Source: Tubulanus polymorphus (Eukaryota; Animalia; Nemertea). From it: 64,000 nucleotides of DNA. Made by a program: the position numbers and the translations under genes. The stretch is from NCBI RefSeq assembly GCF_964204645.1, contig NC_134036.1:5362600-5426599 (forward strand). The letters are read 5' to 3'. Below, piece after piece: positions 1 through 64,000 of this stretch (position 1 is its first letter; each line of letters begins with the position of its first letter). Under the pieces are notes generated by a model. That model had not been told where the DNA came from. It saw only the letters and a program-made list of their open reading frames with translations, and did no database searches.

Positions 1-1
1 G

Positions 2-2959
2 ATGAGTTCAACAAAAAATAACAAATCTTTGATACGGGAAAACATGTCAAAAGATAATAGTTGCACGGTTGGATGGTTACGTATGAATAAACAATGCTAT
101 CAAATACTGACAGACTGGAAAAATCATCGAGGTTTGGATATAAAAATTGCAACTGAGATGTGTCGAGACATCCGAGGTGAAATAGGCGAGATATTAACTG
201 GTTACACAGAAAAGAAAACTTCGAACTTGATAAGAACATTTCAATATCAACATCAATATAGCTCTATCCTAACGATGGCATCTAATGACCGACTGCAAGT
301 TATAAACCCAATAATCACTAGAGATGAAATTACTTATATTAAATCAGTCAAATGGACGACGAAACAGTTCGATAATGCGACAGATACAGCGCATTCTGTT
401 TTGTGTTCCTACAATGTAACTGTTGAAGAGTTAGCTTCTGTAAGCGGTTGTAAATCGTGGCAGTTTAAATGTAACGATCAAAGGTGTATCAGCGACCAAC
501 GCGTATGTGATACCAGACACGACTGTCAACACGGTGAAGATGAACTCAATTGTACGGATATCAATTTACACAGTCAGTTTCAATGCAAAGATAGTCAGAT
601 TATATCAATAAGTGGATTCTGTGATTTCATACAAGATTGTGCGGATGGTTCCGACGAGAAATCGTGTTTTCATCCCCCGTGTTTGTCCGGAGAATTCCGC
701 TGTATCAGTGGTCAATGCGTCATCAGGTCAAACAGATGTGACGGTGTTGCTAATTGTAAAGACGGATCAGATGAAATCGAATGCATTGCTGAAATGTGTC
801 AGGGGTTTCTGTGTAACAGTGGAGACTGTCTTAGTTCTCAGTTGTATCAGGATGGTGTCGTGGATTGTAGTGGAAGCCTTGAAGAAGATGAATTAGTAAC
901 AACTATTAATTTTACAGTGAATCCTACTGTTCTTTGTAATACTGAAAACGACTGTACGACTAACTTCACAAATCTCTGTACAGAATCTGATGAACAAAGA
1001 TGTTCTTTCGATTCTCCTCACTGTTATTCTAGACGTCACAGATGTATTCTAGAAAGAATGACGAATACTTTCCCAGTTTGTAGAAATCTTGAGCACGTAT
1101 TGAGATGTGAAGAATTCGAATGTCCAGCTGGTACTGTAAAATGCCCAGCATCGTACTGTATCCCGATCAGACAGGTGTGCGATGGTCAGTCGGATTGTCC
1201 TAATTCAGAAGATGAGCAAAACTGCGAGACATTTTCATGTCCAGGAATGTTTAAATGTGGCAACGAAAATAGATGTATTACACAATCTGAAGTTTGCGAT
1301 GGTGTCGTAAATTGTAAATATACAACTGATGACGAGGCTTTCTGTAACGTCACCTGTCTGAGAGGTTGTAAGTGTCAAGGTCATCTGACCGAGTGTAGAA
1401 ATACTGGTTTAACAAACATTACCGGTCTTTTCTCGGCATCAACTCGAGTTTTAATTTTGTCGAATAACGAAATTACCTTAGACATGTCGACATTCCTTTC
1501 ATATATCTATTTGCGCATGCTCAACATCTCCGCCAATGAATTGTCTTATATTTCACCTAAATCGTTCTCAAACCTGCATAATCTACATACATTAGATCTT
1601 ACACACAACAACATAACATCATTACCTGCAAAAACATTCATCGGTTTGTATAGTTTGAAAGAGTTATTGATTACTGAAAATCCAATACGTCATTTACACG
1701 ATGATACCTTCCAAGATTTGAAGTCACTTAAAGTTCTCGACCTTCACGAACTTTCGTTGTTGGTGCTTGGTAGAAACGTATTTCGAGGTTTATCTACATT
1801 ACAGTCGTTGAATATCAGCAATAACAGAATCCATCATATTTCGCTTTACGCATTTTCTGGATTAACTTCACTTGAAATTCTTGATATAACCAACAACTAC
1901 AAAGTTATTTCTGTCGACAGAAATGTTTTCAACAATCTGACATCATTGGTCTCCTTAAAGTCTGATGCTCACAAATTTTGCTGCATGTCTCCGAATGTTG
2001 ACCAGTGCCTACCGGAAGCTGATCAATTTTCCTCCTGTTCTGATCTGATGGGTAACACAGTCCTCAGAGCTATCATTTGGGTCATTGCTTCATTCAGTTC
2101 CATCGCTAACGGAATTGTCATTTCACTTCGCTTTCGAGCGATTCGATATTCCTTCTCAAATCCATCTTCAGATATCATCATCATTAATGTTGCTGTTTGT
2201 GATTTCATGATGTCTATATATTTGTTTCTGATCGCTGGAGCCGATTACATTTATTCTGGCATTTACTTTCTAAATTCGGAATTATGGATGGATAGTCCAT
2301 TTTGTCGTCTTGCTGGGATCACGGTGTCTATCTCTTGTGAAGGTTCATTGATATTTTTGCTCATCATGACACGTCATAGGTTCACAAATATCGTTAATCC
2401 ATTTTCAGGAAGTGCAATTACATCTCCTAGATATGTGTGCGCTATTTGCTGCACATCTTGGATTATTTTGTGTGCTATTGCATTGCTACCTCTAACACCT
2501 ATCCCTTACTTCGGAAACAATTTTTACGGTACAACCGGAGTTTGTTTACCTATGAATCTAATTTCAATCGATGTCAATGCCTGGCAATATTCATTCGCTA
2601 TTTTTTCATTATCCAACTCCTTCATACTTACTACGATAATGGCGACTTATGCGCAAATGTACCGACTCGTTTCAGGAAGCAGGTCTGGTTCTGGTAGAAT
2701 TGACCCTACAGAACTGATTTTGGCACGTCGGAGTTTGGTGATTAATCTTTGTAATTTATTTTGCTGGCTGCCGTTAATTATCGTTCAGTTTTGCGCGGTA
2801 TTTCGGGTTGAAATACCGAATCAGGTGGCGGCTTGGCTGGCGGTTCTTTTTTTACCGATCAACTCGTCCCTCAATCCCCTTCTTTACACAATACTGACTA
2901 TCGATATGAAATCCATACGAGCAAAAACTAAACGCAGGCAACATCGAACGAATAAATGA
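2..2959 (+). CDS. GRL101-like: Copy 1, 5'-truncated by the window (terminal exon only): GRL101-like LDLa-LRR-7TM GPCR
   Basis: Degenerate CTLD, LDLa repeats (CDTRHDCQHGEDELNC, CDGQSDCPNSEDEQNC), LRRNT, LRRs, hinge KFCC...DQFSSCSDLM, and 7TM with CWLP and LPINSSLNPLLY. Homologous to exon 3 of the downstream copies. Confidence 0.93.
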   Translation: MSSTKNNKSLIRENMSKDNSCTVGWLRMNKQCYQILTDWKNHRGLDIKIATEMCRDIRGEIGEILTGYTEKKTSNLIRTFQYQHQYSSILTMASNDRLQVINPIITRDEITYIKSVKWTTKQFDNATDTAHSVLCSYNVTVEELASVSGCKSWQFKCNDQRCISDQRVCDTRHDCQHGEDELNCTDINLHSQFQCKDSQIISISGFCDFIQDCADGSDEKSCFHPPCLSGEFRCISGQCVIRSNRCDGVANCKDGSDEIECIAEMCQGFLCNSGDCLSSQLYQDGVVDCSGSLEEDELVTTINFTVNPTVLCNTENDCTTNFTNLCTESDEQRCSFDSPHCYSRRHRCILERMTNTFPVCRNLEHVLRCEEFECPAGTVKCPASYCIPIRQVCDGQSDCPNSEDEQNCETFSCPGMFKCGNENRCITQSEVCDGVVNCKYTTDDEAFCNVTCLRGCKCQGHLTECRNTGLTNITGLFSASTRVLILSNNEITLDMSTFLSYIYLRMLNISANELSYISPKSFSNLHNLHTLDLTHNNITSLPAKTFIGLYSLKELLITENPIRHLHDDTFQDLKSLKVLDLHELSLLVLGRNVFRGLSTLQSLNISNNRIHHISLYAFSGLTSLEILDITNNYKVISVDRNVFNNLTSLVSLKSDAHKFCCMSPNVDQCLPEADQFSSCSDLMGNTVLRAIIWVIASFSSIANGIVISLRFRAIRYSFSNPSSDIIIINVAVCDFMMSIYLFLIAGADYIYSGIYFLNSELWMDSPFCRLAGITVSISCEGSLIFLLIMTRHRFTNIVNPFSGSAITSPRYVCAICCTSWIILCAIALLPLTPIPYFGNNFYGTTGVCLPMNLISIDVNAWQYSFAIFSLSNSFILTTIMATYAQMYRLVSGSRSGSGRIDPTELILARRSLVINLCNLFCWLPLIIVQFCAVFRVEIPNQVAAWLAVLFLPINSSLNPLLYTILTIDMKSIRAKTKRRQHRTNK

Positions 2960-4840
2960 AATAGCGCAGAGTGGTTGGTATATATCGCCAGTCAAAACGA
3001 TCTTTCGATTTAATTTTCTGTCGGGGATATTTTATGATAAATCATCATTCTATACACTATACACCCCCTCCCTCTCATTTTTGCGTTGTTCACTTTTCAC
3101 AGTTTTTTTTCGCATGCAATAAATTTGTTACATGTATTCAATTACTGGATATCATTAACGTGTCAATACGTGCAATGGATGTATGGAGTATTAAGCGTTA
3201 CACACGGGTTACAGCTTTCAATTCGGGTCGCTGTATCTCCTATACACTCAACACTCAATTGAAACACTCCTGGTTGAAAGTATTTCAGTACTGACCATAC
3301 CCACAGTACCGTACCCACAGTAGGGCACTATAGCAGGTAACAAAAAATATATGTTCATGCTTAATATATGGGCACCTGGGTGACCTACATAATAAATAAT
3401 AAAATGCGAATATCCTACCAATTGCTATACATAGCCTGTTATTCTTTTCTGCAGTGTGTTCTGATGATTATCTGAGAATTTGATGGTAAAATTTCCCGTT
3501 TGGCGAAAACATTATGGCTGATTTAATGTAGCAAGGTAGTCATTGCAATTAGAGAAATATACCAAATAATATTGATCGAAACGTCTGTAGGTGCATAGTA
3601 GCTGAAATACTCAAGGTTTTGCGATAGATGGCGCATTGGTATCAAGTAGATCCTCTACGAAAATGCGAGTCACCGGTGACCGCGTACCATGTTACGAAAG
3701 GGTTGAATGTATCTTTCATCATTATCGTTGAAGATAGACTAAACAGTTCGATAAAAGTACGAAGGCATATTTTGAAAGACTGAATATATTTGATGTCATT
3801 TTCGAGAAGTGCGCTCCCGGACACTGGTTTAATCCCGATAGTTATGATCAATCGATCCGATTCTTACGCAGGATATTTTAAATTTCTGGTTCGGTTCGAA
3901 ATCCTGGCTCAGTAGATACGTCAAACCTGGTACTCGATACCACAGTTCGAAACCCGTCTTTGTATAAAGTGCGCACATAGTTTATATCCGAAACGTTGTT
4001 TGAATTCATGAAATAAAAGCAAATCTCAATTTGTGTTTAATGTTGTTGTATTTACTGCGTGTTTTATTGGACAGTTTTTCCCTACCAATCAGTTCTTTTT
4101 CTCTATTATTTAAAGTCATTAACGCGAATTTAGACGATTTCACTAAGTGGTAACCGTTTGATTTGATCCATCGCTGGTCACAGAGACAATTAAGACGAAA
4201 CTATTATGAATACATCCAAATATGAAATTAAATGCGTAATAACAGATTTTTACAAAATAGCTCTATCGGTTAAACTGCAGCGTCGATAATGTAATGCGTC
4301 GCGATTATCAAGGTTTAAGAGTACATTCAATATAGAAATAGTTTAAATCTGCACAAATCAACTACTTAACCGGGTATTAATGGGGTATTAGTTGCGTTCT
4401 AAGATGAAAAGTTCCCGATCAGTGAGGCACATTGTGTGTTACGTGTATTATGAAAGTGTTCTTTTGTCGGAATATTACGTCCACCCGTTTCTATAAGGAG
4501 ACTATATGATTGCTATGTCATTGAATATGTCTCATTCTTACAAATTTTGAAATTATCAAATATGCTTTTATCTGTTAAAAAAGGGCGTCCTTACGACCGT
4601 CAGGGGCTCGTACTTTAACATGATATCGTGTGTATTGTAAGCCTTTAGGCGGGTTTTACTAAAGATGATAATATGAAAAACTACTCCGAAACTCACTAAG
4701 TAACGGTTTAGGTTCCAGCAATAAAAATACATGAAGCGGGATAAGATTTTCTAGTGAAAATTTTGTTTGATTTCAAGGAATCCTAGTGATTTTACCCGCT
4801 ATTGAATGAAACGCTAGACATATTTCAGACCACGACTTCA

Positions 4841-4994
4841 GGGGCCGGTTCCTTAGTTAAAATAGACCACAGACCTGTTTAAGTTAACATTAATTCTATA
4901 GTCAATCAAACGACTTTAGAATAAAATACATATTTAATTGCAAATGCTGTTAAGACAACTTTCGGACTTAAGTCTCGCCTTTGGAACCGGCACC
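4841..4994. mobile_element. MITE-like element B (~154 bp), spacer 1
   Basis: Termini GGGGCCGGTTCC...GGAACCGGCACC form an imperfect 12-bp TIR around an AT-rich interior. Orthologous copies occur in all four long spacers. Confidence 0.55.
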
Positions 4995-6309
4995 GTGAAA
5001 ATAAAATCAATTCATGATCAAATGTATCAGAATTTGTATGCTCACCTTTTCGTGCGCTATCCACGCGGCACTAGTCGACTCAAGCTATCACCGCAACAAA
5101 CCGCTAGATGTTCATATCGTTGTTCATATTTTCTGGCAAAAACGTTATTTGCCTTCCTCGCATTATGCATATGAAATCCATCCTGGAAAATGACGTCTTT
5201 CTCAAATTGCTAACGAGATTTCAATTCTGAAAACGTAATAAAACAGTTCGCTTTGAGTGATACAATTTTGCTAAAGCCTACGATGCCGTGGTCTTTTTTC
5301 GAAGCGCTAGTATTTCTTAAAAGTACTGGAGACGATTTCCTTTAGCTCTAATACAGAATTGACTCTCCATATAGATTTGTTCGCCATAAGAAAATTGACT
5401 GACAGAGCTTTAGAGTGTAGACGGTTTTTTATTGTTTCGAGTCTGTTGAGTGTTGACCAATGGGAAGAGCGACTACTCATGTAAAGTAGTAGTACACTTC
5501 TTGCCAGCCTAATAAGGCTCGGGTGTTCCCCGAAATATTTTCCTTTACCTTTTCCTATCCCATTAAGGCTAGCTTAAAATTTTCGCAATTTTTCAATAGC
5601 GATAATGAAGCTCAAGAAATCTCAGGATAAAAAATGAATCTACCCATACAGGTGCAAAAAGTGTTTAATATTGTTACCTAGAATAAATCATCTGTTGATT
5701 TCAATACACTTCAGAAGCTAGCGGAGAAAAAGGAAAATCAAATCTTCTATATCGGAAACTGAGTCGGGAGTAAAATAATAAATTCTTCTTTAGCTATTTT
5801 CTCTACTGACCCTAGAACATTAAGGAATCTTATTCCAATGCAAATAGGCTCGGCAGCTTTACCTACAAATTATTAATCATATTCTATGAACTCAGTAAGC
5901 ATTCCTTATATGTTACATATTTAGACATACTGTACATTTTACCATGTATTTGTAAACAGTTGTTGTTAGAAAAGGATAAATAAAGTTGTTGATATATTTT
6001 GGTTTAAGCTTCCCAGGTGGTTTTTCAAATACTATCACCGTTGAAACACGCATCTGACCATTATACGAATCCATTGACATGAATGGATCAATTGAACATA
6101 TATGTCAGCAAGTTTCATTGAAAGTACTGTGAAATTTCTCTTCATGACTGCATTTATTTCGTTATAACTTTTGAAACGAACTACACAGTCAGGAGGCTAT
6201 ATTATGCGGACGTTCCGCACTAAGGCACCTGATTTTTTACATGCTCTCAACGGGCAAAGTTTCAAATTTTAAAAAATCTATTTACTTTAAGATGCACTAG
6301 TTCGAAACT

Positions 6310-7083
6310 TTATTTTGTGTTCCAATCACAAGGTAAGGCATGGAATTCTCTAGAAAATACCTAATGCAGATAATTTAATTTGACCGAATACAATTCTTTT
6401 TCATCGCGAAATCGAAAATGTACCGTTAATTCAGTCGTTTTGAAAAGAAAGGAACTTTCTTTTGTTTTCATCACAAGGTAAGGCATGGAATTCTCTAGAA
6501 TATAACTAATGCAGCAGATATTTAGATTTGACCGAATACAATTCTTTTCATCGAGAAATCGAACATGTGCTGTTAATTCAGTCCTTTTCAAATTATACAA
6601 CTCAGGATTGGTGAATCTAGATCCAATTTGTTGAAAGAAAATTCCTACGCAATAAATGTGGAAAAAATAGACGTTGCTCAACATTTCGTGAAACTTCATC
6701 CGAATTCGTTTCACCCCCGCATAAGATGCCACATGCATAAAATCTGCGAAAATATTTCGTGTGTCCTCTACGGAAATCCATGGACCTAATATTACAGATT
6801 GTGTTAAACGATATTGAGTTTGATTCACGTTTCATATTTTAGATATTGATCAAATCATTAACCAGCAATATATATGAAAATGTAATTACTTGCGCTATCC
6901 CCGAAGAGGGGAAAATGTAACTCCTCAAAACGTTTGCTAGAATAAATTCATATACTCATTAGAAATTGAGATTTTTACGGTTTTTGCTTCTATGGATTTT
7001 CGACTATTTGATCTCTCTACCCAAGATCTATATCAACAGCGGTTTCGATGTTAATAAGTTTTAACGTTGCTATATACGTAGGT

Positions 7084-7174
<91 letters not shown>

Positions 7175-8030
7175 GTTGAGGGATACATGATACACAGTGA
7201 GAACTGCTGTCGTGTTCAGAAAGCTAGTTTTACAGTTTTTACAGTAACTGCCTCGAGGCGTTTTACATCACGCGCCTTGCTGAAATATCTATTCAGCATC
7301 TAAGTCATACATTCGATTCTAGAAAATGTCGAGATATGCACAACATTTGAAATACGCGTGACCTATATATGTAGTTAAGCTAGCCATATCTGCTATATAG
7401 CTTTAGATCTAGCGCAATAATCAGATTAAGGATATCTTTGAAAGTAAAGAAACTTTCTTTTGTGTTCCAATAACAAGGTAAGGCATGGAATGCTCTAGAC
7501 AAAACATAATGCAGATATTTTGATTTGACCGAATACAATTCTTTTTCATCGCGAAATCGAAAATGTACCGTTAATTCAGTCCTTTTGAAATTACACAACT
7601 CAGGATTGGTGTACCTACATCCAACTCGTCGAAGAAAATTCCTACGTAATTAATGTGGAAAAAATAGCCGTTGCTCAACATTTCGTGAAATTTCGTCCGA
7701 ATTCGTTTCGCCCACAAAAAATGTCACATGCATTCAAGATGCGCATATATTTTGTGTCCTCTCTACGAAACTATATGGGCCTCATATTAGACATTAGTGT
7801 TCAAACATACTGCGTTTGCTTCACGTTTCATATTCTAAATATTAATCAAATCGATACCAATATGATATTAAAAAATTCAATCCCTCGCGCTATGACCGAT
7901 GAGGGAAAATGTAACTCCCGAAACGTTTGCTATAGAATAAATTCATATACTCATTAGAAAATCAAGATTTGTACTGTTTTTGCTTCCATTGATTTTTGAC
8001 AATTTCAACTCTCCACCCAAGATCAGAATC
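6310..8030 (+). repeat. Internal duplication of the upstream block in spacer 1
   Basis: CAAGGTAAGGCATGGAA(T/TG)CTCTAG occurs three times (~6329, ~6473, ~7474). 6470-7080 and 7470-8030 are diverged copies of each other, separated by the (TA)n. Confidence 0.75.
7088..7171. repeat. (TA)n microsatellite, ~42 units
   Basis: Pure TA run. Confidence 0.95.
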
Positions 8031-8104
8031 AACTTTCTAAACATTCAATCATCTCTTCCATCTGGTTTCGTTCGACGGTACGAATTTTACGGATTTCGAC
8101 GGAG

Positions 8105-8194
8105 CGAATTTTCTGATTGGACGAGATTGGATCGTGCTCCAACCAATAAACGATTCCGTCAAACTTGACGGATTTCATTCATTCTGTCGCAGTG
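8105..8194 (+). promoter_or_regulatory. Putative TATA-less core promoter of copy 2 (CCAAT boxes plus Inr-like TCATTC)
   Basis: ATTGG at 8116 and 8126, CCAAT at 8143, TCATTC at ~8175-8184. The block is conserved upstream of every copy. Confidence 0.55.
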
Positions 8195-11100
8195 ATGTTG
8201 TTCGGTATGGAGCAGCGACTGAGAGCGCTGTTTATAGCGACGCTGATCGTCTGTCAAGTTCACATCGCGCGCACCGATCGAGCCGACTCTATCGAGGAAT
8301 CGTCTGTGACGGTAAGTTCGTCTTGTAACAACACGTGGTACCCGCTAGATTCTACGTCCGGTTACATCGTTTCACCGAATTACCCGGCGTTAACGCGCGG
8401 TGTTGAATGTCGTTGGTTCATCAACAGCTCTTTACCTAAGACTTTCAACGTCCAAGTTTACTACAACATCGAACCGTCAATATTCTGTAGTGATAACTAC
8501 TTTCTCGTCTACGAGTATGATAACAGATTGTGCGGCGATGGAAAATATGAAATCCGCCGTAACGATTCGATCTCGTTGATGTTTAGGAGTAACGTCGATG
8601 GTGCGCGAGGTAGTCTGGTTTATATCACATATCGTTATGAACGAAGCCGATTGAGAATCAGTCATAACGGCAGGAAATATAATTGCGATTTGAATAAATT
8701 GCAAACGTCGGAGGGATACAAATACAAAATAAAAAGGCTAGTGGGTTGCCGGTTGTACCTGGAATGGATCGGGATGCCTGATGGTTTTGCTCTTAACTTG
8801 ACTTTTACAAAATTAGATTACAGAATATCCTCTCTCATTGCACCAATAACAGTCAACGACGGATCGAACATCAGCAGTGAACCTATAGGTATTATACGAG
8901 AACAAACCGGATATCCACCTTCGTCATTTTATACTAAAACAAATAAAGCCATAATCTCGTCGCTACATCGCCCAAGGGTGTTTCGATCGCAGCTTTTAGT
9001 TCAGAAGTACAAAATATCAGATTGGAACGTTTCTAATCCGTTGATTCAGATCTCTAATAACGAGTCGGGAGTGCTTATACCCGATGACAACAGTTTACAC
9101 GTGATAACTCGATCAAAACACTTACACTGCTGGTCCATCACAGTGCAGGTGTTACAGTACGTCGTCTTCAACTGGACACGTGATCTAGTCTCGTCCGGTG
9201 ACGTCATCGGTGTATATATACAAGAAGGGCTACGCTTTGTGGGAACTGATATCTTACTCGGATACAACTACATGGAATCACTGAGTGTCAAATCTGACGG
9301 CTTTCTTGTTGTACTATGCGCTCTGAAAGCTACACTTCACGATAATGTAACATTTGAAATAAACTATAAAAAAGAATTTATTTCGATGGAGAACATAAAG
9401 GTCTTCAACCCTCGGGTGAGTTAAATGCGTGAAATTATTTTACTCCGTATCAAAATAATTGAAGTAAACAAATATTTATGATGCACTTAAAATGGGCTTT
9501 TTATGTCTAGGTATCGGTGAACGCAATGTGGTCCATGACGCCGTTCATGCTGTTTCCAACACGAGCAAAGCTCTATTTGAATTATCGCATCAATAGATGC
9601 GAGTTTAAATGGAAAACTGAGATTTATGAACAGAATATGGAACTAACAGTTTTATCAGAGAACTGCGAGCGAGCTGGATTTTACATATTCGACGGTGGTA
9701 ATTTCACGGCTAGACGATACGGTCCGTATTGTCCTCGTTTATGGAGATACGGCCGTAACGTCGTCAGTCTGATTACATCAGGTGGATCGGTTACTGTAGT
9801 GGGATACGCTTATAACTGGGATGATCAATTAACAGTTGATAAGAAATCACGCCTCACATTTCGTACTACCGACTGTGATGGGTATGTCTTAAAGGAGGGA
9901 GAACGTCGGATCAACACGTCGTCTGACTGCGTTTCGATAACACCTGAAAACCGACGCCTTCCGTTAAAAAACATTTACATTTGGTCCAAACACGAATATC
10001 TACTTGATTCTTGTATTGTCGATGAAAGGTTCCACACCAGTAGGTGCATGTTTCGACTCAACTTCCATTCTACCAATAACGGACTTGTTTTACAAACGGT
10101 GGATTTTAGGTATGTAAGACCCTTCCGCGTGGAGCCGTTGTTTGTGAAACTACGCCGTAAATGTATGACATTGAAAACGCCCGATAAGCTCACAGATATA
10201 ACATGGCACACACCGGAATGCGGGTTAGTGCAGTCAATGAACTATCCCGGACCAGAATTCGACGAATCAGTCCGTAGAAAATACACTTTAGAATTCAGAC
10301 CTAATCTGTTACAGATTCGATTTTACAGATTCGTTTTCAAATACATTCAGGTAATACCCTGCGAGAAATCGTCCCGGAGAGATAGGGATCCTATTTTGTT
10401 TATACAAAATATATATCATTACATAACTACCGGGCGTGTAGAGACTCAATACACAACAACAATATGCGGTAAAATGGCCGTATTGGGAACTGTATTTTAT
10501 AGCTTGCATCACAAGATGCACTGGTTTCAGGTGGAAAATAATATACCCACATTTCAAATACAATACACCGTTATACGGTCTTTACAAGCGACACAGTTTG
10601 AAAATGTCTGTAAATCAGGATTTCTAGATTCGGGACTTTCCTGCGTAAAATACATCAGAGATGAACGTTTGAATTGGGAGAATGCTGAATTGTATTGTAG
10701 ACAGAAGTACGCGGGACATCTACTCAGTATCAACTCGGAACAGGAAATGATTCACATTAAAATATTATTCGCTACAAAGTTTCTTCAAAAGGCGTATTCA
10801 CAAAAAGCGCTCATAATGATGATTGGATTAAAACTGCAGGTAAATTTCAAAACCGTTGTTAAGTTCTATTTTTGTAAATATATTGTTCCAGAAGTTTATG
10901 CTTTTTTGTTTCGTAGCCCAATACCGGTTATTACACGTGGTCAGATGGGAAACCATTAAGCTACACAGAGTGGTATAAACCTACAAATAACGACACGATA
11001 CCAGAAGTTATTCAAGGATTGATATCTCCTCTCAGAAAACAACCGATCAATGACGTCAATATGCCGTGCACAGCGATGATACTGAATAATCCACGAGGAT

Positions 11101-14100
11101 CAGCGAACTGGGTTCGATTCCCCTGCAAAATCGAAGAGGTTCACACGAGTTTCATCTGTGAAACAGAAATAATCGATATCGAAAATAGAACATCTAGCAC
11201 GATAAATTCAACAAACAATGGCAAATCTTTGATACGGGAAAACATGTCGAAAGAAAGTAGTTGCACGGTTGGATGGTTAGGTATGAATAAACAATGCTAT
11301 CAAATACTGACAGACTGGAAAAAACATCGAGGTTTGGATATAAAAACTGCGACAGAGATGTGTCGAGACATCCGAGGTGAAATAGGCGCGATAACTGGTT
11401 ACACAGAAAAGAAAACATTGAACTTGATAAGAACATTTCAATATCAACATCAATATGGTTCTATACTAACGATGACTCCTGATGACAGACTGCATGTTAT
11501 AAACCCAATAATCACTAGAGATGAAATTACTTATATTCAATCAGTCAAATGGACGATGAAACAGTTTGATAATGCAACAGATACAGCGCATTCTGTTTTG
11601 TGTTCTTACAATGTAACTGATGAAGAGTTAGCTTCTATAAGCGGTTGTAAATCGTGGCAGTTTAAATGTAACGATCAAAGGTGTATCAGCGACCATCACG
11701 TATGTGATACCAGACACGACTGTCAACACGGGGAAGATGAACTCAATTGTACGGATATCGATTTACACAGTCAGTTTCAATGCAAAGATGGTCAGATTAT
11801 ATCAATAAGTGGATTCTGTGATTTCATACAAGATTGTGCGGATGGTTCCGATGAGAACTCGTGTTTTCATCCCCCGTGTTTGTCCGGAGAATTCCGCTGT
11901 ATCAGTGGTCAATGCGTCATCAGGTCAAAGAGATGTGACGGTGTTGCTAATTGTAAAGACGGATCAGATGAAATCGATTGCACTGCTGAAATGTGTCAGG
12001 GGTTTCTGTGTAACAGTGGAGACTGTATCAGTTCTCAATTGTATCAGGATGGTGTCGTGGATTGTAGTGGAAACCTCGAAGAAGATGAATTAGTAACAAC
12101 TACTAATGTTACAGTGAATCCTACTGTTCGTTGTAATAATGAAAACGACTGTGCGACTAACTTCACAAATCTCTGTACAGAATCAGATGATCAAAGGTGT
12201 TCTTTCGATTCTCCTCATTGTTATTCGAGACGTCACAGATGTATTCTAGAAAGAATGACGAATGGTTTCCCAGTTTGTAGAAATCTTGAGCACGTGTTGA
12301 GATGTGAAGAATTTGAATGTCCAGCTGGCACTGTCAAATGTCCAGCATCATACTGTATACCAATCAGAAAGGTGTGCGATGGTCGATCAGATTGTCTCAA
12401 TTCAGAAGATGAACAAAACTGTGAGACTCTTTCATGTTCGGGAATGTTTAAATGCGTCCACGAAAACCGATGTATTCCACAATCTGAAGTTTGCGATGGC
12501 GTCATACATTGTAAACATTCAACTGATGACGAGGCTTTCTGTAACGTGAAATGTCGTGAAGGTTGTTACTGTCAAGGTCATATGATCGATTGTAGAAATA
12601 CCGGTTTAACGAACATTACCGGTCTTTTCTCAGCCTCAACTCGAGTTTTGATTTTATCAAATAATGAATTAACCTTAGAAACGTCGACATTCTTTTCATA
12701 TGTATATTTGCGCATGATCAACATCTCCTTTACCAGATTGTCTTATTTATTACCAAACTCGTTCTCAAACTTGCATAATCTTCATACATTGGACCTGACA
12801 TACAACAACATAACATCATTAACCGCAAATACATTCACTGGTCTGTATAGTTTGAGAGAGTTATTCATAACTGAAAATCCGTTGCGTCAATTAGAGGATG
12901 ATACATTCCGAGATTTGAAGTCCCTGAAAAATCTCGACCTACACGGACTTAGGTTGTTGGTGCTTGATAGAAATGTATTTCGCGGTTTATCTACATTACA
13001 GTCGTTGAATATCAGCGGTAACAGAATCCATCATATTTCGCTTTACGCATTTTCTGGATTAACTTCACTTGAAATTCTTGATATTACCAACAACTACAAA
13101 GTTATTTCTGTCGACCGAAATATTTTAATTAATCTTAATTCATTGGTCTCCCTAATTTCTGACGATTACAAATTTTGCTGCATGGCTCCAAACATTGACT
13201 ACTGCCTTCCTGAAGCTGATCAATTTTCCTCGTGTTCTGATCTGATGGGTAACACAGTCCTCAGAGCTATCATTTGGGTCATCGCTTCATTCAGTTTTAT
13301 CGCTAACGGAATTGTCATTTCTCTTCGTATTCAAGCGATACGATTTTCCCCCTCAAATCTCTCTTCAGACATCATCATCATTAATGTTGCTTTGTGTGAT
13401 TTTATGATGTCTATTTATTTGTTTCTGATCGCTGGAGCCGATTATCTTTATAAAGATGATTACTTTCTCTATTCCGAATCATGGACAGACAGTTTGTTTT
13501 GTCGTCTTGCTGGGATCACGGTGTCTATTTCATGTGAAGGTTCATTGATGTTTTTGCTCATCATGACACGTCATAGGTTCACGAATATCTTAAATCCATT
13601 TTCAGGAAGTGCAATTACATCTACGAAATATGTGTGTATTATTTGTTGTACATGTTGGATTGTCTTGTGTGTCATTGTATTAGTACCTCTCACACCTTTC
13701 CCTTACTTTGGAGACAATTTCTACGGCACGACCGGAGTTTGTTTACCGATGAATTTGATTTCAATCGATGTGAATGCCTGGCAATATTCTTTCGCTATTT
13801 TTGCTATGTTTAACTCTGGCATACTTGCAACGATAATGGCGACTTATGCGCAAATGTACAGACTCGTATCTGGAAGCAGGTCTGTTTCTGGTAGAGTTGA
13901 TCCTACCGAACTGATTCTGGCGCGCAGGAGTTTGGTGATAAATCTGTGTAATCTATTTTGCTGGCTGCCGTTAATAACCGTTCAGTTTTGCGCGGTATTT
14001 CGGGTGGAAATACCGAATCAGGTGGCGGCTTGGCTGGCGGTTCTTTTCTTACCGATCAACTCGTCCCTCAATCCCCTTCTTTACACAATACTGACTATCG

Positions 14101-14156
14101 ATATGAAGTCCATACGAGCAAAAACAAAACGCAGGCAACATCGAACGAATAAATGA
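8195..14156 (+). CDS. GRL101-like: Copy 2: CUB/CTLD-extended GRL101-like GPCR, 3 exons, ~1929 aa
   Basis: Exons 8195-9415, 9511-10839, 10917-14156. Intron 1 is 9416-9510 (cgg|GTGAGT...tgtctAG, 95 bp); intron 2 is 10840-10916 (cag|GTAAAT...tttcgtAG, 77 bp). Both are phase 0. Splicing restores a continuous CTLD (IGLKLQ|PNTGYYTWSDGKPLSYTEW). Hydrophobic leader MLFGMEQRLRALFIATLIVC. Confidence 0.9.
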
Positions 14157-14745
14157 AATAGCGCAGAGTGTTTGGTATATATCGCCAGTCAAAACGATGT
14201 TTCGATCTTATTTCCTGTCGGGGATATTTCATGATAAATCATCATTATATACACTAGACTCCCCCCCCCTTATTTTTGCGTTGTTCACCTCTCACCGTTT
14301 TTTTTTCACATGCAATGAATTCGTTACATTTATTACATTCGTTACAATTACTGGATATCATTAACGTGTCAATATATGCAATGGATATATGGGGTATTTA
14401 TCGTTACACACGGGTCACAGCTTTCAATTCCGGTCGCTGTATCTCCTATACACTCAACACTCAATTGAAGCACTCCTGGTTAAAACTATTTCAGTACTGA
14501 CCATAAACCCACCGACCGTACTCAGACAGAAATTCTCCGGGTGATTAAACAAAACCGCCGGTAAAGAGATACTGTAAGTGTTACTAAAGGGGTACTGTAC
14601 CCACAGTAGGGCACTATAGCTGGTTACAAAAATATATGTTCATGCTTATTATATGGGCACCTTGGTGACCTAAATAATAAATGATAAAATGCGAATATCC
14701 AACCTATTGCTATACATAGCCTGCTTTTCTTTTCTGCAGTGTGTT

Positions 14746-14859
14746 CAGGACCCAGTTCCACAGTCGTGAGTTAGAGTTAACCCTGATTTAAAGTTAGTTC
14801 ATTTTCAATGAGTTAAACCAGAGTCAAATCTTAACTCAGAATTGTGGAACTGGGGCCTG
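14746..14859. mobile_element. MITE A (114 bp), spacer 2
   Basis: TIR CAGGACCCAGTTCCACA / TGTGGAACTGGGGCCTG (16/17 match, extending to ~30 bp with GAGTTA/TAACTC). Absent from the homologous empty sites GTGTT-CTG-ATGATT at 3461 and 56109. Confidence 0.8.
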
Positions 14860-16332
14860 ATGATTATCTGAGAATTTGATGGTAAAATTTCCCATACATC
14901 AAAACATTATGGCTGATTTATTCAGTAAGGTAGTGATCGCAATTAGAGAAATATACCAATTAATATTGATCCGCTAAAATATGTTTCGAAACGACCGTAG
15001 GTGCATAGTAGCTGAAATACTTAAGGTTTTGCGATAGATGGCGCATTGGTATCAAGTAGATCCTCAACAAAAATGCGAGTAACAGGTGACCGCGTACCGC
15101 GTTACGAAAGGGTTGAATGTACCTTTCATCATTATCGTTGAAGATAGACTAAACAGCTAGATAAAAGTACAAAGGCATATTTTGAAAGACTGAATATATT
15201 TGATGTCGTTTTCAAGAAGTGTGCCCCCGGACACTGGTTTAATCCTGATAGTTATGATATCTGGATCCGATATTTTGAATTTCTGGTTCGGTTCGAAACA
15301 CTGGCTCAGTAGATACGTACGTCCAACCTGTCCCAGTAGGGAGCCGAATTTAATGGTACTCGATACCACAGTTCGAAACCCGCCTCAGTATAAAGTGCGC
15401 ACAGCTATTAGTTTATATCCGAAACTTTGTTTGAATTCATGAAATAAAAGCAAATCTCAATTTATCTTTATTGTTGTTGTATTTACTGCGTGTTTCATCG
15501 GACATTTTTTTCCCATCCAATCAGTTTCTTTTTCTCTATTCATTAAAATCGTTAACGCGAACAAGACGATTTCACTAAGCGGTAACCGTTTGATTTGATC
15601 CATCGCTGTTCACAAAGACAATTAACACGAAACTATTATGAATACATCCAAATATGAAATTAAATGGGCAATAAAAAATAACAGATTTTTACAAAACAGC
15701 TCAATGGGTTAAACTGCAGCATCGATATGGAAGCCGTCGCGATCAACGTGGTTTAGGAGTGCATTCAATATAGAAATAGTTGATATCTGCACAAATCAAC
15801 TAGTTAACCGGTAATTCACGGGGTATAAGTTGCGTTCTAACATGAAAAGTTCCCGATCAATAAGGCACATTGTGTGTTACGTGTATTATGAACGTGTTCT
15901 TTTGTCGGAATATTACGTCCACCCGTTTCTATAAGGAGACTATGTCATTGAATATGCCTCATTCTTATAAATTTTGAAATCATCAAATATGCTTTCATCT
16001 GTTTAAAAAGGGCGTCCTTACGACCGTCAGGGTCTCGTTATTTAACACGATATTGTGTGTATTGTAATCCTTTATATAGGCTGACTTTACTTGTAAAGAT
16101 GGCAATATGGTAAACTACATACTTATACCTATACCGAAACTAGTAACACATTAGGTTCCAGCAATAAAAAGACATGTAGCGGGTTTAAATTTTCTGGTGA
16201 AATTTTTTGTTCGATTTCGCGGAATCCGCGTGATATAATACGATATCGAAAAAAATCACTAGACTTATTTCAGAAATCTGCAGCGATGGCGACTAATTTA
16301 GGTAGTTATTCCAGGTAAAAAGACACAACTTC

Positions 16333-16486
16333 GGGGGCCTTTTCCATAGTTAAAGCGCAGTCTACACACCATTTAAGGTTAACATTAGTTCTATAGTCAA
16401 TGGAAAGATTTAGAAAAATACACATCTAATTGTCAATGCTGTTAAGAAAACTTTCGGACTTAATTCTCGACACTGGAACCGGCGCC
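16333..16486. mobile_element. MITE-like element B, spacer 2 (left TIR decayed)
   Basis: GGGGGCCTTTTCC...GGAACCGGCGCC, at the position homologous to 4841-4994. Confidence 0.45.
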
Positions 16487-19400
16487 GTGAGAATATCAGC
16501 GATGCGTGATCAAATGTATCAGAAATCGTATGCTCACCTTTGCGTGCGCAATCCACGCGGCACTAGTCGTCTCAAGCTACATCATCGTAACATCAGCCCC
16601 GTGGGTGAAAATATTCTGCCATAAACATAAGTTTCCTTTATTTCCGTATTATGCATTTGAAGTCCATCCTCGAAAATATCGTCTTTCTCAAATTCTAACG
16701 AGAATTCAATTCTGAAAATGTGATAAAACGGTTCGCTTTGAGTGAAACATTTGCTTAAAGCCTACGATGCCGTGGTGTTTTATTTCAATGCGTTAGTATT
16801 TCTTAGAATCAAAGGACGATTTCTTTTAGCTCTAGTACAGAATTAACTTTCTGTTCACAACTCTCTAATCAGTCCTTGTACTACTATACTCGTGTGGTCG
16901 GTAGTTAGTAGAGGTCGTTTTAATGGATAATTATATGAGATAAGTCAACCAAAAGGACTGTATTTTTTCTCAAAATTCCGACATTACCCGGATGATAGCT
17001 TTGTTCGACATCAAAAATTGATTGACAGAGCTTTAGAGTGTGGAAGGTATTTTCTATTGTTTTGAGTCTGATGAGTGTTGACCAATGGAAAGCGACTACT
17101 CACGTCCAGAAGAAAACAATCTTTGCAAACCCAATGAGGCTCGAGGGTTTTCCAAAATATTTTCCTTAACGTTTTCTCTTCCCATAAGGCTAACCTAAAA
17201 GTTTTGATATTTTTTGATAGCGATCATGTTATCTTATGAATTATAAGTGAATTTACTCATTTAGGTTCAAAAAGTGTTTAATATTGTTACCTAGAATAAA
17301 TAATCTATTAATTTCAATACACTTCAGAAGCTAGCGCAGCAAAGGGAAATTGAATCGTTTTTCATCGGAAATGGGTTTGGAAGTAAAACAATGAAATTCA
17401 TTATCACGTGTTTTCTCTTCTCAATAGCCGACTTGAAAGCATAAACAAATCTGATTCCAATACAAATAGGCTCGGCTATACCTAAAGACTAGAGATTATT
17501 AATCATTTTCTTTCATCTCAATGAGCATTCCTTATATGTTACATGTTTAGACATAATGTACAATACACCATGTTTTTGTAAACAGTTGTAGTCAAAAAAG
17601 ATAAATAAATTTGATATAATAATGTAATTTGGGTTTAAGCTTCGCAGGAGGTTTTTCAAATACTCTCACCGTTGGAACACGCATCCGACCCATATACATT
17701 ATGAGTTATTGACATATTAGATCTATTAGATATATAAATCACAAAGTTTTATTAAAAGAACTGTCAAATGTCTCCTCATCGCTGCAGATGTTGGTATAAC
17801 TTTTGAAACGAACTACACAGTTAGGCGGCTATATTGTGAGGACGTTTCAGGCTAAAGCACCTGATTTGTTTACATGCTCTCAACGGTCAAAGTTTACAAT
17901 TTTCAAAATTCTTTTGACTTTAAGGTGCACTAGTTCGTACTATCCCGTTAGCAACATCGCTTGTTTTTTCTTACCCCAAAGAAAGTACGAGTCACTTTTT
18001 CCAACACACACTCTGACCTCATTTAGAACCCGAACAAATCAAAGAATCTGGTCATTAATCAACTGAATTCTGACACGCAAATCCTAGGAGAGTTTAACCC
18101 GCTAAAACAAAAACGTTATCTTGGAAAAAAACATAATTGAAACAAATTGAAATCCTGAATTGCTAATTGTTATTTCAATGAGATAATGGTAGCGTCAATC
18201 CTAAATATTTGCAATCTGCTAATTAAGGTCGTCTTCGTTTAAAAGATATGAATCGAAAGTTTAATGATATTGTTATGTATATATAGTAACTAAACTCTGG
18301 TTTACAAAAGAAACGCAGCGCACGAAACCAGTGAATATATGTCATGTTGAGGGATACATGATACATAGTGAAAACTGCTGTCGTGTTCAGAAAGCTAGAG
18401 CGTTTTTACAGTAACTGCCTCGAGGCGTTTAACGCCTTGCTGCAATATCTATTCAGTATCGAAGTCATACATTCGATTCTAGAAAATGCTGAGATATGCA
18501 GAATATTTCAAATACGCGCGACCTAGTATATATGTAGTTAAGCTAACCTTATCTGTTATATAGCTTTAGATCTAGCGCAATATTCAGATTTGGGATATCT
18601 TTGAAAGTAAAGAAACGTTCTTTTGTTTTTATCACAAGGTAAGGCGTGGAATTCTCTAATGCACAATACCTAATGTAGATATTTTAATTTAACCAAAATT
18701 TGTTCTTTTTCATTGCGAAATCGACCATGTACCGTTAATTCAGTCTTTTTCAAATCATACAACTCAGGATTGTTGTACCTAGATCCAACTTGTTGAAAGA
18801 AAATTCCTACGCAAACAATGTGGATAAAATAGTCGTTGCCCAACATTTCGTGAAATTTCGTCCGAATTCGTTTCGCCCACATAAAATGTCACATGCGCAA
18901 AACATTTTTGTACTTTCTACGAAACTCTATTGGCCTCATATCGGAGATTTGTGTTCAATGAGATTGAGTTTGATTTTCATATTCTAGATATTAATCAAAT
19001 CGATACCAGTATGATATGAAAATTCAATCTCTTGCGCTGTCCCAAAAGAGGGGAAAATGTTACACTCGAAAACGTTTGCTAGAATAAATTCATATATTCA
19101 TTAGAAAATCAAGATTTGTACTGTTTTTGCTTCCATTGATTTTTGACAATTTCAACTCTCAAACCAAGATCAGAATCAACAGCGTTTTCGATGATAATGA
19201 GTTTTTATAAAAGGCTGATATATACGCAGTTATAGATTCAACATTGACTTGAATTTCATCTTTCTAAATATTCGATCACCTTTTTCCATCTTGTTTCATT
19301 CGACGGTACGAATTTTGAATATCGTCTACAATCCACATGAAGAACGAAATCAAAATCATTTGTATATTGAATCAGAAATAATGAGAAGAATATTTCTGGT

Positions 19401-19596
19401 CGGGTAAGGTCTAGTCGTTTTGAGTGGATGGGGTTTAATGATTGTATGGATAGAACATATAGTAATGAGTGAATAAACCAAAACTGGAATAAATGCAAAA
19501 AATAAGAACGTCTTTATCCTGTTGCGTTTTCATGGGTTGAATTTGCAACGTACGCATTTATGCTGAAATATTTGAAGCATTTTGGACTCGACGGAG

Positions 19597-19697
19597 CGAA
19601 TTTTCTGATTGGATGAAATCGGATGGTAATCCGACCAATAAACGATCACGTGAAACTTGACGAATTTCGTTCATTCTATCGCAGTGACGTGTTCGGA
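19597..19697 (+). promoter_or_regulatory. Putative core promoter of copy 3
   Basis: ATTGG at 19608 and CCAAT at 19635 (27 bp offset, as in all copies), TCATTC downstream. Confidence 0.5.
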
Positions 19698-22600
19698 ATG
19701 GAGCAGCGACTGAGAGCGTTGTTTATAGCGTCGCTAATCGTCTGTCAAGTTCGCATCGCGCGCGCTGATCGCGCAGACTCTATCGAGGAATCGTCTGTGA
19801 CGGTAAGTTCGTCTTGTAACAACACGTGGTACCCCGTAGATTCTACGTCCGGTTACATCGTTTCACCGAATTACCCGTCGTTAACGCACGATGTTGAATG
19901 TAGTTGGTTCATGAACAGCTCATTACCGGGAACTTTTCACGTCCAAGTTTACTACGATTTCGAGCCGTCAATATTCTGTAGTGATAACTACCTTCTCGTC
20001 TACGAGTCTGATAACAGATTGTGCGGCGATGGAAAATATGAAATCCGCCGTGACGATTCGATCTCGTTGATGTTAAGGAGTAACGTCGATGGTACGCGAG
20101 GTAGTCGGGTTTATGTTATATATCGTTATGAACGAAGCCGATTGAGAATACGTCACAACTGCAGGGAAAGAAATTACAATTTGAATGAATTGCAAACGTC
20201 GAAGGGATACAAATACAGTATAGGATATCTAGCGCAATGTCGGTTGTACCTAACATGGAAGGGGATGCCCGATTATTTCGCTTTTAACTTGACTTTCCAG
20301 AAGTTAGACTACAGAACATCCTCTATTTTTCCAGCTATAACAGTCCACGATGGATGGAACATCAGCAGTGAACCTATAGGTATTATACGAGAACAAACCG
20401 GATATCCACCTTCCTCATTTTATACTAATACAAATAAAGCCGTAATATCATCGCTTCGTCGCCCACTGATCTTTCGATCACAGCTTTTAGTTCAGATGTA
20501 TAAAGTATCAGATTGGAACGTCTCTAATCCGTTGATTCAAATCGCTAAAAACGAGTCGGGAGTGCTCATACCCGATGACAACAGTTTACACGTAATAACT
20601 CGATCAAAACACTTACACTGCTGGTCTATCACAGCGCAGGTGTTACAGTACGTCGTCTTCAACTGGACACGTGATCTAGTCTCGTCCGGTGACGTCATCG
20701 GTGTATATAAACAAGAAGGGTTACGCGTTGTGGGAACAGATATCTTACTCGGGTACAACTACCTGGAATCACTGAGTGTCAAATCTGACGGCTTTCTTGT
20801 TGTACTATGCGCTCTGAAAGCTACACTTCACGATAATGAAACATTTGAAATAAACTATAAAAACGAATTTATTTCGATGGAGAATATAAAGGTCTACAAC
20901 CGGGTGAGTTAAAATGCGTGAAATTATTTTACTCCGTATCAAAATAATTGAAGTAAAAAAATATTTATGATGCACTTAAAATGGGCTTTTTATGTCTAGG
21001 TACCGGTGAACGCAATGTGGTCCATGAGGCCGTTCATGCTGTTTCCAACACGAGCAAAGCTCTATTTGAATTATCGCGTCACTAGATACGAGTTGAAAAG
21101 GAAAACTGAGATTTATGAAGAGAATATGGAACTAACAGTTTTATCAGAGAACTGCGAGCGAGCTGGATTTTACATATTCGACGGTGGTAATTTCACGGCT
21201 AGACGATACGGTCCGTATTGTCCTCGTTTAAAGAAATATGACCGTCACGTCGTCAGTCTGATTACATCAGGTGGGCCGGTTACTGTAGTAGGATACGCTT
21301 ATAACTGGGAGGGTCAGTTAGCAGTCGATTCGCGCCTGACATTTCGTACTACCGACTGTGACGGGTATGTTTTAAAGGAAGGAGAACGACAGATCAACAT
21401 GACGTCACACTGTCTCGTGATTACACCCGAAAACCGACGCCTTCCGTTAAAAAACATTTACATTTGGTCCAAACACGGATATGTACTTGATTCTTGTATT
21501 ATCGACAAAAGATTCCCGATCGATAGATGCATGTTTCGACTGAAACTCCAGTCTACCAATAACGGTCTTGTTTTACAAACGGTGGATTTTAAGCTAGTAA
21601 GACCCTTCCGCGTGGAGCCGTTGTTTGTGAAACTACGCCGTAAATGTATGGCCATGAAAAAGCCCGATAAGCTCACAGATATGACCTGGCAAACACCGGA
21701 ATGCGGGTTAGTGCAGTCAATGAACTACCCCGGACCAGAATACTACGAATCAGTCCGTAGAAAATACACTTTAGAATTCAGGACTAATCAGTTACAGATT
21801 CGATTTTACAGATTCGTTTTCAAATACATTCAGGTAATACCCTGCGAGAAATCGTCCTGGAGGGATAATGATCCTATTTTGTTCATACAGAATCCATATT
21901 ATTTCATAACAACCGGGCGACGTGTAGAGACTCGACACACGACCAAAATATGTGGTAAAATGGCCGTTTTGGGAACTGTTTTTTATAGCTTGCATCACGA
22001 GATGCACTGGTTTCAGGTGGAAAATAATATACCAACCTTTCAAATACAATACACGGTTATTCAGTCATTATTAGAGAAACAGATGAAAAATGTCTGTAAA
22101 TCAGGATTTCTAGATTCGGGAATTTCATGCGTAAAATACATCAGAGATGAACGTCTGACTTGGGAGAATGCTGAATTGTATTGTAGACAGAAGTACGCGG
22201 GACATCTACTCAGTATCAACTCACAACAGGAAATGATTTCTATTAAAAGATTATTCGCTACAAAGCTTCTTCTAAAGGCATATTCACAGAAAGCGCTCAT
22301 AATGATGATTGGATTACAACTGCAGGTAAATTTGAAACACCGTTCGTAAGTTCTATGTTTGTAAATATAATGTTAATTCTTTTTTTGTTTCGTAGCCCAA
22401 TACCGGTTATTACACGTGGTCAGATGGGAAACCATTAAGCTACACAGAGTGGTATAAACCTACAAATAACGACACGATACCAGAAGTTATTCAAGGATTG
22501 ATATCTCCTCCCAGGAAACAACCGATCAATGACGTCAATATGCCGTGTACGGCGATGATGCTGAATAATCCACGAGGATCAGCGAACTGGGTTCGATTTC

Positions 22601-25600
22601 CCTGCGAAATCGATGAGGTTCACACGAGTTTCATTTGTGAAACAGAAAGAACCAATATCGGAAATAGAACATTTAGAAAGGTGAATTCAACAAAAAATGA
22701 CGAATCCATGATAAGGGAGAACATGTCGAAAGAAAATAGTTGCACGGTTGGATGGTTAGGTATGAATAAACAATGCTATCAAATACTGACAGACTGGAAA
22801 AAACGTCGAGGTTTGGATATAAAAACTGCGACGGAGATGTGTCACGGCATCCGTGCAGAAATAGGCGCGATAACTGGTTACACAGAAAAAGAAACACTGA
22901 AATTAACAAGAACATTTCAATATCGACATCAATATAACTCTATACTAACGATGACATATAATGACGGACTGCTAATTATAAACCCAATTATCACAAGAGA
23001 TGAAATTACTTATATTCAATCAGTTAAATGGATGATGAGACAGTTTGATTATGAGACAGATACAGCGCATTCTGTTTTGTGTTCGTACAATGTAACTGAT
23101 GAAGAGTTAGCTTCTATAAGCGGTTGTAAATCGTGGCAGTTTAAATGTAACGATCAAAGGTGTATCAGCGACCATCGCGTATGTGATACCAGACAAGACT
23201 GTCAACACGGTGAAGATGAATTCGATTGTACGGATATCAATTTACACAGTCAGTTTCAATGCAAAGATGGTCAGATTATATCAATAAGCGGTTTCTGTGA
23301 TTTCATACAAGATTGTGTGGATGGTTCCGATGAGAACTCGTGTTTTCATCACCCGTGTTTGTTCGGAGAATTCCGCTGTATCAGTGGTCAATGCGTCATC
23401 AGGTCAAACAGATGTGACGGTGTTACTAATTGTAAAGATGGATCAGATGAAATCGAATGCACTGCTGAAATGTGTCAGGGGTTTCTGTGTAACAGTGGAG
23501 ACTGTATTAGCTCTCAGTTGTATCAAGATGGTGTCGTGGATTGTAGTGGAAGCCTTGAAGAAGATGAATTAGTAACGGCGACTAATGTTACAGTGAATCC
23601 TACTGTTCAGTGCAATAATGAAAACCAATGCACAACTAACTTCACAAATCTCTGTACTGAATCTGATGAACAAAGATGTTCTTTCAATTCTCCTCATTGT
23701 TATTCAAGACGTCACAGATGTATTCTAGAAAAAATGACGAATGGTTTCCCAGTTTGTAGAAATCTTGAGCACGTATTGAGATGTGAAGAATTCGAATGTC
23801 CAGCTGGTACTGTAAAATGTCCAGCATCGTACTGTATACCGATTAGGCAGGTTTGCGATGGTCAATCAGATTGTCCTAATTCAGAAGATGAACAAAACTG
23901 CGAGATATTTTCATGCCCAGGAATGTTTAAATGTGGCCACGAAAATCGATGTATTCCACAATTCGATGTCTGCGATGGCGTCATACATTGTAAACATACA
24001 ACTGATGACGAGGCTTTCTGTAACGTTAAATGTCGTGAAGGTTGTTACTGTCAAGGTCTAATGATCGATTGTAGAAATACCGGTTTAAAGAACATTACCG
24101 GTCTTTTCTCGGCATCAACTCGAGTTTTAATTTTATCAAATAACGAATTAACCTTAGAAACGTCGACATTCTTTTCTTATGTATATTTGCGCATGCTCAA
24201 CATCTCCATTACCAGATTGTCTTATATTTTACCAAACTCGTTCTCAAACCTGCAAAATCTTCATACATTAGACCTTACGTATAACAACCTCACATCCCTA
24301 TCCGCAAATACGTTCACCGGTTTGTATAGCTTGAACGAGTTATTCATAACTGAAAATCCGTTGCGTCAATTAGAGGATGATACATTCCGAGATTTGAAGT
24401 CCCTGAAAAATCTTGACCTACACGGACTCAGGTTGTTGGTGCTTGATAGAAATGTATTTCGAGGGTTATCTTCATTACGATTGATGAATATCAGCAGTAA
24501 CAGAATACATCATATTTCACGATACGCATTTTCTGGATTAAGCTCACTTGAAATTCTTGATATAACCAACAATTACGAAGTTATTTCTGCCGACAGAAAT
24601 GTTTTCAACAATCTGACATCATTAGTCTCCCTTATGTCTGACCATTACAAATTTTGCTGCATGGCTCCGAATATTGACCAGTGCCTTCCGGAAGCTGATC
24701 AATTTTCCTCCTGTTCTGATCTGATGGGTAACACAGTCCTCAGAGCTATCATTTGGGTCATCGCTTCATTCAGTCTTATCGCGAACAGTATGGTCATTTC
24801 TCTGCGCGTTCGTGCGATTCGATTATCCCCTTCAAATCCATCTTCAGATATCATCATCATTAATGTCGCTGTGTGTGATTTTATGATGTCTATATATTTG
24901 TTTCTGATCGCTGGAGCCGATTATCTTTATAAAGATAATTACTTTCTCTATTCCGAATCGTGGACGGACAGTTTGTTTTGTCGTCTTGCTGGAATCACGG
25001 TGTCTATTTCTTGTGAAGGTTCATTGATATTTTTGCTCATGGTGACGAGTTATAGGTTCTCAAATATCGTTAATCCATTTTCAGGAAGCGCAATAACATC
25101 TCCGAAATATGTGTGCATTATTTGTTGCACATGTTGGATTGTCTTGTGTGTCATTGTATTACTACCTCTTACACCTTTCCCTTACTTTGGAGACAATTTC
25201 TACGGCACAACTGGAGTTTGTTTACCGATGAATTTGATTTCAATCGATGTGAATGCCTGGCAATATTCATTCGCTATTTTTGCTTTGTTTAACTCTGCAA
25301 TACTTGCAACGATAATAGCGACTTATGCGCGAATGTTCAGACTCGTATCTGGAAGCAGGTCCGGTTCGGGTAGAGCTGATCCTACGGAACTGATTCTGGC
25401 GCGCAGGAGTTTAGTGATAAATCTTTGTAATTTATTTTGCTGGCTGCCGTTAATTATCGTTCAGTTTTGCGCGGTATTACGGGTAGAAATACCGAATCAG
25501 GTGGCGGCTTGGCTGGCTGTTCTTTTCTTACCGATCAACTCGTCCCTCAATCCCCTTCTTTACACAATTCTGACTATCGATATGAAATCCATACGAGCAA

Positions 25601-25632
25601 AAACTAAACGCAGGCTTCATCGAAAAGATTGA
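19698..25632 (+). CDS. GRL101-like: Copy 3: CUB/CTLD-extended GRL101-like GPCR, 3 exons, ~1922 aa
   Basis: Exons 19698-20903, 21000-22325, 22396-25632. Introns 20904-20999 (96 bp) and 22326-22395 (70 bp), GT-AG, phase 0. Start placed at the second conserved ATG (MEQRL) because the first is ACG. Ends RLHRKD. Confidence 0.88.
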
Positions 25633-28471
25633 CAAGATAGTTTTAGACTCACCAAAAGCAGCTTTCGGGTGGTACAATTCAGTCGATACGATTTTTCGAT
25701 TTCGTTGTTTGGTCGGGATAATATCGTTTTAGAACATCATCCTGAACGTTAGACAACAATTTGAAAAATATATAGATAATCTTTCACAGTTTTATTTCAC
25801 GTGAAATATTTCTAATTTTCTGAATTTACTCGATCACTTGATATCGTCAACTTCTCAATATTAACAATGGATGTATGGACGGTAAGACCCAGGTTTTAAC
25901 CCTTTCCCTGGGGCATATTTTGTTGCTTACGATTTCTATGTGGGATTGAATCCTCTTTTTTGTATTGACTTAATGAATAAAGACCCACATATGATATATC
26001 CAATCTGAACCTAAGTTAATAAAAGCTACCGGAAATCTGGGTAAGCAGTGACCTAGATCTAGAGGTCAAATTTAGGTCACGCCTTTGTATACATGAATTA
26101 GTTTGCTAATAGAAAACATCGCTAGCTAGCTGATGAGGTTTGAGCAGCCGGTTGGACTAGTTTAATATCTAGTGGAAATTAGGTTAGTCTGACATATCAC
26201 ATCGTTACGCTTTATGTGACGAAGATATAAATATAGCTTTCGGTTCGGGTGGTGGTAAGTGTAGGATCGCAAAAATTCGAAGTCTATCAAAGTGTCCCAT
26301 AAACACCTTTATCTCACTTCTTACGACAGTAGTAATAATGAATACACTTTCCGAAAAATGTGCTTACTTTTTGCTTTTTGAAAGCGAGTTTTTAGAGCGT
26401 CTGTATCTCGATACTGCGCTACAAGAACAATGACCAACGGACAACATCACCGGGTAGACACGCCAGGAGCAACTATTGCTCTTATGGACTCAACACAAGA
26501 TGGAATCACTGTGTTAGGTACCCTTATTGCTCGTGTGCGGAGAGCGGGGATGCCAAAGTTCCGACACGGTAACGAGCATCTCGCTACTGATTGTACCTAC
26601 AGCGCAGTATCGAAGCACATGCCAACTCACTTCCACAAAGTATGAACAGCATCTTTAGAAAGCGTGTTCATCGTCATTACCGCTGTAAGATAGAATATAT
26701 AGTGAGATACAAGTGCGCACGCATTGATTGTATTCGATGAATTACTCGAACAGTGCGCCTCCGATCAGAGGTATAATCCCGAACTGTACGATGCATCGAA
26801 CCATCTTTTACAGATACGGAAATTCTATGAATTGTGAAACAGTCCCTGTCCGGAAAAAGCATCGGCGCTAGTATGATTAGTACGATGTGCGCGCAGCGGT
26901 TACTAGTTTATATTCTAAAAGTTGTTCAAGCTTCAGAAAAGATTGTATCTATAGTACTGGGCCATGAAATTTACCCGTTTGTTATCAGGATTACAAAGCT
27001 TAAGCGCCTATAGCGAGTGAGAATTGTGAATATAGGTCAAATACAGAAACGAACTTAAGAGTTTAAGAGTTCGAAAACTTATTTTCAAATTCTCATTCCA
27101 AGGAGACAGTTGCTGACTATACTCATGTAAGTTTTCCACGCAAGGAATAAAGCGTTATCATCTTCAAAAACATTTTCTAAACTACTGATTAAGGTTTTCC
27201 TAGGTTGAAAGATATTAACATTCGGTTGCGAATGATATCTTGGTGTATATAAATTAACTATTCTCGGGTTCTCAAAAGAGTGCGAAAACAGTGTGAATAC
27301 ATTTGATATAGAAGCATGCATGATACATATATATTGAAAACCGCTGTCGAGCGCAGAAATGTTTAGACGTTTTTACAGTAACTGCCTCGAGGCGTTTTAC
27401 AATATATAACCATTGCTGCAATACGTATTCAGCATCTCACTTAGTTGGGTTCTTGAAAATGCTGAGATAAGCAGGATGTTTCAAATACGAACACATTTGT
27501 TAAGCTATCCTTATCCTTATCTGCGATGAGGCTTTGAGTCCAATGCGATATCAAAATGTTTTCGATGGGGAATCATTATTTTCAAACAAAATGTCGATTT
27601 TTTTTTTAAATCATGAAGTAAGGCACAAGATTCTTTAGATTAAAAAACAAACTATGCAGCTATCTTTAATCGATCAAACGTATTCATCAAAACTAAATAT
27701 CTATTCATCGTACATTTTCTCTATTCGGGATCGATAATCGTAGTCTGTTCAGACCATGTGATTCGAACTAAAGTTTTAGGGAATCCCTATTCGGTCGAAG
27801 CACACGACAGAAGATGCTAAAAATACACGTTGAGCTAAATCGCTGCATGCATATACCTTGGAGTAATCATTTTCAAATGATTACTCCAAGCATATACAAT
27901 GTCTATTTCCTTTGAATATGACGCGCATGAATTCCTGTGGCCTCTTCGAGACTCGATCGGACTTATATCCCAGATTTGTGTCAAAGATCAGATTGAGTTT
28001 GATTTACGTTTCTTATTCTAAATATTAATAAAATCAACAGCGATTTCGATGATAATGAGTTTTTATTCAACGTCCTGCTATACGCGGTTATAGAAACGAA
28101 GTCGATTCGAATTTTACGTTTCTAAAGCAAAATTAAATCTCATTTCTAATAATCTCGTAACGGTAACTTTTGATGAGAAGCATAACTTACGCGTTTCATA
28201 TGCAGGGAAAAATCGATACCTCATTTATATATTGGTTATTAAATGTATAATGAATCGGAAATTCGGTCCGGAATATTTCTGCTCGGATGTTTTGAGTATA
28301 TTATATATAGTAATTATATGAACATTAACATATAGCGATGAACTGAAACTAGAATAACTGAGAAAATCAAGGATCTCCTTATTGTGTTGCGTTATTATTT
28401 TTTCTTCGGTTGAATTTGCGAAATACGTATTTTTTACTGAACATATACGATGACTTCTCGACACGTCGGAT

Positions 28472-28561
28472 CGAATTTTCTGATTGGATGAAATCGGATC
28501 GTGATGCGACCAATAAACGATTATGTGAAACTTGACGAATTTCGTTCATTCTGTCGCAGTG
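28472..28561 (+). promoter_or_regulatory. Putative core promoter of copy 4
   Basis: ATTGG at 28483, CCAAT at 28510, TCATTC downstream. Confidence 0.5.
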
Positions 28562-31500
28562 ATGTTGTTCGGCATGGAGCAGCGACTGAGAGCGCTGTTT
28601 ATAGCGTCGCTGATCGTCTGTCAAGTTCGCATCGCGCGCGCTCATCGCGCAGATTCTATCGAAGAATCGTCTGTGACGGTAAGTTCGTCTTGTAACAACA
28701 CGTGGTACCCGCTAGATTCTACGTCCGGTTACATCGTTTCGCCAAATTACCCTTCGTTCACGCGCGGTGTTGAATGTCGTTGGTTCATCAACAGTTCTTT
28801 ACCGGGAACTTTTCACGTCCAAACGAAATTCGATATTGAACTGGCAGTATTCTGTAGTGATAACTACCTTCTCGTCTACGAGTCTGATAATAGATTCTGC
28901 GGTGATGGAAAACATGAAATCCGCCGTAACGATTCGATCTCGTTTATGTTCAAGAGTAACGTCGATGGCGCACGAGGAAGTCGAGTTTATGTCGTATATC
29001 GTTACGAACGAAACCGATTAAGGATCAGTCCGATAGGAAATTTTAAGGTGCACGAATTGAAAACATCGACCGGATACAAATTTACGATGTTCTTCTACCG
29101 AGGATGTCAGCTGTTCGTCGAATGGAACGGCATCCCGGATGGTTTGGCGATGAATTTGACCTTCGTAGAGTTGAACGTTAGGCTTTTCTCTGGTTCTAGC
29201 ATCGATCCAGCCTCAAGTTTTCGAATCTATGATGGCTGGAACAGTAGCAGTGAACCGATAACGCTTATAGGCGTACAGAGCGGACAACAGCCGTCATCGT
29301 TTTATACCAAAACTAACAAGGCAATGATTTCTGTAACGAATCAACGCGACACTACGACGAAACTTTTAATCCAGACGTACAGAATATCAGATTGGAACGT
29401 CCCTAATCCGTTGATTCAGATCTCTAATAACGAATCGGGAGTGCTCATTCCCGATGACAACAGTTTATACGTAATAACTCGATCGAAACACTTACACTGC
29501 TGGTCTATCACAGTGCAGGTGTTACAGTACGTCGTCTTCAATTGGACACGTGATCTCGTCATATCCGGTGACGTCATCGGTGTTTATAAACAAGAAGGGT
29601 TACGAGTTGTAGGAACTGATATTTTACTCGGTTACAACTACCTGCAATCACTGAGTGTTAAATCTGACGGATTTCTCGTCATACTGTGCGTTCTAACGAG
29701 GTTGAATATAACACAATCGAATGTGAGAATACACTTCATAAGGATATCAACATCGATGTCAGAATTGCGCATCTTTAAACGCAGGGTAAGTGTCAAATTA
29801 TGGATGCTCTTTAAGTCAAACCTGAACGGATGAGCTTCGCACCTATAGCAGTCAATTGATAAAATGAATTAATATTGCCCACAAATCGCATGTATATTTA
29901 GATAGATGACAAACTGAACACGATGTCGCTGGCACATTACTTGCTGCTTCCACGTCCAACGAGGAACTTGAGGTATCATGTATTTCTGTTTGAATTCAAA
30001 TGGAAAGTTGAAGTCTATGAGAAGAAACTGGAATTAACGGTGCTGTCTGTGAATTGTGAAAATTCTGGATTCTACATATACGACGGTGGTAATTTCACGG
30101 CTAGACGATACGGTCCGTATTGTCCCGGTTCATTAGGTTATCTGCGAAGTGTCGTCAGTCTGATAACATCAGGTGGACCAGTTATCGTAGTAGGATATAT
30201 TTATAACTGTCAGAGAAAGCGGATAGCAAGTGGCTCTTTAGATTTACGTGCGACTGAATGTGACGGTTTTACTCTTAGGGAAGGAGAACACCGGGTGACA
30301 GTGCAGACGTCGAACTGTTTCAGGATTACACCCGAAAACCGAGTTCGATTACGTAGAGTTTACGTATTTTCAAAGAACGAATATGAAATTGGTGGGTGCA
30401 CGCCGGATTATACGGAACCTCTCAGGAGATGTAGATTTTTGATGCCTCTTAGTATTCAGCGTCTCAATAGCAGTCTCATACTGCACACTGTCACAATCAG
30501 ACCGACTTATTTGTTCTGGTTACACCCGTTTATCGTTGAATTGCGGCGTGTCTGCCAAACATTAAAAAGGCCTAATACATTCTTCTACGGCGGGTCGCAG
30601 ATGCGAAGAGAAGTTCACTGCGGAATCGTGCAGTCACTGAATTATCCAAGATCTGCCCCAACTTTAACTGTTACATTGAAATACAGAGTCCAGGTCTTTT
30701 CATTTCAAAGCCGAATTCAGTTTTTCCGATTCATCATCAAAACAATGGAAAAGACGTCGTGCATCAAGGATTCCCAGAACGAACTAGAATCCGTCACGTA
30801 CATCCAGGAAGTTATTTATTCATCCACTGCCCAACACAGAATAAAACTATGCGACAAGTTTGCTGAACCGGGAGATACATTTTACAGTTTACTTGAAATA
30901 GGAATGTGGTTCGAGGTGAAAAACCGAATTCCCAAATTTAAGATACAATACGTCTTACAGAATCAGTTACCGGTGAAAACTTTAAGTAATGTTTGCAAAT
31001 CGGGATTCCTAGATTCGGGGAATTCATGCGTAAAATACATCAGAGATGAACGTCTGAATTGGGAGAATGCTGAATTGTACTGTAGACAGAAGTACGCGGG
31101 ACATCTACTCAGTATCAACTCAGAACAGGAAATGATTGCTATTAAACGATTATTCGCCACAAGACATCTGTTATTCAAAGCATACACGCAGAAAGCGCTG
31201 ATAATGATGATTGGACTAAAGAAACAGGTAATGTAGAACTGTACGTCACCCCGAATTTTGATGGCTCTTTTTTCAAAGTTAAGATTTTCAAGTATTTATT
31301 TACAGTCGAGAGCGGGTTTTTACACGTGGACTGATGGAAAACCATTGAGCTACACAGAGTGGTATAAACCTACAAATAACGACACGATACCAGAAGTTAT
31401 TCAAGGATTGATATCTCCTCTTAGAAAACAACCGATAAATGACGTCAATATGCCGTGCACGGCGATGATACTGAATAATCCACGAGGATCAGCGAACTGG

Positions 31501-34500
31501 GTTCGATTCCCATGTGAAATCGAAGAGGTTCACACGAGTTTCATTTGCGAAACGGAAAGAGATGATTTCGAAAATACAACAGTTAAAACGTTAAATATAA
31601 CGAAAAACAACACAATTCTGATACGTAAAAAATCGTTTCATGAAACCGGTTTCAATGAGGCGAGCTGTGTGTTTGGTTGGGTAAGCATAAATAAACAATG
31701 CTATCAAATACTGACGGACTGGAACAAACATCGAGGTTTAGATATGATAACGGCGACGGAGATGTGTGACGAAATCCGAGGCAAAATAGCCAACGTTATA
31801 ACCAGTTGCAAAGAAAACGAAACAATGAACTTGATATCGAAATTTAACTTTCAACATCAATATAGCTCCATACTTTTTATGACATATAATGACCCACCAC
31901 TAGTTTTAAAACCAATAACCACTAGAGATGAAATTACTTATGTCAAATCAGTTAAATGGATGATGAAACAGTTTGATAATGCGACAGATACAGCGCATTC
32001 TGTTTTGTGTTCATACAATGTAACTGATGAAGAGTTAGCTTCTATAAGCGGTTGTAAATGGTGGCATTTTAAATGTAACGATCAAAGATGTATCAGCGAC
32101 CATCGCGTATGTGATACCAGACACGACTGTCAACATGGTGAAGATGAACTCAATTGTACGGATATCAATTTACACAGCCAGTTTCAATGCGATACAGGTC
32201 AGGTTATATCAATAAGTGGTTTCTGTGATTTCATACAAGATTGTGCAGATGGTTCTGATGAGAACTCGTGTTTTTACCCCCCGTGTTTGTCCGAACAATT
32301 TCGGTGCGTAAGTGGTCAATGTGTCAGTAGGTCTTACAGATGCGATGGAGTCACTAATTGTAAAGACGGCTCCGACGAAATCGGTTGCACTTCTGAGCAA
32401 TGTCAAGGGTTCCTGTGTAAGAGTGGAGATTGCATCAGTTCTCAGTTGTATCATGATGGTGTTGTGGATTGTAGTGGAAGCCTTGAAGAAGATGAATTAG
32501 TAACAACTACTAATATTACAGTGAATCCTACGATCCATTGTAATGACGAAAACCATTGTACCACTAACTTTACAAATCTCTGTACGGAATCTGATGAACA
32601 AAGATGTTCTTTTAATTCTCCTCATTGTTATTCAAGACGTCACAGATGTATTCTAGAAAGAATGGCAAATGGTTTCCCAGTTTGTAGAAATCTTGAGCAC
32701 GTATTGAGATGTGAAGAATTTGAATGTCCAGCTGGTACTGTAAAATGTCCAGCATCGTACTGTATACCGATCAGACAGGTGTGCGATGGTCAATCAGATT
32801 GTCCTAATTCAGAAGATGAGCAAAACTGCGAGACATTTTCATGTCCAGGAATGTTTAAATGTGGCCACGAAAATAGATGTATTATACAATCTGAAGTTTG
32901 CGATGGTGTCGTAAATTGTAAATATACAACTGATGACGAGGCTTTCTGTAACGTCGACTGTCTGAGAGGTTGTAAGTGTCAAGGTCATCTGACCGAGTGT
33001 AGAAATACTGGTTTAACAAACATTACCGGTCTTTTCTCGGCATCAACTCGAGTTTTAATCTTGTCGAATAACGAAATTACATTAGACATGTCGACATTCC
33101 TTTCATATATCTATTTGCGCATGCTCAACATCTCCGCCAATGAATTGTCTTATATTTTACCTAAATCGTTCTCAAACCTGCATAATCTACATACATTAGA
33201 TCTAACACACAACAACATAACATCATTATCTGCAAAAACATTCATCGGTTTGTATAGTTTGAAAGAGTTATTGATTACTGAAAATCCGATACGTCATTTA
33301 CAGGACGATACCTTCCAAGATTTGAAGTCACTTAAAGTTCTCGACCTTCACAAACTTTCGATGTTGGTGCTTGGTAGAAACGTATTTCGAGGTTTATCAA
33401 CATTACAGTCGTTGAATATCAGCTATAACAGAATCCATCATATTTCGCTTTACGCATTTTCTGGATTAACTTCACTTGAAATTCTTGATATAACCAACAA
33501 CTACAAAGTTATTTCTGTCGACAGAAATGTTTTCAACAATCTGACATCATTGGTCTCCTTAAAGTCTGATGCTTACAAATTTTGCTGCATGGCTCCGAAC
33601 GTTTACCAGTGCCTTCCGGAAGCTGATCAATTTTCCTCCTGTTCTGATCTGATGGGTAACACAGTCCTCAGAGCAATCATTTGGGTTATTGCTTCATTCA
33701 GTTCCATCGCTAACGGAATTGTCATTTCACTTCGCATTCGATCGATTCGATTTTCCTCCTCAAATCCATCTTCAGATATCATCATCATTAATGTTGCTGT
33801 GTGTGATTTCATGATGTCTATATATTTGTTTCTGATCGCTGGAGCCGATTACATTTATTCTGGCATTTACTTTCTCAATTCGGAATTATGGATGGATAGT
33901 CCATTTTGTCGTCTTGCTGGGATCACGGTGTCTATCTCTTGTGAAGGTTCATTGATATTTTTGCTCATCATGACACGTCATAGGTTCACAAATATCGTTA
34001 ATCCATTTTCAGGAAGTGCAATTACATCTCCTAGATATGTGTGCGCTATTTGTTGCACATCTTGGATTATTTTGTGTGCTATTGCATTGCTACCTCTAAC
34101 ACCTCTCCCTTACTTCGGAGACAATTTTTACGGTACAACCGGAGTTTGTTTACCGATGAATTTAATTTCAATTGAAGTCAATGCCTGGCAATATTCATTA
34201 GCTATTTTTTCATTATCCAACTCATTCATACTCACTACGATAATGGCAACGTATGTACAAATGTACAGACTCGTATCTGGAAGTAGGTCTGGTTCGGGTA
34301 GAAGTGACCCTACAGAATTAGTTTTGGCACGCAGGAGTTTGGTGATAAATCTGTGTAATCTATTTTGCTGGCTGCCGTTAATTACCGTTCAGATTTGTGC
34401 GGTATTACGGGTGGAAATACCGAATCAGGTGGCTGCTTGGCTGGCGGTTCTTTTCTTACCGATCAACTCGTCCCTCAATCCCCTTCTTTACACAATACTG

Positions 34501-34563
34501 ACTATCGATATGAAATCCATACGAGCAAAAACTAAACGCAGGCAACATCGAACAGATAAATGA
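28562..34563 (+). CDS. GRL101-like: Copy 4: CUB/CTLD-extended GRL101-like GPCR, 3 exons, ~1935 aa
   Basis: Exons 28562-29785, 29902-31227, 31306-34563. Introns 29786-29901 (agg|GTAAGT...atttAG, 116 bp) and 31228-31305 (cag|GTAATG...ttacAG, 78 bp), phase 0. Confidence 0.88.
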
Positions 34564-35146
34564 AATAGCGCAGAGTGTTTGGTATATATCGCCAGTCAAA
34601 ACGATCTTTCAATTTCATTTTCTGTCGGGGATATTTAATGATAAATCATCATTATATACACTAGACTCCCCCCTCCCACTTATTTTTGCGTTGTTCACTT
34701 TTCACCGTTTTTTTTCGCATGCAATAAATTTGTTACATTCATTCAATTACTAGATATCATTAACGTGTCAATATCTGCAATGGATGTATGGAGTATTGAT
34801 CGTTACACACGGGTTACAGCTTTCAATTCGGGTCGCTGTATCTCCTATACACTCAACACTCAATTGAAGCACTCCTGGTTAAAACTATTTCAGTACTGAC
34901 CATAAACCCTCCGACCGTACTCAGCCAGAAATTCTCCGGGTGATTAAACAAAACCCCCGGTAAAGAGATACTGTTAGTGTTACTAAAGAGGTACCGTACC
35001 CACAGTAGGGCACTATAGCAGGTCACAAAAAAATATATGTTCATGCTTATTATATGGGCACCTTGGTGACCTAAATAATAAATAATAAAATGCGAATATC
35101 CAACCAATTGCTATACATAGCCTGCTTTTCTTTTCTGCAGTGTGTT

Positions 35147-35260
35147 CAGGACCCAGTTCCACAGTCGTGAGTTAGAGTTAACCCTGATTTAAAGTTAGTT
35201 CGTTTTCAATGAGTTAACCCAGAGTAAAATCTTAACTCACAATTGTGGAACTGGGGCCTG
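35147..35260. mobile_element. MITE A (114 bp), spacer 4
   Basis: Same element at the same site as 14746-14859. Confidence 0.8.
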
Positions 35261-36705
35261 ATGATTATCTAAGAATTTGATGGTAAAATTTTCCATACAT
35301 CAAAACATTATGGCTGATTTATTCAGTAAGGTAGTGATCGCAATTAGAGGAATATACCAATTAATATTGATCTGCAAAATATCTTTCGAAACGACCGTAG
35401 GCGCATAGTAGCTGAAATACTTAAGGTTTTGCGATAGATGGCGCATTGGTATCAAGTAGATCCTCAACAAAAATGCGTGTAACAGGTGACCGCGTACCAC
35501 GTTACGAAAGGGTTGAATGTACCTTTCATCATTATCATTGAAGATAGACTAAACAGCTAGATATAAGTACAAAGGCGAATTTTGAAAGACTGAATATATT
35601 TGATGTCGTTTTCAAGAAGTGCGCCCCCGGACACTGGTTTAATCCTGATAGTTATGATATATCGATCCGATATTTTGAATTTCTGGTTCGGTTCGAAACA
35701 CCGGCTCAGTAGATACGTACGTCCAACCTGTCCCAGTAGGGAGCCGAATTTAATGGTACTCGATACCACAGTTCGAAACCTGCCTTAGTATAAAGTGCGC
35801 ACAGCTATTAGTTTATACCCGAAACTTTGTTTGAATTCATGAAATAAAAGCAAATCTCAATTTATCTTTATTGTTGTTGTATTTACTGCGTGTTTCATTG
35901 GACATTTTTTCCCCATCCAATCAGTTCTTTTTCTCTATTCATTAAAATCATTAACGCGAACAAGACGATTTCACTAAGTGGTAACCGTTTGATTTGATCC
36001 ATCGCTGTTCACAAAGACAATTAACACAAAACAATTATGAATACATCCAAATATGAAATTAAATGCGCAATAACAGATTTTTACAAAATAGGTTAAACTG
36101 CAGCGTCGATATGGAAACCGTCGCGATCAACGTGGTTCAGGAGTACAATCAATATTGAAATAGTTGAAATTTGCACAAATCAACTACTTAACCGGGTATA
36201 AACGGGGTTGCGTTCTAAAATGAAAAGTTCTCCCTCAGCAAGGCACTCGTGTGTTACGTGTATTATGAACTTGTTCTTCTGTCGGAATATTACGTCAATC
36301 TGTTTCAATTTGGAGACTATATGATTGATCATTAAATATGTCTCATTCTTACAAATTTCTCAATTATCAAATATATTTTTATCTGGTTAAAAAGGGCGTC
36401 CTAACGACCGACAGGCTCTCGTTATTCAACATCATATTGTGTGTATTGTAAGCCTTTATATAGGCGGGTTTTACTAAAGATGATAATATGATAACCTACA
36501 CCGAAACTCACTAAGTAACGGTTTAGGTTCCAGCAATAAAAAATACATGAAGCGGGCTAAAATTTTTCTAGTAAAAATTTGTGTTCGATTTCGTGGAATC
36601 CACGTGGATATTACGCTATCAAATAAAACACTAGATATATCTCAGACATCTGCAGCGATGTCGACTAATATGGGTGGTCATTCCAAATAAAAAGACACGA
36701 CTTCA

Positions 36706-36859
36706 GGGGCCGGTTCCTTAGTTAAATCAGAATACAGACCAGTCTAAGTTAAAATTGTTTCTATAGTCAATCGAAAGACTTTAGAATAAAATGCACATTT
36801 AATTGTAAATGCTGTTAAGACAAATTTCGGACTTAAGTCTCGACTTTGGAACCGGCGCC
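36706..36859. mobile_element. MITE-like element B, spacer 4
   Basis: GGGGCCGGTTCC...GGAACCGGCGCC, an 11/12 inverted match. Confidence 0.55.
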
Positions 36860-38176
36860 GTGAGAATAAACTCGTGCGTGATCAAAATATATCAGAAATC
36901 GTATGCTCACCTTTGCGTGCGCTATCCACGCGGCACTAGTCGTTTCAAGCTATATAACCACAACAAACCGCTAGTACTTCATATCGCGGGTGAAAATATT
37001 CAGCCAAAAACATCATTTTCCTTCCTCGCATTATGCGTATCAAATCCAGCCTCGAAAATGTCTTCTTTCTCCAATTTCTAACGAGAATTCAACTCTGAAA
37101 ACGTAATAAAACACTTCGCTTTGAGTGATACAATTGATAAAGCTTACAATGCCGATGGTCATTTTTCGAAGGGTTAGTATTTCCTCGAATCAAAGAGACG
37201 ATTTCTTTTAACTCCAGTACAACAAGAATGATCCGTTTAAAACTATCTAAACAGTCCCTGTACTACTATAATCGTTCGCCGTCGGTAGTTAGTAGAGGTA
37301 TTTAAATGGATAATTACGTAAGACAAGTTAACCAAAAGAACAGTTCTCTCACAATTTTGACATCACCCGAATGATGACTTTGTTCGACTTCAAAAATTGA
37401 CTGTCATTAGTATTGTTACCTAGAATAAATCATCTATTGATTTCAATACACCTCAGAAGCTAGCGCAGCAAATGGAAAATCGAGTCTTTCATATCGGAAA
37501 TGGGTTTTGTTTGTAAAACAATGAAACTCCTCTTCACGTACTTTCTATTCTCAATAGGCGACTTTAGAGCAGTAAAAGATTTTTTTTCCAATGCAAATAT
37601 GTTCGGCTATAGCTACAAATTATCAATCATATTCCCACGTCTCAATAAGCATTCCTTATCTATTACATGTTTAAACATAATGTAAAATATATAACGTATT
37701 TGTAAACAGTTGTGGTTAAAAAAAGATAAATAAATTTCATATAATGATATATTTTGGTTTAAGCTTCCCAGGAAGTTTTTCAAAACACTCTCGCCGTTGA
37801 AATACGCATCCGACCATATTCATTATGAGTTCATGGACATATTGGATCAATTGAATATGTTAATCAGCACGTTTTATTAAAAGAACTGGCTAATATCTCC
37901 TCGTGAATTCAGATATCGGTATGTAACTTTTGAAAAGAACTACGTAGTCAGACAGCTTAGCTATATAATGCGGACGTTCCGGGCTAAATCACCAGATTTT
38001 TACTTGCTCTCCACGGGCCAAGCTTCAAATTTTCCAAGATGTATTTACTTCAATGTGCGTTAGTTTGCATCGGGTAAAACAACGCTTGGTTTTTCTTACC
38101 CCAAACAAAGTACGAGTCACGTTTTCCATACATGCACACACTGATCTCGTTTTAGAAATCTGAATGAATCAACTAA

Positions 38177-38532
38177 CCCCTATTATGGAATACTCTATCT
38201 GAATCGATTCAAACTATTCAAAGCGAACCTGCCTTTAAGCGTACCTACAATAAATCATTATTCAACACTTTGTAAATTTTCATTCTATACAAACCTATGT
38301 TTATGTGTAATATGTGCAACTTTGTTGTTTCTTTTCGCCTGTTAATTACTTGTGTGCATGATGTGTGAGTGTGATGAATGTGGTGTGGATGCTTCTGGGT
38401 GATACGGCTTAGATAGACTGTTTCAGTCTCTCTGCACAGCCCCATTATCCTGTTACATTTTTCTTCGTCTAATCATACTTATTATATCGTTCAATAATGT
38501 AACATCGTAATGAAAATAAATTTCAATTTCAA
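38177..38532 (+). mobile_element. 5'-truncated non-LTR retrotransposon (CR1/L2-type LINE) 3' end
   Basis: 38177-38275 translates PLLWNTLSESIQTIQSEPAFKRTYNKSLFNTL*, matching the WNxL...S...FK C-terminal motif of CR1/L2-clade ORF2. A 3' UTR follows, ending AATAAA-TTTCAA-TTTCAA. The insert interrupts the site AACTAAGTTGACC, which is uninterrupted at ~59067-59080; possible TAA duplication. Confidence 0.7.
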
Positions 38533-39796
38533 TAAGTTGACCACTCATCAACCGAATTCTGACACGCAAATCCCACGCGCTGTTTCCCTTCCTTGAAGCA
38601 AAACACAGTTGAATCAAATTGGATTCTATTTTTCTAACTGTTATTTCAAGGAGTTAGCGGTATTGTCCATCCAAAACATTTTTTGCAATATGCTGAAAAC
38701 AAAATTGAATCAAATTCAAATCTATTTTTCTAATTGTTATTTCGCGGATTTAATGGTGGGGTCCATCCAAAAAATTTGCAATCTGCTAATTAAAGTCATC
38801 TTCGTTTAAAAGATGTGAATTTGCAAGTTTAATGATAATGTAATGTATGCATTAACTAAACTCGGGTTTACAAAAGAACCGCAGCGCACGAAACCAGTGA
38901 AGACATATATATGGTTACATGATACATAGTGAAAACTGCCGTCGTGTTCAGAAAGCTAGACCGATTTTACAGTAACTGCCTCGAGGCGTTTAACATCACG
39001 CGCCTTGCTGCAATATCTATTTCTGTATCTAACCCATACATTCGATTCTAGAAAATGCTGAGATATGCACGACATTTCAAATAAGCATGACCTATATTTG
39101 TAGTTAAGCTAACCTTATCTGCTATATAACTTTAGATCTAGCGCAATATTCAGATTTGGGATATCTTTGAAAGTAAAGAAACTTTCTTTTGTTTTCATCA
39201 CAAGGTAAGGCATGGAATTCTCTAGAAAATACCTAATGCAGATATTTTAATTTGACCGAATACAATTCTTTTTCATCGAGAAATCGAACATGTGCCGTTA
39301 ATTCAGTCCTTTTCAAATAATACAACTCAGGATTGGTGAATCTGGATCCAACTTGTTGAAAGAAAATTCCTACGCAATAAATGTGGAAAAAATAGACGTT
39401 GCCTAACATTTCGGAAAATTTCGTCCGAATTTCACCCACATAAGATGCCACATGCATAAAATCTGCGAAAATATTTCGTGTGTCCTCTACGAAAATCCAT
39501 GGACCTAATATTATAGATTATGTTAAACGATATTGAGTTTGATTCATGTTTCATATTTTAGATATTGGTCAAATTATTAACCAGTTAGATATATGAAAAT
39601 GTTATTACTTGCGCTATCCCTGAAGAGGGGAAAATGTAACTCTTCAAAACGTTGCCAGAATAAATTTATATACTCATTAGAAATTGAGATTTTTACGGTT
39701 TTTGCTTCTATGGATTTTTGACTATTTGATCTCTCTACCCAAGATCTATATCAACAGCGGTTTCGATGTTAATAAGTTTTAACGTTGCTATATACG

Positions 39797-39917
<121 letters not shown>

Positions 39918-39940
39918 TTAGTTATATGTACTCGGTTAAG

Positions 39941-40030
39941 CGAATTTTCTGATAGGATGAAATCGGATCATGATCCGACCAATGACGGATTCTGTGAAAC
40001 TTGACGAATTTCGTTCATTCTGTCGCAGTG
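39941..40030 (+). promoter_or_regulatory. Putative core promoter of copy 5 (upstream CCAAT box mutated)
   Basis: ATAGG instead of ATTGG at 39952, CCAAT at 39979. Lies about 25 bp after a (TA)n tract. Confidence 0.45.
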
Positions 40031-43000
40031 ATGTTGTTCGGTATGGAGCAGCGACTGAGAGCGCTGTTTATATCGTCGCTGATCGTCTGTCGAGTTCGCA
40101 TCGCGCGCGCTCATCGCGCAGACTCTATCGAGGAATCGTCTGTGACGGTAAGTTCGTCTTGTAACAATACGTGGTACCCGCTAGATTCTACGTCCGGTTA
40201 CATCGTTTCACCGAATTACCCGTCGTTAACGCGCGGTGTTGAATGTCGTTGGTTCATCAACAGTTCCTTACCGGGAACTTTCTTCATCCAAACGAAATTC
40301 GATATTGAGCTGTCGGTATTCTGTAGTGATAACTACTTTCTCGTCTACGAGTCTGATACCAGATTCTGTGGTGATGGAAAACATGAAATTCGCCGTAACG
40401 AATCGATCTCGTTGATGTTTAAGAGTAACGTCGATGGCACGCGAGGCAGTCGGGTTTATGTCATATATCGTTATGATCGAAGTCGATTGAGAATCAGCCA
40501 CGGATGCGAGATCCGGAATTTTAAAGTGCATGAATTGAAAACATCGACCGGATACAAATTCACGATGTTCTTTCATCACCGATGTCAGCTGTTCTTCGAA
40601 TGGAACGGCATCCCGGATGGTTTTGCTATGAATTTCACATTCGTTGATCTGGACCTTAAACTATATTATTTCGATGTCGTCGATCCAGCGGTGAATTTTC
40701 GTATCTATGATGGCTGGAACATCAGCAGTGAGCCGATAGCGCTCATGGGTGCACAGAGCGGACAACAGCCGTCATCGTTTTATACCAAAACAAACAAGGC
40801 ATTGATTTATGTGTTAAATCAACGCAAAACAAGGACTGAACTTTTAGTACAAATTTATAAAATATCAGATTGGAACGTCTCTAATCCGTTGGTTCAGATC
40901 TCTAATAACGAGTCGGGAGTGCTCATTCCCGATGATAACAGTTTACACGTAGTAACTCGATCGAAACACCTACACTGCTGGTCTATCACAGTGCAGGTGT
41001 TACAGTACGTCGTCTTCAACTGGACACGTGATCTCGTCATATCCGGTGACGTCATCGGTGTATATAAGTTAGAAGCGTTGCGCGTTGTGGGAACTGATAT
41101 TTTACTCGGTTACAACTACCTGGAATCACTGAGTGTTAAATCTGACGGCTTTCTCGTCATGCTGTGTGTTTTAACGAGACCGAACATCACGGAATCGATT
41201 CTAAGGATAGACTTCAGAATGAAATCAATATCGATGTCTAAATTGCGCATCATTCTACCCAGAGTAGGTATCAGATCATTGATGCACTCATATTTACACT
41301 CCATCGACGGAGATTCGCAGCTATGATTACTAACGAAATGAATTATTCTTTTGCTCAAATATATAGATAGACAACAGATTCAAACTGTCTACGAAGTCGA
41401 TGGGATTTTTTTCGCTGCTTCCATTTCCAACAAGGAAGTTGAATTATCGCGTCAGCCTGTACAGATTCAAATGGAAAGTTGAAATCTACGACAGCGATCT
41501 ACAATTGAAAATGGTGTCTGTGAATTGTGAAAATACCGGATACTACATATACGACGGTGGTAATTTCACGGCTAGACGATACGGTCCGTATTGTCCTGGT
41601 TCATCGGGTTATCGACGAAGTGTCGTCAGTCTGATTACATCAGGCGGCTCGGTCATCGTAGTAGGCTATATTTATAACAGTCGAAGCAAGCAACGGATGG
41701 CCAGCGGATCTTTAAAGTTACGTCCGACCGACTGTGACGGTTATACTCTGCGCGAAGGAGAAAACCGGGTAACAATGCAGAAGCCACGCTGTTTCAGAAT
41801 TACACCAGAAAACCGAGCAGTTTTACTACATAAAATTCACATATTATCACAGCGCGAATATGAGATCAGCGGATGCAGGCGCGATAACATAACATCGCGC
41901 ACAACATGTAGATATGAAATGCGTCTCAGTATTCAGCGTCTCAATAACAGTCTCGTACTGCACACTGTCACATTCCGGAAGGCGAATTTTATCTGGATAG
42001 GACCGTACTTCGTCGAATTGCGGCGCATTTGCCAAACATTGAGAAAACATGACGAAAAATTTAACTGGAGGGAAGGAACTGAAGGCGATTGCGGAATCGT
42101 GCAGTCACCAAACTACCCAGGGTCATCTAACCCGTTATCCGTTACGTTGGAATACTGGATCAAATTCCAAAATGTTCTGACCCGAATTCACTTTTACCGA
42201 TTCGTCATCAAAACAATGGAAAAGACGTCTTGTATTAAAGAATCCAGATACAAACTGGAGTCCGTCGCGTTCGTCCAGGAAGTAAGTTACCAGAGCCGCA
42301 CTGCCCGACACGTAATCAAAATATGCGAAACGTTTGCTGAACCGGGAGTTACGTTTTACAGTTATATCAATATTAAGATGCGCATCGAGGTGAAAAACCG
42401 AGTACCCAAATTTCGCATACAGTACGTACTAGAGGAACAGTTACCAATAAAACAGATTGAAAATGTCTGTAAAACAGGATTTATTGATACGGGAATCACT
42501 TGCGTAAAATACATCAGCGATAAACGTCTGAATTGGGAGAATGCTGAATTGTACTGTAGACAGAAGTACGCGGGACATCTACTCAGTATCAACTCACAAC
42601 AGGAAATAATGTCTATTAAAACATTATTCTCTACAAGGCCGCTCATCTCAGATGTGTATTCGCGGAAAGCGTTCATAATGATGATTGGGTTAAAACTGCA
42701 GGTACAGTTCTGTATTCTAGGTCAAAACCTTAACTGTATATAGAACACATTCGTAAATATATCAGGGTTACATTTTCAGCTTGTAAATAGTTATTACACG
42801 TGGACTGATGGAAAACCATTGAGCTACACAGAGTGGTATGAACCTACAAATAACGACACGATACCAGAAGTTATTCGTGGATTGATATCTCCTCTCAGAA
42901 AACAACCCATAAATGACGTCAATATGCTGTGTACGGCGATGATACTGAATAATCCACGCGGATCAGCGAACTGGGTTCGATTCCCCTGCGGAATCGAAGA

Positions 43001-46000
43001 GGTTCACACGAGTTTCATTTGCGAATCGGACAGAATAAGTGTCAAAAATTTAGCTGAGAGAGAAAGCAACTCAACCAATAAGGCGTCATCAGAAACTAAT
43101 AAACAACACATTTTTAATTATGATACAGTAAATGCAACTTGTACAATGGGTTGGTTAGGTATAGATGGGCAATGTTACCAAATACTGACAGATTGGAACA
43201 AAAACCGAAGTTTAGATATAGGGAAATCAAGAAAACTGTGTCATGGAATCCGCGGTGAAGTCGGTTTGATACAGGATCTGATGCACCTTCAAATATTGAT
43301 TGGTCGATTTAATTATCGGCACCACTATGGCGCTATTCTAACTAAGGGTTTTTGGAATCAGTGGTTGAAAATAAAACCATTTGTTACCAGGGATGAAATT
43401 ACTTATAATCATTCGATTAATTGGGCATTGATACCGTGGCATAATCAATCAGATACAGCGCATTCCGTTCTGTGTTCATACAATGTAACTGACGAAGAGT
43501 TAACTTCTATAAGCGGTTGTAAATCGTGGCAGTTTGAATGTAACGATCAAAGATGTATCAGTGACCATCGCGTATGTGACACCAGACACGACTGTCGACA
43601 CGGTGAAGATGAAATTAATTGTACGGATATAAATTTACACAGTCAGTTTCAATGTAATGATGGACAGATTATATCAGTAAGTGGTTTCTGTGATTTCATA
43701 CAGGATTGTGTGGATGGTTCTGATGAAAACGCATGTTTTCATCCTCCGTGTTTGTCCGAACAATTTCGCTGCCAAAGTGGTAAATGTATCAGTATTTCTA
43801 ACAGATGCGATGGATTCACTAATTGTAAAGACGGCTCCGATGAAATTGGATGCACTTCTCAAATGTGTCAAGGATTCCTGTGTAACAGTGGAGACTGTAT
43901 CAATTCTCAATTGTATCAGGATGGTGTCGTAGATTGCAGTGGAAGCCTCGAAGAAGATGAATTAGTAACAGCTACTAATGTTACAGTGAATCCTACTGTT
44001 TATTGCAACAATGAGAACCACTGTACCACTAACTTCACTAATTTCTGCATTGAATCTGACGAACAAAGATGTTCTTTCAATTCTCCTCATTGTTATTCAA
44101 GACGTCACAGATGTATTCTAGAAAGAATGACAAATGGTTACCCAGTTTGTAGAAATCTTGAGCACGTATTGAGATGTGAAGAATTTGAATGTCCAGCTGG
44201 TACTGTAAAATGCCCAGCATCGTATTGTATACCGATCAGACAGCTGTGCGATGGTCAGTCAGATTGTCCTAACTCAGAAGATGAACAAAACTGCGAGACG
44301 TTTTCATGTCCGGGAATGTTTAAATGCGGCCACGAAAATCGATGTATCCCACAATTTGAAGTTTGCGATGGTGTCATAAGTTGTAAACATAAAACTGATG
44401 ACGAGGCTTTCTGTAACGTAACCTGCCGTGAAGGTTGTATGTGTCAAGGTTATTTGTTCGATTGCCGAAATGCTGGTTTAACAAATATTACCGATCTTTT
44501 TTCGGCATCAACTCGTGTCTTAATTTTGTCGAATAACGAAATTACATTAGACATGTCGACATTCCTTTCATATATCTATTTGCGCATGCTCAACATCTCT
44601 TCCAATGAATTGTCTAATATTTTACCTAAATCGTTCTCAAACCTGCATAATCTACATACATTAGATCTTACACACAACAACATAACATCATTATCTGCAA
44701 AAACATTCATCGGTTTGTATAGTTTGAAAGAGTTATTGATTACTGAAAATCCAATACGTCATTTACAGGACGATACCTTCCAAGATTTGAAGTCACTTAA
44801 AGTTCTCGACCTTCACGAACTTTCGTTGTTGGTGCTTGGTAGAAACGTATTTCGAGGTTTATCTACATTACAGTCGTTGAATATCAGCAATAACAGAATC
44901 CATCATATTTCGCTTTACGCATTTTCTGGATTAACTTCACTTGAAATTCTTGATATAACCAACAACCACAAAGTTATTTCTGTCGACAGAAATGTTTTCA
45001 ACAATCTGACATCATTAGTCTCCCTTATGTCTGACCATTACAAATTTTGCTGCATGGCTCCGAATAATGACCAGTGCCTTCCCAAAGCTGATGAATTTTC
45101 CTCCTGTTCTGATCTGATGGGTAACACAGTCCTCAGAGCTATCATTTGGGTCATCGCGTCATTCAGTCTTATCGCGAACAGTATTGTCATTTCTCTGCGC
45201 GTTCGTGCGATTCGATCATCCCCTTCAAATCCATCTTCCGATATCATCATCATTAATGTCGCTGTGTGTGATTTTATGATGTCTATATATTTGTTTCTGA
45301 TCGCTGGAGCCGATTATCTTTATAAAGATAATTACTTTCTCTATTCCGAATCGTGGACGGACAGTTTGTTTTGTCGTCTTGCTGGGATCACGGTGTCTGT
45401 TTCTTGTGAAGGTTCATTGATATTTTTGCTTATCATGACACGTTATAGGTTCACAAATATCTTAAATCCATTTTCAGGAAGTGCAATTACATCTCCCAAA
45501 TATGTGTGCATTATTTGTTGCACATGTTGGATTGTCTTGTGTGTCATTGTATTAGTACCTCTTACACCTTTCCCTTACTTTGGAGACAATTTCTACGGCA
45601 GTACAGGAGTTTGTTTACCGATGAATTTGATTTCAATCGATGTGAATGCCTGGCAATATTCATTCGCTATTTTTGCTGTGTTTAACTCTGGCATACTTGC
45701 AACGATAATGGCGACTTATGCGCAAATGTTCAGACTCGTATCAGGAAGCAGGTCTGGTTCTGGTAGAGCTGATCCTACCGAATTGGTTTTGGCACGCAGG
45801 AGTTTGGTGATAAATCTTAGTAATCTATTTTGCTGGCTGCCGTTAATAACCGTTCAGATTTGCGCGGTATTACGGGTAGAAATACCGAATCAGGTGGCGG
45901 CTTGGCTGGCGGTTCTTTTCTTACCGATCAACTCGTCCCTCAATCCCCTTCTTTACACAATACTGACTATCGATATGAAATCCATACGAGCAAAAACTAA

Positions 46001-46025
46001 ACGCAGGCTTCATCGAAAAGATTGA
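40031..46025 (+). CDS. GRL101-like: Copy 5: CUB/CTLD-extended GRL101-like GPCR, 3 exons, ~1937 aa
   Basis: Exons 40031-41263, 41367-42701, 42780-46025. Intron 1 is 41264-41366 (aga|GTAGGT...atatAG, 103 bp; a donor/acceptor pair both shifted +4 would also keep frame). Intron 2 is 42702-42779 (78 bp). Ends RLHRKD. Confidence 0.86.
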
Positions 46026-47919
46026 CAAGATAGTTTTAGACTCACCCAAAACAGCTTCCTAGTAGTACAATTCAGTCAGTACGATTTTTCGATTTCGTTG
46101 CCTGGTCGGGATATATCGTTTTAGAACATCATCCTTAACGTAAGACAACAATCTGAAAAATATATAGATAATCTTTCACAGTTTTATTTTTCACGTGTAA
46201 TTTTTCTAATTTTCTGAATTTACTCGATCACTTTATATCGACAACTTCTCGATATTTACAATGGATGTATGGACGATAAGACCCAGGTTTTAACCCTTTC
46301 GTTGGGGCATATTTATATTGCTTACGATTTCTATGTGGGAATGAATCCTCTTTTTTTGTTTTGACTTAAGCGTTTTGTATTGACTTAATGAAAAAAGACC
46401 CCGAAATGATATATCCATTCTGAAGCTAAGTTAGTAGAAACAACCGGAAATCTGGGTAAGCAGTGACCTAGATCTTGAGGTCAAATTTAGGTCACGCCTT
46501 TGTTTACATGAATTAGTTTGCTAATAGAAAACATTGCTAGCTCGCCGATGAGGTTTGAGCAGCCGGTTGGACTAGTTTAATATCTAGTGGAAATTAGGTT
46601 AGTAGGCCAAGTGTCGACTGTCAGGTGACTACGTCAAACATATCACATCTTTACGCTTTATGTGACGAAGATATAAAGCTTTCGGGTCGGGTGGTGGTAA
46701 GTGTAGAATCGCAAAAATTCGAAGTATATCAAAGTGTCCCATAAACTCCTTTAACTCACTTCTTGTGACAGTGGCAATAATGCACTTTCCGAAAAATGTG
46801 CTTACTTTTTGCTTTTTGAAAGTGAGTTTTTAGAGCGTCTGTATCTCGATACTGCGCTACAAGAACAATGACCAACGGGTAGACACCCAAGGAGCAACTA
46901 TTGCTCGTATGGACTCGACACACGATAGAGTCACTGTGTCAGGAACCCTTATCGCTCCCGTGCGGAGAGTGGGGATGCCCGACACGGTAACAAGTATCTC
47001 ACTAAATTGATTGTACCTACGGCGCAGTAACGAAACACGGGCAAACTCTCTTTCACAAAGTGTGAAAAGCATCTTTAGAAAGTGTATTATTCATCGTCAT
47101 TACCGCTGGACGTATCGGCCCCACTCCGCGCGGTTGCGCCACCGCGCGGGATTTACGCGAAGCAGCAGAACACAAACATGGCCACTCTCTCAATTTTCAA
47201 TGATAGAAATCGTGTGTGCATTTCAATTATTTCGGCTGTTTGGGTTTTAAGGCACAATATAAGTTGATGATGCGATATGGCTATGTTAATTAATGATAAT
47301 TCCGCAGTGAAGCTAGTCACGAACGGTGCCGATTGAGTGTACAGCTGCCAAAAACACTGAAATGTGCATAGTTGCGTAACTATTTGCAGTGAATTGCAGA
47401 CGAAACATGAAGCCTTAACGGACGTTTAAAAAAAAATTATACCAATCGCAATTGTAAAATAAAAATGACATAGAACCTAAGTTAAAATTCTGGCCATTTC
47501 TAAAATATTATTACTAATTTTTAGTCAGGGCCGAACGTTTAGTTTTCCTACAATAATGAGGCGTGGTAGGTAGTCATGCAATTCAAGTCATCATTTATTA
47601 CACGTTACTTCCGTGTTGTTGAAAATCTCGCGAGTCCTGGACCAAACCCCAATAAACAATGTGATCTGTGTGCTGGCCACAAATGCACACAGATCACACT
47701 ACACTACCCATTAAACACTCCAGTACCCACAGCTTTCATATATCCATCCAAATATTTAGAGTGGATGATAGATAACAAGTGCACACGAATTGATTGTATG
47801 ACATATCACATGATATCGTCACGCTTTATGCGACAAAGACGTAAAGCTTTCGGCCGGGTGGTAGTAACGGCTAGTTTAGTTTGAGCTCTTTTTTGAAGAA
47901 TCTAATCTATAAAAGATCG

Positions 47920-48051
47920 GGACCAGTTGCTCAGAAGTTGGATAAAGATAAAGTGTATTATTCATGAATAGCATAGTTAAAATGAACTTTTAATTTTCAC
48001 CATGTCAAGTGTCCACTGGTTAACTCTAACCAAATTCTGAGCGACTGGTCC
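47920..48051. mobile_element. MITE C (~132 bp), spacer 5
   Basis: ~24 bp TIR: GGACCAGTTGCTCAGAAGTTGG versus the reverse complement of CCAAATTCTGAGCGACTGGTCC. Not seen in the paralogous spacer 3. Confidence 0.7.
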
Positions 48052-49528
48052 TTGAATGGTGACAAAGAGGACCGAGGAACAGGGGTTCCCTTGCTGGAAA
48101 CGAAACTATGTCTTTCGAAACAACATCATCGAATCGAATCGAAAACTTCAAATTCTCATTCCAAGCAGACAATCGTTGCTGACTATAGCCATATAAGATT
48201 TCCACGCTATGAATAAAGCGTTACAGTCTTCAAAAACATTTTTTAATCTACTAATCAAGGTTTTCTTAGATGAAAAGATATCAATATTAGGTTTATAATG
48301 ATATCATGGTGTATATACATTGACTATTCTCGGGTTTTCAAAAGACCGTGGCGCACGAAACCATCGTGAGTATATTTGATATAGAGGAATGCATGATACA
48401 TTGTACTGAAATCCGCTGTCATGTACAGAAATGTTGAGACCGTTTTTACAGTAACTGCCTCCAGGCATTTCACAATATACAAGCATTGCCGCAATATCTG
48501 TTCAGTGTCTCACTCAGTTGGATTCTAGAAAACGTTGGGATATGCAACAAATTTCAAATACGAATGGATTTAAACTATCCTTATCACCGATGTAGCTTTA
48601 AATTCAGCGCAATACTCAAATTTTGATGGGAAAGCTTTTATTATTAAACAAAATTGTTCAATTTGTTTTAATCCATTATAATTAGGCGTGAGATTCTCTA
48701 GAGAAAATACAGGTTATACAGATATTCCTATTCGATCGGACGTATTTATCAAAACGAAAAATCTACTTATCGCGAATATCCCAATTCGGGATCTATAATC
48801 ATATACTGTTCAGACAATGTGACTCGAACTATTGTTTTTAGAGAATTCCTATTCGGTCGAGGCACACGACAGAAGATGCCAAAATAAACGTTGAGCTAAA
48901 TCGCTGCATGCATATACCTTGGAGTAACCATTTTCAAATGATTACTCCAAGCATATACAATGTCTATTTCGTTTGAATATGACGCGCTGGAATTCCTGTG
49001 GCCTCTTCGAGACTCGATCGGACTTATATCCCAGATTTGTGTCAAAAGATCAGATTGAGTTTGATTTACGTTAATTATTCTAAATATTAATAAAATCAAC
49101 AGCGATTTCGATGATAATGAGTTTTTATACAACGTCCTGCTATACGTGGTAATAGATACGAAGTCGATTTGAATTTTACGTTTCTAAAGCAAAATTAAAT
49201 CTCATTTCTAATAATCTCGTAACGGTAACTTTTGATGACATGCATAACTTACGCGTTTCATATGAAGGAAAAAAATCGATACCTTATTTATATATTTGTT
49301 ATTAAATGTATAATGAATCGGAAATTCGGATCGACGGATGTTTTGAGTATATATATGTAGTAATTATATGAACATTAACATATAGCGATGAATGAACGAA
49401 GTAAAACTAGAATAAGTGAGAAAATCAAGGATCTCCTTATTCTGTTGCGTCATTATTTTTTCTTCGGTTGAATTTACGAAATACGTATTTTTTACTGAAC
49501 ACATACTATGATTTTCGACTCGCCGGAT

Positions 49529-49618
49529 CGAATTTTCTGATTGGATGAAATCGGATCGTGATCCGACCAATGACAGATTCTGTGAAACTTGATGAATTTC
49601 GTTCATTCTGTCGCAGTG
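49529..49618 (+). promoter_or_regulatory. Putative core promoter of copy 6
   Basis: ATTGG at 49540, CCAAT at 49567, TCATTC downstream. Confidence 0.5.
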
Positions 49619-52600
49619 ATGTTGTTCGGTGTGGAGCAGCGACTGAGAGCGCTGTTTATTTCGTCGCTGATCGTCTGTCAAATTCGCATCGCGCGCGCTG
49701 ATCGCGCAGATTCTATCGAAGAATCGTCTGTGACGGTAAGTTCGTCTTGTAACAATACGTGGTACCCGCTAGATGTTACGTCCGGTTACATCGTTTCACC
49801 GAATTACCCGTCGTTCACGCGCGGTGTTGAATGTCGTTGGTTCATCAACAGTTCTTTACCAGGAACTTTCTTCATCCAAACGAAATTCGATATCGAGCCG
49901 TCAATATTCTGTAGTGATAATTACTTCCTCGTCTACGAGTCTGATAACAGATTCTGTGGTGATGGAAAACATGAAATTCGCCGTAACGATTCGATCTCGT
50001 TGATGTTTAAGAGTAACGTCGATGGCGCACGAGGTAGTCGGGTTTATGTCATATATCGTTATGATCGAAGTCGATTGAGAATCAGCCACGGATGCGGGAT
50101 CTGGAATTTTAAAGAGCACGAATTGGAAACATCGACCGGATACAAATTCACGATGTTCTTTCATCACGGATGTCAGCTGTTCGTCGAATGGAACGGCATC
50201 CCGGATGGTTTTGCTATGAATTTAACATTCGTTGATCTGGACCTTAAACTATATTATTTCGGTGGCGTCGATCCAGCGGTGAATTTTCGTATCTATGAAG
50301 GCTGGAACATCAGCAGTGAGCCGATAGCGCTTATAGGTGCACAGAGCGGACAACAGCCGTCATCGTTTTATACCAAAACAAACAAGGCATTGATTTATGT
50401 GTCAAATCAACGCAAAACAACGACTAAACTTTTAGTACAGATTTATAAAATATCAGATTGGAACGTATCTAATCCGTTGATTCAGATCTCTAATAACGAG
50501 TCGGGAGTGCTCATTCCCGATGACAACAGTTTACACGTAATAACTCGATCAAAACACTTACACTGCTGGTCTATCACAGTGCAGGTGTTACAGTACGTCG
50601 TCTTCAACTGGACACGTGATCTCGTCATATCCGGTGACGTCATCGGTGTATATAAGTTAGAAGCGTTGCGCGTTGTAGGAACTGATATTTTACTCGGTTA
50701 CAACTACCTGGAATCACTGAGTGTCAAATCTGACGGCTTTCTCGTCATGCTGTGTGTTTTAACGAGACCGAACACCACGGAATCGATTCTAAGGATAGAC
50801 TTCAGAATGAAATCAATATCGATGTCTAAATTGCGCATCATTCTACCCAGAGTAGGTATCAGATCATTGGTGCACTCATATTTACACTCCATCGACGGAG
50901 ATTCGCAGCTATGATTACTAACGAAATGAATTATTCTTTTGCTCAAATATATAGATAGACAACAGATTCAAACTGTTTACAAAGTCGATGGAATCTTCTT
51001 CGCTGCTTCCATTTCCGACAAGGAAGTTGAATTATCGCGTCAACCTGTACAGATTCAAATGGAAAGTTGAATTCTACGAACGAGATCTACAATTGAAAAT
51101 GGTGTCTGTGAATTGTGAAAATACCGGATACTACGTATACGACGGTGGTAATTTCACGGCTAGACGATACGGTCCGTATTGTCCTCGTTCATCGGGTTAT
51201 CGACGAAGTGTCGTCAGTCTGATTACATCAGGCGGTCCGGTCATCGTAGTAGGCTATATTTATAACAGTCGAAGCAAGCAACGGAGGGCCAGCGGATCTT
51301 TAAAGTTAGGTCCGACCGACTGTGACGGTTATACTCTGCGTGAAGGAGAAAACCGGGTAAGTATGCAGACGCCACGCTGTTTCAGGATTACACCAGAAAA
51401 CCGAGCAGTTTTACTATATAAAATTCACATATTATCACATCACGAATATGAGATCAGCGGATGCATGCGCGATCACACAACATCGCGCACAGCATGTAGA
51501 TATCAAATGCGTCTCAGTATTCAGCGTCTCAATAACAGTCTCGTACTGCACACTGTCGCATTTCGGAGGGCGGATTTTTTCTGGATAAGACCGTACTTCG
51601 TCGAATTGCGGCGAATTTGCCAAACATTGAGAAAACATGAAGCAATAGCTGACCGGTGGGAGCGAACTGAAGGCGATTGCGGAATTGTGCAGTCACCAAA
51701 CTACCCAGGGTCATCTAGAACTCTATCCGTCACGTTGGAATACTGGATCAATTTCAAAAATGTTAAGACCCGAATTCACTTTTACCGATTCGTCATCAAA
51801 ACAATGGAAAAGACGTCGTGTATTAAGGAATCCAGATACAAGCTGGAGTCCGTCGCGTTCGTCCAGGAAGTCAGTTACCAGAGCCGCACTGCCCGACACG
51901 TTATCAAACTATGCGAAACGTTTGCCGAACCGGGAGTTACGTTTTACAGTTATATTTTTATTAAGATGCGCTTCGAGGTGAAAAACCGAGTACCCAAATT
52001 TCGCATACAGTACGTACTAGAGGAACAGTTACCAATAAAACAGATTGAAAATGTCTGTAAAACAGGATTTATTGATACGGGAATCACTTGCGTAAAATAC
52101 ATCAGAGATAGACGTCTGAATTGGGAGAATGCTGAATTGTACTGTAGACAGAAATACGCGGGACGTCTACTCAGTATCAACTCACAACAGGAAATAATGT
52201 CTATTAAAACATTATTCTCTACAAGGCCGCTCATCTCAGATGTGTATTCCCAGAAAGCGTTCATAATGATGATTGGGTTAAAACTGCAGGTACAGTACTG
52301 TATTCTAGCCCATAACCTTAACTGTACATAGAACACATTCGTAAATGTCCGAGGGTTACATTTTCAGCTTGTAAGTGGTTATTACACGTGGACTGATGGA
52401 AAACCATTGAGCTACACAGAGTGGTATCAACCTACAAATAACGACACGATACCAGAAGTAATTCAAGGATTGATATCTCCTCTCAGAAAACAACCGATAA
52501 ATGACGTCAATATGCCGTGTACGGCGATGATATTGAATAATCCACGAGGATCAGCGAACTGGGTTCGATTCCCCTGCGGAATCGAAGAGGTTCACACGAG

Positions 52601-55600
52601 TTTCATTTGCGAATCGGACAGAATAAGTGTCAAAAATTTAACTGAGAGAGAAAGCAACTCAACCAATAAGGCGTCATCCGAAACTAATAAACAACACATT
52701 TTTAATTATAATACAGTAAATGCAACTTGTACAATGGGTTGGTTAGGTATAGCTGGGAAATGTTACCAAATACTGACAGATTGGAACAAAAACCGAAGTT
52801 TAGATATTGGGAAATCAAGAAAACTGTGTCATGGAATCCGCGGTGAAGTCGGTTTGATACAGGATCTGATGCACCTTCAAATATTGATTGGTAGATTTAA
52901 TTATCGGCACCACTATGGCGCTATTCTAACTATCGGTTTTTGGAATCAATGGTTGAAAATAAAACCATTTGTTACCAGGGATGAAATTACTTATGATCAT
53001 TCGATTGACTGGGCATTGATACCGTGGTATAATCAATCAGATACAGTGCATTCTGTTCTGTGTTCATACAATGTAACTGATGAAGAGTTAACTTCTATAA
53101 GCGGTTGTAAATCGTGGCAGTTTGAATGTAACGATCAAAGATGTATCAGCGACCATCGCGTATGTGACACCAGACACGACTGTCGACACGGTGAAGATGA
53201 ACTTAATTGTACGGATACAAATTTACACAGTCAGTTTCAATGCAATGATGGACAGATTATATCAGTTAGTGGTTTCTGTGATTTCATACAGGATTGTGTG
53301 GATGGTTCTGATGAAAACGCATGTTTTCATCCTCCGTGTTTGTCCGAACAATTTCGCTGCCAAAATGGTCAATGTATCAGTATTTCTAAGAGATGCGATG
53401 GATTCACTGATTGTAAAGACGGCTCCGATGAAATTGGATGCACTTCTCAAATGTGTCAAGGATTCCTGTGTAACAGTGGAGACTGTATCAGTTCTCAGTT
53501 GTATCAGGATGGTGTCGTAGATTGCAGTGGAAGCCTCGAAGAAGATGAATTAGTAACAGCTACTAATGTTACAGTGAATCCTACTGTTTATTGCAACAAT
53601 GAGAACCACTGTACGACTAACTTCACTAATTTCTGCATTGAATCTGATGAACAAAGATGTTCTTTCAATTCTCCTCATTGTTATTCAAGACGTCACAGAT
53701 GTATTCTAGAAAGAATGACGAATGGTTACCCAGTTTGTAGAAATCTCGAGCACGTGTTAAGATGTGAAGATTTTGAATGTCCAGCTGGTACTGTAAAATG
53801 TCCAGCATCGTACTGTATACCGATCAGACAGGTGTGCGATGGTCAGTCAGATTGTCCTAATTCAGAAGATGAACAAAACTGCGAGACGTTTTCATGTCCG
53901 GGAATGTTTAAATGTGGCCACGAAAATCGATGTATCCCACAATTTGAAGTTTGCGATGGTGTCATAACTTGTAAACATAAAACTGATGACGAGGCTTTCT
54001 GTAACGTAACCTGCCGTGAAGGTTGTGTGTGTCAAGGTTATTTGATCGATTGCCGAAATGCTGGTTTAACAAATATTACTGATCTTTTCTCGGCATCAAC
54101 TCGAGTTTTAGTTTTGTCGAATAACGAAATTACCTTAGACATGTCGACATTCCTTTCATATATCTATTTGCGCATGCTCAACATCTCTTCCAATGAATTG
54201 TCTAATATTTTACCTAAATCGTTCTCAAACCTGCATAATCTACAGACATTAGATCTTACACGCAACAACATCACATCATTATCTGCAAATACATTCATCG
54301 GGTTGTATAATTTGAAAGAGTTATTGATTACTGAAAATCCAATACGTCATTTAGAGGACGAAACCTTCCAAGATTTGAAGTCACTTAAAGTTCTCGACCT
54401 CCACGAACTTTCGTTGTTGGTGCTTGGTAGAAACATATTTCGAGGTTTATCTTCATTACAGTCGTTGAATATTAGCAGTAACAGAATCCATCATATTTCG
54501 CTTTACGCATTTTCTGGATTAACTTCACTTGAAATTCTTGATATAACCAACAACTTAAAAGTTATTTCTGTCGACAGAAATGTTTTCCACAATCTGACAG
54601 CATTGGTCTTCGTAAAGTCTGATGCTTACAAATTTTGCTGCATGGCTCCGAATGTTGACACGTGCCTTCCTGAAGCTGATCAATTTTCCTCCTGTTCTGA
54701 TCTGATGGGTAACACAGTCCTCAGAGCTATCATTTGGGTGATCGCTTCATTCAGTTTTATCGCTAACGGAATTGTCATTTCTCTTCGCATTCGAGCGATT
54801 CGATTTTCCTCCTCAAATCCTTCTTCAGACATCATCATCATTAATATCGCTGTGTGTGATTTTATGATGTCTATATATTTATTTCTGATCGCTGGGGCTG
54901 ATTATACTTATAAAGGTATCTACTTTCTCAATTCAGAATCATGGACGGACAGTGCATTTTGTCGTCTAGCTGGAGTCGTGGTCACTATTTCTTGTGAAGG
55001 TTCGTTAATGTTTTTGCTCATCATGACACGTCATAGATTCTCAATTATAGTTAATCCATTTTCTGGAAGCCCGATTACATCTCCGAGATATGTGTGCATC
55101 ATTTGTTGCACATGTTGGATCGTTTTGTGTGTTATTGCATCGCTACCTCTTACGTCTATCTCTTACTTTGGGGACAATTTCTATGGCAGAACTGGAGTTT
55201 GTTTACCAATGAATTTAATTTCAATTGACGTCAACGCCTGGCAATATTCATTCGCTATTTTTTCATTATCCAACTCATTCATACTCGCTACGATAATGGC
55301 GACTTATACGCAATTGTACCGACTCGTATCTGGAAGTAGGTCTGGCTCGGGTCGAATTGACCCTACAGAACTAGTTTTGGCACGCAGGAGTTTGGTGATA
55401 AATCTTTGCAATTTATTTTGCTGGCTGCCGTTAATTATCGTTCAGTTTTGCGTGGTATTTCGGGTAGAAATACCGAATCAGGTGGCGGCTTGGCTGGCGG
55501 TTCTTTTCTTACCGATCAACTCGTCCCTCAATCCCCTTCTTTACACAATACTGACTATCGATATGAAATCCATACGAGCAAAAACTAAACGCAGGCAACA

Positions 55601-55616
55601 ACGAACGGATAAATGA
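49619..55616 (+). CDS. GRL101-like: Copy 6: CUB/CTLD-extended GRL101-like GPCR, 3 exons, ~1938 aa
   Basis: Exons 49619-50851, 50955-52289, 52368-55616. Introns 50852-50954 and 52290-52367. All splice sites sit exactly 9588 bp from those of copy 5. The second conserved ATG is GTG here. Confidence 0.86.
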
Positions 55617-57494
55617 AATAGCACAGAGTGGTTGGTATATATCGCCAGTCAAAACCATGTTTCGATTTTATTTTCTGTCGGGGATATTTTATACTAAATC
55701 ATCATTCTATACACTATACACCCCCTTATTTTTGCGTTGTTCTCTTTTCACCGTTTTTTCGCATGCAATAAATTCGTTACATTTATTCAATTACTGGATA
55801 TCATTAACGTGTCAATATCTGCAAAGGATGTATGGAGTATTAATCGTTACACCCGGGTTACAGCTTTCAATTCGGGTCGCTGTATCTCCTATACACTCAA
55901 CACTCAATTGAAGCACTCCTGGTTGAAAGTATTTCAGTACTGACCATACCCACAGTACCGTACCCACAGTAGGGCGCTATAGCAGGTAACAAAAAATATA
56001 TGTTCATGCTTATTATGTGGGCACCTTGGTGACCTAAATAATAAATAATAAAACGCGAAATCCTACCAATTGCTATACATAGCCTGATATTCTTTTCTGC
56101 AGTGTGTTCTGATGATTATCTGAGAATTTGATGGTGAAATTTCCCGTTTGGCGAAAACATTACGGCTGATTTAATGTAGCAAGGTAGTCATTGCAATTAG
56201 AGAAATATACCAATTAATATTGATCAATACGTCTGTAGGTGCATAGTAGCTGAAATACTCAAGGTTTTGCGATAGATGGCGCATTGGTATCAAGTAGATC
56301 CTCTACGAAAATGCGAGTCACCGGTGACCGCGTACCACGTTACGAAAGGTTTGAATGCATCTTTCATCATTATCGTTGAAGATAGACTAAACACTCCGAT
56401 AAAAGTACGAAGGCATATTTTGAAAGACTGAATATATTTGATGTCATTTTCGAGAAGTGCGCTCCCGGACACTGGTTTAATCCCGATAGTTATGATCAAT
56501 CGATCCGATTCTTACGCAGGATATTTTAAATTTCTGGTTCGGTTCGAAATCCTGGCTCAGTGGATACGTCAAACCTGGTACTCGATACCACAGTTCGAAA
56601 CCCGCCTTTGTATAAAGTGCGCACAGCTATTAGTTTATATCCGAAACGTTGTTTGAATTCATGAAATAAAAGCAAATCTCAATTTGTGTTTAATGCTGTT
56701 GTATTTACTGCGTGTTTTATTGGACAGTTTTTCCCTACCAATCAGTTCTTTTTCTCTATTATCTAAAGTCATTAACGCGAATTTAGACGATTTCACTAAG
56801 TGGTGACCGTTTGATTTGATCCATCGCTGGTCACAGAGACAATTAAGACGAAACTATTATGAATACATCCAAATATGAAATTAAATGCGTAATAACAGAT
56901 TTTTACAAAATAGCTCTATCGGTTAAACTGCAGCGTCGATAATGTAATGCGTCGCGATTATCAAGGTTTAAGAGTACATTCAATATAGAAATAGTTTAAA
57001 TCTGCACAAATCAACTACTTAACCGGGTATTAATGGGGTATTAGTTGCGTTCTAAGATGAAAAGTTCTCGATCAGTAAGGCACATTGTGTGTTACGTGTA
57101 TTATGAAAGTGTTCTTTTGTCGGAATATTACGTCCACCCGTTTCTATAAGGAGACTATATGATTGCTATCTCATTGAATATGTCTCATTCTTACAAATTT
57201 TGAAATTATCAAATATGCTTTTATCTGTTAAAAAAGGGCGTCCTTACGACCGTCAGGGGCTCGTAATTTAACATGATATCGTGTGTATTGTAAGCCTTTA
57301 GGCGGGTTTTACTAAAGATGATAATATGATAAACTACTCCGAAACTCACTAAGTAACGGTTTAGGTTCCAGCAATAAAAATACATGAAGCGGGATAAGAT
57401 TTTCTAGTGAAAATTTTTGATTGATTTCAAGGAATCCTAGTGATTTTACCCGCTATTGAATGAAACACTAGACATATTTCAGACCACGACTTCA

Positions 57495-57648
57495 GGGGCC
57501 GGTTCCTTAGTTAAAATAGACCACAGACCTGTTTAAGTTAACATTAATTCTATAGTCAATCAAACGACTTTAGAATAAAATACATATTTAATTGCAAATG
57601 CTGTTAAGACAACTTTCGGACTTAAGTCTCGCCTTTAGAACCGGCGCC
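57495..57648. mobile_element. MITE-like element B, spacer 6
   Basis: GGGGCCGGTTCC...AGAACCGGCGCC; near-identical to 4841-4994. Confidence 0.5.
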
Positions 57649-60600
57649 GTGAAAATAATATCAATTCATGATCAAATGTATCAGAATTTGTATGCTCACC
57701 TTTTCGTGCGCTATCCACGCGGCACTAGTCGACTCAAGCTATCACCGCAACAAACCGCTAGATGTTCATATCGTTGTTCATATTTTCTGGCAAAAACGTT
57801 ATTTGCCTTCCTCGCATTATGCATATGAAATCCATCCTGGAAAATGACGTCTTTCTCAAATTGCTAACGAGATTTCAATTCTGAAAACGTAATAAAACAG
57901 TTCGCTTTGAGTGATACAATTTTGCTAAAGCCTACGATGCCGTGGTCTTTTTTCGAAGCGCTAGTATTTCTTAAAAGTACTGGAGACGATTTCCTTTAGC
58001 TCTAATACAGAATTGACTCTCCATATAGATTTGTTCGCCATAAGAAAATTGACTGACAGAGCTTTAGAGTGTAGACGGTTTTTTATTGTTTCGAGTCTGT
58101 TGAGTGTTGACCAATGGGAAGAGCGACTACTCATGTACAGTAGTACTACACTTCTTGCCAGCCTAATAAGGCTCGGGTGTTCCCCGAAATATTTTCCTTT
58201 ACCTTTTCCTATCCCATTAAGGCTAGCTTAAAATTTTCGCAATTTTTCAATAGCGATAATGAAGCTCAAGAAATCTCAGGATAAAAAATGAATCTACCCA
58301 TGCAGGTGCAAAAAGTGTTTAATATTGTTACCTAGAATAAATCATCTATTGATTTCAATACACTTCAGAAGCTAGCGGAGAAAAAGGAAAATCAAGTCTT
58401 TCATATCGGAAACGGAGTCGGAAGTAAAATAATAAATTCTTTTTTAGCTATTTTCTCTACTGACTCTAGAACATTAAGGAATCTTATTCCAATGCAAATA
58501 GGCTCGGCAGCTATACCTACAAATTATTAATCATATTCTATGAACTCAGTAAGCATTCCTTATATGTTACATATTTAGACATACTGTACATTTTACCATG
58601 TATTTGTAAACAGTTGTTGTTAGAAAAGGATAAATAAAGTTGTTGATGTATTTTGGTTTAAGCTTCCCAGGTGGTTTTTCAAATACTATCACCGTTGAAA
58701 CACGCATCTGACCATTATACGAATCCATTGACATGAATGGATCAATTGAACATATATGTCAGCAAGTTTCATTGAAAGTACTGTGAAATTTCTCTTCATG
58801 ACTGCATTTATTTCGTTATAACTTTTGAAACGAACTACATTGTCAGGCGGCTATATTATGCGGACGTTCCGCACTAAGGCACCTGATTTTTTACATGCTC
58901 TCAACGGGCAAAGTTTCAAATTTTAAAAAAATCTATTTGCTTTAAGATGCACTAGTTCGTATCCCGTTAGCAACAACGCTTGATTTTTCTTCCCCGAATA
59001 AAGTACGAGTCACGTTTTCCATGCACACATGCACACACTGATATGGTTTTAGTAATCTGAATAAATTAACTAAGTTGACCACTCATCAACCGAATTCTGA
59101 CACGCAAGTCCCACGCGCTGTTTCCCGCACGTTACTTAAAAAAAAATAGTTCAATCAAATGGGATTCTATTTTTCTGATTGTTTATTTCAAGGGGTTAAC
59201 GGTATTGTCCATCAAAATTTTTTTTGCAATTTGCTTAAAACGTAAATGAATCAAATTGAAATCTAGTTTTCTAATTGTTATTTCAAGGATTTTGTGGTAG
59301 CGTCCATCCAAAACATTTGCAATCTGCTAATTAAAGTCATCTTCGTTTAAAAGATGTGAATTAGACAGTTTAATGATAATGTAATGTATGCATTAACTAG
59401 ACTCGGGTTTACAAAAGAACTGCAGCGCACGAAACCAGTGAATGCATGTCATGTTGAGGGATACATGATACATAGTGATAACTGCTGTCGTGTTCAGAAA
59501 GCTAGACCGATTTTACAGTAACTGCCTCGAGGCGTTTAACACCATGCGCCTTGTTGCAATATCTATTTTGTATCTAACCCATACATTCGATTCTAGAAAA
59601 TGCTGAGATATGCAGAATATTTCAAATACGCGTGACCTATATATGTAGTTAAGCTAACCTTATCTGCGAGGTAGCCTTAAAGTTAGCGAAATATTCATAT
59701 TTGGGATATCTTAGAAAGTAAAGACACTTTCTTTTGTGTTTCAATCAACCACAAGGTAAGGCATGGAATTCTCTAGAAAATACCTAATGCAGATATTTTG
59801 ATTCGACCGAATATAATTCTTTTTCATCGCGAAATCGAAAATGTACCGTTAATTCAGTCCTTTTCAAATTATACAAATCAGGATTGGTGTACCTAGATCC
59901 AACTTGTTAAAAGAAAATTCCTACGCAATAAATGTGGAAATCAACAGACGTTCCCAACATTTCGTGAAATTTCGTCCGAATTCGTTTCGCCCACATAAAA
60001 TGTCACATGCATTAAAGATGCGCATATATTTCTGAGTCCTCTCTACGAAACTATATGGGCCTCATATTAGACATTAGTGTTCAATCATATTGCGTTTGCT
60101 TCACGTTTCATATTCTAAATATTAATCAAATCGATACCAATATGATATTAAAAAATTCAATCCCTCGCGCTATGACCGATGAGGGAAAATGTAACTCCCG
60201 AAACGTTTGCTATAGAATAAATTCATATACTCATTAGAAAATCAAGATTTGTACTGTTTTTGCTTCCATTGATTTTTGACAATTTCAACTCTCCACCCAA
60301 GATCAGAATCAACAGCGCTTTCAATGAAAATGAATTTTCGGACAACGTTGCAATATACGCAGTTATAGATTCAACATTGACTTGAATTTCATTTTTCTGA
60401 ATATTCGATCACCTTTTCCATCTGGTTTCATTCGACGATACGAATTTTGAATTATCGTCTACGATCCACATGAAGAACGAAATCAAAATCATTTATAAAT
60501 TGTATCAGAAATAAGGATATTTAGAATATTTCTGGTTGGGTAAAGTTTGGTCGTTTTGAGTGGATGGGGTTTAATGATTGTATGAATACAACATATAGTA

Positions 60601-60713
60601 ATGAGTGAATAAACCAAAACTAGAATAATTGCGAAAACCAAGAATGTCTTTATCTTGTTGTGTTTTCATGGCTTGAATTTGCAACGTACGCATTTTTACG
60701 GATTTCGACGGAG

Positions 60714-60803
60714 CGAATTTTCTGATTGGACGAGATTGGATCGTCCTCCAACCAATAAACGAATCCGTCAAACTTGACGGATTTCATTCATTCTGTCGCA
60801 GTG
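60714..60803 (+). promoter_or_regulatory. Putative core promoter of copy 7 (same three-box version as copy 2)
   Basis: ATTGG at 60725 and 60735, CCAAT at 60752. Nearly identical to 8105-8194. Confidence 0.5.
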
Positions 60804-63800
60804 ATGTTGTTCGGTATGGAGCAGCGACTGAGAGCGCTGTTTATAGCGTCGCTGGTCGTCTGTCAAGTTCGCATCGCACGCGCTGATCGCGCAGCCTCTA
60901 TCGAGGAATCGTCTGTGACGGTAAGTTCGTCTTGTAACAACACGTGGTACCCCGTAGATTCTACGTCCGGTTACATCGTTTCACCGAATTACCCTTCGTT
61001 AACGCGCGGTGTTGAATGTCGTTGGTTCGTCAACAGCTCTTTACCGGGGACTTTTCACGGCCTAGTTTACTACGATATTGAGCCGTCATTATTCTGTAGT
61101 GACAACTATCTATTTGATGATGCGGAAATCTTATGCGGTTACGGAAAATACGAAATCCTTCGTAACGATTCGATCTCGTTGATGTTTAGGACTAACGTCG
61201 ATGGTGCGCGAGGTAGTCGGGTTCATGTCATGTATCGTTACGAACGTAGCCGGTTGAAAATCAGTCACACATGCGGGAGATCGAATTTTGAAGTGATTGA
61301 ATTAAAGACATCGACCGGATACAAATTCACCATGTACTTTGAATTTCTATGCCTGTTCTTCATTGAATGGATTGGCCTCCCCAATGGATTGGCAATGAAT
61401 TTCACATTCGTAGGTTTGGACCTTAGACTATATTCTGGTCCAGGTGCCAATCCAGCCACGCTTTTTCGAATCTATGATGGCTGGAACACCAGAAGTGAAC
61501 CGATAGGGCTTATAGGTGTACAAAGCGGACAACAGCCGTCATCGTTTTATACTAAAAGTCACAAAGCCACATTTTTCGTGTCGGATCAACGCAGGACAAC
61601 GACTAAACTTCTAATTCGGACTTACAGAATATCAGATTGGAACGTCTCTAATCCGTTGATTCAGATCTCTAATAACGAGTCGGGAGTGCTCATTCCAGAT
61701 GACAACAGTTTACACGTAATAACTCGATCAAAACACTTACACTGTTGGTCTATCACGGTGCAGGTGTTACAGTACGTCGTCTTCAACTGGACACGTGATC
61801 TCAACACATCCGGTGACGTCATAGGTGTATATAAACTAGAAGGGCTACGCGTTGTAGGAACTGATATTTTACTCGGTTACAACCACCTGGAATCACTGAG
61901 TGTCAAATCTGACGGCTTTCTCGTCATGCTGTGTGTTTTAACGAGACCGAACATCACAGAATCGACTGTTAGAATAGACTTCAGAATGAAATCAATGTCG
62001 ATGTCAAAAATGCGCATCATTAGACCCAGGGTAGGTATCAAAATAATTTTGCTCGCAGATTTAAACTTCATCGACGGAACTTCGTAAATATGATTTCGAA
62101 CTGATAAAGATAATTATTTTTGTTTTTTTTACGAACCCCTAATAAACAGATAGACAAAAGACTCAAACTGTTTACGAAGTCGCTGGCATTTTGGTCGCTG
62201 CTTCCGTTTCCGACAAGGAAATTGAATTATCGTGTCAACCTGTACAGATTCAAATGGAAAGTTGAAATCTATGACGGTGATCTACAATTTCACATGCTGT
62301 CTGTAAATTGTGAAAATGCTGGGTTCTACATCTATGACGGTGGTAATTTCAAAGCTAGACGCTACGGTCCGTATTGTCCCGCTAAACCGCGTTACGGACG
62401 AAGTGTCGTCAGTCTGATAACATCAGGCGGCCCGGTCATCGTAGTAGGCTACATTTATAACAGTAGAAGCAAGGAACGGATGGCCAGCGGATCTCTAAAG
62501 TTACGTCCGACCGACTGTGACGGTTATACTCTGCGTGAAGGAGAAAACCGGGTAACAATGCCGCAGACGCCACGCTGTTTCAGGATTACACCAGAAAACC
62601 GAGCAGTTTTACTACAAAGCATTCACATATTATCACAGAGCGAATATGAGATCAGCGGATGCATGCGCGATAACACAACATCGCGCGCAACATGTAGATA
62701 TGAAATGCGTCTCAGTATTCAGCGTCTCAATAACAGTCTCGTACTGCACACTGTCGCATTTCGGAGGGCGGACTTTTTCTGGATAAGACCGTACTTCGTC
62801 GAATTGCGGCGCATTTGCCAAACATTGAGAAAACATGAAGCAATAGGTGACAGTTGGGAGCGAGCTGAAGGCGATTGCGGAATCGTGCAGTCACCAAACT
62901 ACCCGGGATCATCTAGAACGTTGTCCGTTACGTTGGAATACTGGATCAATTTCCACAATGTTATGACCCGAATTCACTTTTATCGATTCGTAATCAAAAC
63001 CATGGAAAAGGCGCCGTGCATCAAGAAATCGCGTTCCTCACTTGAGTCCGTGGCGTTCGTCCAGGAGGTAAGATACCGGAGTAGCACTGGCAAATACGAC
63101 ACTGCCAGCCACGTTGTGAAACTATGCGAAACGTTTTCTGAACCGGGAGTTACGTTTTACAGTTTTATATATGCTGGGATGCGGTTCGAGGTGAAAAACC
63201 GAGTACCCAAATTTCGCATACAATACGTTCTACATGAGCGGTTACCAATAAAACAGCTTGCAAATGACTGTAAATCAGGATTTATCAATACGGGAATTTC
63301 TTGCATAAAATACATCAGAGATGAACGTCTGAATTGGGAGAATGCTGAATTGTACTGTAGACAGAAATACGCGGGACATCTACTCAGTATCAACTCAGAA
63401 CAGGAACTAGTTGCTATTAAAACATTATTCTCTACAAGACCGCTCATCTTAGAAGTGTACTCACAGAAAGCGCTCATAATGATGATCGGGTTAAAACTGC
63501 AGGTAGAGTTCTGTATTCTAGGCCATACCTTTGTATGTTGATGAACGCGTTCGTAAATATCTGAGGGTTACTTTTTCAGCTTGCAACTGGTTACTACACG
63601 TGGACGGATGGTAAACCATTGAGCTACACAGAGTGGTATAAACCTACAAATAACGACACGATACCAGAAGTTATTCAAGGATTGATATCTCCTCTCAGAA
63701 AACAACCGATAAATGACGTCAATATGCTGTGTACGGCGATGATACTGAATAATCCACGAGGTTCGGCGAACTGGGTTCGATTCCCCTGCGAACTCGAAGA

Positions 63801-64000
63801 GAGTCACACGACTTTTATTTGCGAATTGGACAGAATAAGTGTCAGAAATTTAACTGAGAGAGAAAGCAACTCAACCAATAAGTCGTCATCCGAAACTAAT
63901 AAACAACACATTTCTAATTATAATACAGTAAATGCAACTTGTACAATGGGTTGGTTAGGTATAGCGGGGAAATGTTACCAAATACTGACAGATTGGAACA
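60804..64000 (+). CDS. GRL101-like: Copy 7, 3'-truncated by the window: CUB/CTLD-extended GRL101-like GPCR
   Basis: Exons 60804-62030, 62150-63502, 63580->64000. Introns 62031-62149 (119 bp) and 63503-63579 (77 bp). The exon 3 frame (LATGYYTWTDGKPLSYTEW...CTMGWLGIAGKCYQILTDWN) is open to the window end. Confidence 0.85.

What the first reader, a model, noticed from the sequence alone, without database searches (positions are those of the whole stretch)
2..64000. Paralogues are combinatorial mosaics with modules shuffled between copies
Seen: copy relationships change along the gene. Exon 1 groups {2,3} vs {4,5,6,7}. Exon 2 groups {2,3},{4},{5,6,7}. The second CTLD groups {1,2,3},{4},{5,6,7}. 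LRRs group {2,3} (LTLETSTFFSYVY) vs {1,4,5,6} (ITLDMSTFLSYIY). The 7TM groups {1,4} (YIYSGIYFLNSELWMDSPF), {2,3,5} (YLYKD.YFLYSESWTDSLF) and {6}. Tail plus 3' flank groups {3,5} (RLHRKD) vs {1,2,4,6} (RQ.RT.K). For example, copy 5 has a copy-6-like ectodomain, copy-1/4-like LRRs and a copy-3-like 7TM and tail. Inference: repeated unequal crossover or gene conversion recombines recognition modules with signalling modules, a germline diversification mechanism like that of immune-receptor clusters.
Basis: partly seen in the sequence, partly recalled or inferred. Interest (0 to 1): 0.85.

Follow-up and report, generated by a model that had tools for sequence, protein, structure and literature searches.

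The report
Mosaic receptor genes in tandem array
Seven neighbouring copies of a giant GRL101-type receptor gene in a ribbon worm really are patchworks of one another, made by repeated recombination between copies. This is the usual way tandem gene families evolve, and nothing yet shows it is a purpose-built diversity generator.

Summary
The window (Tubulanus polymorphus, C12:5.36-5.43 Mb) holds 7 of 11 tandem three-exon genes for CUB/C-type-lectin/LDLa/LRR/7TM receptors of the GRL101-like, type-C LGR kind.

- **One tree does not fit:** the PHI test gives z = -25 to -85. Each of five gene segments rejects the ML trees of the other four (AU p <= 1e-5). 48 of 78 pairs share significantly long identical tracts. 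Four-fold-site divergence is heterogeneous along every pair tested (p 3e-3 to 8e-9).
- **Copy 5** is D-like (like copy 6) up to 44601, A-like (like copies 1 and 4) over 44657-45000, and C-like (like copy 3) from 45017 through the tail and 3' flank. It then stays collinear with an upstream block into the next genes, which points to a crossover.
- **Copy 1** carries a 1.5-kb A-type LRR/7TM patch in a B-type gene.

The recombination inference is supported. The "immune-like diversification mechanism" part is not shown: dN/dS is below 1 in all but one pair/class comparison (hypervariable 0.45-1.09, constant 0.17-0.25), and the breakpoints lie in conserved stretches inside exon 3, not at domain or intron boundaries. 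The read test of the junction was inconclusive. The scan has noted this family, and mosaicism in it, elsewhere in this genome.

The parts
1..2959 (+). Copy 1 (c1), exon 3 only; exons 1-2 lie upstream of the window. B-type up to 1010, A-type LRR/7TM patch from about 1099 to 2632, mixed tail. Exon 3 has a frameshift just at the window's left edge.
8207..14156 (+). Copy 2 (c2), intact. Exons 8207-9415, 9511-10839 and 10917-14156. B-type throughout, with a type-A tail and flank. Near-twin of upstream copy cB.
19698..25632 (+). Copy 3 (c3), intact. Exons 19698-20903, 21000-22325 and 22396-25632. C-type, with the type-B tail RLHRKD* and a type-B flank.
28574..34563 (+). Copy 4 (c4), intact. Exons 28574-29785, 29902-31227 and 31306-34563. 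It has its own (A-related) ectodomain, and an A-type LRR/7TM that is 97-100% identical to c1's.
40043..46025 (+). Copy 5 (c5), intact three-part mosaic. Exons 40043-41263, 41367-42701 and 42780-46025.
39919..44601 (+). c5 segment that is D-like (closest to cD, c6 and fX): signal peptide, CUB region, CTLDs, LDLa repeats and the first LRRs.
44657..45000 (+). c5 segment that is A-like (matches c1, c4, cA and fX at 12 consecutive diagnostic sites): the C-terminal LRRs.
44984..45016 (+). c5 A-to-C breakpoint interval of 33 bp, at about residues 735-745 of exon 3: the end of the LRRs, before the hinge and TM1. This junction is unique in the assembly; the next best locus is 94% identical.
45017..47143 (+). 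c5 segment that is C-like (closest to cC and c3): hinge, 7TM, the RLHRKD tail and the type-B 3' flank. Collinearity with the upstream block runs on through c6 into c7.
49631..55616 (+). Copy 6 (c6), intact. Exons 49631-50851, 50955-52289 and 52368-55616. D-type throughout, with a type-A tail. Near-twin of upstream copy cD.
60816..64000 (+). Copy 7 (c7). Exons 60816-62030 and 62150-63502; exon 3 starts at 63580 and runs beyond the window, where it has a TAA and a frameshift. It is the last gene of the array, and its 3' flank is unlike any other.

Best explanation
The window is part of an 11-gene head-to-tail array of GRL101-like (type-C LGR) receptor genes. The paralogues have repeatedly exchanged sequence by homologous recombination in the germline. 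Two kinds of event are visible. Unequal crossovers make hybrid genes together with block duplications. Shorter gene-conversion tracts run from tens of bp to about 1.5 kb.

Exchange happens where copies are still alike, in 'constant islands' and in the LDLa/LRR/7TM half of exon 3. As a result, deeply diverged N-terminal ectodomain types (B, C, A, D) are now joined to a small number of LRR/7TM/tail types.

Shown: the mosaic structure, its statistical significance, the breakpoint intervals, and purifying selection on the products. Inferred: the molecular mechanism (crossover or conversion), and that the mosaics are mainly a by-product of array dynamics rather than a selected diversity generator.
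For: - PHI z = -25 to -85, with 0 of 300 permutations reaching the observed value.
- Five segment trees are mutually rejected at AU p <= 1e-5. High bootstrap support places c1, c5 and fX/fY in different clades in different segments.
- Diagnostic-site painting gives sharp switches. c5 goes D to A to C at 44601/44657 and at 44984-45016. c1 goes B to A at 1010-1099. fX and fY go D to A.
- 48 of 78 pairs share significantly long identical tracts.
- Four-fold-site divergence is heterogeneous along every pair tested, p 2.8e-3 to 8e-9. It flips for c1: against c2 from 0.09 to 0.24, and against c4 from 0.34 to 0.06.
- Blocks at 95-96% identity link [cB-cC] with [c2-c3], and [cC 3' part, cD, c1 5' part] with [c5 3' part, c6, c7 5' part].
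- The type-B tail and flank occur only behind cC, c3 and c5 in the whole genome.
- Mosaic copies differ by 1-6% from every candidate parent on both sides of a junction. The same D-to-A mosaic is present at two loci, fX and fY.
- ORFs stay open across junctions, and dN/dS is 0.1-0.8.
Against: - No single read or contig was shown to bridge the c5 junction. Half of the Illumina reads were only partly laid, and paralogues cross-map.
- Two reference bases beside the junction (44967 C, 45067 A) were seen in no run.
- The alignment of the hypervariable exon 1/2 parts is uncertain, though the key conflicts lie in well-aligned exon 3.
- Crossover cannot be strictly separated from a long conversion tract for c5.
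Confidence: 0.85

Rival explanations
1. Adaptive combinatorial diversification. Selection maintains the exchange because new pairings of hypervariable CUB/lectin recognition cassettes with LRR/7TM signalling cassettes widen a recognition repertoire (immune or chemosensory), as in plant NLR, KIR or MHC clusters.
For: - Ectodomain segments differ to synonymous saturation between types, while flanking blocks are homogenised.
- One A-type LRR/7TM module (97-100% alike) sits behind four different ectodomain types in two arrays.
- The family is very large: 812 first-look candidates, and about 270-290 genes according to earlier notes.
- A cluster of CTL-LDL-LRR-GPCR genes lies in a schistosome-resistance region of a snail (PMC12297450).
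- dN/dS is about three times higher in hypervariable than in constant parts.
Against: - dN/dS does not exceed 1 beyond noise: 0.45-1.09 in hypervariable parts, above 1 in one pair only, on 4 synonymous differences.
- Breakpoints fall where sequence identity permits, not at domain or intron borders.
- About 4 of 13 copies carry disabling changes.
- There are no expression, ligand or population data.
- Once diverged, segments escape conversion without any selection, which gives the same picture.
Confidence: 0.2
2. Assembly artefact. The chimeric junctions are switches between collapsed paralogues or haplotypes made by the assembler.
For: - The c5 junction is unique in the assembly.
- No bridging read or contig was displayed.
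- Reference bases 44967 C and 45067 A are unsupported in four runs.
- The public run that holds the stretch best has only 46% of its sampled 31-mers.
Against: - Both halves of each mosaic differ by 1-6% from every other copy in the genome, so they are not pasted from assembled loci.
- The parents share only a few tens of bp, about 33-80, of near-identity at the c5 junction, too little for a long-read assembler to join on.
- The D-to-A mosaic is present twice, in fX and fY, with later divergence.
- c5-specific 3'UTR sequence (46017-46172, 0 differences) is present at single-copy-like depth in run X1.
- Depth across the junction in the independent Illumina run X5 is continuous.
- There are no Ns, and the frames are intact.
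Confidence: 0.05
3. No recombination. A single duplication tree, with strong rate differences or convergent evolution between regions, mimics mosaicism.
For: Evolutionary rates do differ strongly along the gene: the ectodomain is fast and the 7TM slow.
Against: - Topologies conflict, not only branch lengths; AU rejects at p <= 1e-5.
- The conflicts are seen at four-fold degenerate sites.
- The conflicts extend into non-coding 3' flanks.
Confidence: 0.01

Closest known systems
GRL101 (Lymnaea stagnalis) and GRL101-like / type-C LGR receptors, relaxin receptor RXFP1
   Same: LDLa repeats, LRR ectodomain and a rhodopsin-type 7TM. The best solved full-length relative is RXFP1, 7tmw, E 1.6e-75. The nearest named homologues are 'GRL101-like', some with CUB and Lectin_C domains.
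   Different: Here there is a roughly 1,000-residue N-terminal extension (a CUB hit, two C-type-lectin-like regions and unassigned beta-rich sequence). The gene has three giant exons. The family runs to hundreds of copies in one genome. The ligand is unknown.
SudRes2 cluster of CTL-LDL-LRR-GPCR (GRL101-like) genes in Biomphalaria sudanica (PMC12297450)
   Same: A dense tandem cluster of the same architecture in a structurally variable region. The authors proposed a recognition or immune role.
   Different: That paper reports presence/absence and truncation differences between haplotypes, not mosaic exchange between paralogues. I found no paper holding both 'GRL101' and 'gene conversion'. The nemertean family is much larger and adds CUB-type sequence.
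Mosaic evolution of tandem gene families by unequal crossover and gene conversion: red/green opsin and globin hybrid genes, KIR and MHC genes, plant NLR clusters (from general knowledge, not tested here)
   Same: Hybrid genes at duplication junctions, conversion tracts of 0.1-2 kb, homogenised 'constant' blocks beside old divergent blocks, and pseudogenes mixed into the array.
   Different: For those systems, selection on new combinations or disease consequences are documented. Here only the sequence footprint is shown.

Membership tests
GRL101-like / type-C LGR GPCR | Rhodopsin-family 7TM domain | tested here: met
   PF00001, E 6e-17 (c2) and 2.3e-17 (c5), both above the curated cut-off.
GRL101-like / type-C LGR GPCR | Extracellular LRR region directly before the 7TM | tested here: met
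   LRR_8, E 1.8e-28, residues 578-735 of c5 exon 3. LGR4, LGR5 and RXFP1 matches in the PDB.
GRL101-like / type-C LGR GPCR | LDL-receptor class A repeats N-terminal to the LRRs | tested here: met
   PF00057, E 3.5e-33, 6 stretches in c5.
GRL101-like / type-C LGR GPCR | Closest named relatives belong to the family | tested here: met
   Homologues at 29-38% identity are named 'G-protein coupled receptor GRL101-like' (Haliotis, Octopus, mites), some with CUB and Lectin_C.
CUB/C-type-lectin-extended GRL101 subgroup | Recognisable CUB and C-type lectin domains in the N-terminal part | tested here: inconclusive
   CUB scores 25.1 bits against a 21.4 cut-off in c5, but 20.5 in c2. Lectin_C scores 22.2 against 22.6, because the domain is split by intron 2 and the exons were searched apart. 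AlphaFold models were poor (pLDDT 48 and 34) and gave only weak tandem-CUB fold hits.
Paralogue mosaics made by gene conversion or unequal crossover | Phylogenetic incongruence between adjacent segments | tested here: met
   AU p <= 1e-5 for all 20 cross-segment tests.
Paralogue mosaics made by gene conversion or unequal crossover | Excess compatibility of neighbouring sites, and significant shared tracts | tested here: met
   PHI z = -25 to -85. 48 of 78 pairs have p <= 0.002 in a GENECONV-style permutation.
Paralogue mosaics made by gene conversion or unequal crossover | The signal is present at silent and non-coding sites | tested here: met
   Heterogeneity at four-fold sites, p 2.8e-3 to 8e-9. 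The c1 flip. Two unalignable 3' flank types.
Paralogue mosaics made by gene conversion or unequal crossover | Junctions verified on single molecules | tested here: inconclusive
   Only short reads and de Bruijn contigs were on hand. Depth is continuous, but paralogues cross-map.
Immune-receptor-like diversifying cluster (NLR/KIR/MHC type) | Positive selection on recognition segments | tested here: not met
   Pairwise dN/dS is 0.45-1.09 in hypervariable parts and 0.17-0.25 in constant parts; none is significantly above 1. Site-level models were not run.
Immune-receptor-like diversifying cluster (NLR/KIR/MHC type) | Immune expression or induction, and copy-number or combination polymorphism between individuals | not testable with these tools
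No RNA run held the stretch.

The most novel reading that the evidence does not exclude
The ribbon worm's roughly 270-290 giant GRL101-like receptors form a germline-encoded recognition repertoire. Old, hypervariable CUB/lectin cassettes are kept distinct by selection. They are re-paired, by recombination at conserved 'constant islands', with a few LRR/7TM signalling cassettes. This would be a GPCR-based counterpart of NLR- or KIR-type combinatorial diversification.
Probability: 0.2. Interest if true: 0.7.

Novelty: new member of a known kind. Interest (0 to 1): 0.42.

Why it matters
The finding gives a clean, quantified example of how a very large lineage-specific receptor family is built. 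Block duplication, hybrid genes from unequal crossover and conversion tracts join ancient divergent ectodomains to shared signalling halves.

There is a practical warning. Gene trees, orthology calls and dN/dS scans for this family, and probably for GRL101-like clusters in snails that are linked to parasite resistance, are invalid unless they are done per recombination block.

If the exchange proved to be selected, it would add a GPCR family to the short list of germline combinatorial recognition systems. That step is not shown here.

Tried and rejected
- **Read-level test of the c5 junction**. One Illumina run from another sample and three contig sets were laid on 42500-48000 at >= 97% likeness. 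Depth was continuous, but half the reads were only partly laid and paralogues cross-map. No bridging record was listed, so there is no verdict. Runs X2 and X3 lack depth in the 3' flank, which I first read as RNA. Their depth ratio to X1 is about the same in the flank piece they do hold, so I make no expression claim.
- **Private mutations at the junction.** A cluster of c5-private bases beside the junction looked like recombination-associated mutation. With 33 copies there is no enrichment, so I dropped the idea.
- **Structure prediction** of the exon 1 and exon 2 translations from 14-row alignments gave pLDDT 48 and 34. Foldseek gave only weak tandem-CUB-like hits with TM below 0.3. These are not used as evidence.
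- **Peptide gene in the spacer.** I looked for a small cysteine-rich peptide gene in the c4-c5 spacer, a lead from earlier notes about knottin cassettes. No such ORF is present.
- **Full event-by-event history** of the 11 genes: not attempted beyond the main blocks, because there are too many overlapping events.
- **Genome paper.** I searched for a T. polymorphus genome paper to document the sequencing technology and found none in the library.
- **Spliced model.** It was searched exon by exon by reference.
Full report
**What is in the window.** The 64-kb window is G000:C12:5362600-5426599 of the ribbon worm Tubulanus polymorphus. The species name came from earlier notes and was confirmed by a T. 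polymorphus protein among the best hits. The window holds seven head-to-tail copies of one gene, each with three very large exons.
- GT-AG introns of about 80-180 bp are conserved in all copies.
- In copy 5 the exons are 40043-41263, 41367-42701 and 42780-46025.
- Searched exon by exon, Pfam finds a CUB domain in exon 1 and the start of a C-type lectin domain at the end of exon 2. Exon 3 has six LDLa repeats, LRRs (residues 578-735) and a rhodopsin-type 7TM (800-1059).
- The best solved full-length relative is the relaxin receptor RXFP1. Named homologues are 'GRL101-like'.
- Copies 2-6 are intact. Copy 1 has a frameshift at the window's edge. Copy 7 has a TAA and a frameshift beyond the window.
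- I sent no joined (spliced) protein to any search tool.

**The array is larger than the window.** A whole-genome search gave 812 first-look candidates; earlier notes put the family at roughly 270-290 genes. The local array has 11 genes: four more (cA, cB, cC, cD) lie upstream, and copy 7 is the last. I fetched the rest of the array, two close relatives about 0.75-0.85 Mb away (fX, fY), and later 20 more copies.

- Sliding-window identities and a partition map at >= 93% identity show the groupings changing along the gene as described.
- One correction: in exon 1, copies 4 and 7 are separate lineages rather than members of a {4,5,6,7} group.

**Statistics.**
- The PHI test gives z = -25 to -85, and no permutation out of 300 reaches the observed value.
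- I built ML trees for exon 1, exon 2, CTLD2+LDLa, LRR and 7TM. They place c1, c5 and fX/fY in different, well-supported clades. Each segment's alignment rejects the other four trees (AU p <= 1e-5 in all 20 tests).
- A GENECONV-style permutation finds significantly long identical tracts in 48 of 78 pairs, spanning 30-600 bp of perfect identity.
- Divergence at four-fold degenerate sites is heterogeneous along every pair tested (p 2.8e-3 to 8e-9). For example, cD against c5 jumps from 0.03-0.14 to 0.40 in the 7TM.
- For c1, silent divergence flips. Against c2 it goes from 0.09 to 0.24, and against c4 from 0.34 to 0.06, at about window 1010-1099.
- Rate variation or protein-level convergence therefore cannot explain the pattern.

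**Anatomy of the mosaics.** Diagnostic-site painting gives the following.
- c5 is D-like (cD, c6, fX) over 39919-44601 and A-like (c1, c4, cA, fX) over 44657-45000. It is C-like (cC, c3) from 45017 through the stop codon to at least 47143.
- The A-to-C switch lies within 44984-45016, at the end of the LRRs.
- c1 is B-like up to 1010, A-like from about 1099 to 2632, and then mixed. It is an internal patch of about 1.5 kb, as expected of gene conversion.
- fX and fY share one D-to-A switch, so that mosaic predates their duplication.
- One A-type LRR/7TM module (97-100% alike) now sits behind four different ectodomain types in two arrays.
- Mosaicism is also seen in other arrays, for example in L020 and L023.

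**Crossover or conversion.**
- Megablast blocks at 95-96% identity link [cB to cC flank] with [c2 to c3 flank]. They also link [cC exon 3, cD, c1 5' part] with [c5 exon 3, c6, c7 5' part].
- So c5's C-like part is collinear with its flank and the next genes for about 16 kb. That is what an unequal crossover making a hybrid gene predicts.
- The type-B tail and flank exist only three times in the genome, behind cC, c3 and c5. The type-A flank is common.
- Short tracts and the c1 patch fit conversion. These mechanistic assignments are inferences.

**Where breakpoints fall, and selection.**
- The resolved breakpoints lie inside exon 3, in stretches where the parental types are nearly identical. 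They are not at introns or exact domain borders. The 'modules' are approximate.
- Synonymous divergence between ectodomain types is saturated in parts of exons 1-2 and in CTLD2. It falls to 0.1-0.3 in three 'constant islands' where all 13 copies are >= 93% alike.
- Within young pairs, dN/dS is 0.45-1.09 in hypervariable parts and 0.17-0.25 in constant parts. Only cC-c3 exceeds 1, on 4 synonymous differences. This indicates weaker constraint, but positive selection is not demonstrated.
- The picture fits homology-dependent exchange, with diverged segments escaping homogenisation. It does not exclude selection for new combinations.

**Is it an assembly artefact?**
- The c5 junction is unique in the assembly; the next best locus is 94% identical.
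Half the reads were only partly laid, paralogues cross-map, and no bridging record was listed. Reference bases 44967 C and 45067 A were seen in no run. This test is inconclusive.
- Against an artefact, both sides of each mosaic differ by 1-6% from every other copy. The parents share only a few tens of bp, about 33-80, of near-identity at the c5 junction.
- A c5-specific 3'UTR piece (46017-46172) is present without differences at single-copy-like depth in run X1. The D-to-A mosaic occurs at two diverged loci. All frames stay open.
- I put this rival at about 5%.

**Comparison with what is known.**
- Tandem clusters of CTL-LDL-LRR-GPCR 'GRL101-like' genes are published for Biomphalaria, where one lies in a schistosome-resistance region (PMC12297450).
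- A chemosensory role has been suggested in a triton snail (PMC13403566).
- No paper in the library holds both 'GRL101' and 'gene conversion'.
- Mosaic paralogues made by unequal crossover and conversion are textbook for opsins, globins, KIR/MHC and plant NLR clusters (general knowledge).
- The scan had already noted this family, and a mosaic pair, on other DNA of this genome.

**Verdict.** The 'immune-like diversification mechanism' is unproven. This is a new, well-documented member of a known kind.

Noticed in passing
L008, L009 and L017 (G000:C12:6.14, 6.24 and 6.28 Mb, minus strand): Inverted relatives about 0.75-0.9 Mb away are very close to array members. L017 matches cA at 96-99% over exon 1 to LDLa. 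fX and fY match cD and c6. This suggests an inverted segmental duplication of part of the array, or exchange between arrays.
   Followed up: partly
L022 and L024 (G000:C12:6.13 and 6.46 Mb): These loci align only over the LRR/7TM part (98-99.8% to c1, fX and cA); the upstream sequence is unalignable. They may be truncated LRR-7TM-only genes or gene fragments.
   Followed up: no
window 47100-47835: A high-copy repeat in the short c5-c6 spacer. Illumina depth is about 460-1200, against about 20 nearby, with many internal joints and loose ends. It is probably a transposable element family.
   Followed up: no
window 39766-39921: A long (TA)n-type microsatellite lies directly upstream of copy 5. 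Homology between c5 and c6/cD begins just after it, at about 39941.
   Followed up: no
window 40906-41155, 43481-43730, 45731-45980 (c5 coordinates): Three 'constant islands' where all 13 compared copies are >= 93% identical, and synonymous divergence drops to 0.1-0.3, between segments that are saturated. They are candidate recombination substrates, or nucleotide-level constrained elements.
   Followed up: partly
window 1-20; L003/L004 (cC exon 2); L006 (c7 exon 3); L008 (fX exon 2): Disabling changes in 4 of 13 copies: a c1 exon 3 frameshift, a cC exon 2 frameshift, a c7 TAA plus frameshift, and an fX stop. Pseudogenes are interleaved with intact genes and still take part in exchange.
   Followed up: partly
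window 46026-46900 and 55617-56500: There are two unalignable 3' ends. Type B (tail RLHRKD*) occurs only three times genome-wide, behind cC, c3 and c5. Type A follows most family members in both arrays. The switch point is 5-6 codons before the stop.
   Followed up: yes
window 34600-39950: The long (about 5.4 kb) c4-c5 spacer has no convincing ORF and no cysteine-rich peptide gene. Even so, parts of it are 77-93% conserved with the other long spacers.
   Followed up: partly

What the first reader, a model, noticed from the sequence alone, without database searches (positions are those of the whole stretch)
8195..55616. Tandem family of ~1,930-aa CUB-CTLD-LDLa-LRR-7TM receptors hidden as three separate ORFs
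Seen: each unit's three ORFs join in frame through canonical phase-0 GT-AG introns at homologous positions in six copies, and intron 2 falls mid-CTLD. The result is one protein with a leader, 2 clear CUBs (SGYIVSPNYP; CG.VQS.NYPG), ~3 degenerate CUB-like modules, 2 CTLD-like domains, LDLa repeats, LRRs and a 7TM. Established: LDLa+LRR+hinge+7TM defines type C LGRs (RXFP1/2-related, and the Lymnaea orphan receptor GRL101); the canonical forms lack a ~1,000-aa CUB/CTLD extension. Inference: CUB, CTLD and LRR modules stacked on a GPCR, with at least 7 copies and no disabled complete copy, point to a lineage-expanded pattern-recognition or chemosensory receptor system. I cannot tell without a search whether this architecture has been described.
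Basis: partly seen in the sequence, partly recalled or inferred. Interest (0 to 1): 0.88.

Follow-up and report, generated by a model that had tools for sequence, protein, structure and literature searches.

The report
Giant GRL101-type receptor gene array
The window holds seven tandem copies (five complete) of a three-exon ribbon-worm gene for a roughly 1,930-residue G-protein-coupled receptor, real and intact, but of a receptor type and tandem expansion already reported in snails and present in databases for flatworm, abalone and amphioxus.

Summary
Five complete units, one copy cut by the window start and one cut by its end share the same three exons. The exons join through phase-0 GT-AG introns of 70-120 nt at homologous positions, and no readable part has a stop.

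Exon 3 encodes at least 4-6 LDLa modules, LRRs, a Cys-rich hinge and a rhodopsin-type 7TM. Its best solved match is RXFP1 and its best named database matches are "GRL101-like". Exon 1 has one solid CUB. Intron 2 splits a C-type lectin domain, and both halves match known CTLDs. A second CTLD follows. A second CUB is only weakly supported, and the "three degenerate CUB-like modules" are not shown.

Splicing support is comparative only; no RNA run was available.

The layout is not new. Macrostomum, amphioxus and abalone proteins have CUB and/or CTLD with LDLa-LRR-7TM. Tandem GRL101-like expansions are published for apple snails and Biomphalaria (CTL-LDL-LRR-GPCR).

This scan found the same family earlier on other DNA of this genome.

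- The public Tubulanus polymorphus gene model covers only exon 3.
- The DRY acidic residue is replaced by H or Y.
- The N-terminal ectodomain has about twice the replacement:silent ratio of the core, but pN/pS stays below 1.

Function is inferred: a diversified sensor repertoire.

The parts
2..2959 (+). U0: exon 3 of an upstream copy, cut by the window start (985 aa: LDLa, LRR, 7TM, stop)
   Evidence: Ldl_recept_a 2.9e-34, LRR_8 5.8e-31, 7tm_1 9.7e-19
8195..9415 (+). U1 exon 1 (407 aa): leader, CUB at aa 44-147, about 260 aa of unassigned beta-rich modules
   Evidence: cubilin CUB E 8e-16
9416..9510 (+). U1 intron 1 (95 nt, GTGAGT...TAG, phase 0)
9511..10839 (+). U1 exon 2 (443 aa): unassigned modules, a weak CUB at aa 236-362, N-terminal half of CTLD1 at aa 366-443
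10840..10916 (+). U1 intron 2 (77 nt, GTAAAT...TAG, phase 0), inside CTLD1
10917..14156 (+). U1 exon 3 (1079 aa + stop): C-terminal half of CTLD1 (1-82), CTLD2 (about 107-235), LDLa modules (244-542), LRRNT and LRRs (546-745), Cys-rich hinge (748-780), 7TM (785-1060), short tail
19698..20903 (+). U2 exon 1 (homologous ATG at 19698; an in-frame ATG also at 19623)
21000..22325 (+). U2 exon 2
22396..25632 (+). U2 exon 3
28562..29785 (+). U3 exon 1 (Pfam CUB 31.9 bits, above the gathering score)
29902..31227 (+). U3 exon 2
31306..34563 (+). U3 exon 3
40031..41263 (+). U4 exon 1 (Pfam CUB 25.1 bits)
41367..42701 (+). U4 exon 2
42780..46025 (+). U4 exon 3
49619..50851 (+). U5 exon 1
50955..52289 (+). 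U5 exon 2
52368..55616 (+). U5 exon 3
60804..62030 (+). U6 exon 1
62150..63502 (+). U6 exon 2
63578..64000 (+). U6 exon 3, first part (start approximate, after ...TTTTCAG); open to the window end
2960..8149 (.). Spacer of the long type (also 14157-19616, 34564-39997, 55617-60758). The short type is at 25633-28528 and 46026-49585. Spacers are homologous between units, so whole units were duplicated

Best explanation
The window is part of a tandem array of intact paralogous genes for giant type C (GRL101-like) leucine-rich-repeat GPCRs of a ribbon worm, most likely Tubulanus polymorphus or a close relative. Each gene has three exons and encodes a signal peptide, a CUB domain, about 600 residues of fast-evolving beta-rich modules (at least one more is probably a CUB), two C-type-lectin-like domains, about 5-6 LDLa modules, an LRR block, a Cys-rich hinge and a rhodopsin-type 7TM. 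Whole units of 9-11.5 kb were duplicated and then exchanged segments, which gives a mosaic of shared and divergent blocks. Inferred mechanism: the variable CUB/CTLD end captures a ligand. The conserved LDLa-LRR-hinge-7TM part transduces the signal to a G protein, as the LDLa and LRR modules do in RXFP1. The array serves as a diversified repertoire of sensors for external cues; I lean towards chemosensory over immune. Shown: gene structure, domains, family placement, intactness, and purifying selection with a less constrained N-terminal end. Inferred: splicing in vivo, expression, ligand class and signalling.
For: Gene structure: conserved phase-0 GT-AG introns in six copies, and in 2.5 further units at 53-70% protein identity in a T. 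polymorphus locus. Exon joining: the Macrostomum protein P0146 aligns colinearly with exon 2 up to ...IGLK (its residue 950) and with exon 3 from YTWSDG (983) through to the 7TM, at 30% identity and E 3e-150. The two CTLD halves sit on either side of intron 2. Domains: LDLa 1.6e-35, LRR_8 7.6e-27, 7tm_1 6e-17; CUB. Family: RXFP1 is the best solved GPCR (7.7e-70, against 2e-28 for FSHR). 'GRL101-like' proteins are the best named hits. In the tree the window copies plus the Tubulanus protein form one clade (SH-aLRT 100). Selection: dN/dS is 0.23-0.65 in every exon and pair. The replacement:silent ratio is about 2.1-2.2 times higher in the N-terminal ectodomain than in the LDLa-LRR-7TM core (Fisher p 0.0016 and 9e-5). 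Large family: 1135 contig pieces at 95% identity or more lie on 6 kb in one public run, piled on the conserved blocks. Sensor precedent: apple-snail GRL101 genes are expressed in tentacles and labial palps (PMC6573481), and Biomphalaria CTL-LDL-LRR GPCRs lie in a schistosome-resistance region (PMC12297450).
Against: There is no transcript evidence: the only runs that hold the stretch look like DNA, cover the introns and show no spliced joints. No 25-codon window has pN > pS, so diversifying selection is not shown, and relaxed constraint would explain the pattern equally well. AlphaFold2 models of the exon 1 and exon 2 products failed (pLDDT 26 and 28), so about 500 residues have no assigned fold. 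CTLD1 lacks the WND motif by my reading of the sequence (it reads W-V-R), so canonical Ca2+-dependent sugar binding is doubtful. The acidic residue of the DRY motif is replaced by H or Y, so G-protein coupling may be unusual.
Confidence: 0.55

Rival explanations
1. Immune pattern-recognition repertoire: the CUB/CTLD end binds microbial or parasite surface molecules, and the receptors act on immune or epithelial cells rather than in sensory organs.
For: CTLD and CUB are common in invertebrate immune recognition proteins. A cluster of 12 CTL-LDL-LRR GPCRs lies in the SudRes2 schistosome-resistance region of Biomphalaria sudanica. GRL101 genes are up-regulated in resistant B. glabrata. The N-terminal ectodomain is less constrained than the core.
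Against: No pN > pS signal. CTLD1 lacks WND. There are no expression data. In SudRes2 the validated variants lie in a neighbouring Zn-RING-IAP gene, not in the GPCRs.
Confidence: 0.25
2. Endocrine receptors: like the single-copy GRL101/LGR5 orthologues, these bind an insulin/IGF/relaxin-like peptide through the LRRs and LDLa modules.
For: The LRR and 7TM are closest to RXFP1 and GRL101-like proteins. Veenstra proposes IGF-like ligands for GRL101 (PMC8286064).
Against: Single-copy conservation is the rule for the endocrine orthologue. Here there are 7 copies in 64 kb and evidence for many more. They carry an extra ectodomain of about 1,100 aa that diverges fastest.
Confidence: 0.08
3. A recently amplified segment with little or no function: the ORFs stay open only because the copies are young or are homogenised by gene conversion.
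For: Whole units including spacers were duplicated. dS is mosaic, for example 0.05-0.1 over most of U4-U5 but 0.30 in the 7TM, which points to sequence exchange. No RNA evidence.
Against: dS between copies reaches 0.3-1.6 while every exon stays open, and dN/dS is 0.23-0.65. Splice sites are kept in units only 53-70% identical. The architecture is conserved with a flatworm protein.
Confidence: 0.08
4. The three ORFs are separate genes, or are joined differently from the proposed model.
For: Only the lack of RNA data.
Against: Complementary CTLD halves lie across intron 2. The ORFs are colinear with one flatworm polypeptide. Exons 2 and 3 have no leader or start context of their own. The public 689-aa model covers exon 3 only and ignores homologous exons lying directly upstream.
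Confidence: 0.03

Closest known systems
GRL101 of Lymnaea stagnalis and type C2 LGRs (arthropod LGR5, ambulacrarian GRL101)
   Same: Multiple LDLa modules, then LRRs, a Cys-rich hinge and an RXFP-like rhodopsin 7TM. 'GRL101-like' proteins are the best named hits (35-38% identity in the 7TM).
   Different: The canonical forms are about 1,000-1,300 aa without CUB or CTLD and are usually single-copy. Here about 1,100 aa of CUB, unassigned and CTLD modules precede the LDLa block, and the genes are tandemly amplified. D/E3.49 is H or Y.
Biomphalaria sudanica SudRes2 GRL101-like GPCRs (PMC12297450)
   Same: CTL + LDL + LRR + GPCR architecture. A dense tandem cluster (12 genes in 440 kb) that automatic annotation under-called.
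   Different: No CUB modules are reported there. Snail rather than ribbon worm. Here the units are far more compact (about 10 kb, three exons).
Ampullariid (apple snail) GRL101 expansion (PMC6573481)
   Same: Lineage-specific tandem expansion of GRL101-family GPCRs (29-132 genes), read as environmental sensors.
   Different: The ectodomain architecture is not described there as CUB/CTLD. The expansion is independent: in my tree the window clade is separate from the mollusc clade.
Macrostomum lignano BOX15_Mlig009194 proteins (P0146, 2163 aa; uncharacterised)
   Same: CUBx2 - unassigned region - CTLD - CTLD-like - LDLa - LRR - 7TM. Colinear with exon 2 (aa 174-441, E 2e-12) and exon 3 (30% identity over about 1,100 aa, E 3e-150).
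   Different: The exon-1 product has no significant BLAST match to it. It keeps DRY.
RXFP1 (human relaxin receptor, PDB 7TMW)
   Same: Best solved GPCR match, covering LRRs, hinge and 7TM (E 7.7e-70). An LDLa module lies N-terminal of the LRRs.
   Different: RXFP1 has one LDLa and no CUB or CTLD. It has a known peptide ligand and keeps the acidic residue of the DRY motif (the latter from my own knowledge, not tested here).

Membership tests
Type C LGR (RXFP / GRL101-like) | Rhodopsin-family 7TM closest to the RXFP/LGR receptors | tested here: met
   7tm_1 6e-17. RXFP1 7.7e-70, against FSHR 2e-28, LHCGR 8e-26 and TSHR 5e-23. GRL101-like and relaxin-receptor-like proteins are the top named hits.
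Type C LGR (RXFP / GRL101-like) | LRR block followed by a Cys-rich hinge directly before TM1 | tested here: met
   LRR_8 7.6e-27. The hinge pattern FCC...C.P..D.(F/I)SSC.(D/N)L aligns with GRL101-like and RXFP-like proteins.
Type C LGR (RXFP / GRL101-like) | LDLa module(s) N-terminal of the LRRs; several of them for subtype C2/GRL101 | tested here: met
   Ldl_recept_a 1.6e-35 with 4 significant stretches. Five to six Cys-pattern modules at aa 244-542 of exon 3.
Type C LGR (RXFP / GRL101-like) | Orthology to GRL101 proper (one clade with Lymnaea GRL101 / arthropod LGR5) | tested here: inconclusive
   The quick tree puts the window clade on a long branch. It groups weakly (SH-aLRT 82) with the amphioxus and Macrostomum CUB/CTLD receptors, not inside the mollusc or Palaemon GRL101-like rows. 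Lymnaea GRL101 itself was not on hand.
Type C LGR (RXFP / GRL101-like) | Activation by an insulin/relaxin-superfamily peptide | not testable with these tools
   Needs receptor assays.
Class A GPCR signalling motifs | E/DRY at the end of TM3, CWxP in TM6, NPxxY in TM7 | tested here: inconclusive
   CWLP and NPLLY are kept and R3.50 is kept. The acidic 3.49 residue is H (U0, U1, U3, U5) or Y (U2, U4), and Q in the Tubulanus protein. All other aligned homologues have D or E, except one with N.
CUB domain (PF00431) | Match to the CUB profile above the curated cut-off | tested here: met
   Exon 1: 31.9 bits (U3) and 25.1 bits (U4) against a cut-off of 21.4; U1 20.5 and U2 19.3 fall just below. The paralogue profile matches cubilin CUB at E 8e-16. 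For the exon-2 module with the CG.VQS.NYPG motif: hhalign P 0.002 only.
C-type lectin-like domain (PF00059) | Match to the CTLD profile over the whole domain | tested here: met
The domain is split by intron 2, so it was tested in halves. The exon-2 end matches DEC-205 at E 9e-13 and many snaclecs at residues 2-73. The exon-3 start matches mannose receptor residues 84-109 at E 1.6e-4. CTLD2 at aa 107-181 matches FcRY at 5e-10 and NKG2D at 6e-4.
C-type lectin-like domain (PF00059) | Ca2+/carbohydrate site (EPN or QPD plus WND) | tested here: not met
   By reading the sequence: Q-P-x-N-D stands where EPN/QPD would be, but W-V-R stands in place of WND in CTLD1. It is best called CTLD-like, and sugar binding should not be assumed.

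The most novel reading that the evidence does not exclude
The array is one block of a family of several hundred genes that works as a GPCR-based diversified recognition system. Conserved blocks (leader/CUB1, one exon-1 module, the CTLD1 core, LDLa, the 7TM tail) are kept uniform by gene conversion. The intervening ectodomain blocks are shuffled between paralogues, and the loss of the DRY acidic residue tunes the whole clade towards altered, perhaps partly constitutive or non-canonical, signalling. The public annotation of the species has not captured this repertoire.
Probability: 0.2. Interest if true: 0.7.

Novelty: new member of a known kind. Interest (0 to 1): 0.4.

Why it matters
The window documents a compact, intact and apparently very large expansion of GRL101-type receptors in a phylum (Nemertea) where it is not described in the papers I could search. 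A 2025 survey of lophotrochozoan class A GPCRs reports large nemertean expansions but does not mention LDL, lectin or GRL101. The public gene model for a family member covers only exon 3, so protein-based surveys will miss or misclassify the family. The colinear flatworm protein, and amphioxus and abalone proteins with similar domain sets, suggest that CUB/CTLD-bearing type C LGRs are an old bilaterian subtype rather than a local invention. GRL101 itself is still an orphan receptor, so a family with hundreds of natural variants of the ectodomain on one transducer could help in finding what such receptors bind.

Tried and rejected
1. AlphaFold2 on the exon-1 and exon-2 products, each with a six-paralogue alignment, gave pLDDT 26 and 28. 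The models are unusable, so no fold search was run.
2. An exhaustive HMMER search of 1.84 billion representatives with exon 2 found no close relative. It returned only CTLD-half hits, one Macrostomum protein and one amphioxus protein.
3. Pfam on sub-pieces of exons 1-2 gave nothing beyond CUB1 and the CTLD half.
4. Profile-to-PDB searches and hhalign against a small CUB reference, and all-against-all between six putative modules, supported only CUB1 (70% probability). The exon-2 module at aa 236-362 was weakly supported (14%, P 0.002), so the internal CUB-repeat idea is not supported for the other four.
5. ESM-Atlas feature neighbours of the unassigned parts are CUB, CUB_2 and CRF-BP clusters at 0.85-0.92. 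I treat these as leads only.
The runs I laid behave as DNA (the introns are covered), and the four listed joints have non-canonical ends and single-contig support.
7. A sliding-window test for pN > pS found no such window.
8. I looked in the spacers for the small Cys-rich (knottin-like) ORFs that earlier notes report beside such receptors elsewhere in the genome. None occurs in this window.
9. The spliced exons were never joined for any tool or script, so no whole-protein domain scan, fold or length-matched homologue search was done.


Full report
OBSERVATION

The window carries a repeating set of three + strand ORFs. By homology I placed the splice sites in every unit. Intron 1 starts directly after a conserved Arg codon (G|GTGAGT in U1 and U2, G|GTAAGT in U3, A|GTAGGT in U4-U6). 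It ends at a TAG or CAG in frame with the next ORF. Intron 2 starts after the codons for IGLK(L/K)Q (CAG|GTAAAT, GTACAG, GTAATG or GTAGAG). It ends 3-4 codons before Y(Y/F)TW(S/T)DG. All introns are phase 0, GT-AG and 70-120 nt long.

Five units are complete (U1-U5). U0 (2-2959) is an exon 3 cut by the window start. U6 (60804-64000) has exons 1 and 2 and the first part of exon 3, which stays open to the window end. No readable part has a stop.

The spacers are also homologous between units, in a long form of about 5.3 kb and a short form of about 3 kb. Whole units of 9-11.5 kb were therefore duplicated.

IS THE SPLICED MODEL REAL?

I could get no transcript evidence. The three runs that hold the stretch give short contigs that also cover the introns, and they show no joint at the predicted junctions. 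Support for splicing is therefore comparative, and it comes from three sources.

- A profile of exon 2 (window copies, two units from another locus and a flatworm protein) matches the first 55-73 residues of many solved C-type lectin domains, and always stops at the exon end (DEC-205 E 9e-13). A profile of the start of exon 3 matches residues about 75-110 of such domains (mannose receptor E 1.6e-4). The two halves of one domain lie on either side of intron 2.
- The Macrostomum lignano protein P0146 (2163 aa) aligns with exon 2 aa 174-441, ending at its residue 950. It aligns with exon 3 aa 6-1074 from its residue 983 to 2078, at 30% identity and E 3e-150. One flatworm polypeptide is thus colinear with both exons.
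- The Tubulanus polymorphus locus that encodes the best database hit (P0026) holds 2.5 further units with the same three exons. They are 53-70% identical in protein to U1, and their phase-0 GT-AG introns sit at essentially the same two positions, although the intron sequences differ.

No whole-protein scan or fold was made.

DOMAINS

Exon 3 is clear:
- Ldl_recept_a 1.6e-35 with four significant stretches, and 5-6 Cys-pattern modules at aa 244-542.
- LRR_8 7.6e-27.
- 7tm_1 6e-17.

Exon 1 begins with a plausible signal peptide (read by eye). It has one solid CUB at aa 44-147. Pfam gives 31.9 and 25.1 bits in U3 and U4, against a cut-off of 21.4, and just below the cut-off in U1 and U2. The paralogue profile matches cubilin CUBs at E 8e-16.

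CTLD1 spans intron 2. A second CTLD-like domain lies at exon-3 aa 107-235 (FcRY 5e-10, PLA2R 5.5e-7, NKG2D 6e-4). By my reading of the sequence, CTLD1 has Q-P-x-N-D where EPN/QPD would stand, but W-V-R in place of WND. Canonical sugar binding should therefore not be assumed.

hhalign against a small CUB reference aligns 102 columns colinearly at P 0.002 and 14% probability. The motif is shared with the flatworm protein.

The other four putative modules (exon-1 aa 156-275 and 276-407; exon-2 aa 1-119 and 120-235) gave no signal with Pfam, PDB profiles or hhalign, and no signal against each other. Only language-model neighbours point to CUB, CUB_2 and CRF-BP clusters at 0.85-0.92, which is lead-level evidence. 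AlphaFold2 with six-row alignments failed (pLDDT 26 and 28).

FAMILY PLACEMENT

Among solved structures, RXFP1 is by far the best GPCR match and covers LRRs, hinge and 7TM (7.7e-70, against 2e-28 for FSHR). Among named proteins, 'GRL101-like' entries lead (Haliotis, Palaemon; 35-38% identity in the 7TM), followed by relaxin-receptor-like entries (about 30%).

The closest hit of all is a 689-aa 'uncharacterized protein' of Tubulanus polymorphus (67-74% identity in the 7TM). A quick maximum-likelihood tree puts the window copies plus this protein in one clade (SH-aLRT 100) on a long branch. That clade groups weakly (82) with the amphioxus and Macrostomum CUB/CTLD receptors rather than with the mollusc GRL101-like rows. 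Rooting and backbone are unreliable, so I call the proteins type C, GRL101-like LGRs. I leave orthology to GRL101 proper open.

The host is a ribbon worm. The same species as P0026 is likely but not proven here: the window and that locus are about 74% identical in exon-3 DNA, which fits divergent paralogues.

7TM MOTIFS

CWLP and NPLLY are kept and R3.50 is kept. The acidic residue of E/DRY is H in U0, U1, U3 and U5, Y in U2 and U4, and Q in the Tubulanus protein. Every other aligned homologue has D or E, except one with N. The C-terminal tail is only about 20 residues.

EVOLUTION OF THE COPIES

Per-exon dN/dS is 0.23-0.65 for all pairs, so the copies are under purifying selection.

Divergence is strongly mosaic. 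For U1-U3, dS is 0.62, 1.47 and 0.37 in exons 1, 2 and 3. For U4-U5, pS is 0.05-0.1 over most of the gene but 0.30 in the 7TM. Blocks with low pN also have low pS. This fits sequence exchange between paralogues.

No 25-codon window has pN > pS. In the two youngest pairs, the replacement:silent ratio of the N-terminal ectodomain is about 2.1-2.2 times that of the LDLa-LRR-7TM core (Fisher p 0.0016 and 9e-5), but pN/pS stays at 0.36-0.68. The sensor end is therefore less constrained, and positive selection is not shown.

In the public runs, 1135 contig pieces of at least 95% identity lie on the 6 kb of U1. They pile up on the blocks that are most conserved among the window's copies (Spearman 0.47, p 0.008). 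This fits a family far larger than seven. Earlier notes of this scan give about 270-280 copies, which I did not verify.

WHAT IS KNOWN

The architecture is already in the databases:
- Macrostomum: CUBx2-...-CTLD-LDLa-LRR-7TM.
- Amphioxus 'GRL101-like/RXFP1': CUB-LDLa-SRCR-CTLD-LRR-7TM.
- Abalone 'GRL101-like': CUBx2-LDLa-LRR-7TM.

In the literature:
- Apple snails have 29-132 tandemly duplicated GRL101 genes, expressed in tentacles and labial palps (PMC6573481).
- Biomphalaria sudanica has a cluster of 12 CTL-LDL-LRR GPCRs in a schistosome-resistance region, also under-annotated by the automatic pipeline (PMC12297450).
- Canonical GRL101 is an orphan receptor, proposed to bind IGF-like peptides (PMC8286064).
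- A 2025 survey reports large class A GPCR expansions in nemerteans but does not mention LDL, lectin or GRL101 (PMC11886862).

This scan had already found the same family on other DNA of this genome. I used those notes as leads and checked what I could.

- Exact models for all seven copies.
- Proof that intron 2 splits a CTLD, from the two complementary halves.
- Colinearity with a flatworm protein.
- The public Tubulanus gene model (P0026) is a partial model covering only exon 3, with homologous exons 1 and 2 lying unannotated just upstream. This explains why exon 2 had no close hit among 1.84 billion representative proteins.
- The H/Y/Q substitution in the DRY motif.
- A quantified contrast between ectodomain and core, without pN > pS.
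- No knottin-like ORF in this window's spacers.

VERDICT

The most likely function is a diversified sensor repertoire, with a variable CUB/CTLD end on a conserved RXFP-like transducer. My odds are:
- Chemosensory: about 0.3-0.35.
- Immune: about 0.25.
- Endocrine: about 0.08.
- Little or no function: about 0.08.

I file it as a new member of a known kind, with interest 0.4.

Noticed in passing
window 13470-13490 (U1 end of TM3, approximate) and the homologous sites in U0, U2-U5: The acidic residue of the E/DRY motif is H (U0, U1, U3, U5) or Y (U2, U4), and Q in the Tubulanus protein P0026. R3.50, CWLP and NPLLY are kept. All other aligned LGR homologues have D or E, except one with N.
   Followed up: partly
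L001 7115-13348 and 15501-21886 (GCA_964204645.2, OZ123234.1:2797507-2820881): The public T. polymorphus locus of P0026 holds 2.5 tandem units with the same three exons. The annotated 689-aa product covers only exon 3, and exons 1 and 2 lie unannotated directly upstream.
   Followed up: yes
window 2960-6304 versus 55617-58959: The spacers after U0 and after U5 are 97.6% identical over 3.35 kb, although the flanking exon 3 copies differ at dS 0.35 and the other long spacers are only 80-87% alike. This suggests a recent conversion or a recently copied segment; I did not resolve which.
   Followed up: no
window 45140-46025 versus 54730-55616 (7TM of U4 and U5, approximate): Between the otherwise near-identical U4 and U5 (pS 0.04-0.11 in every other part of the gene), the 7TM part has pS 0.30. 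It looks like a segment taken from a different paralogue.
   Followed up: partly
window 8190-14160 (depth table): Summed contig depth in the public runs swings from under 100 to over 20,000 along the gene. The peaks lie on the blocks most conserved among the window's copies, as expected if hundreds of paralogues share those blocks at 95% identity or more.
   Followed up: partly
window 6306-6592 and 7083-7171: A 147-bp tandem repeat (2 copies) and a (TA)44 microsatellite lie in the long spacer. No convincing ORF and no Cys-rich small ORF occurs in any spacer.
   Followed up: partly
window 19623-19700: U2 lacks the first of the two in-frame Met codons that the other copies have (it reads DVFGM in place of MLFGM), but it has another in-frame ATG 25 codons upstream. 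The true start is unknown.
   Followed up: no
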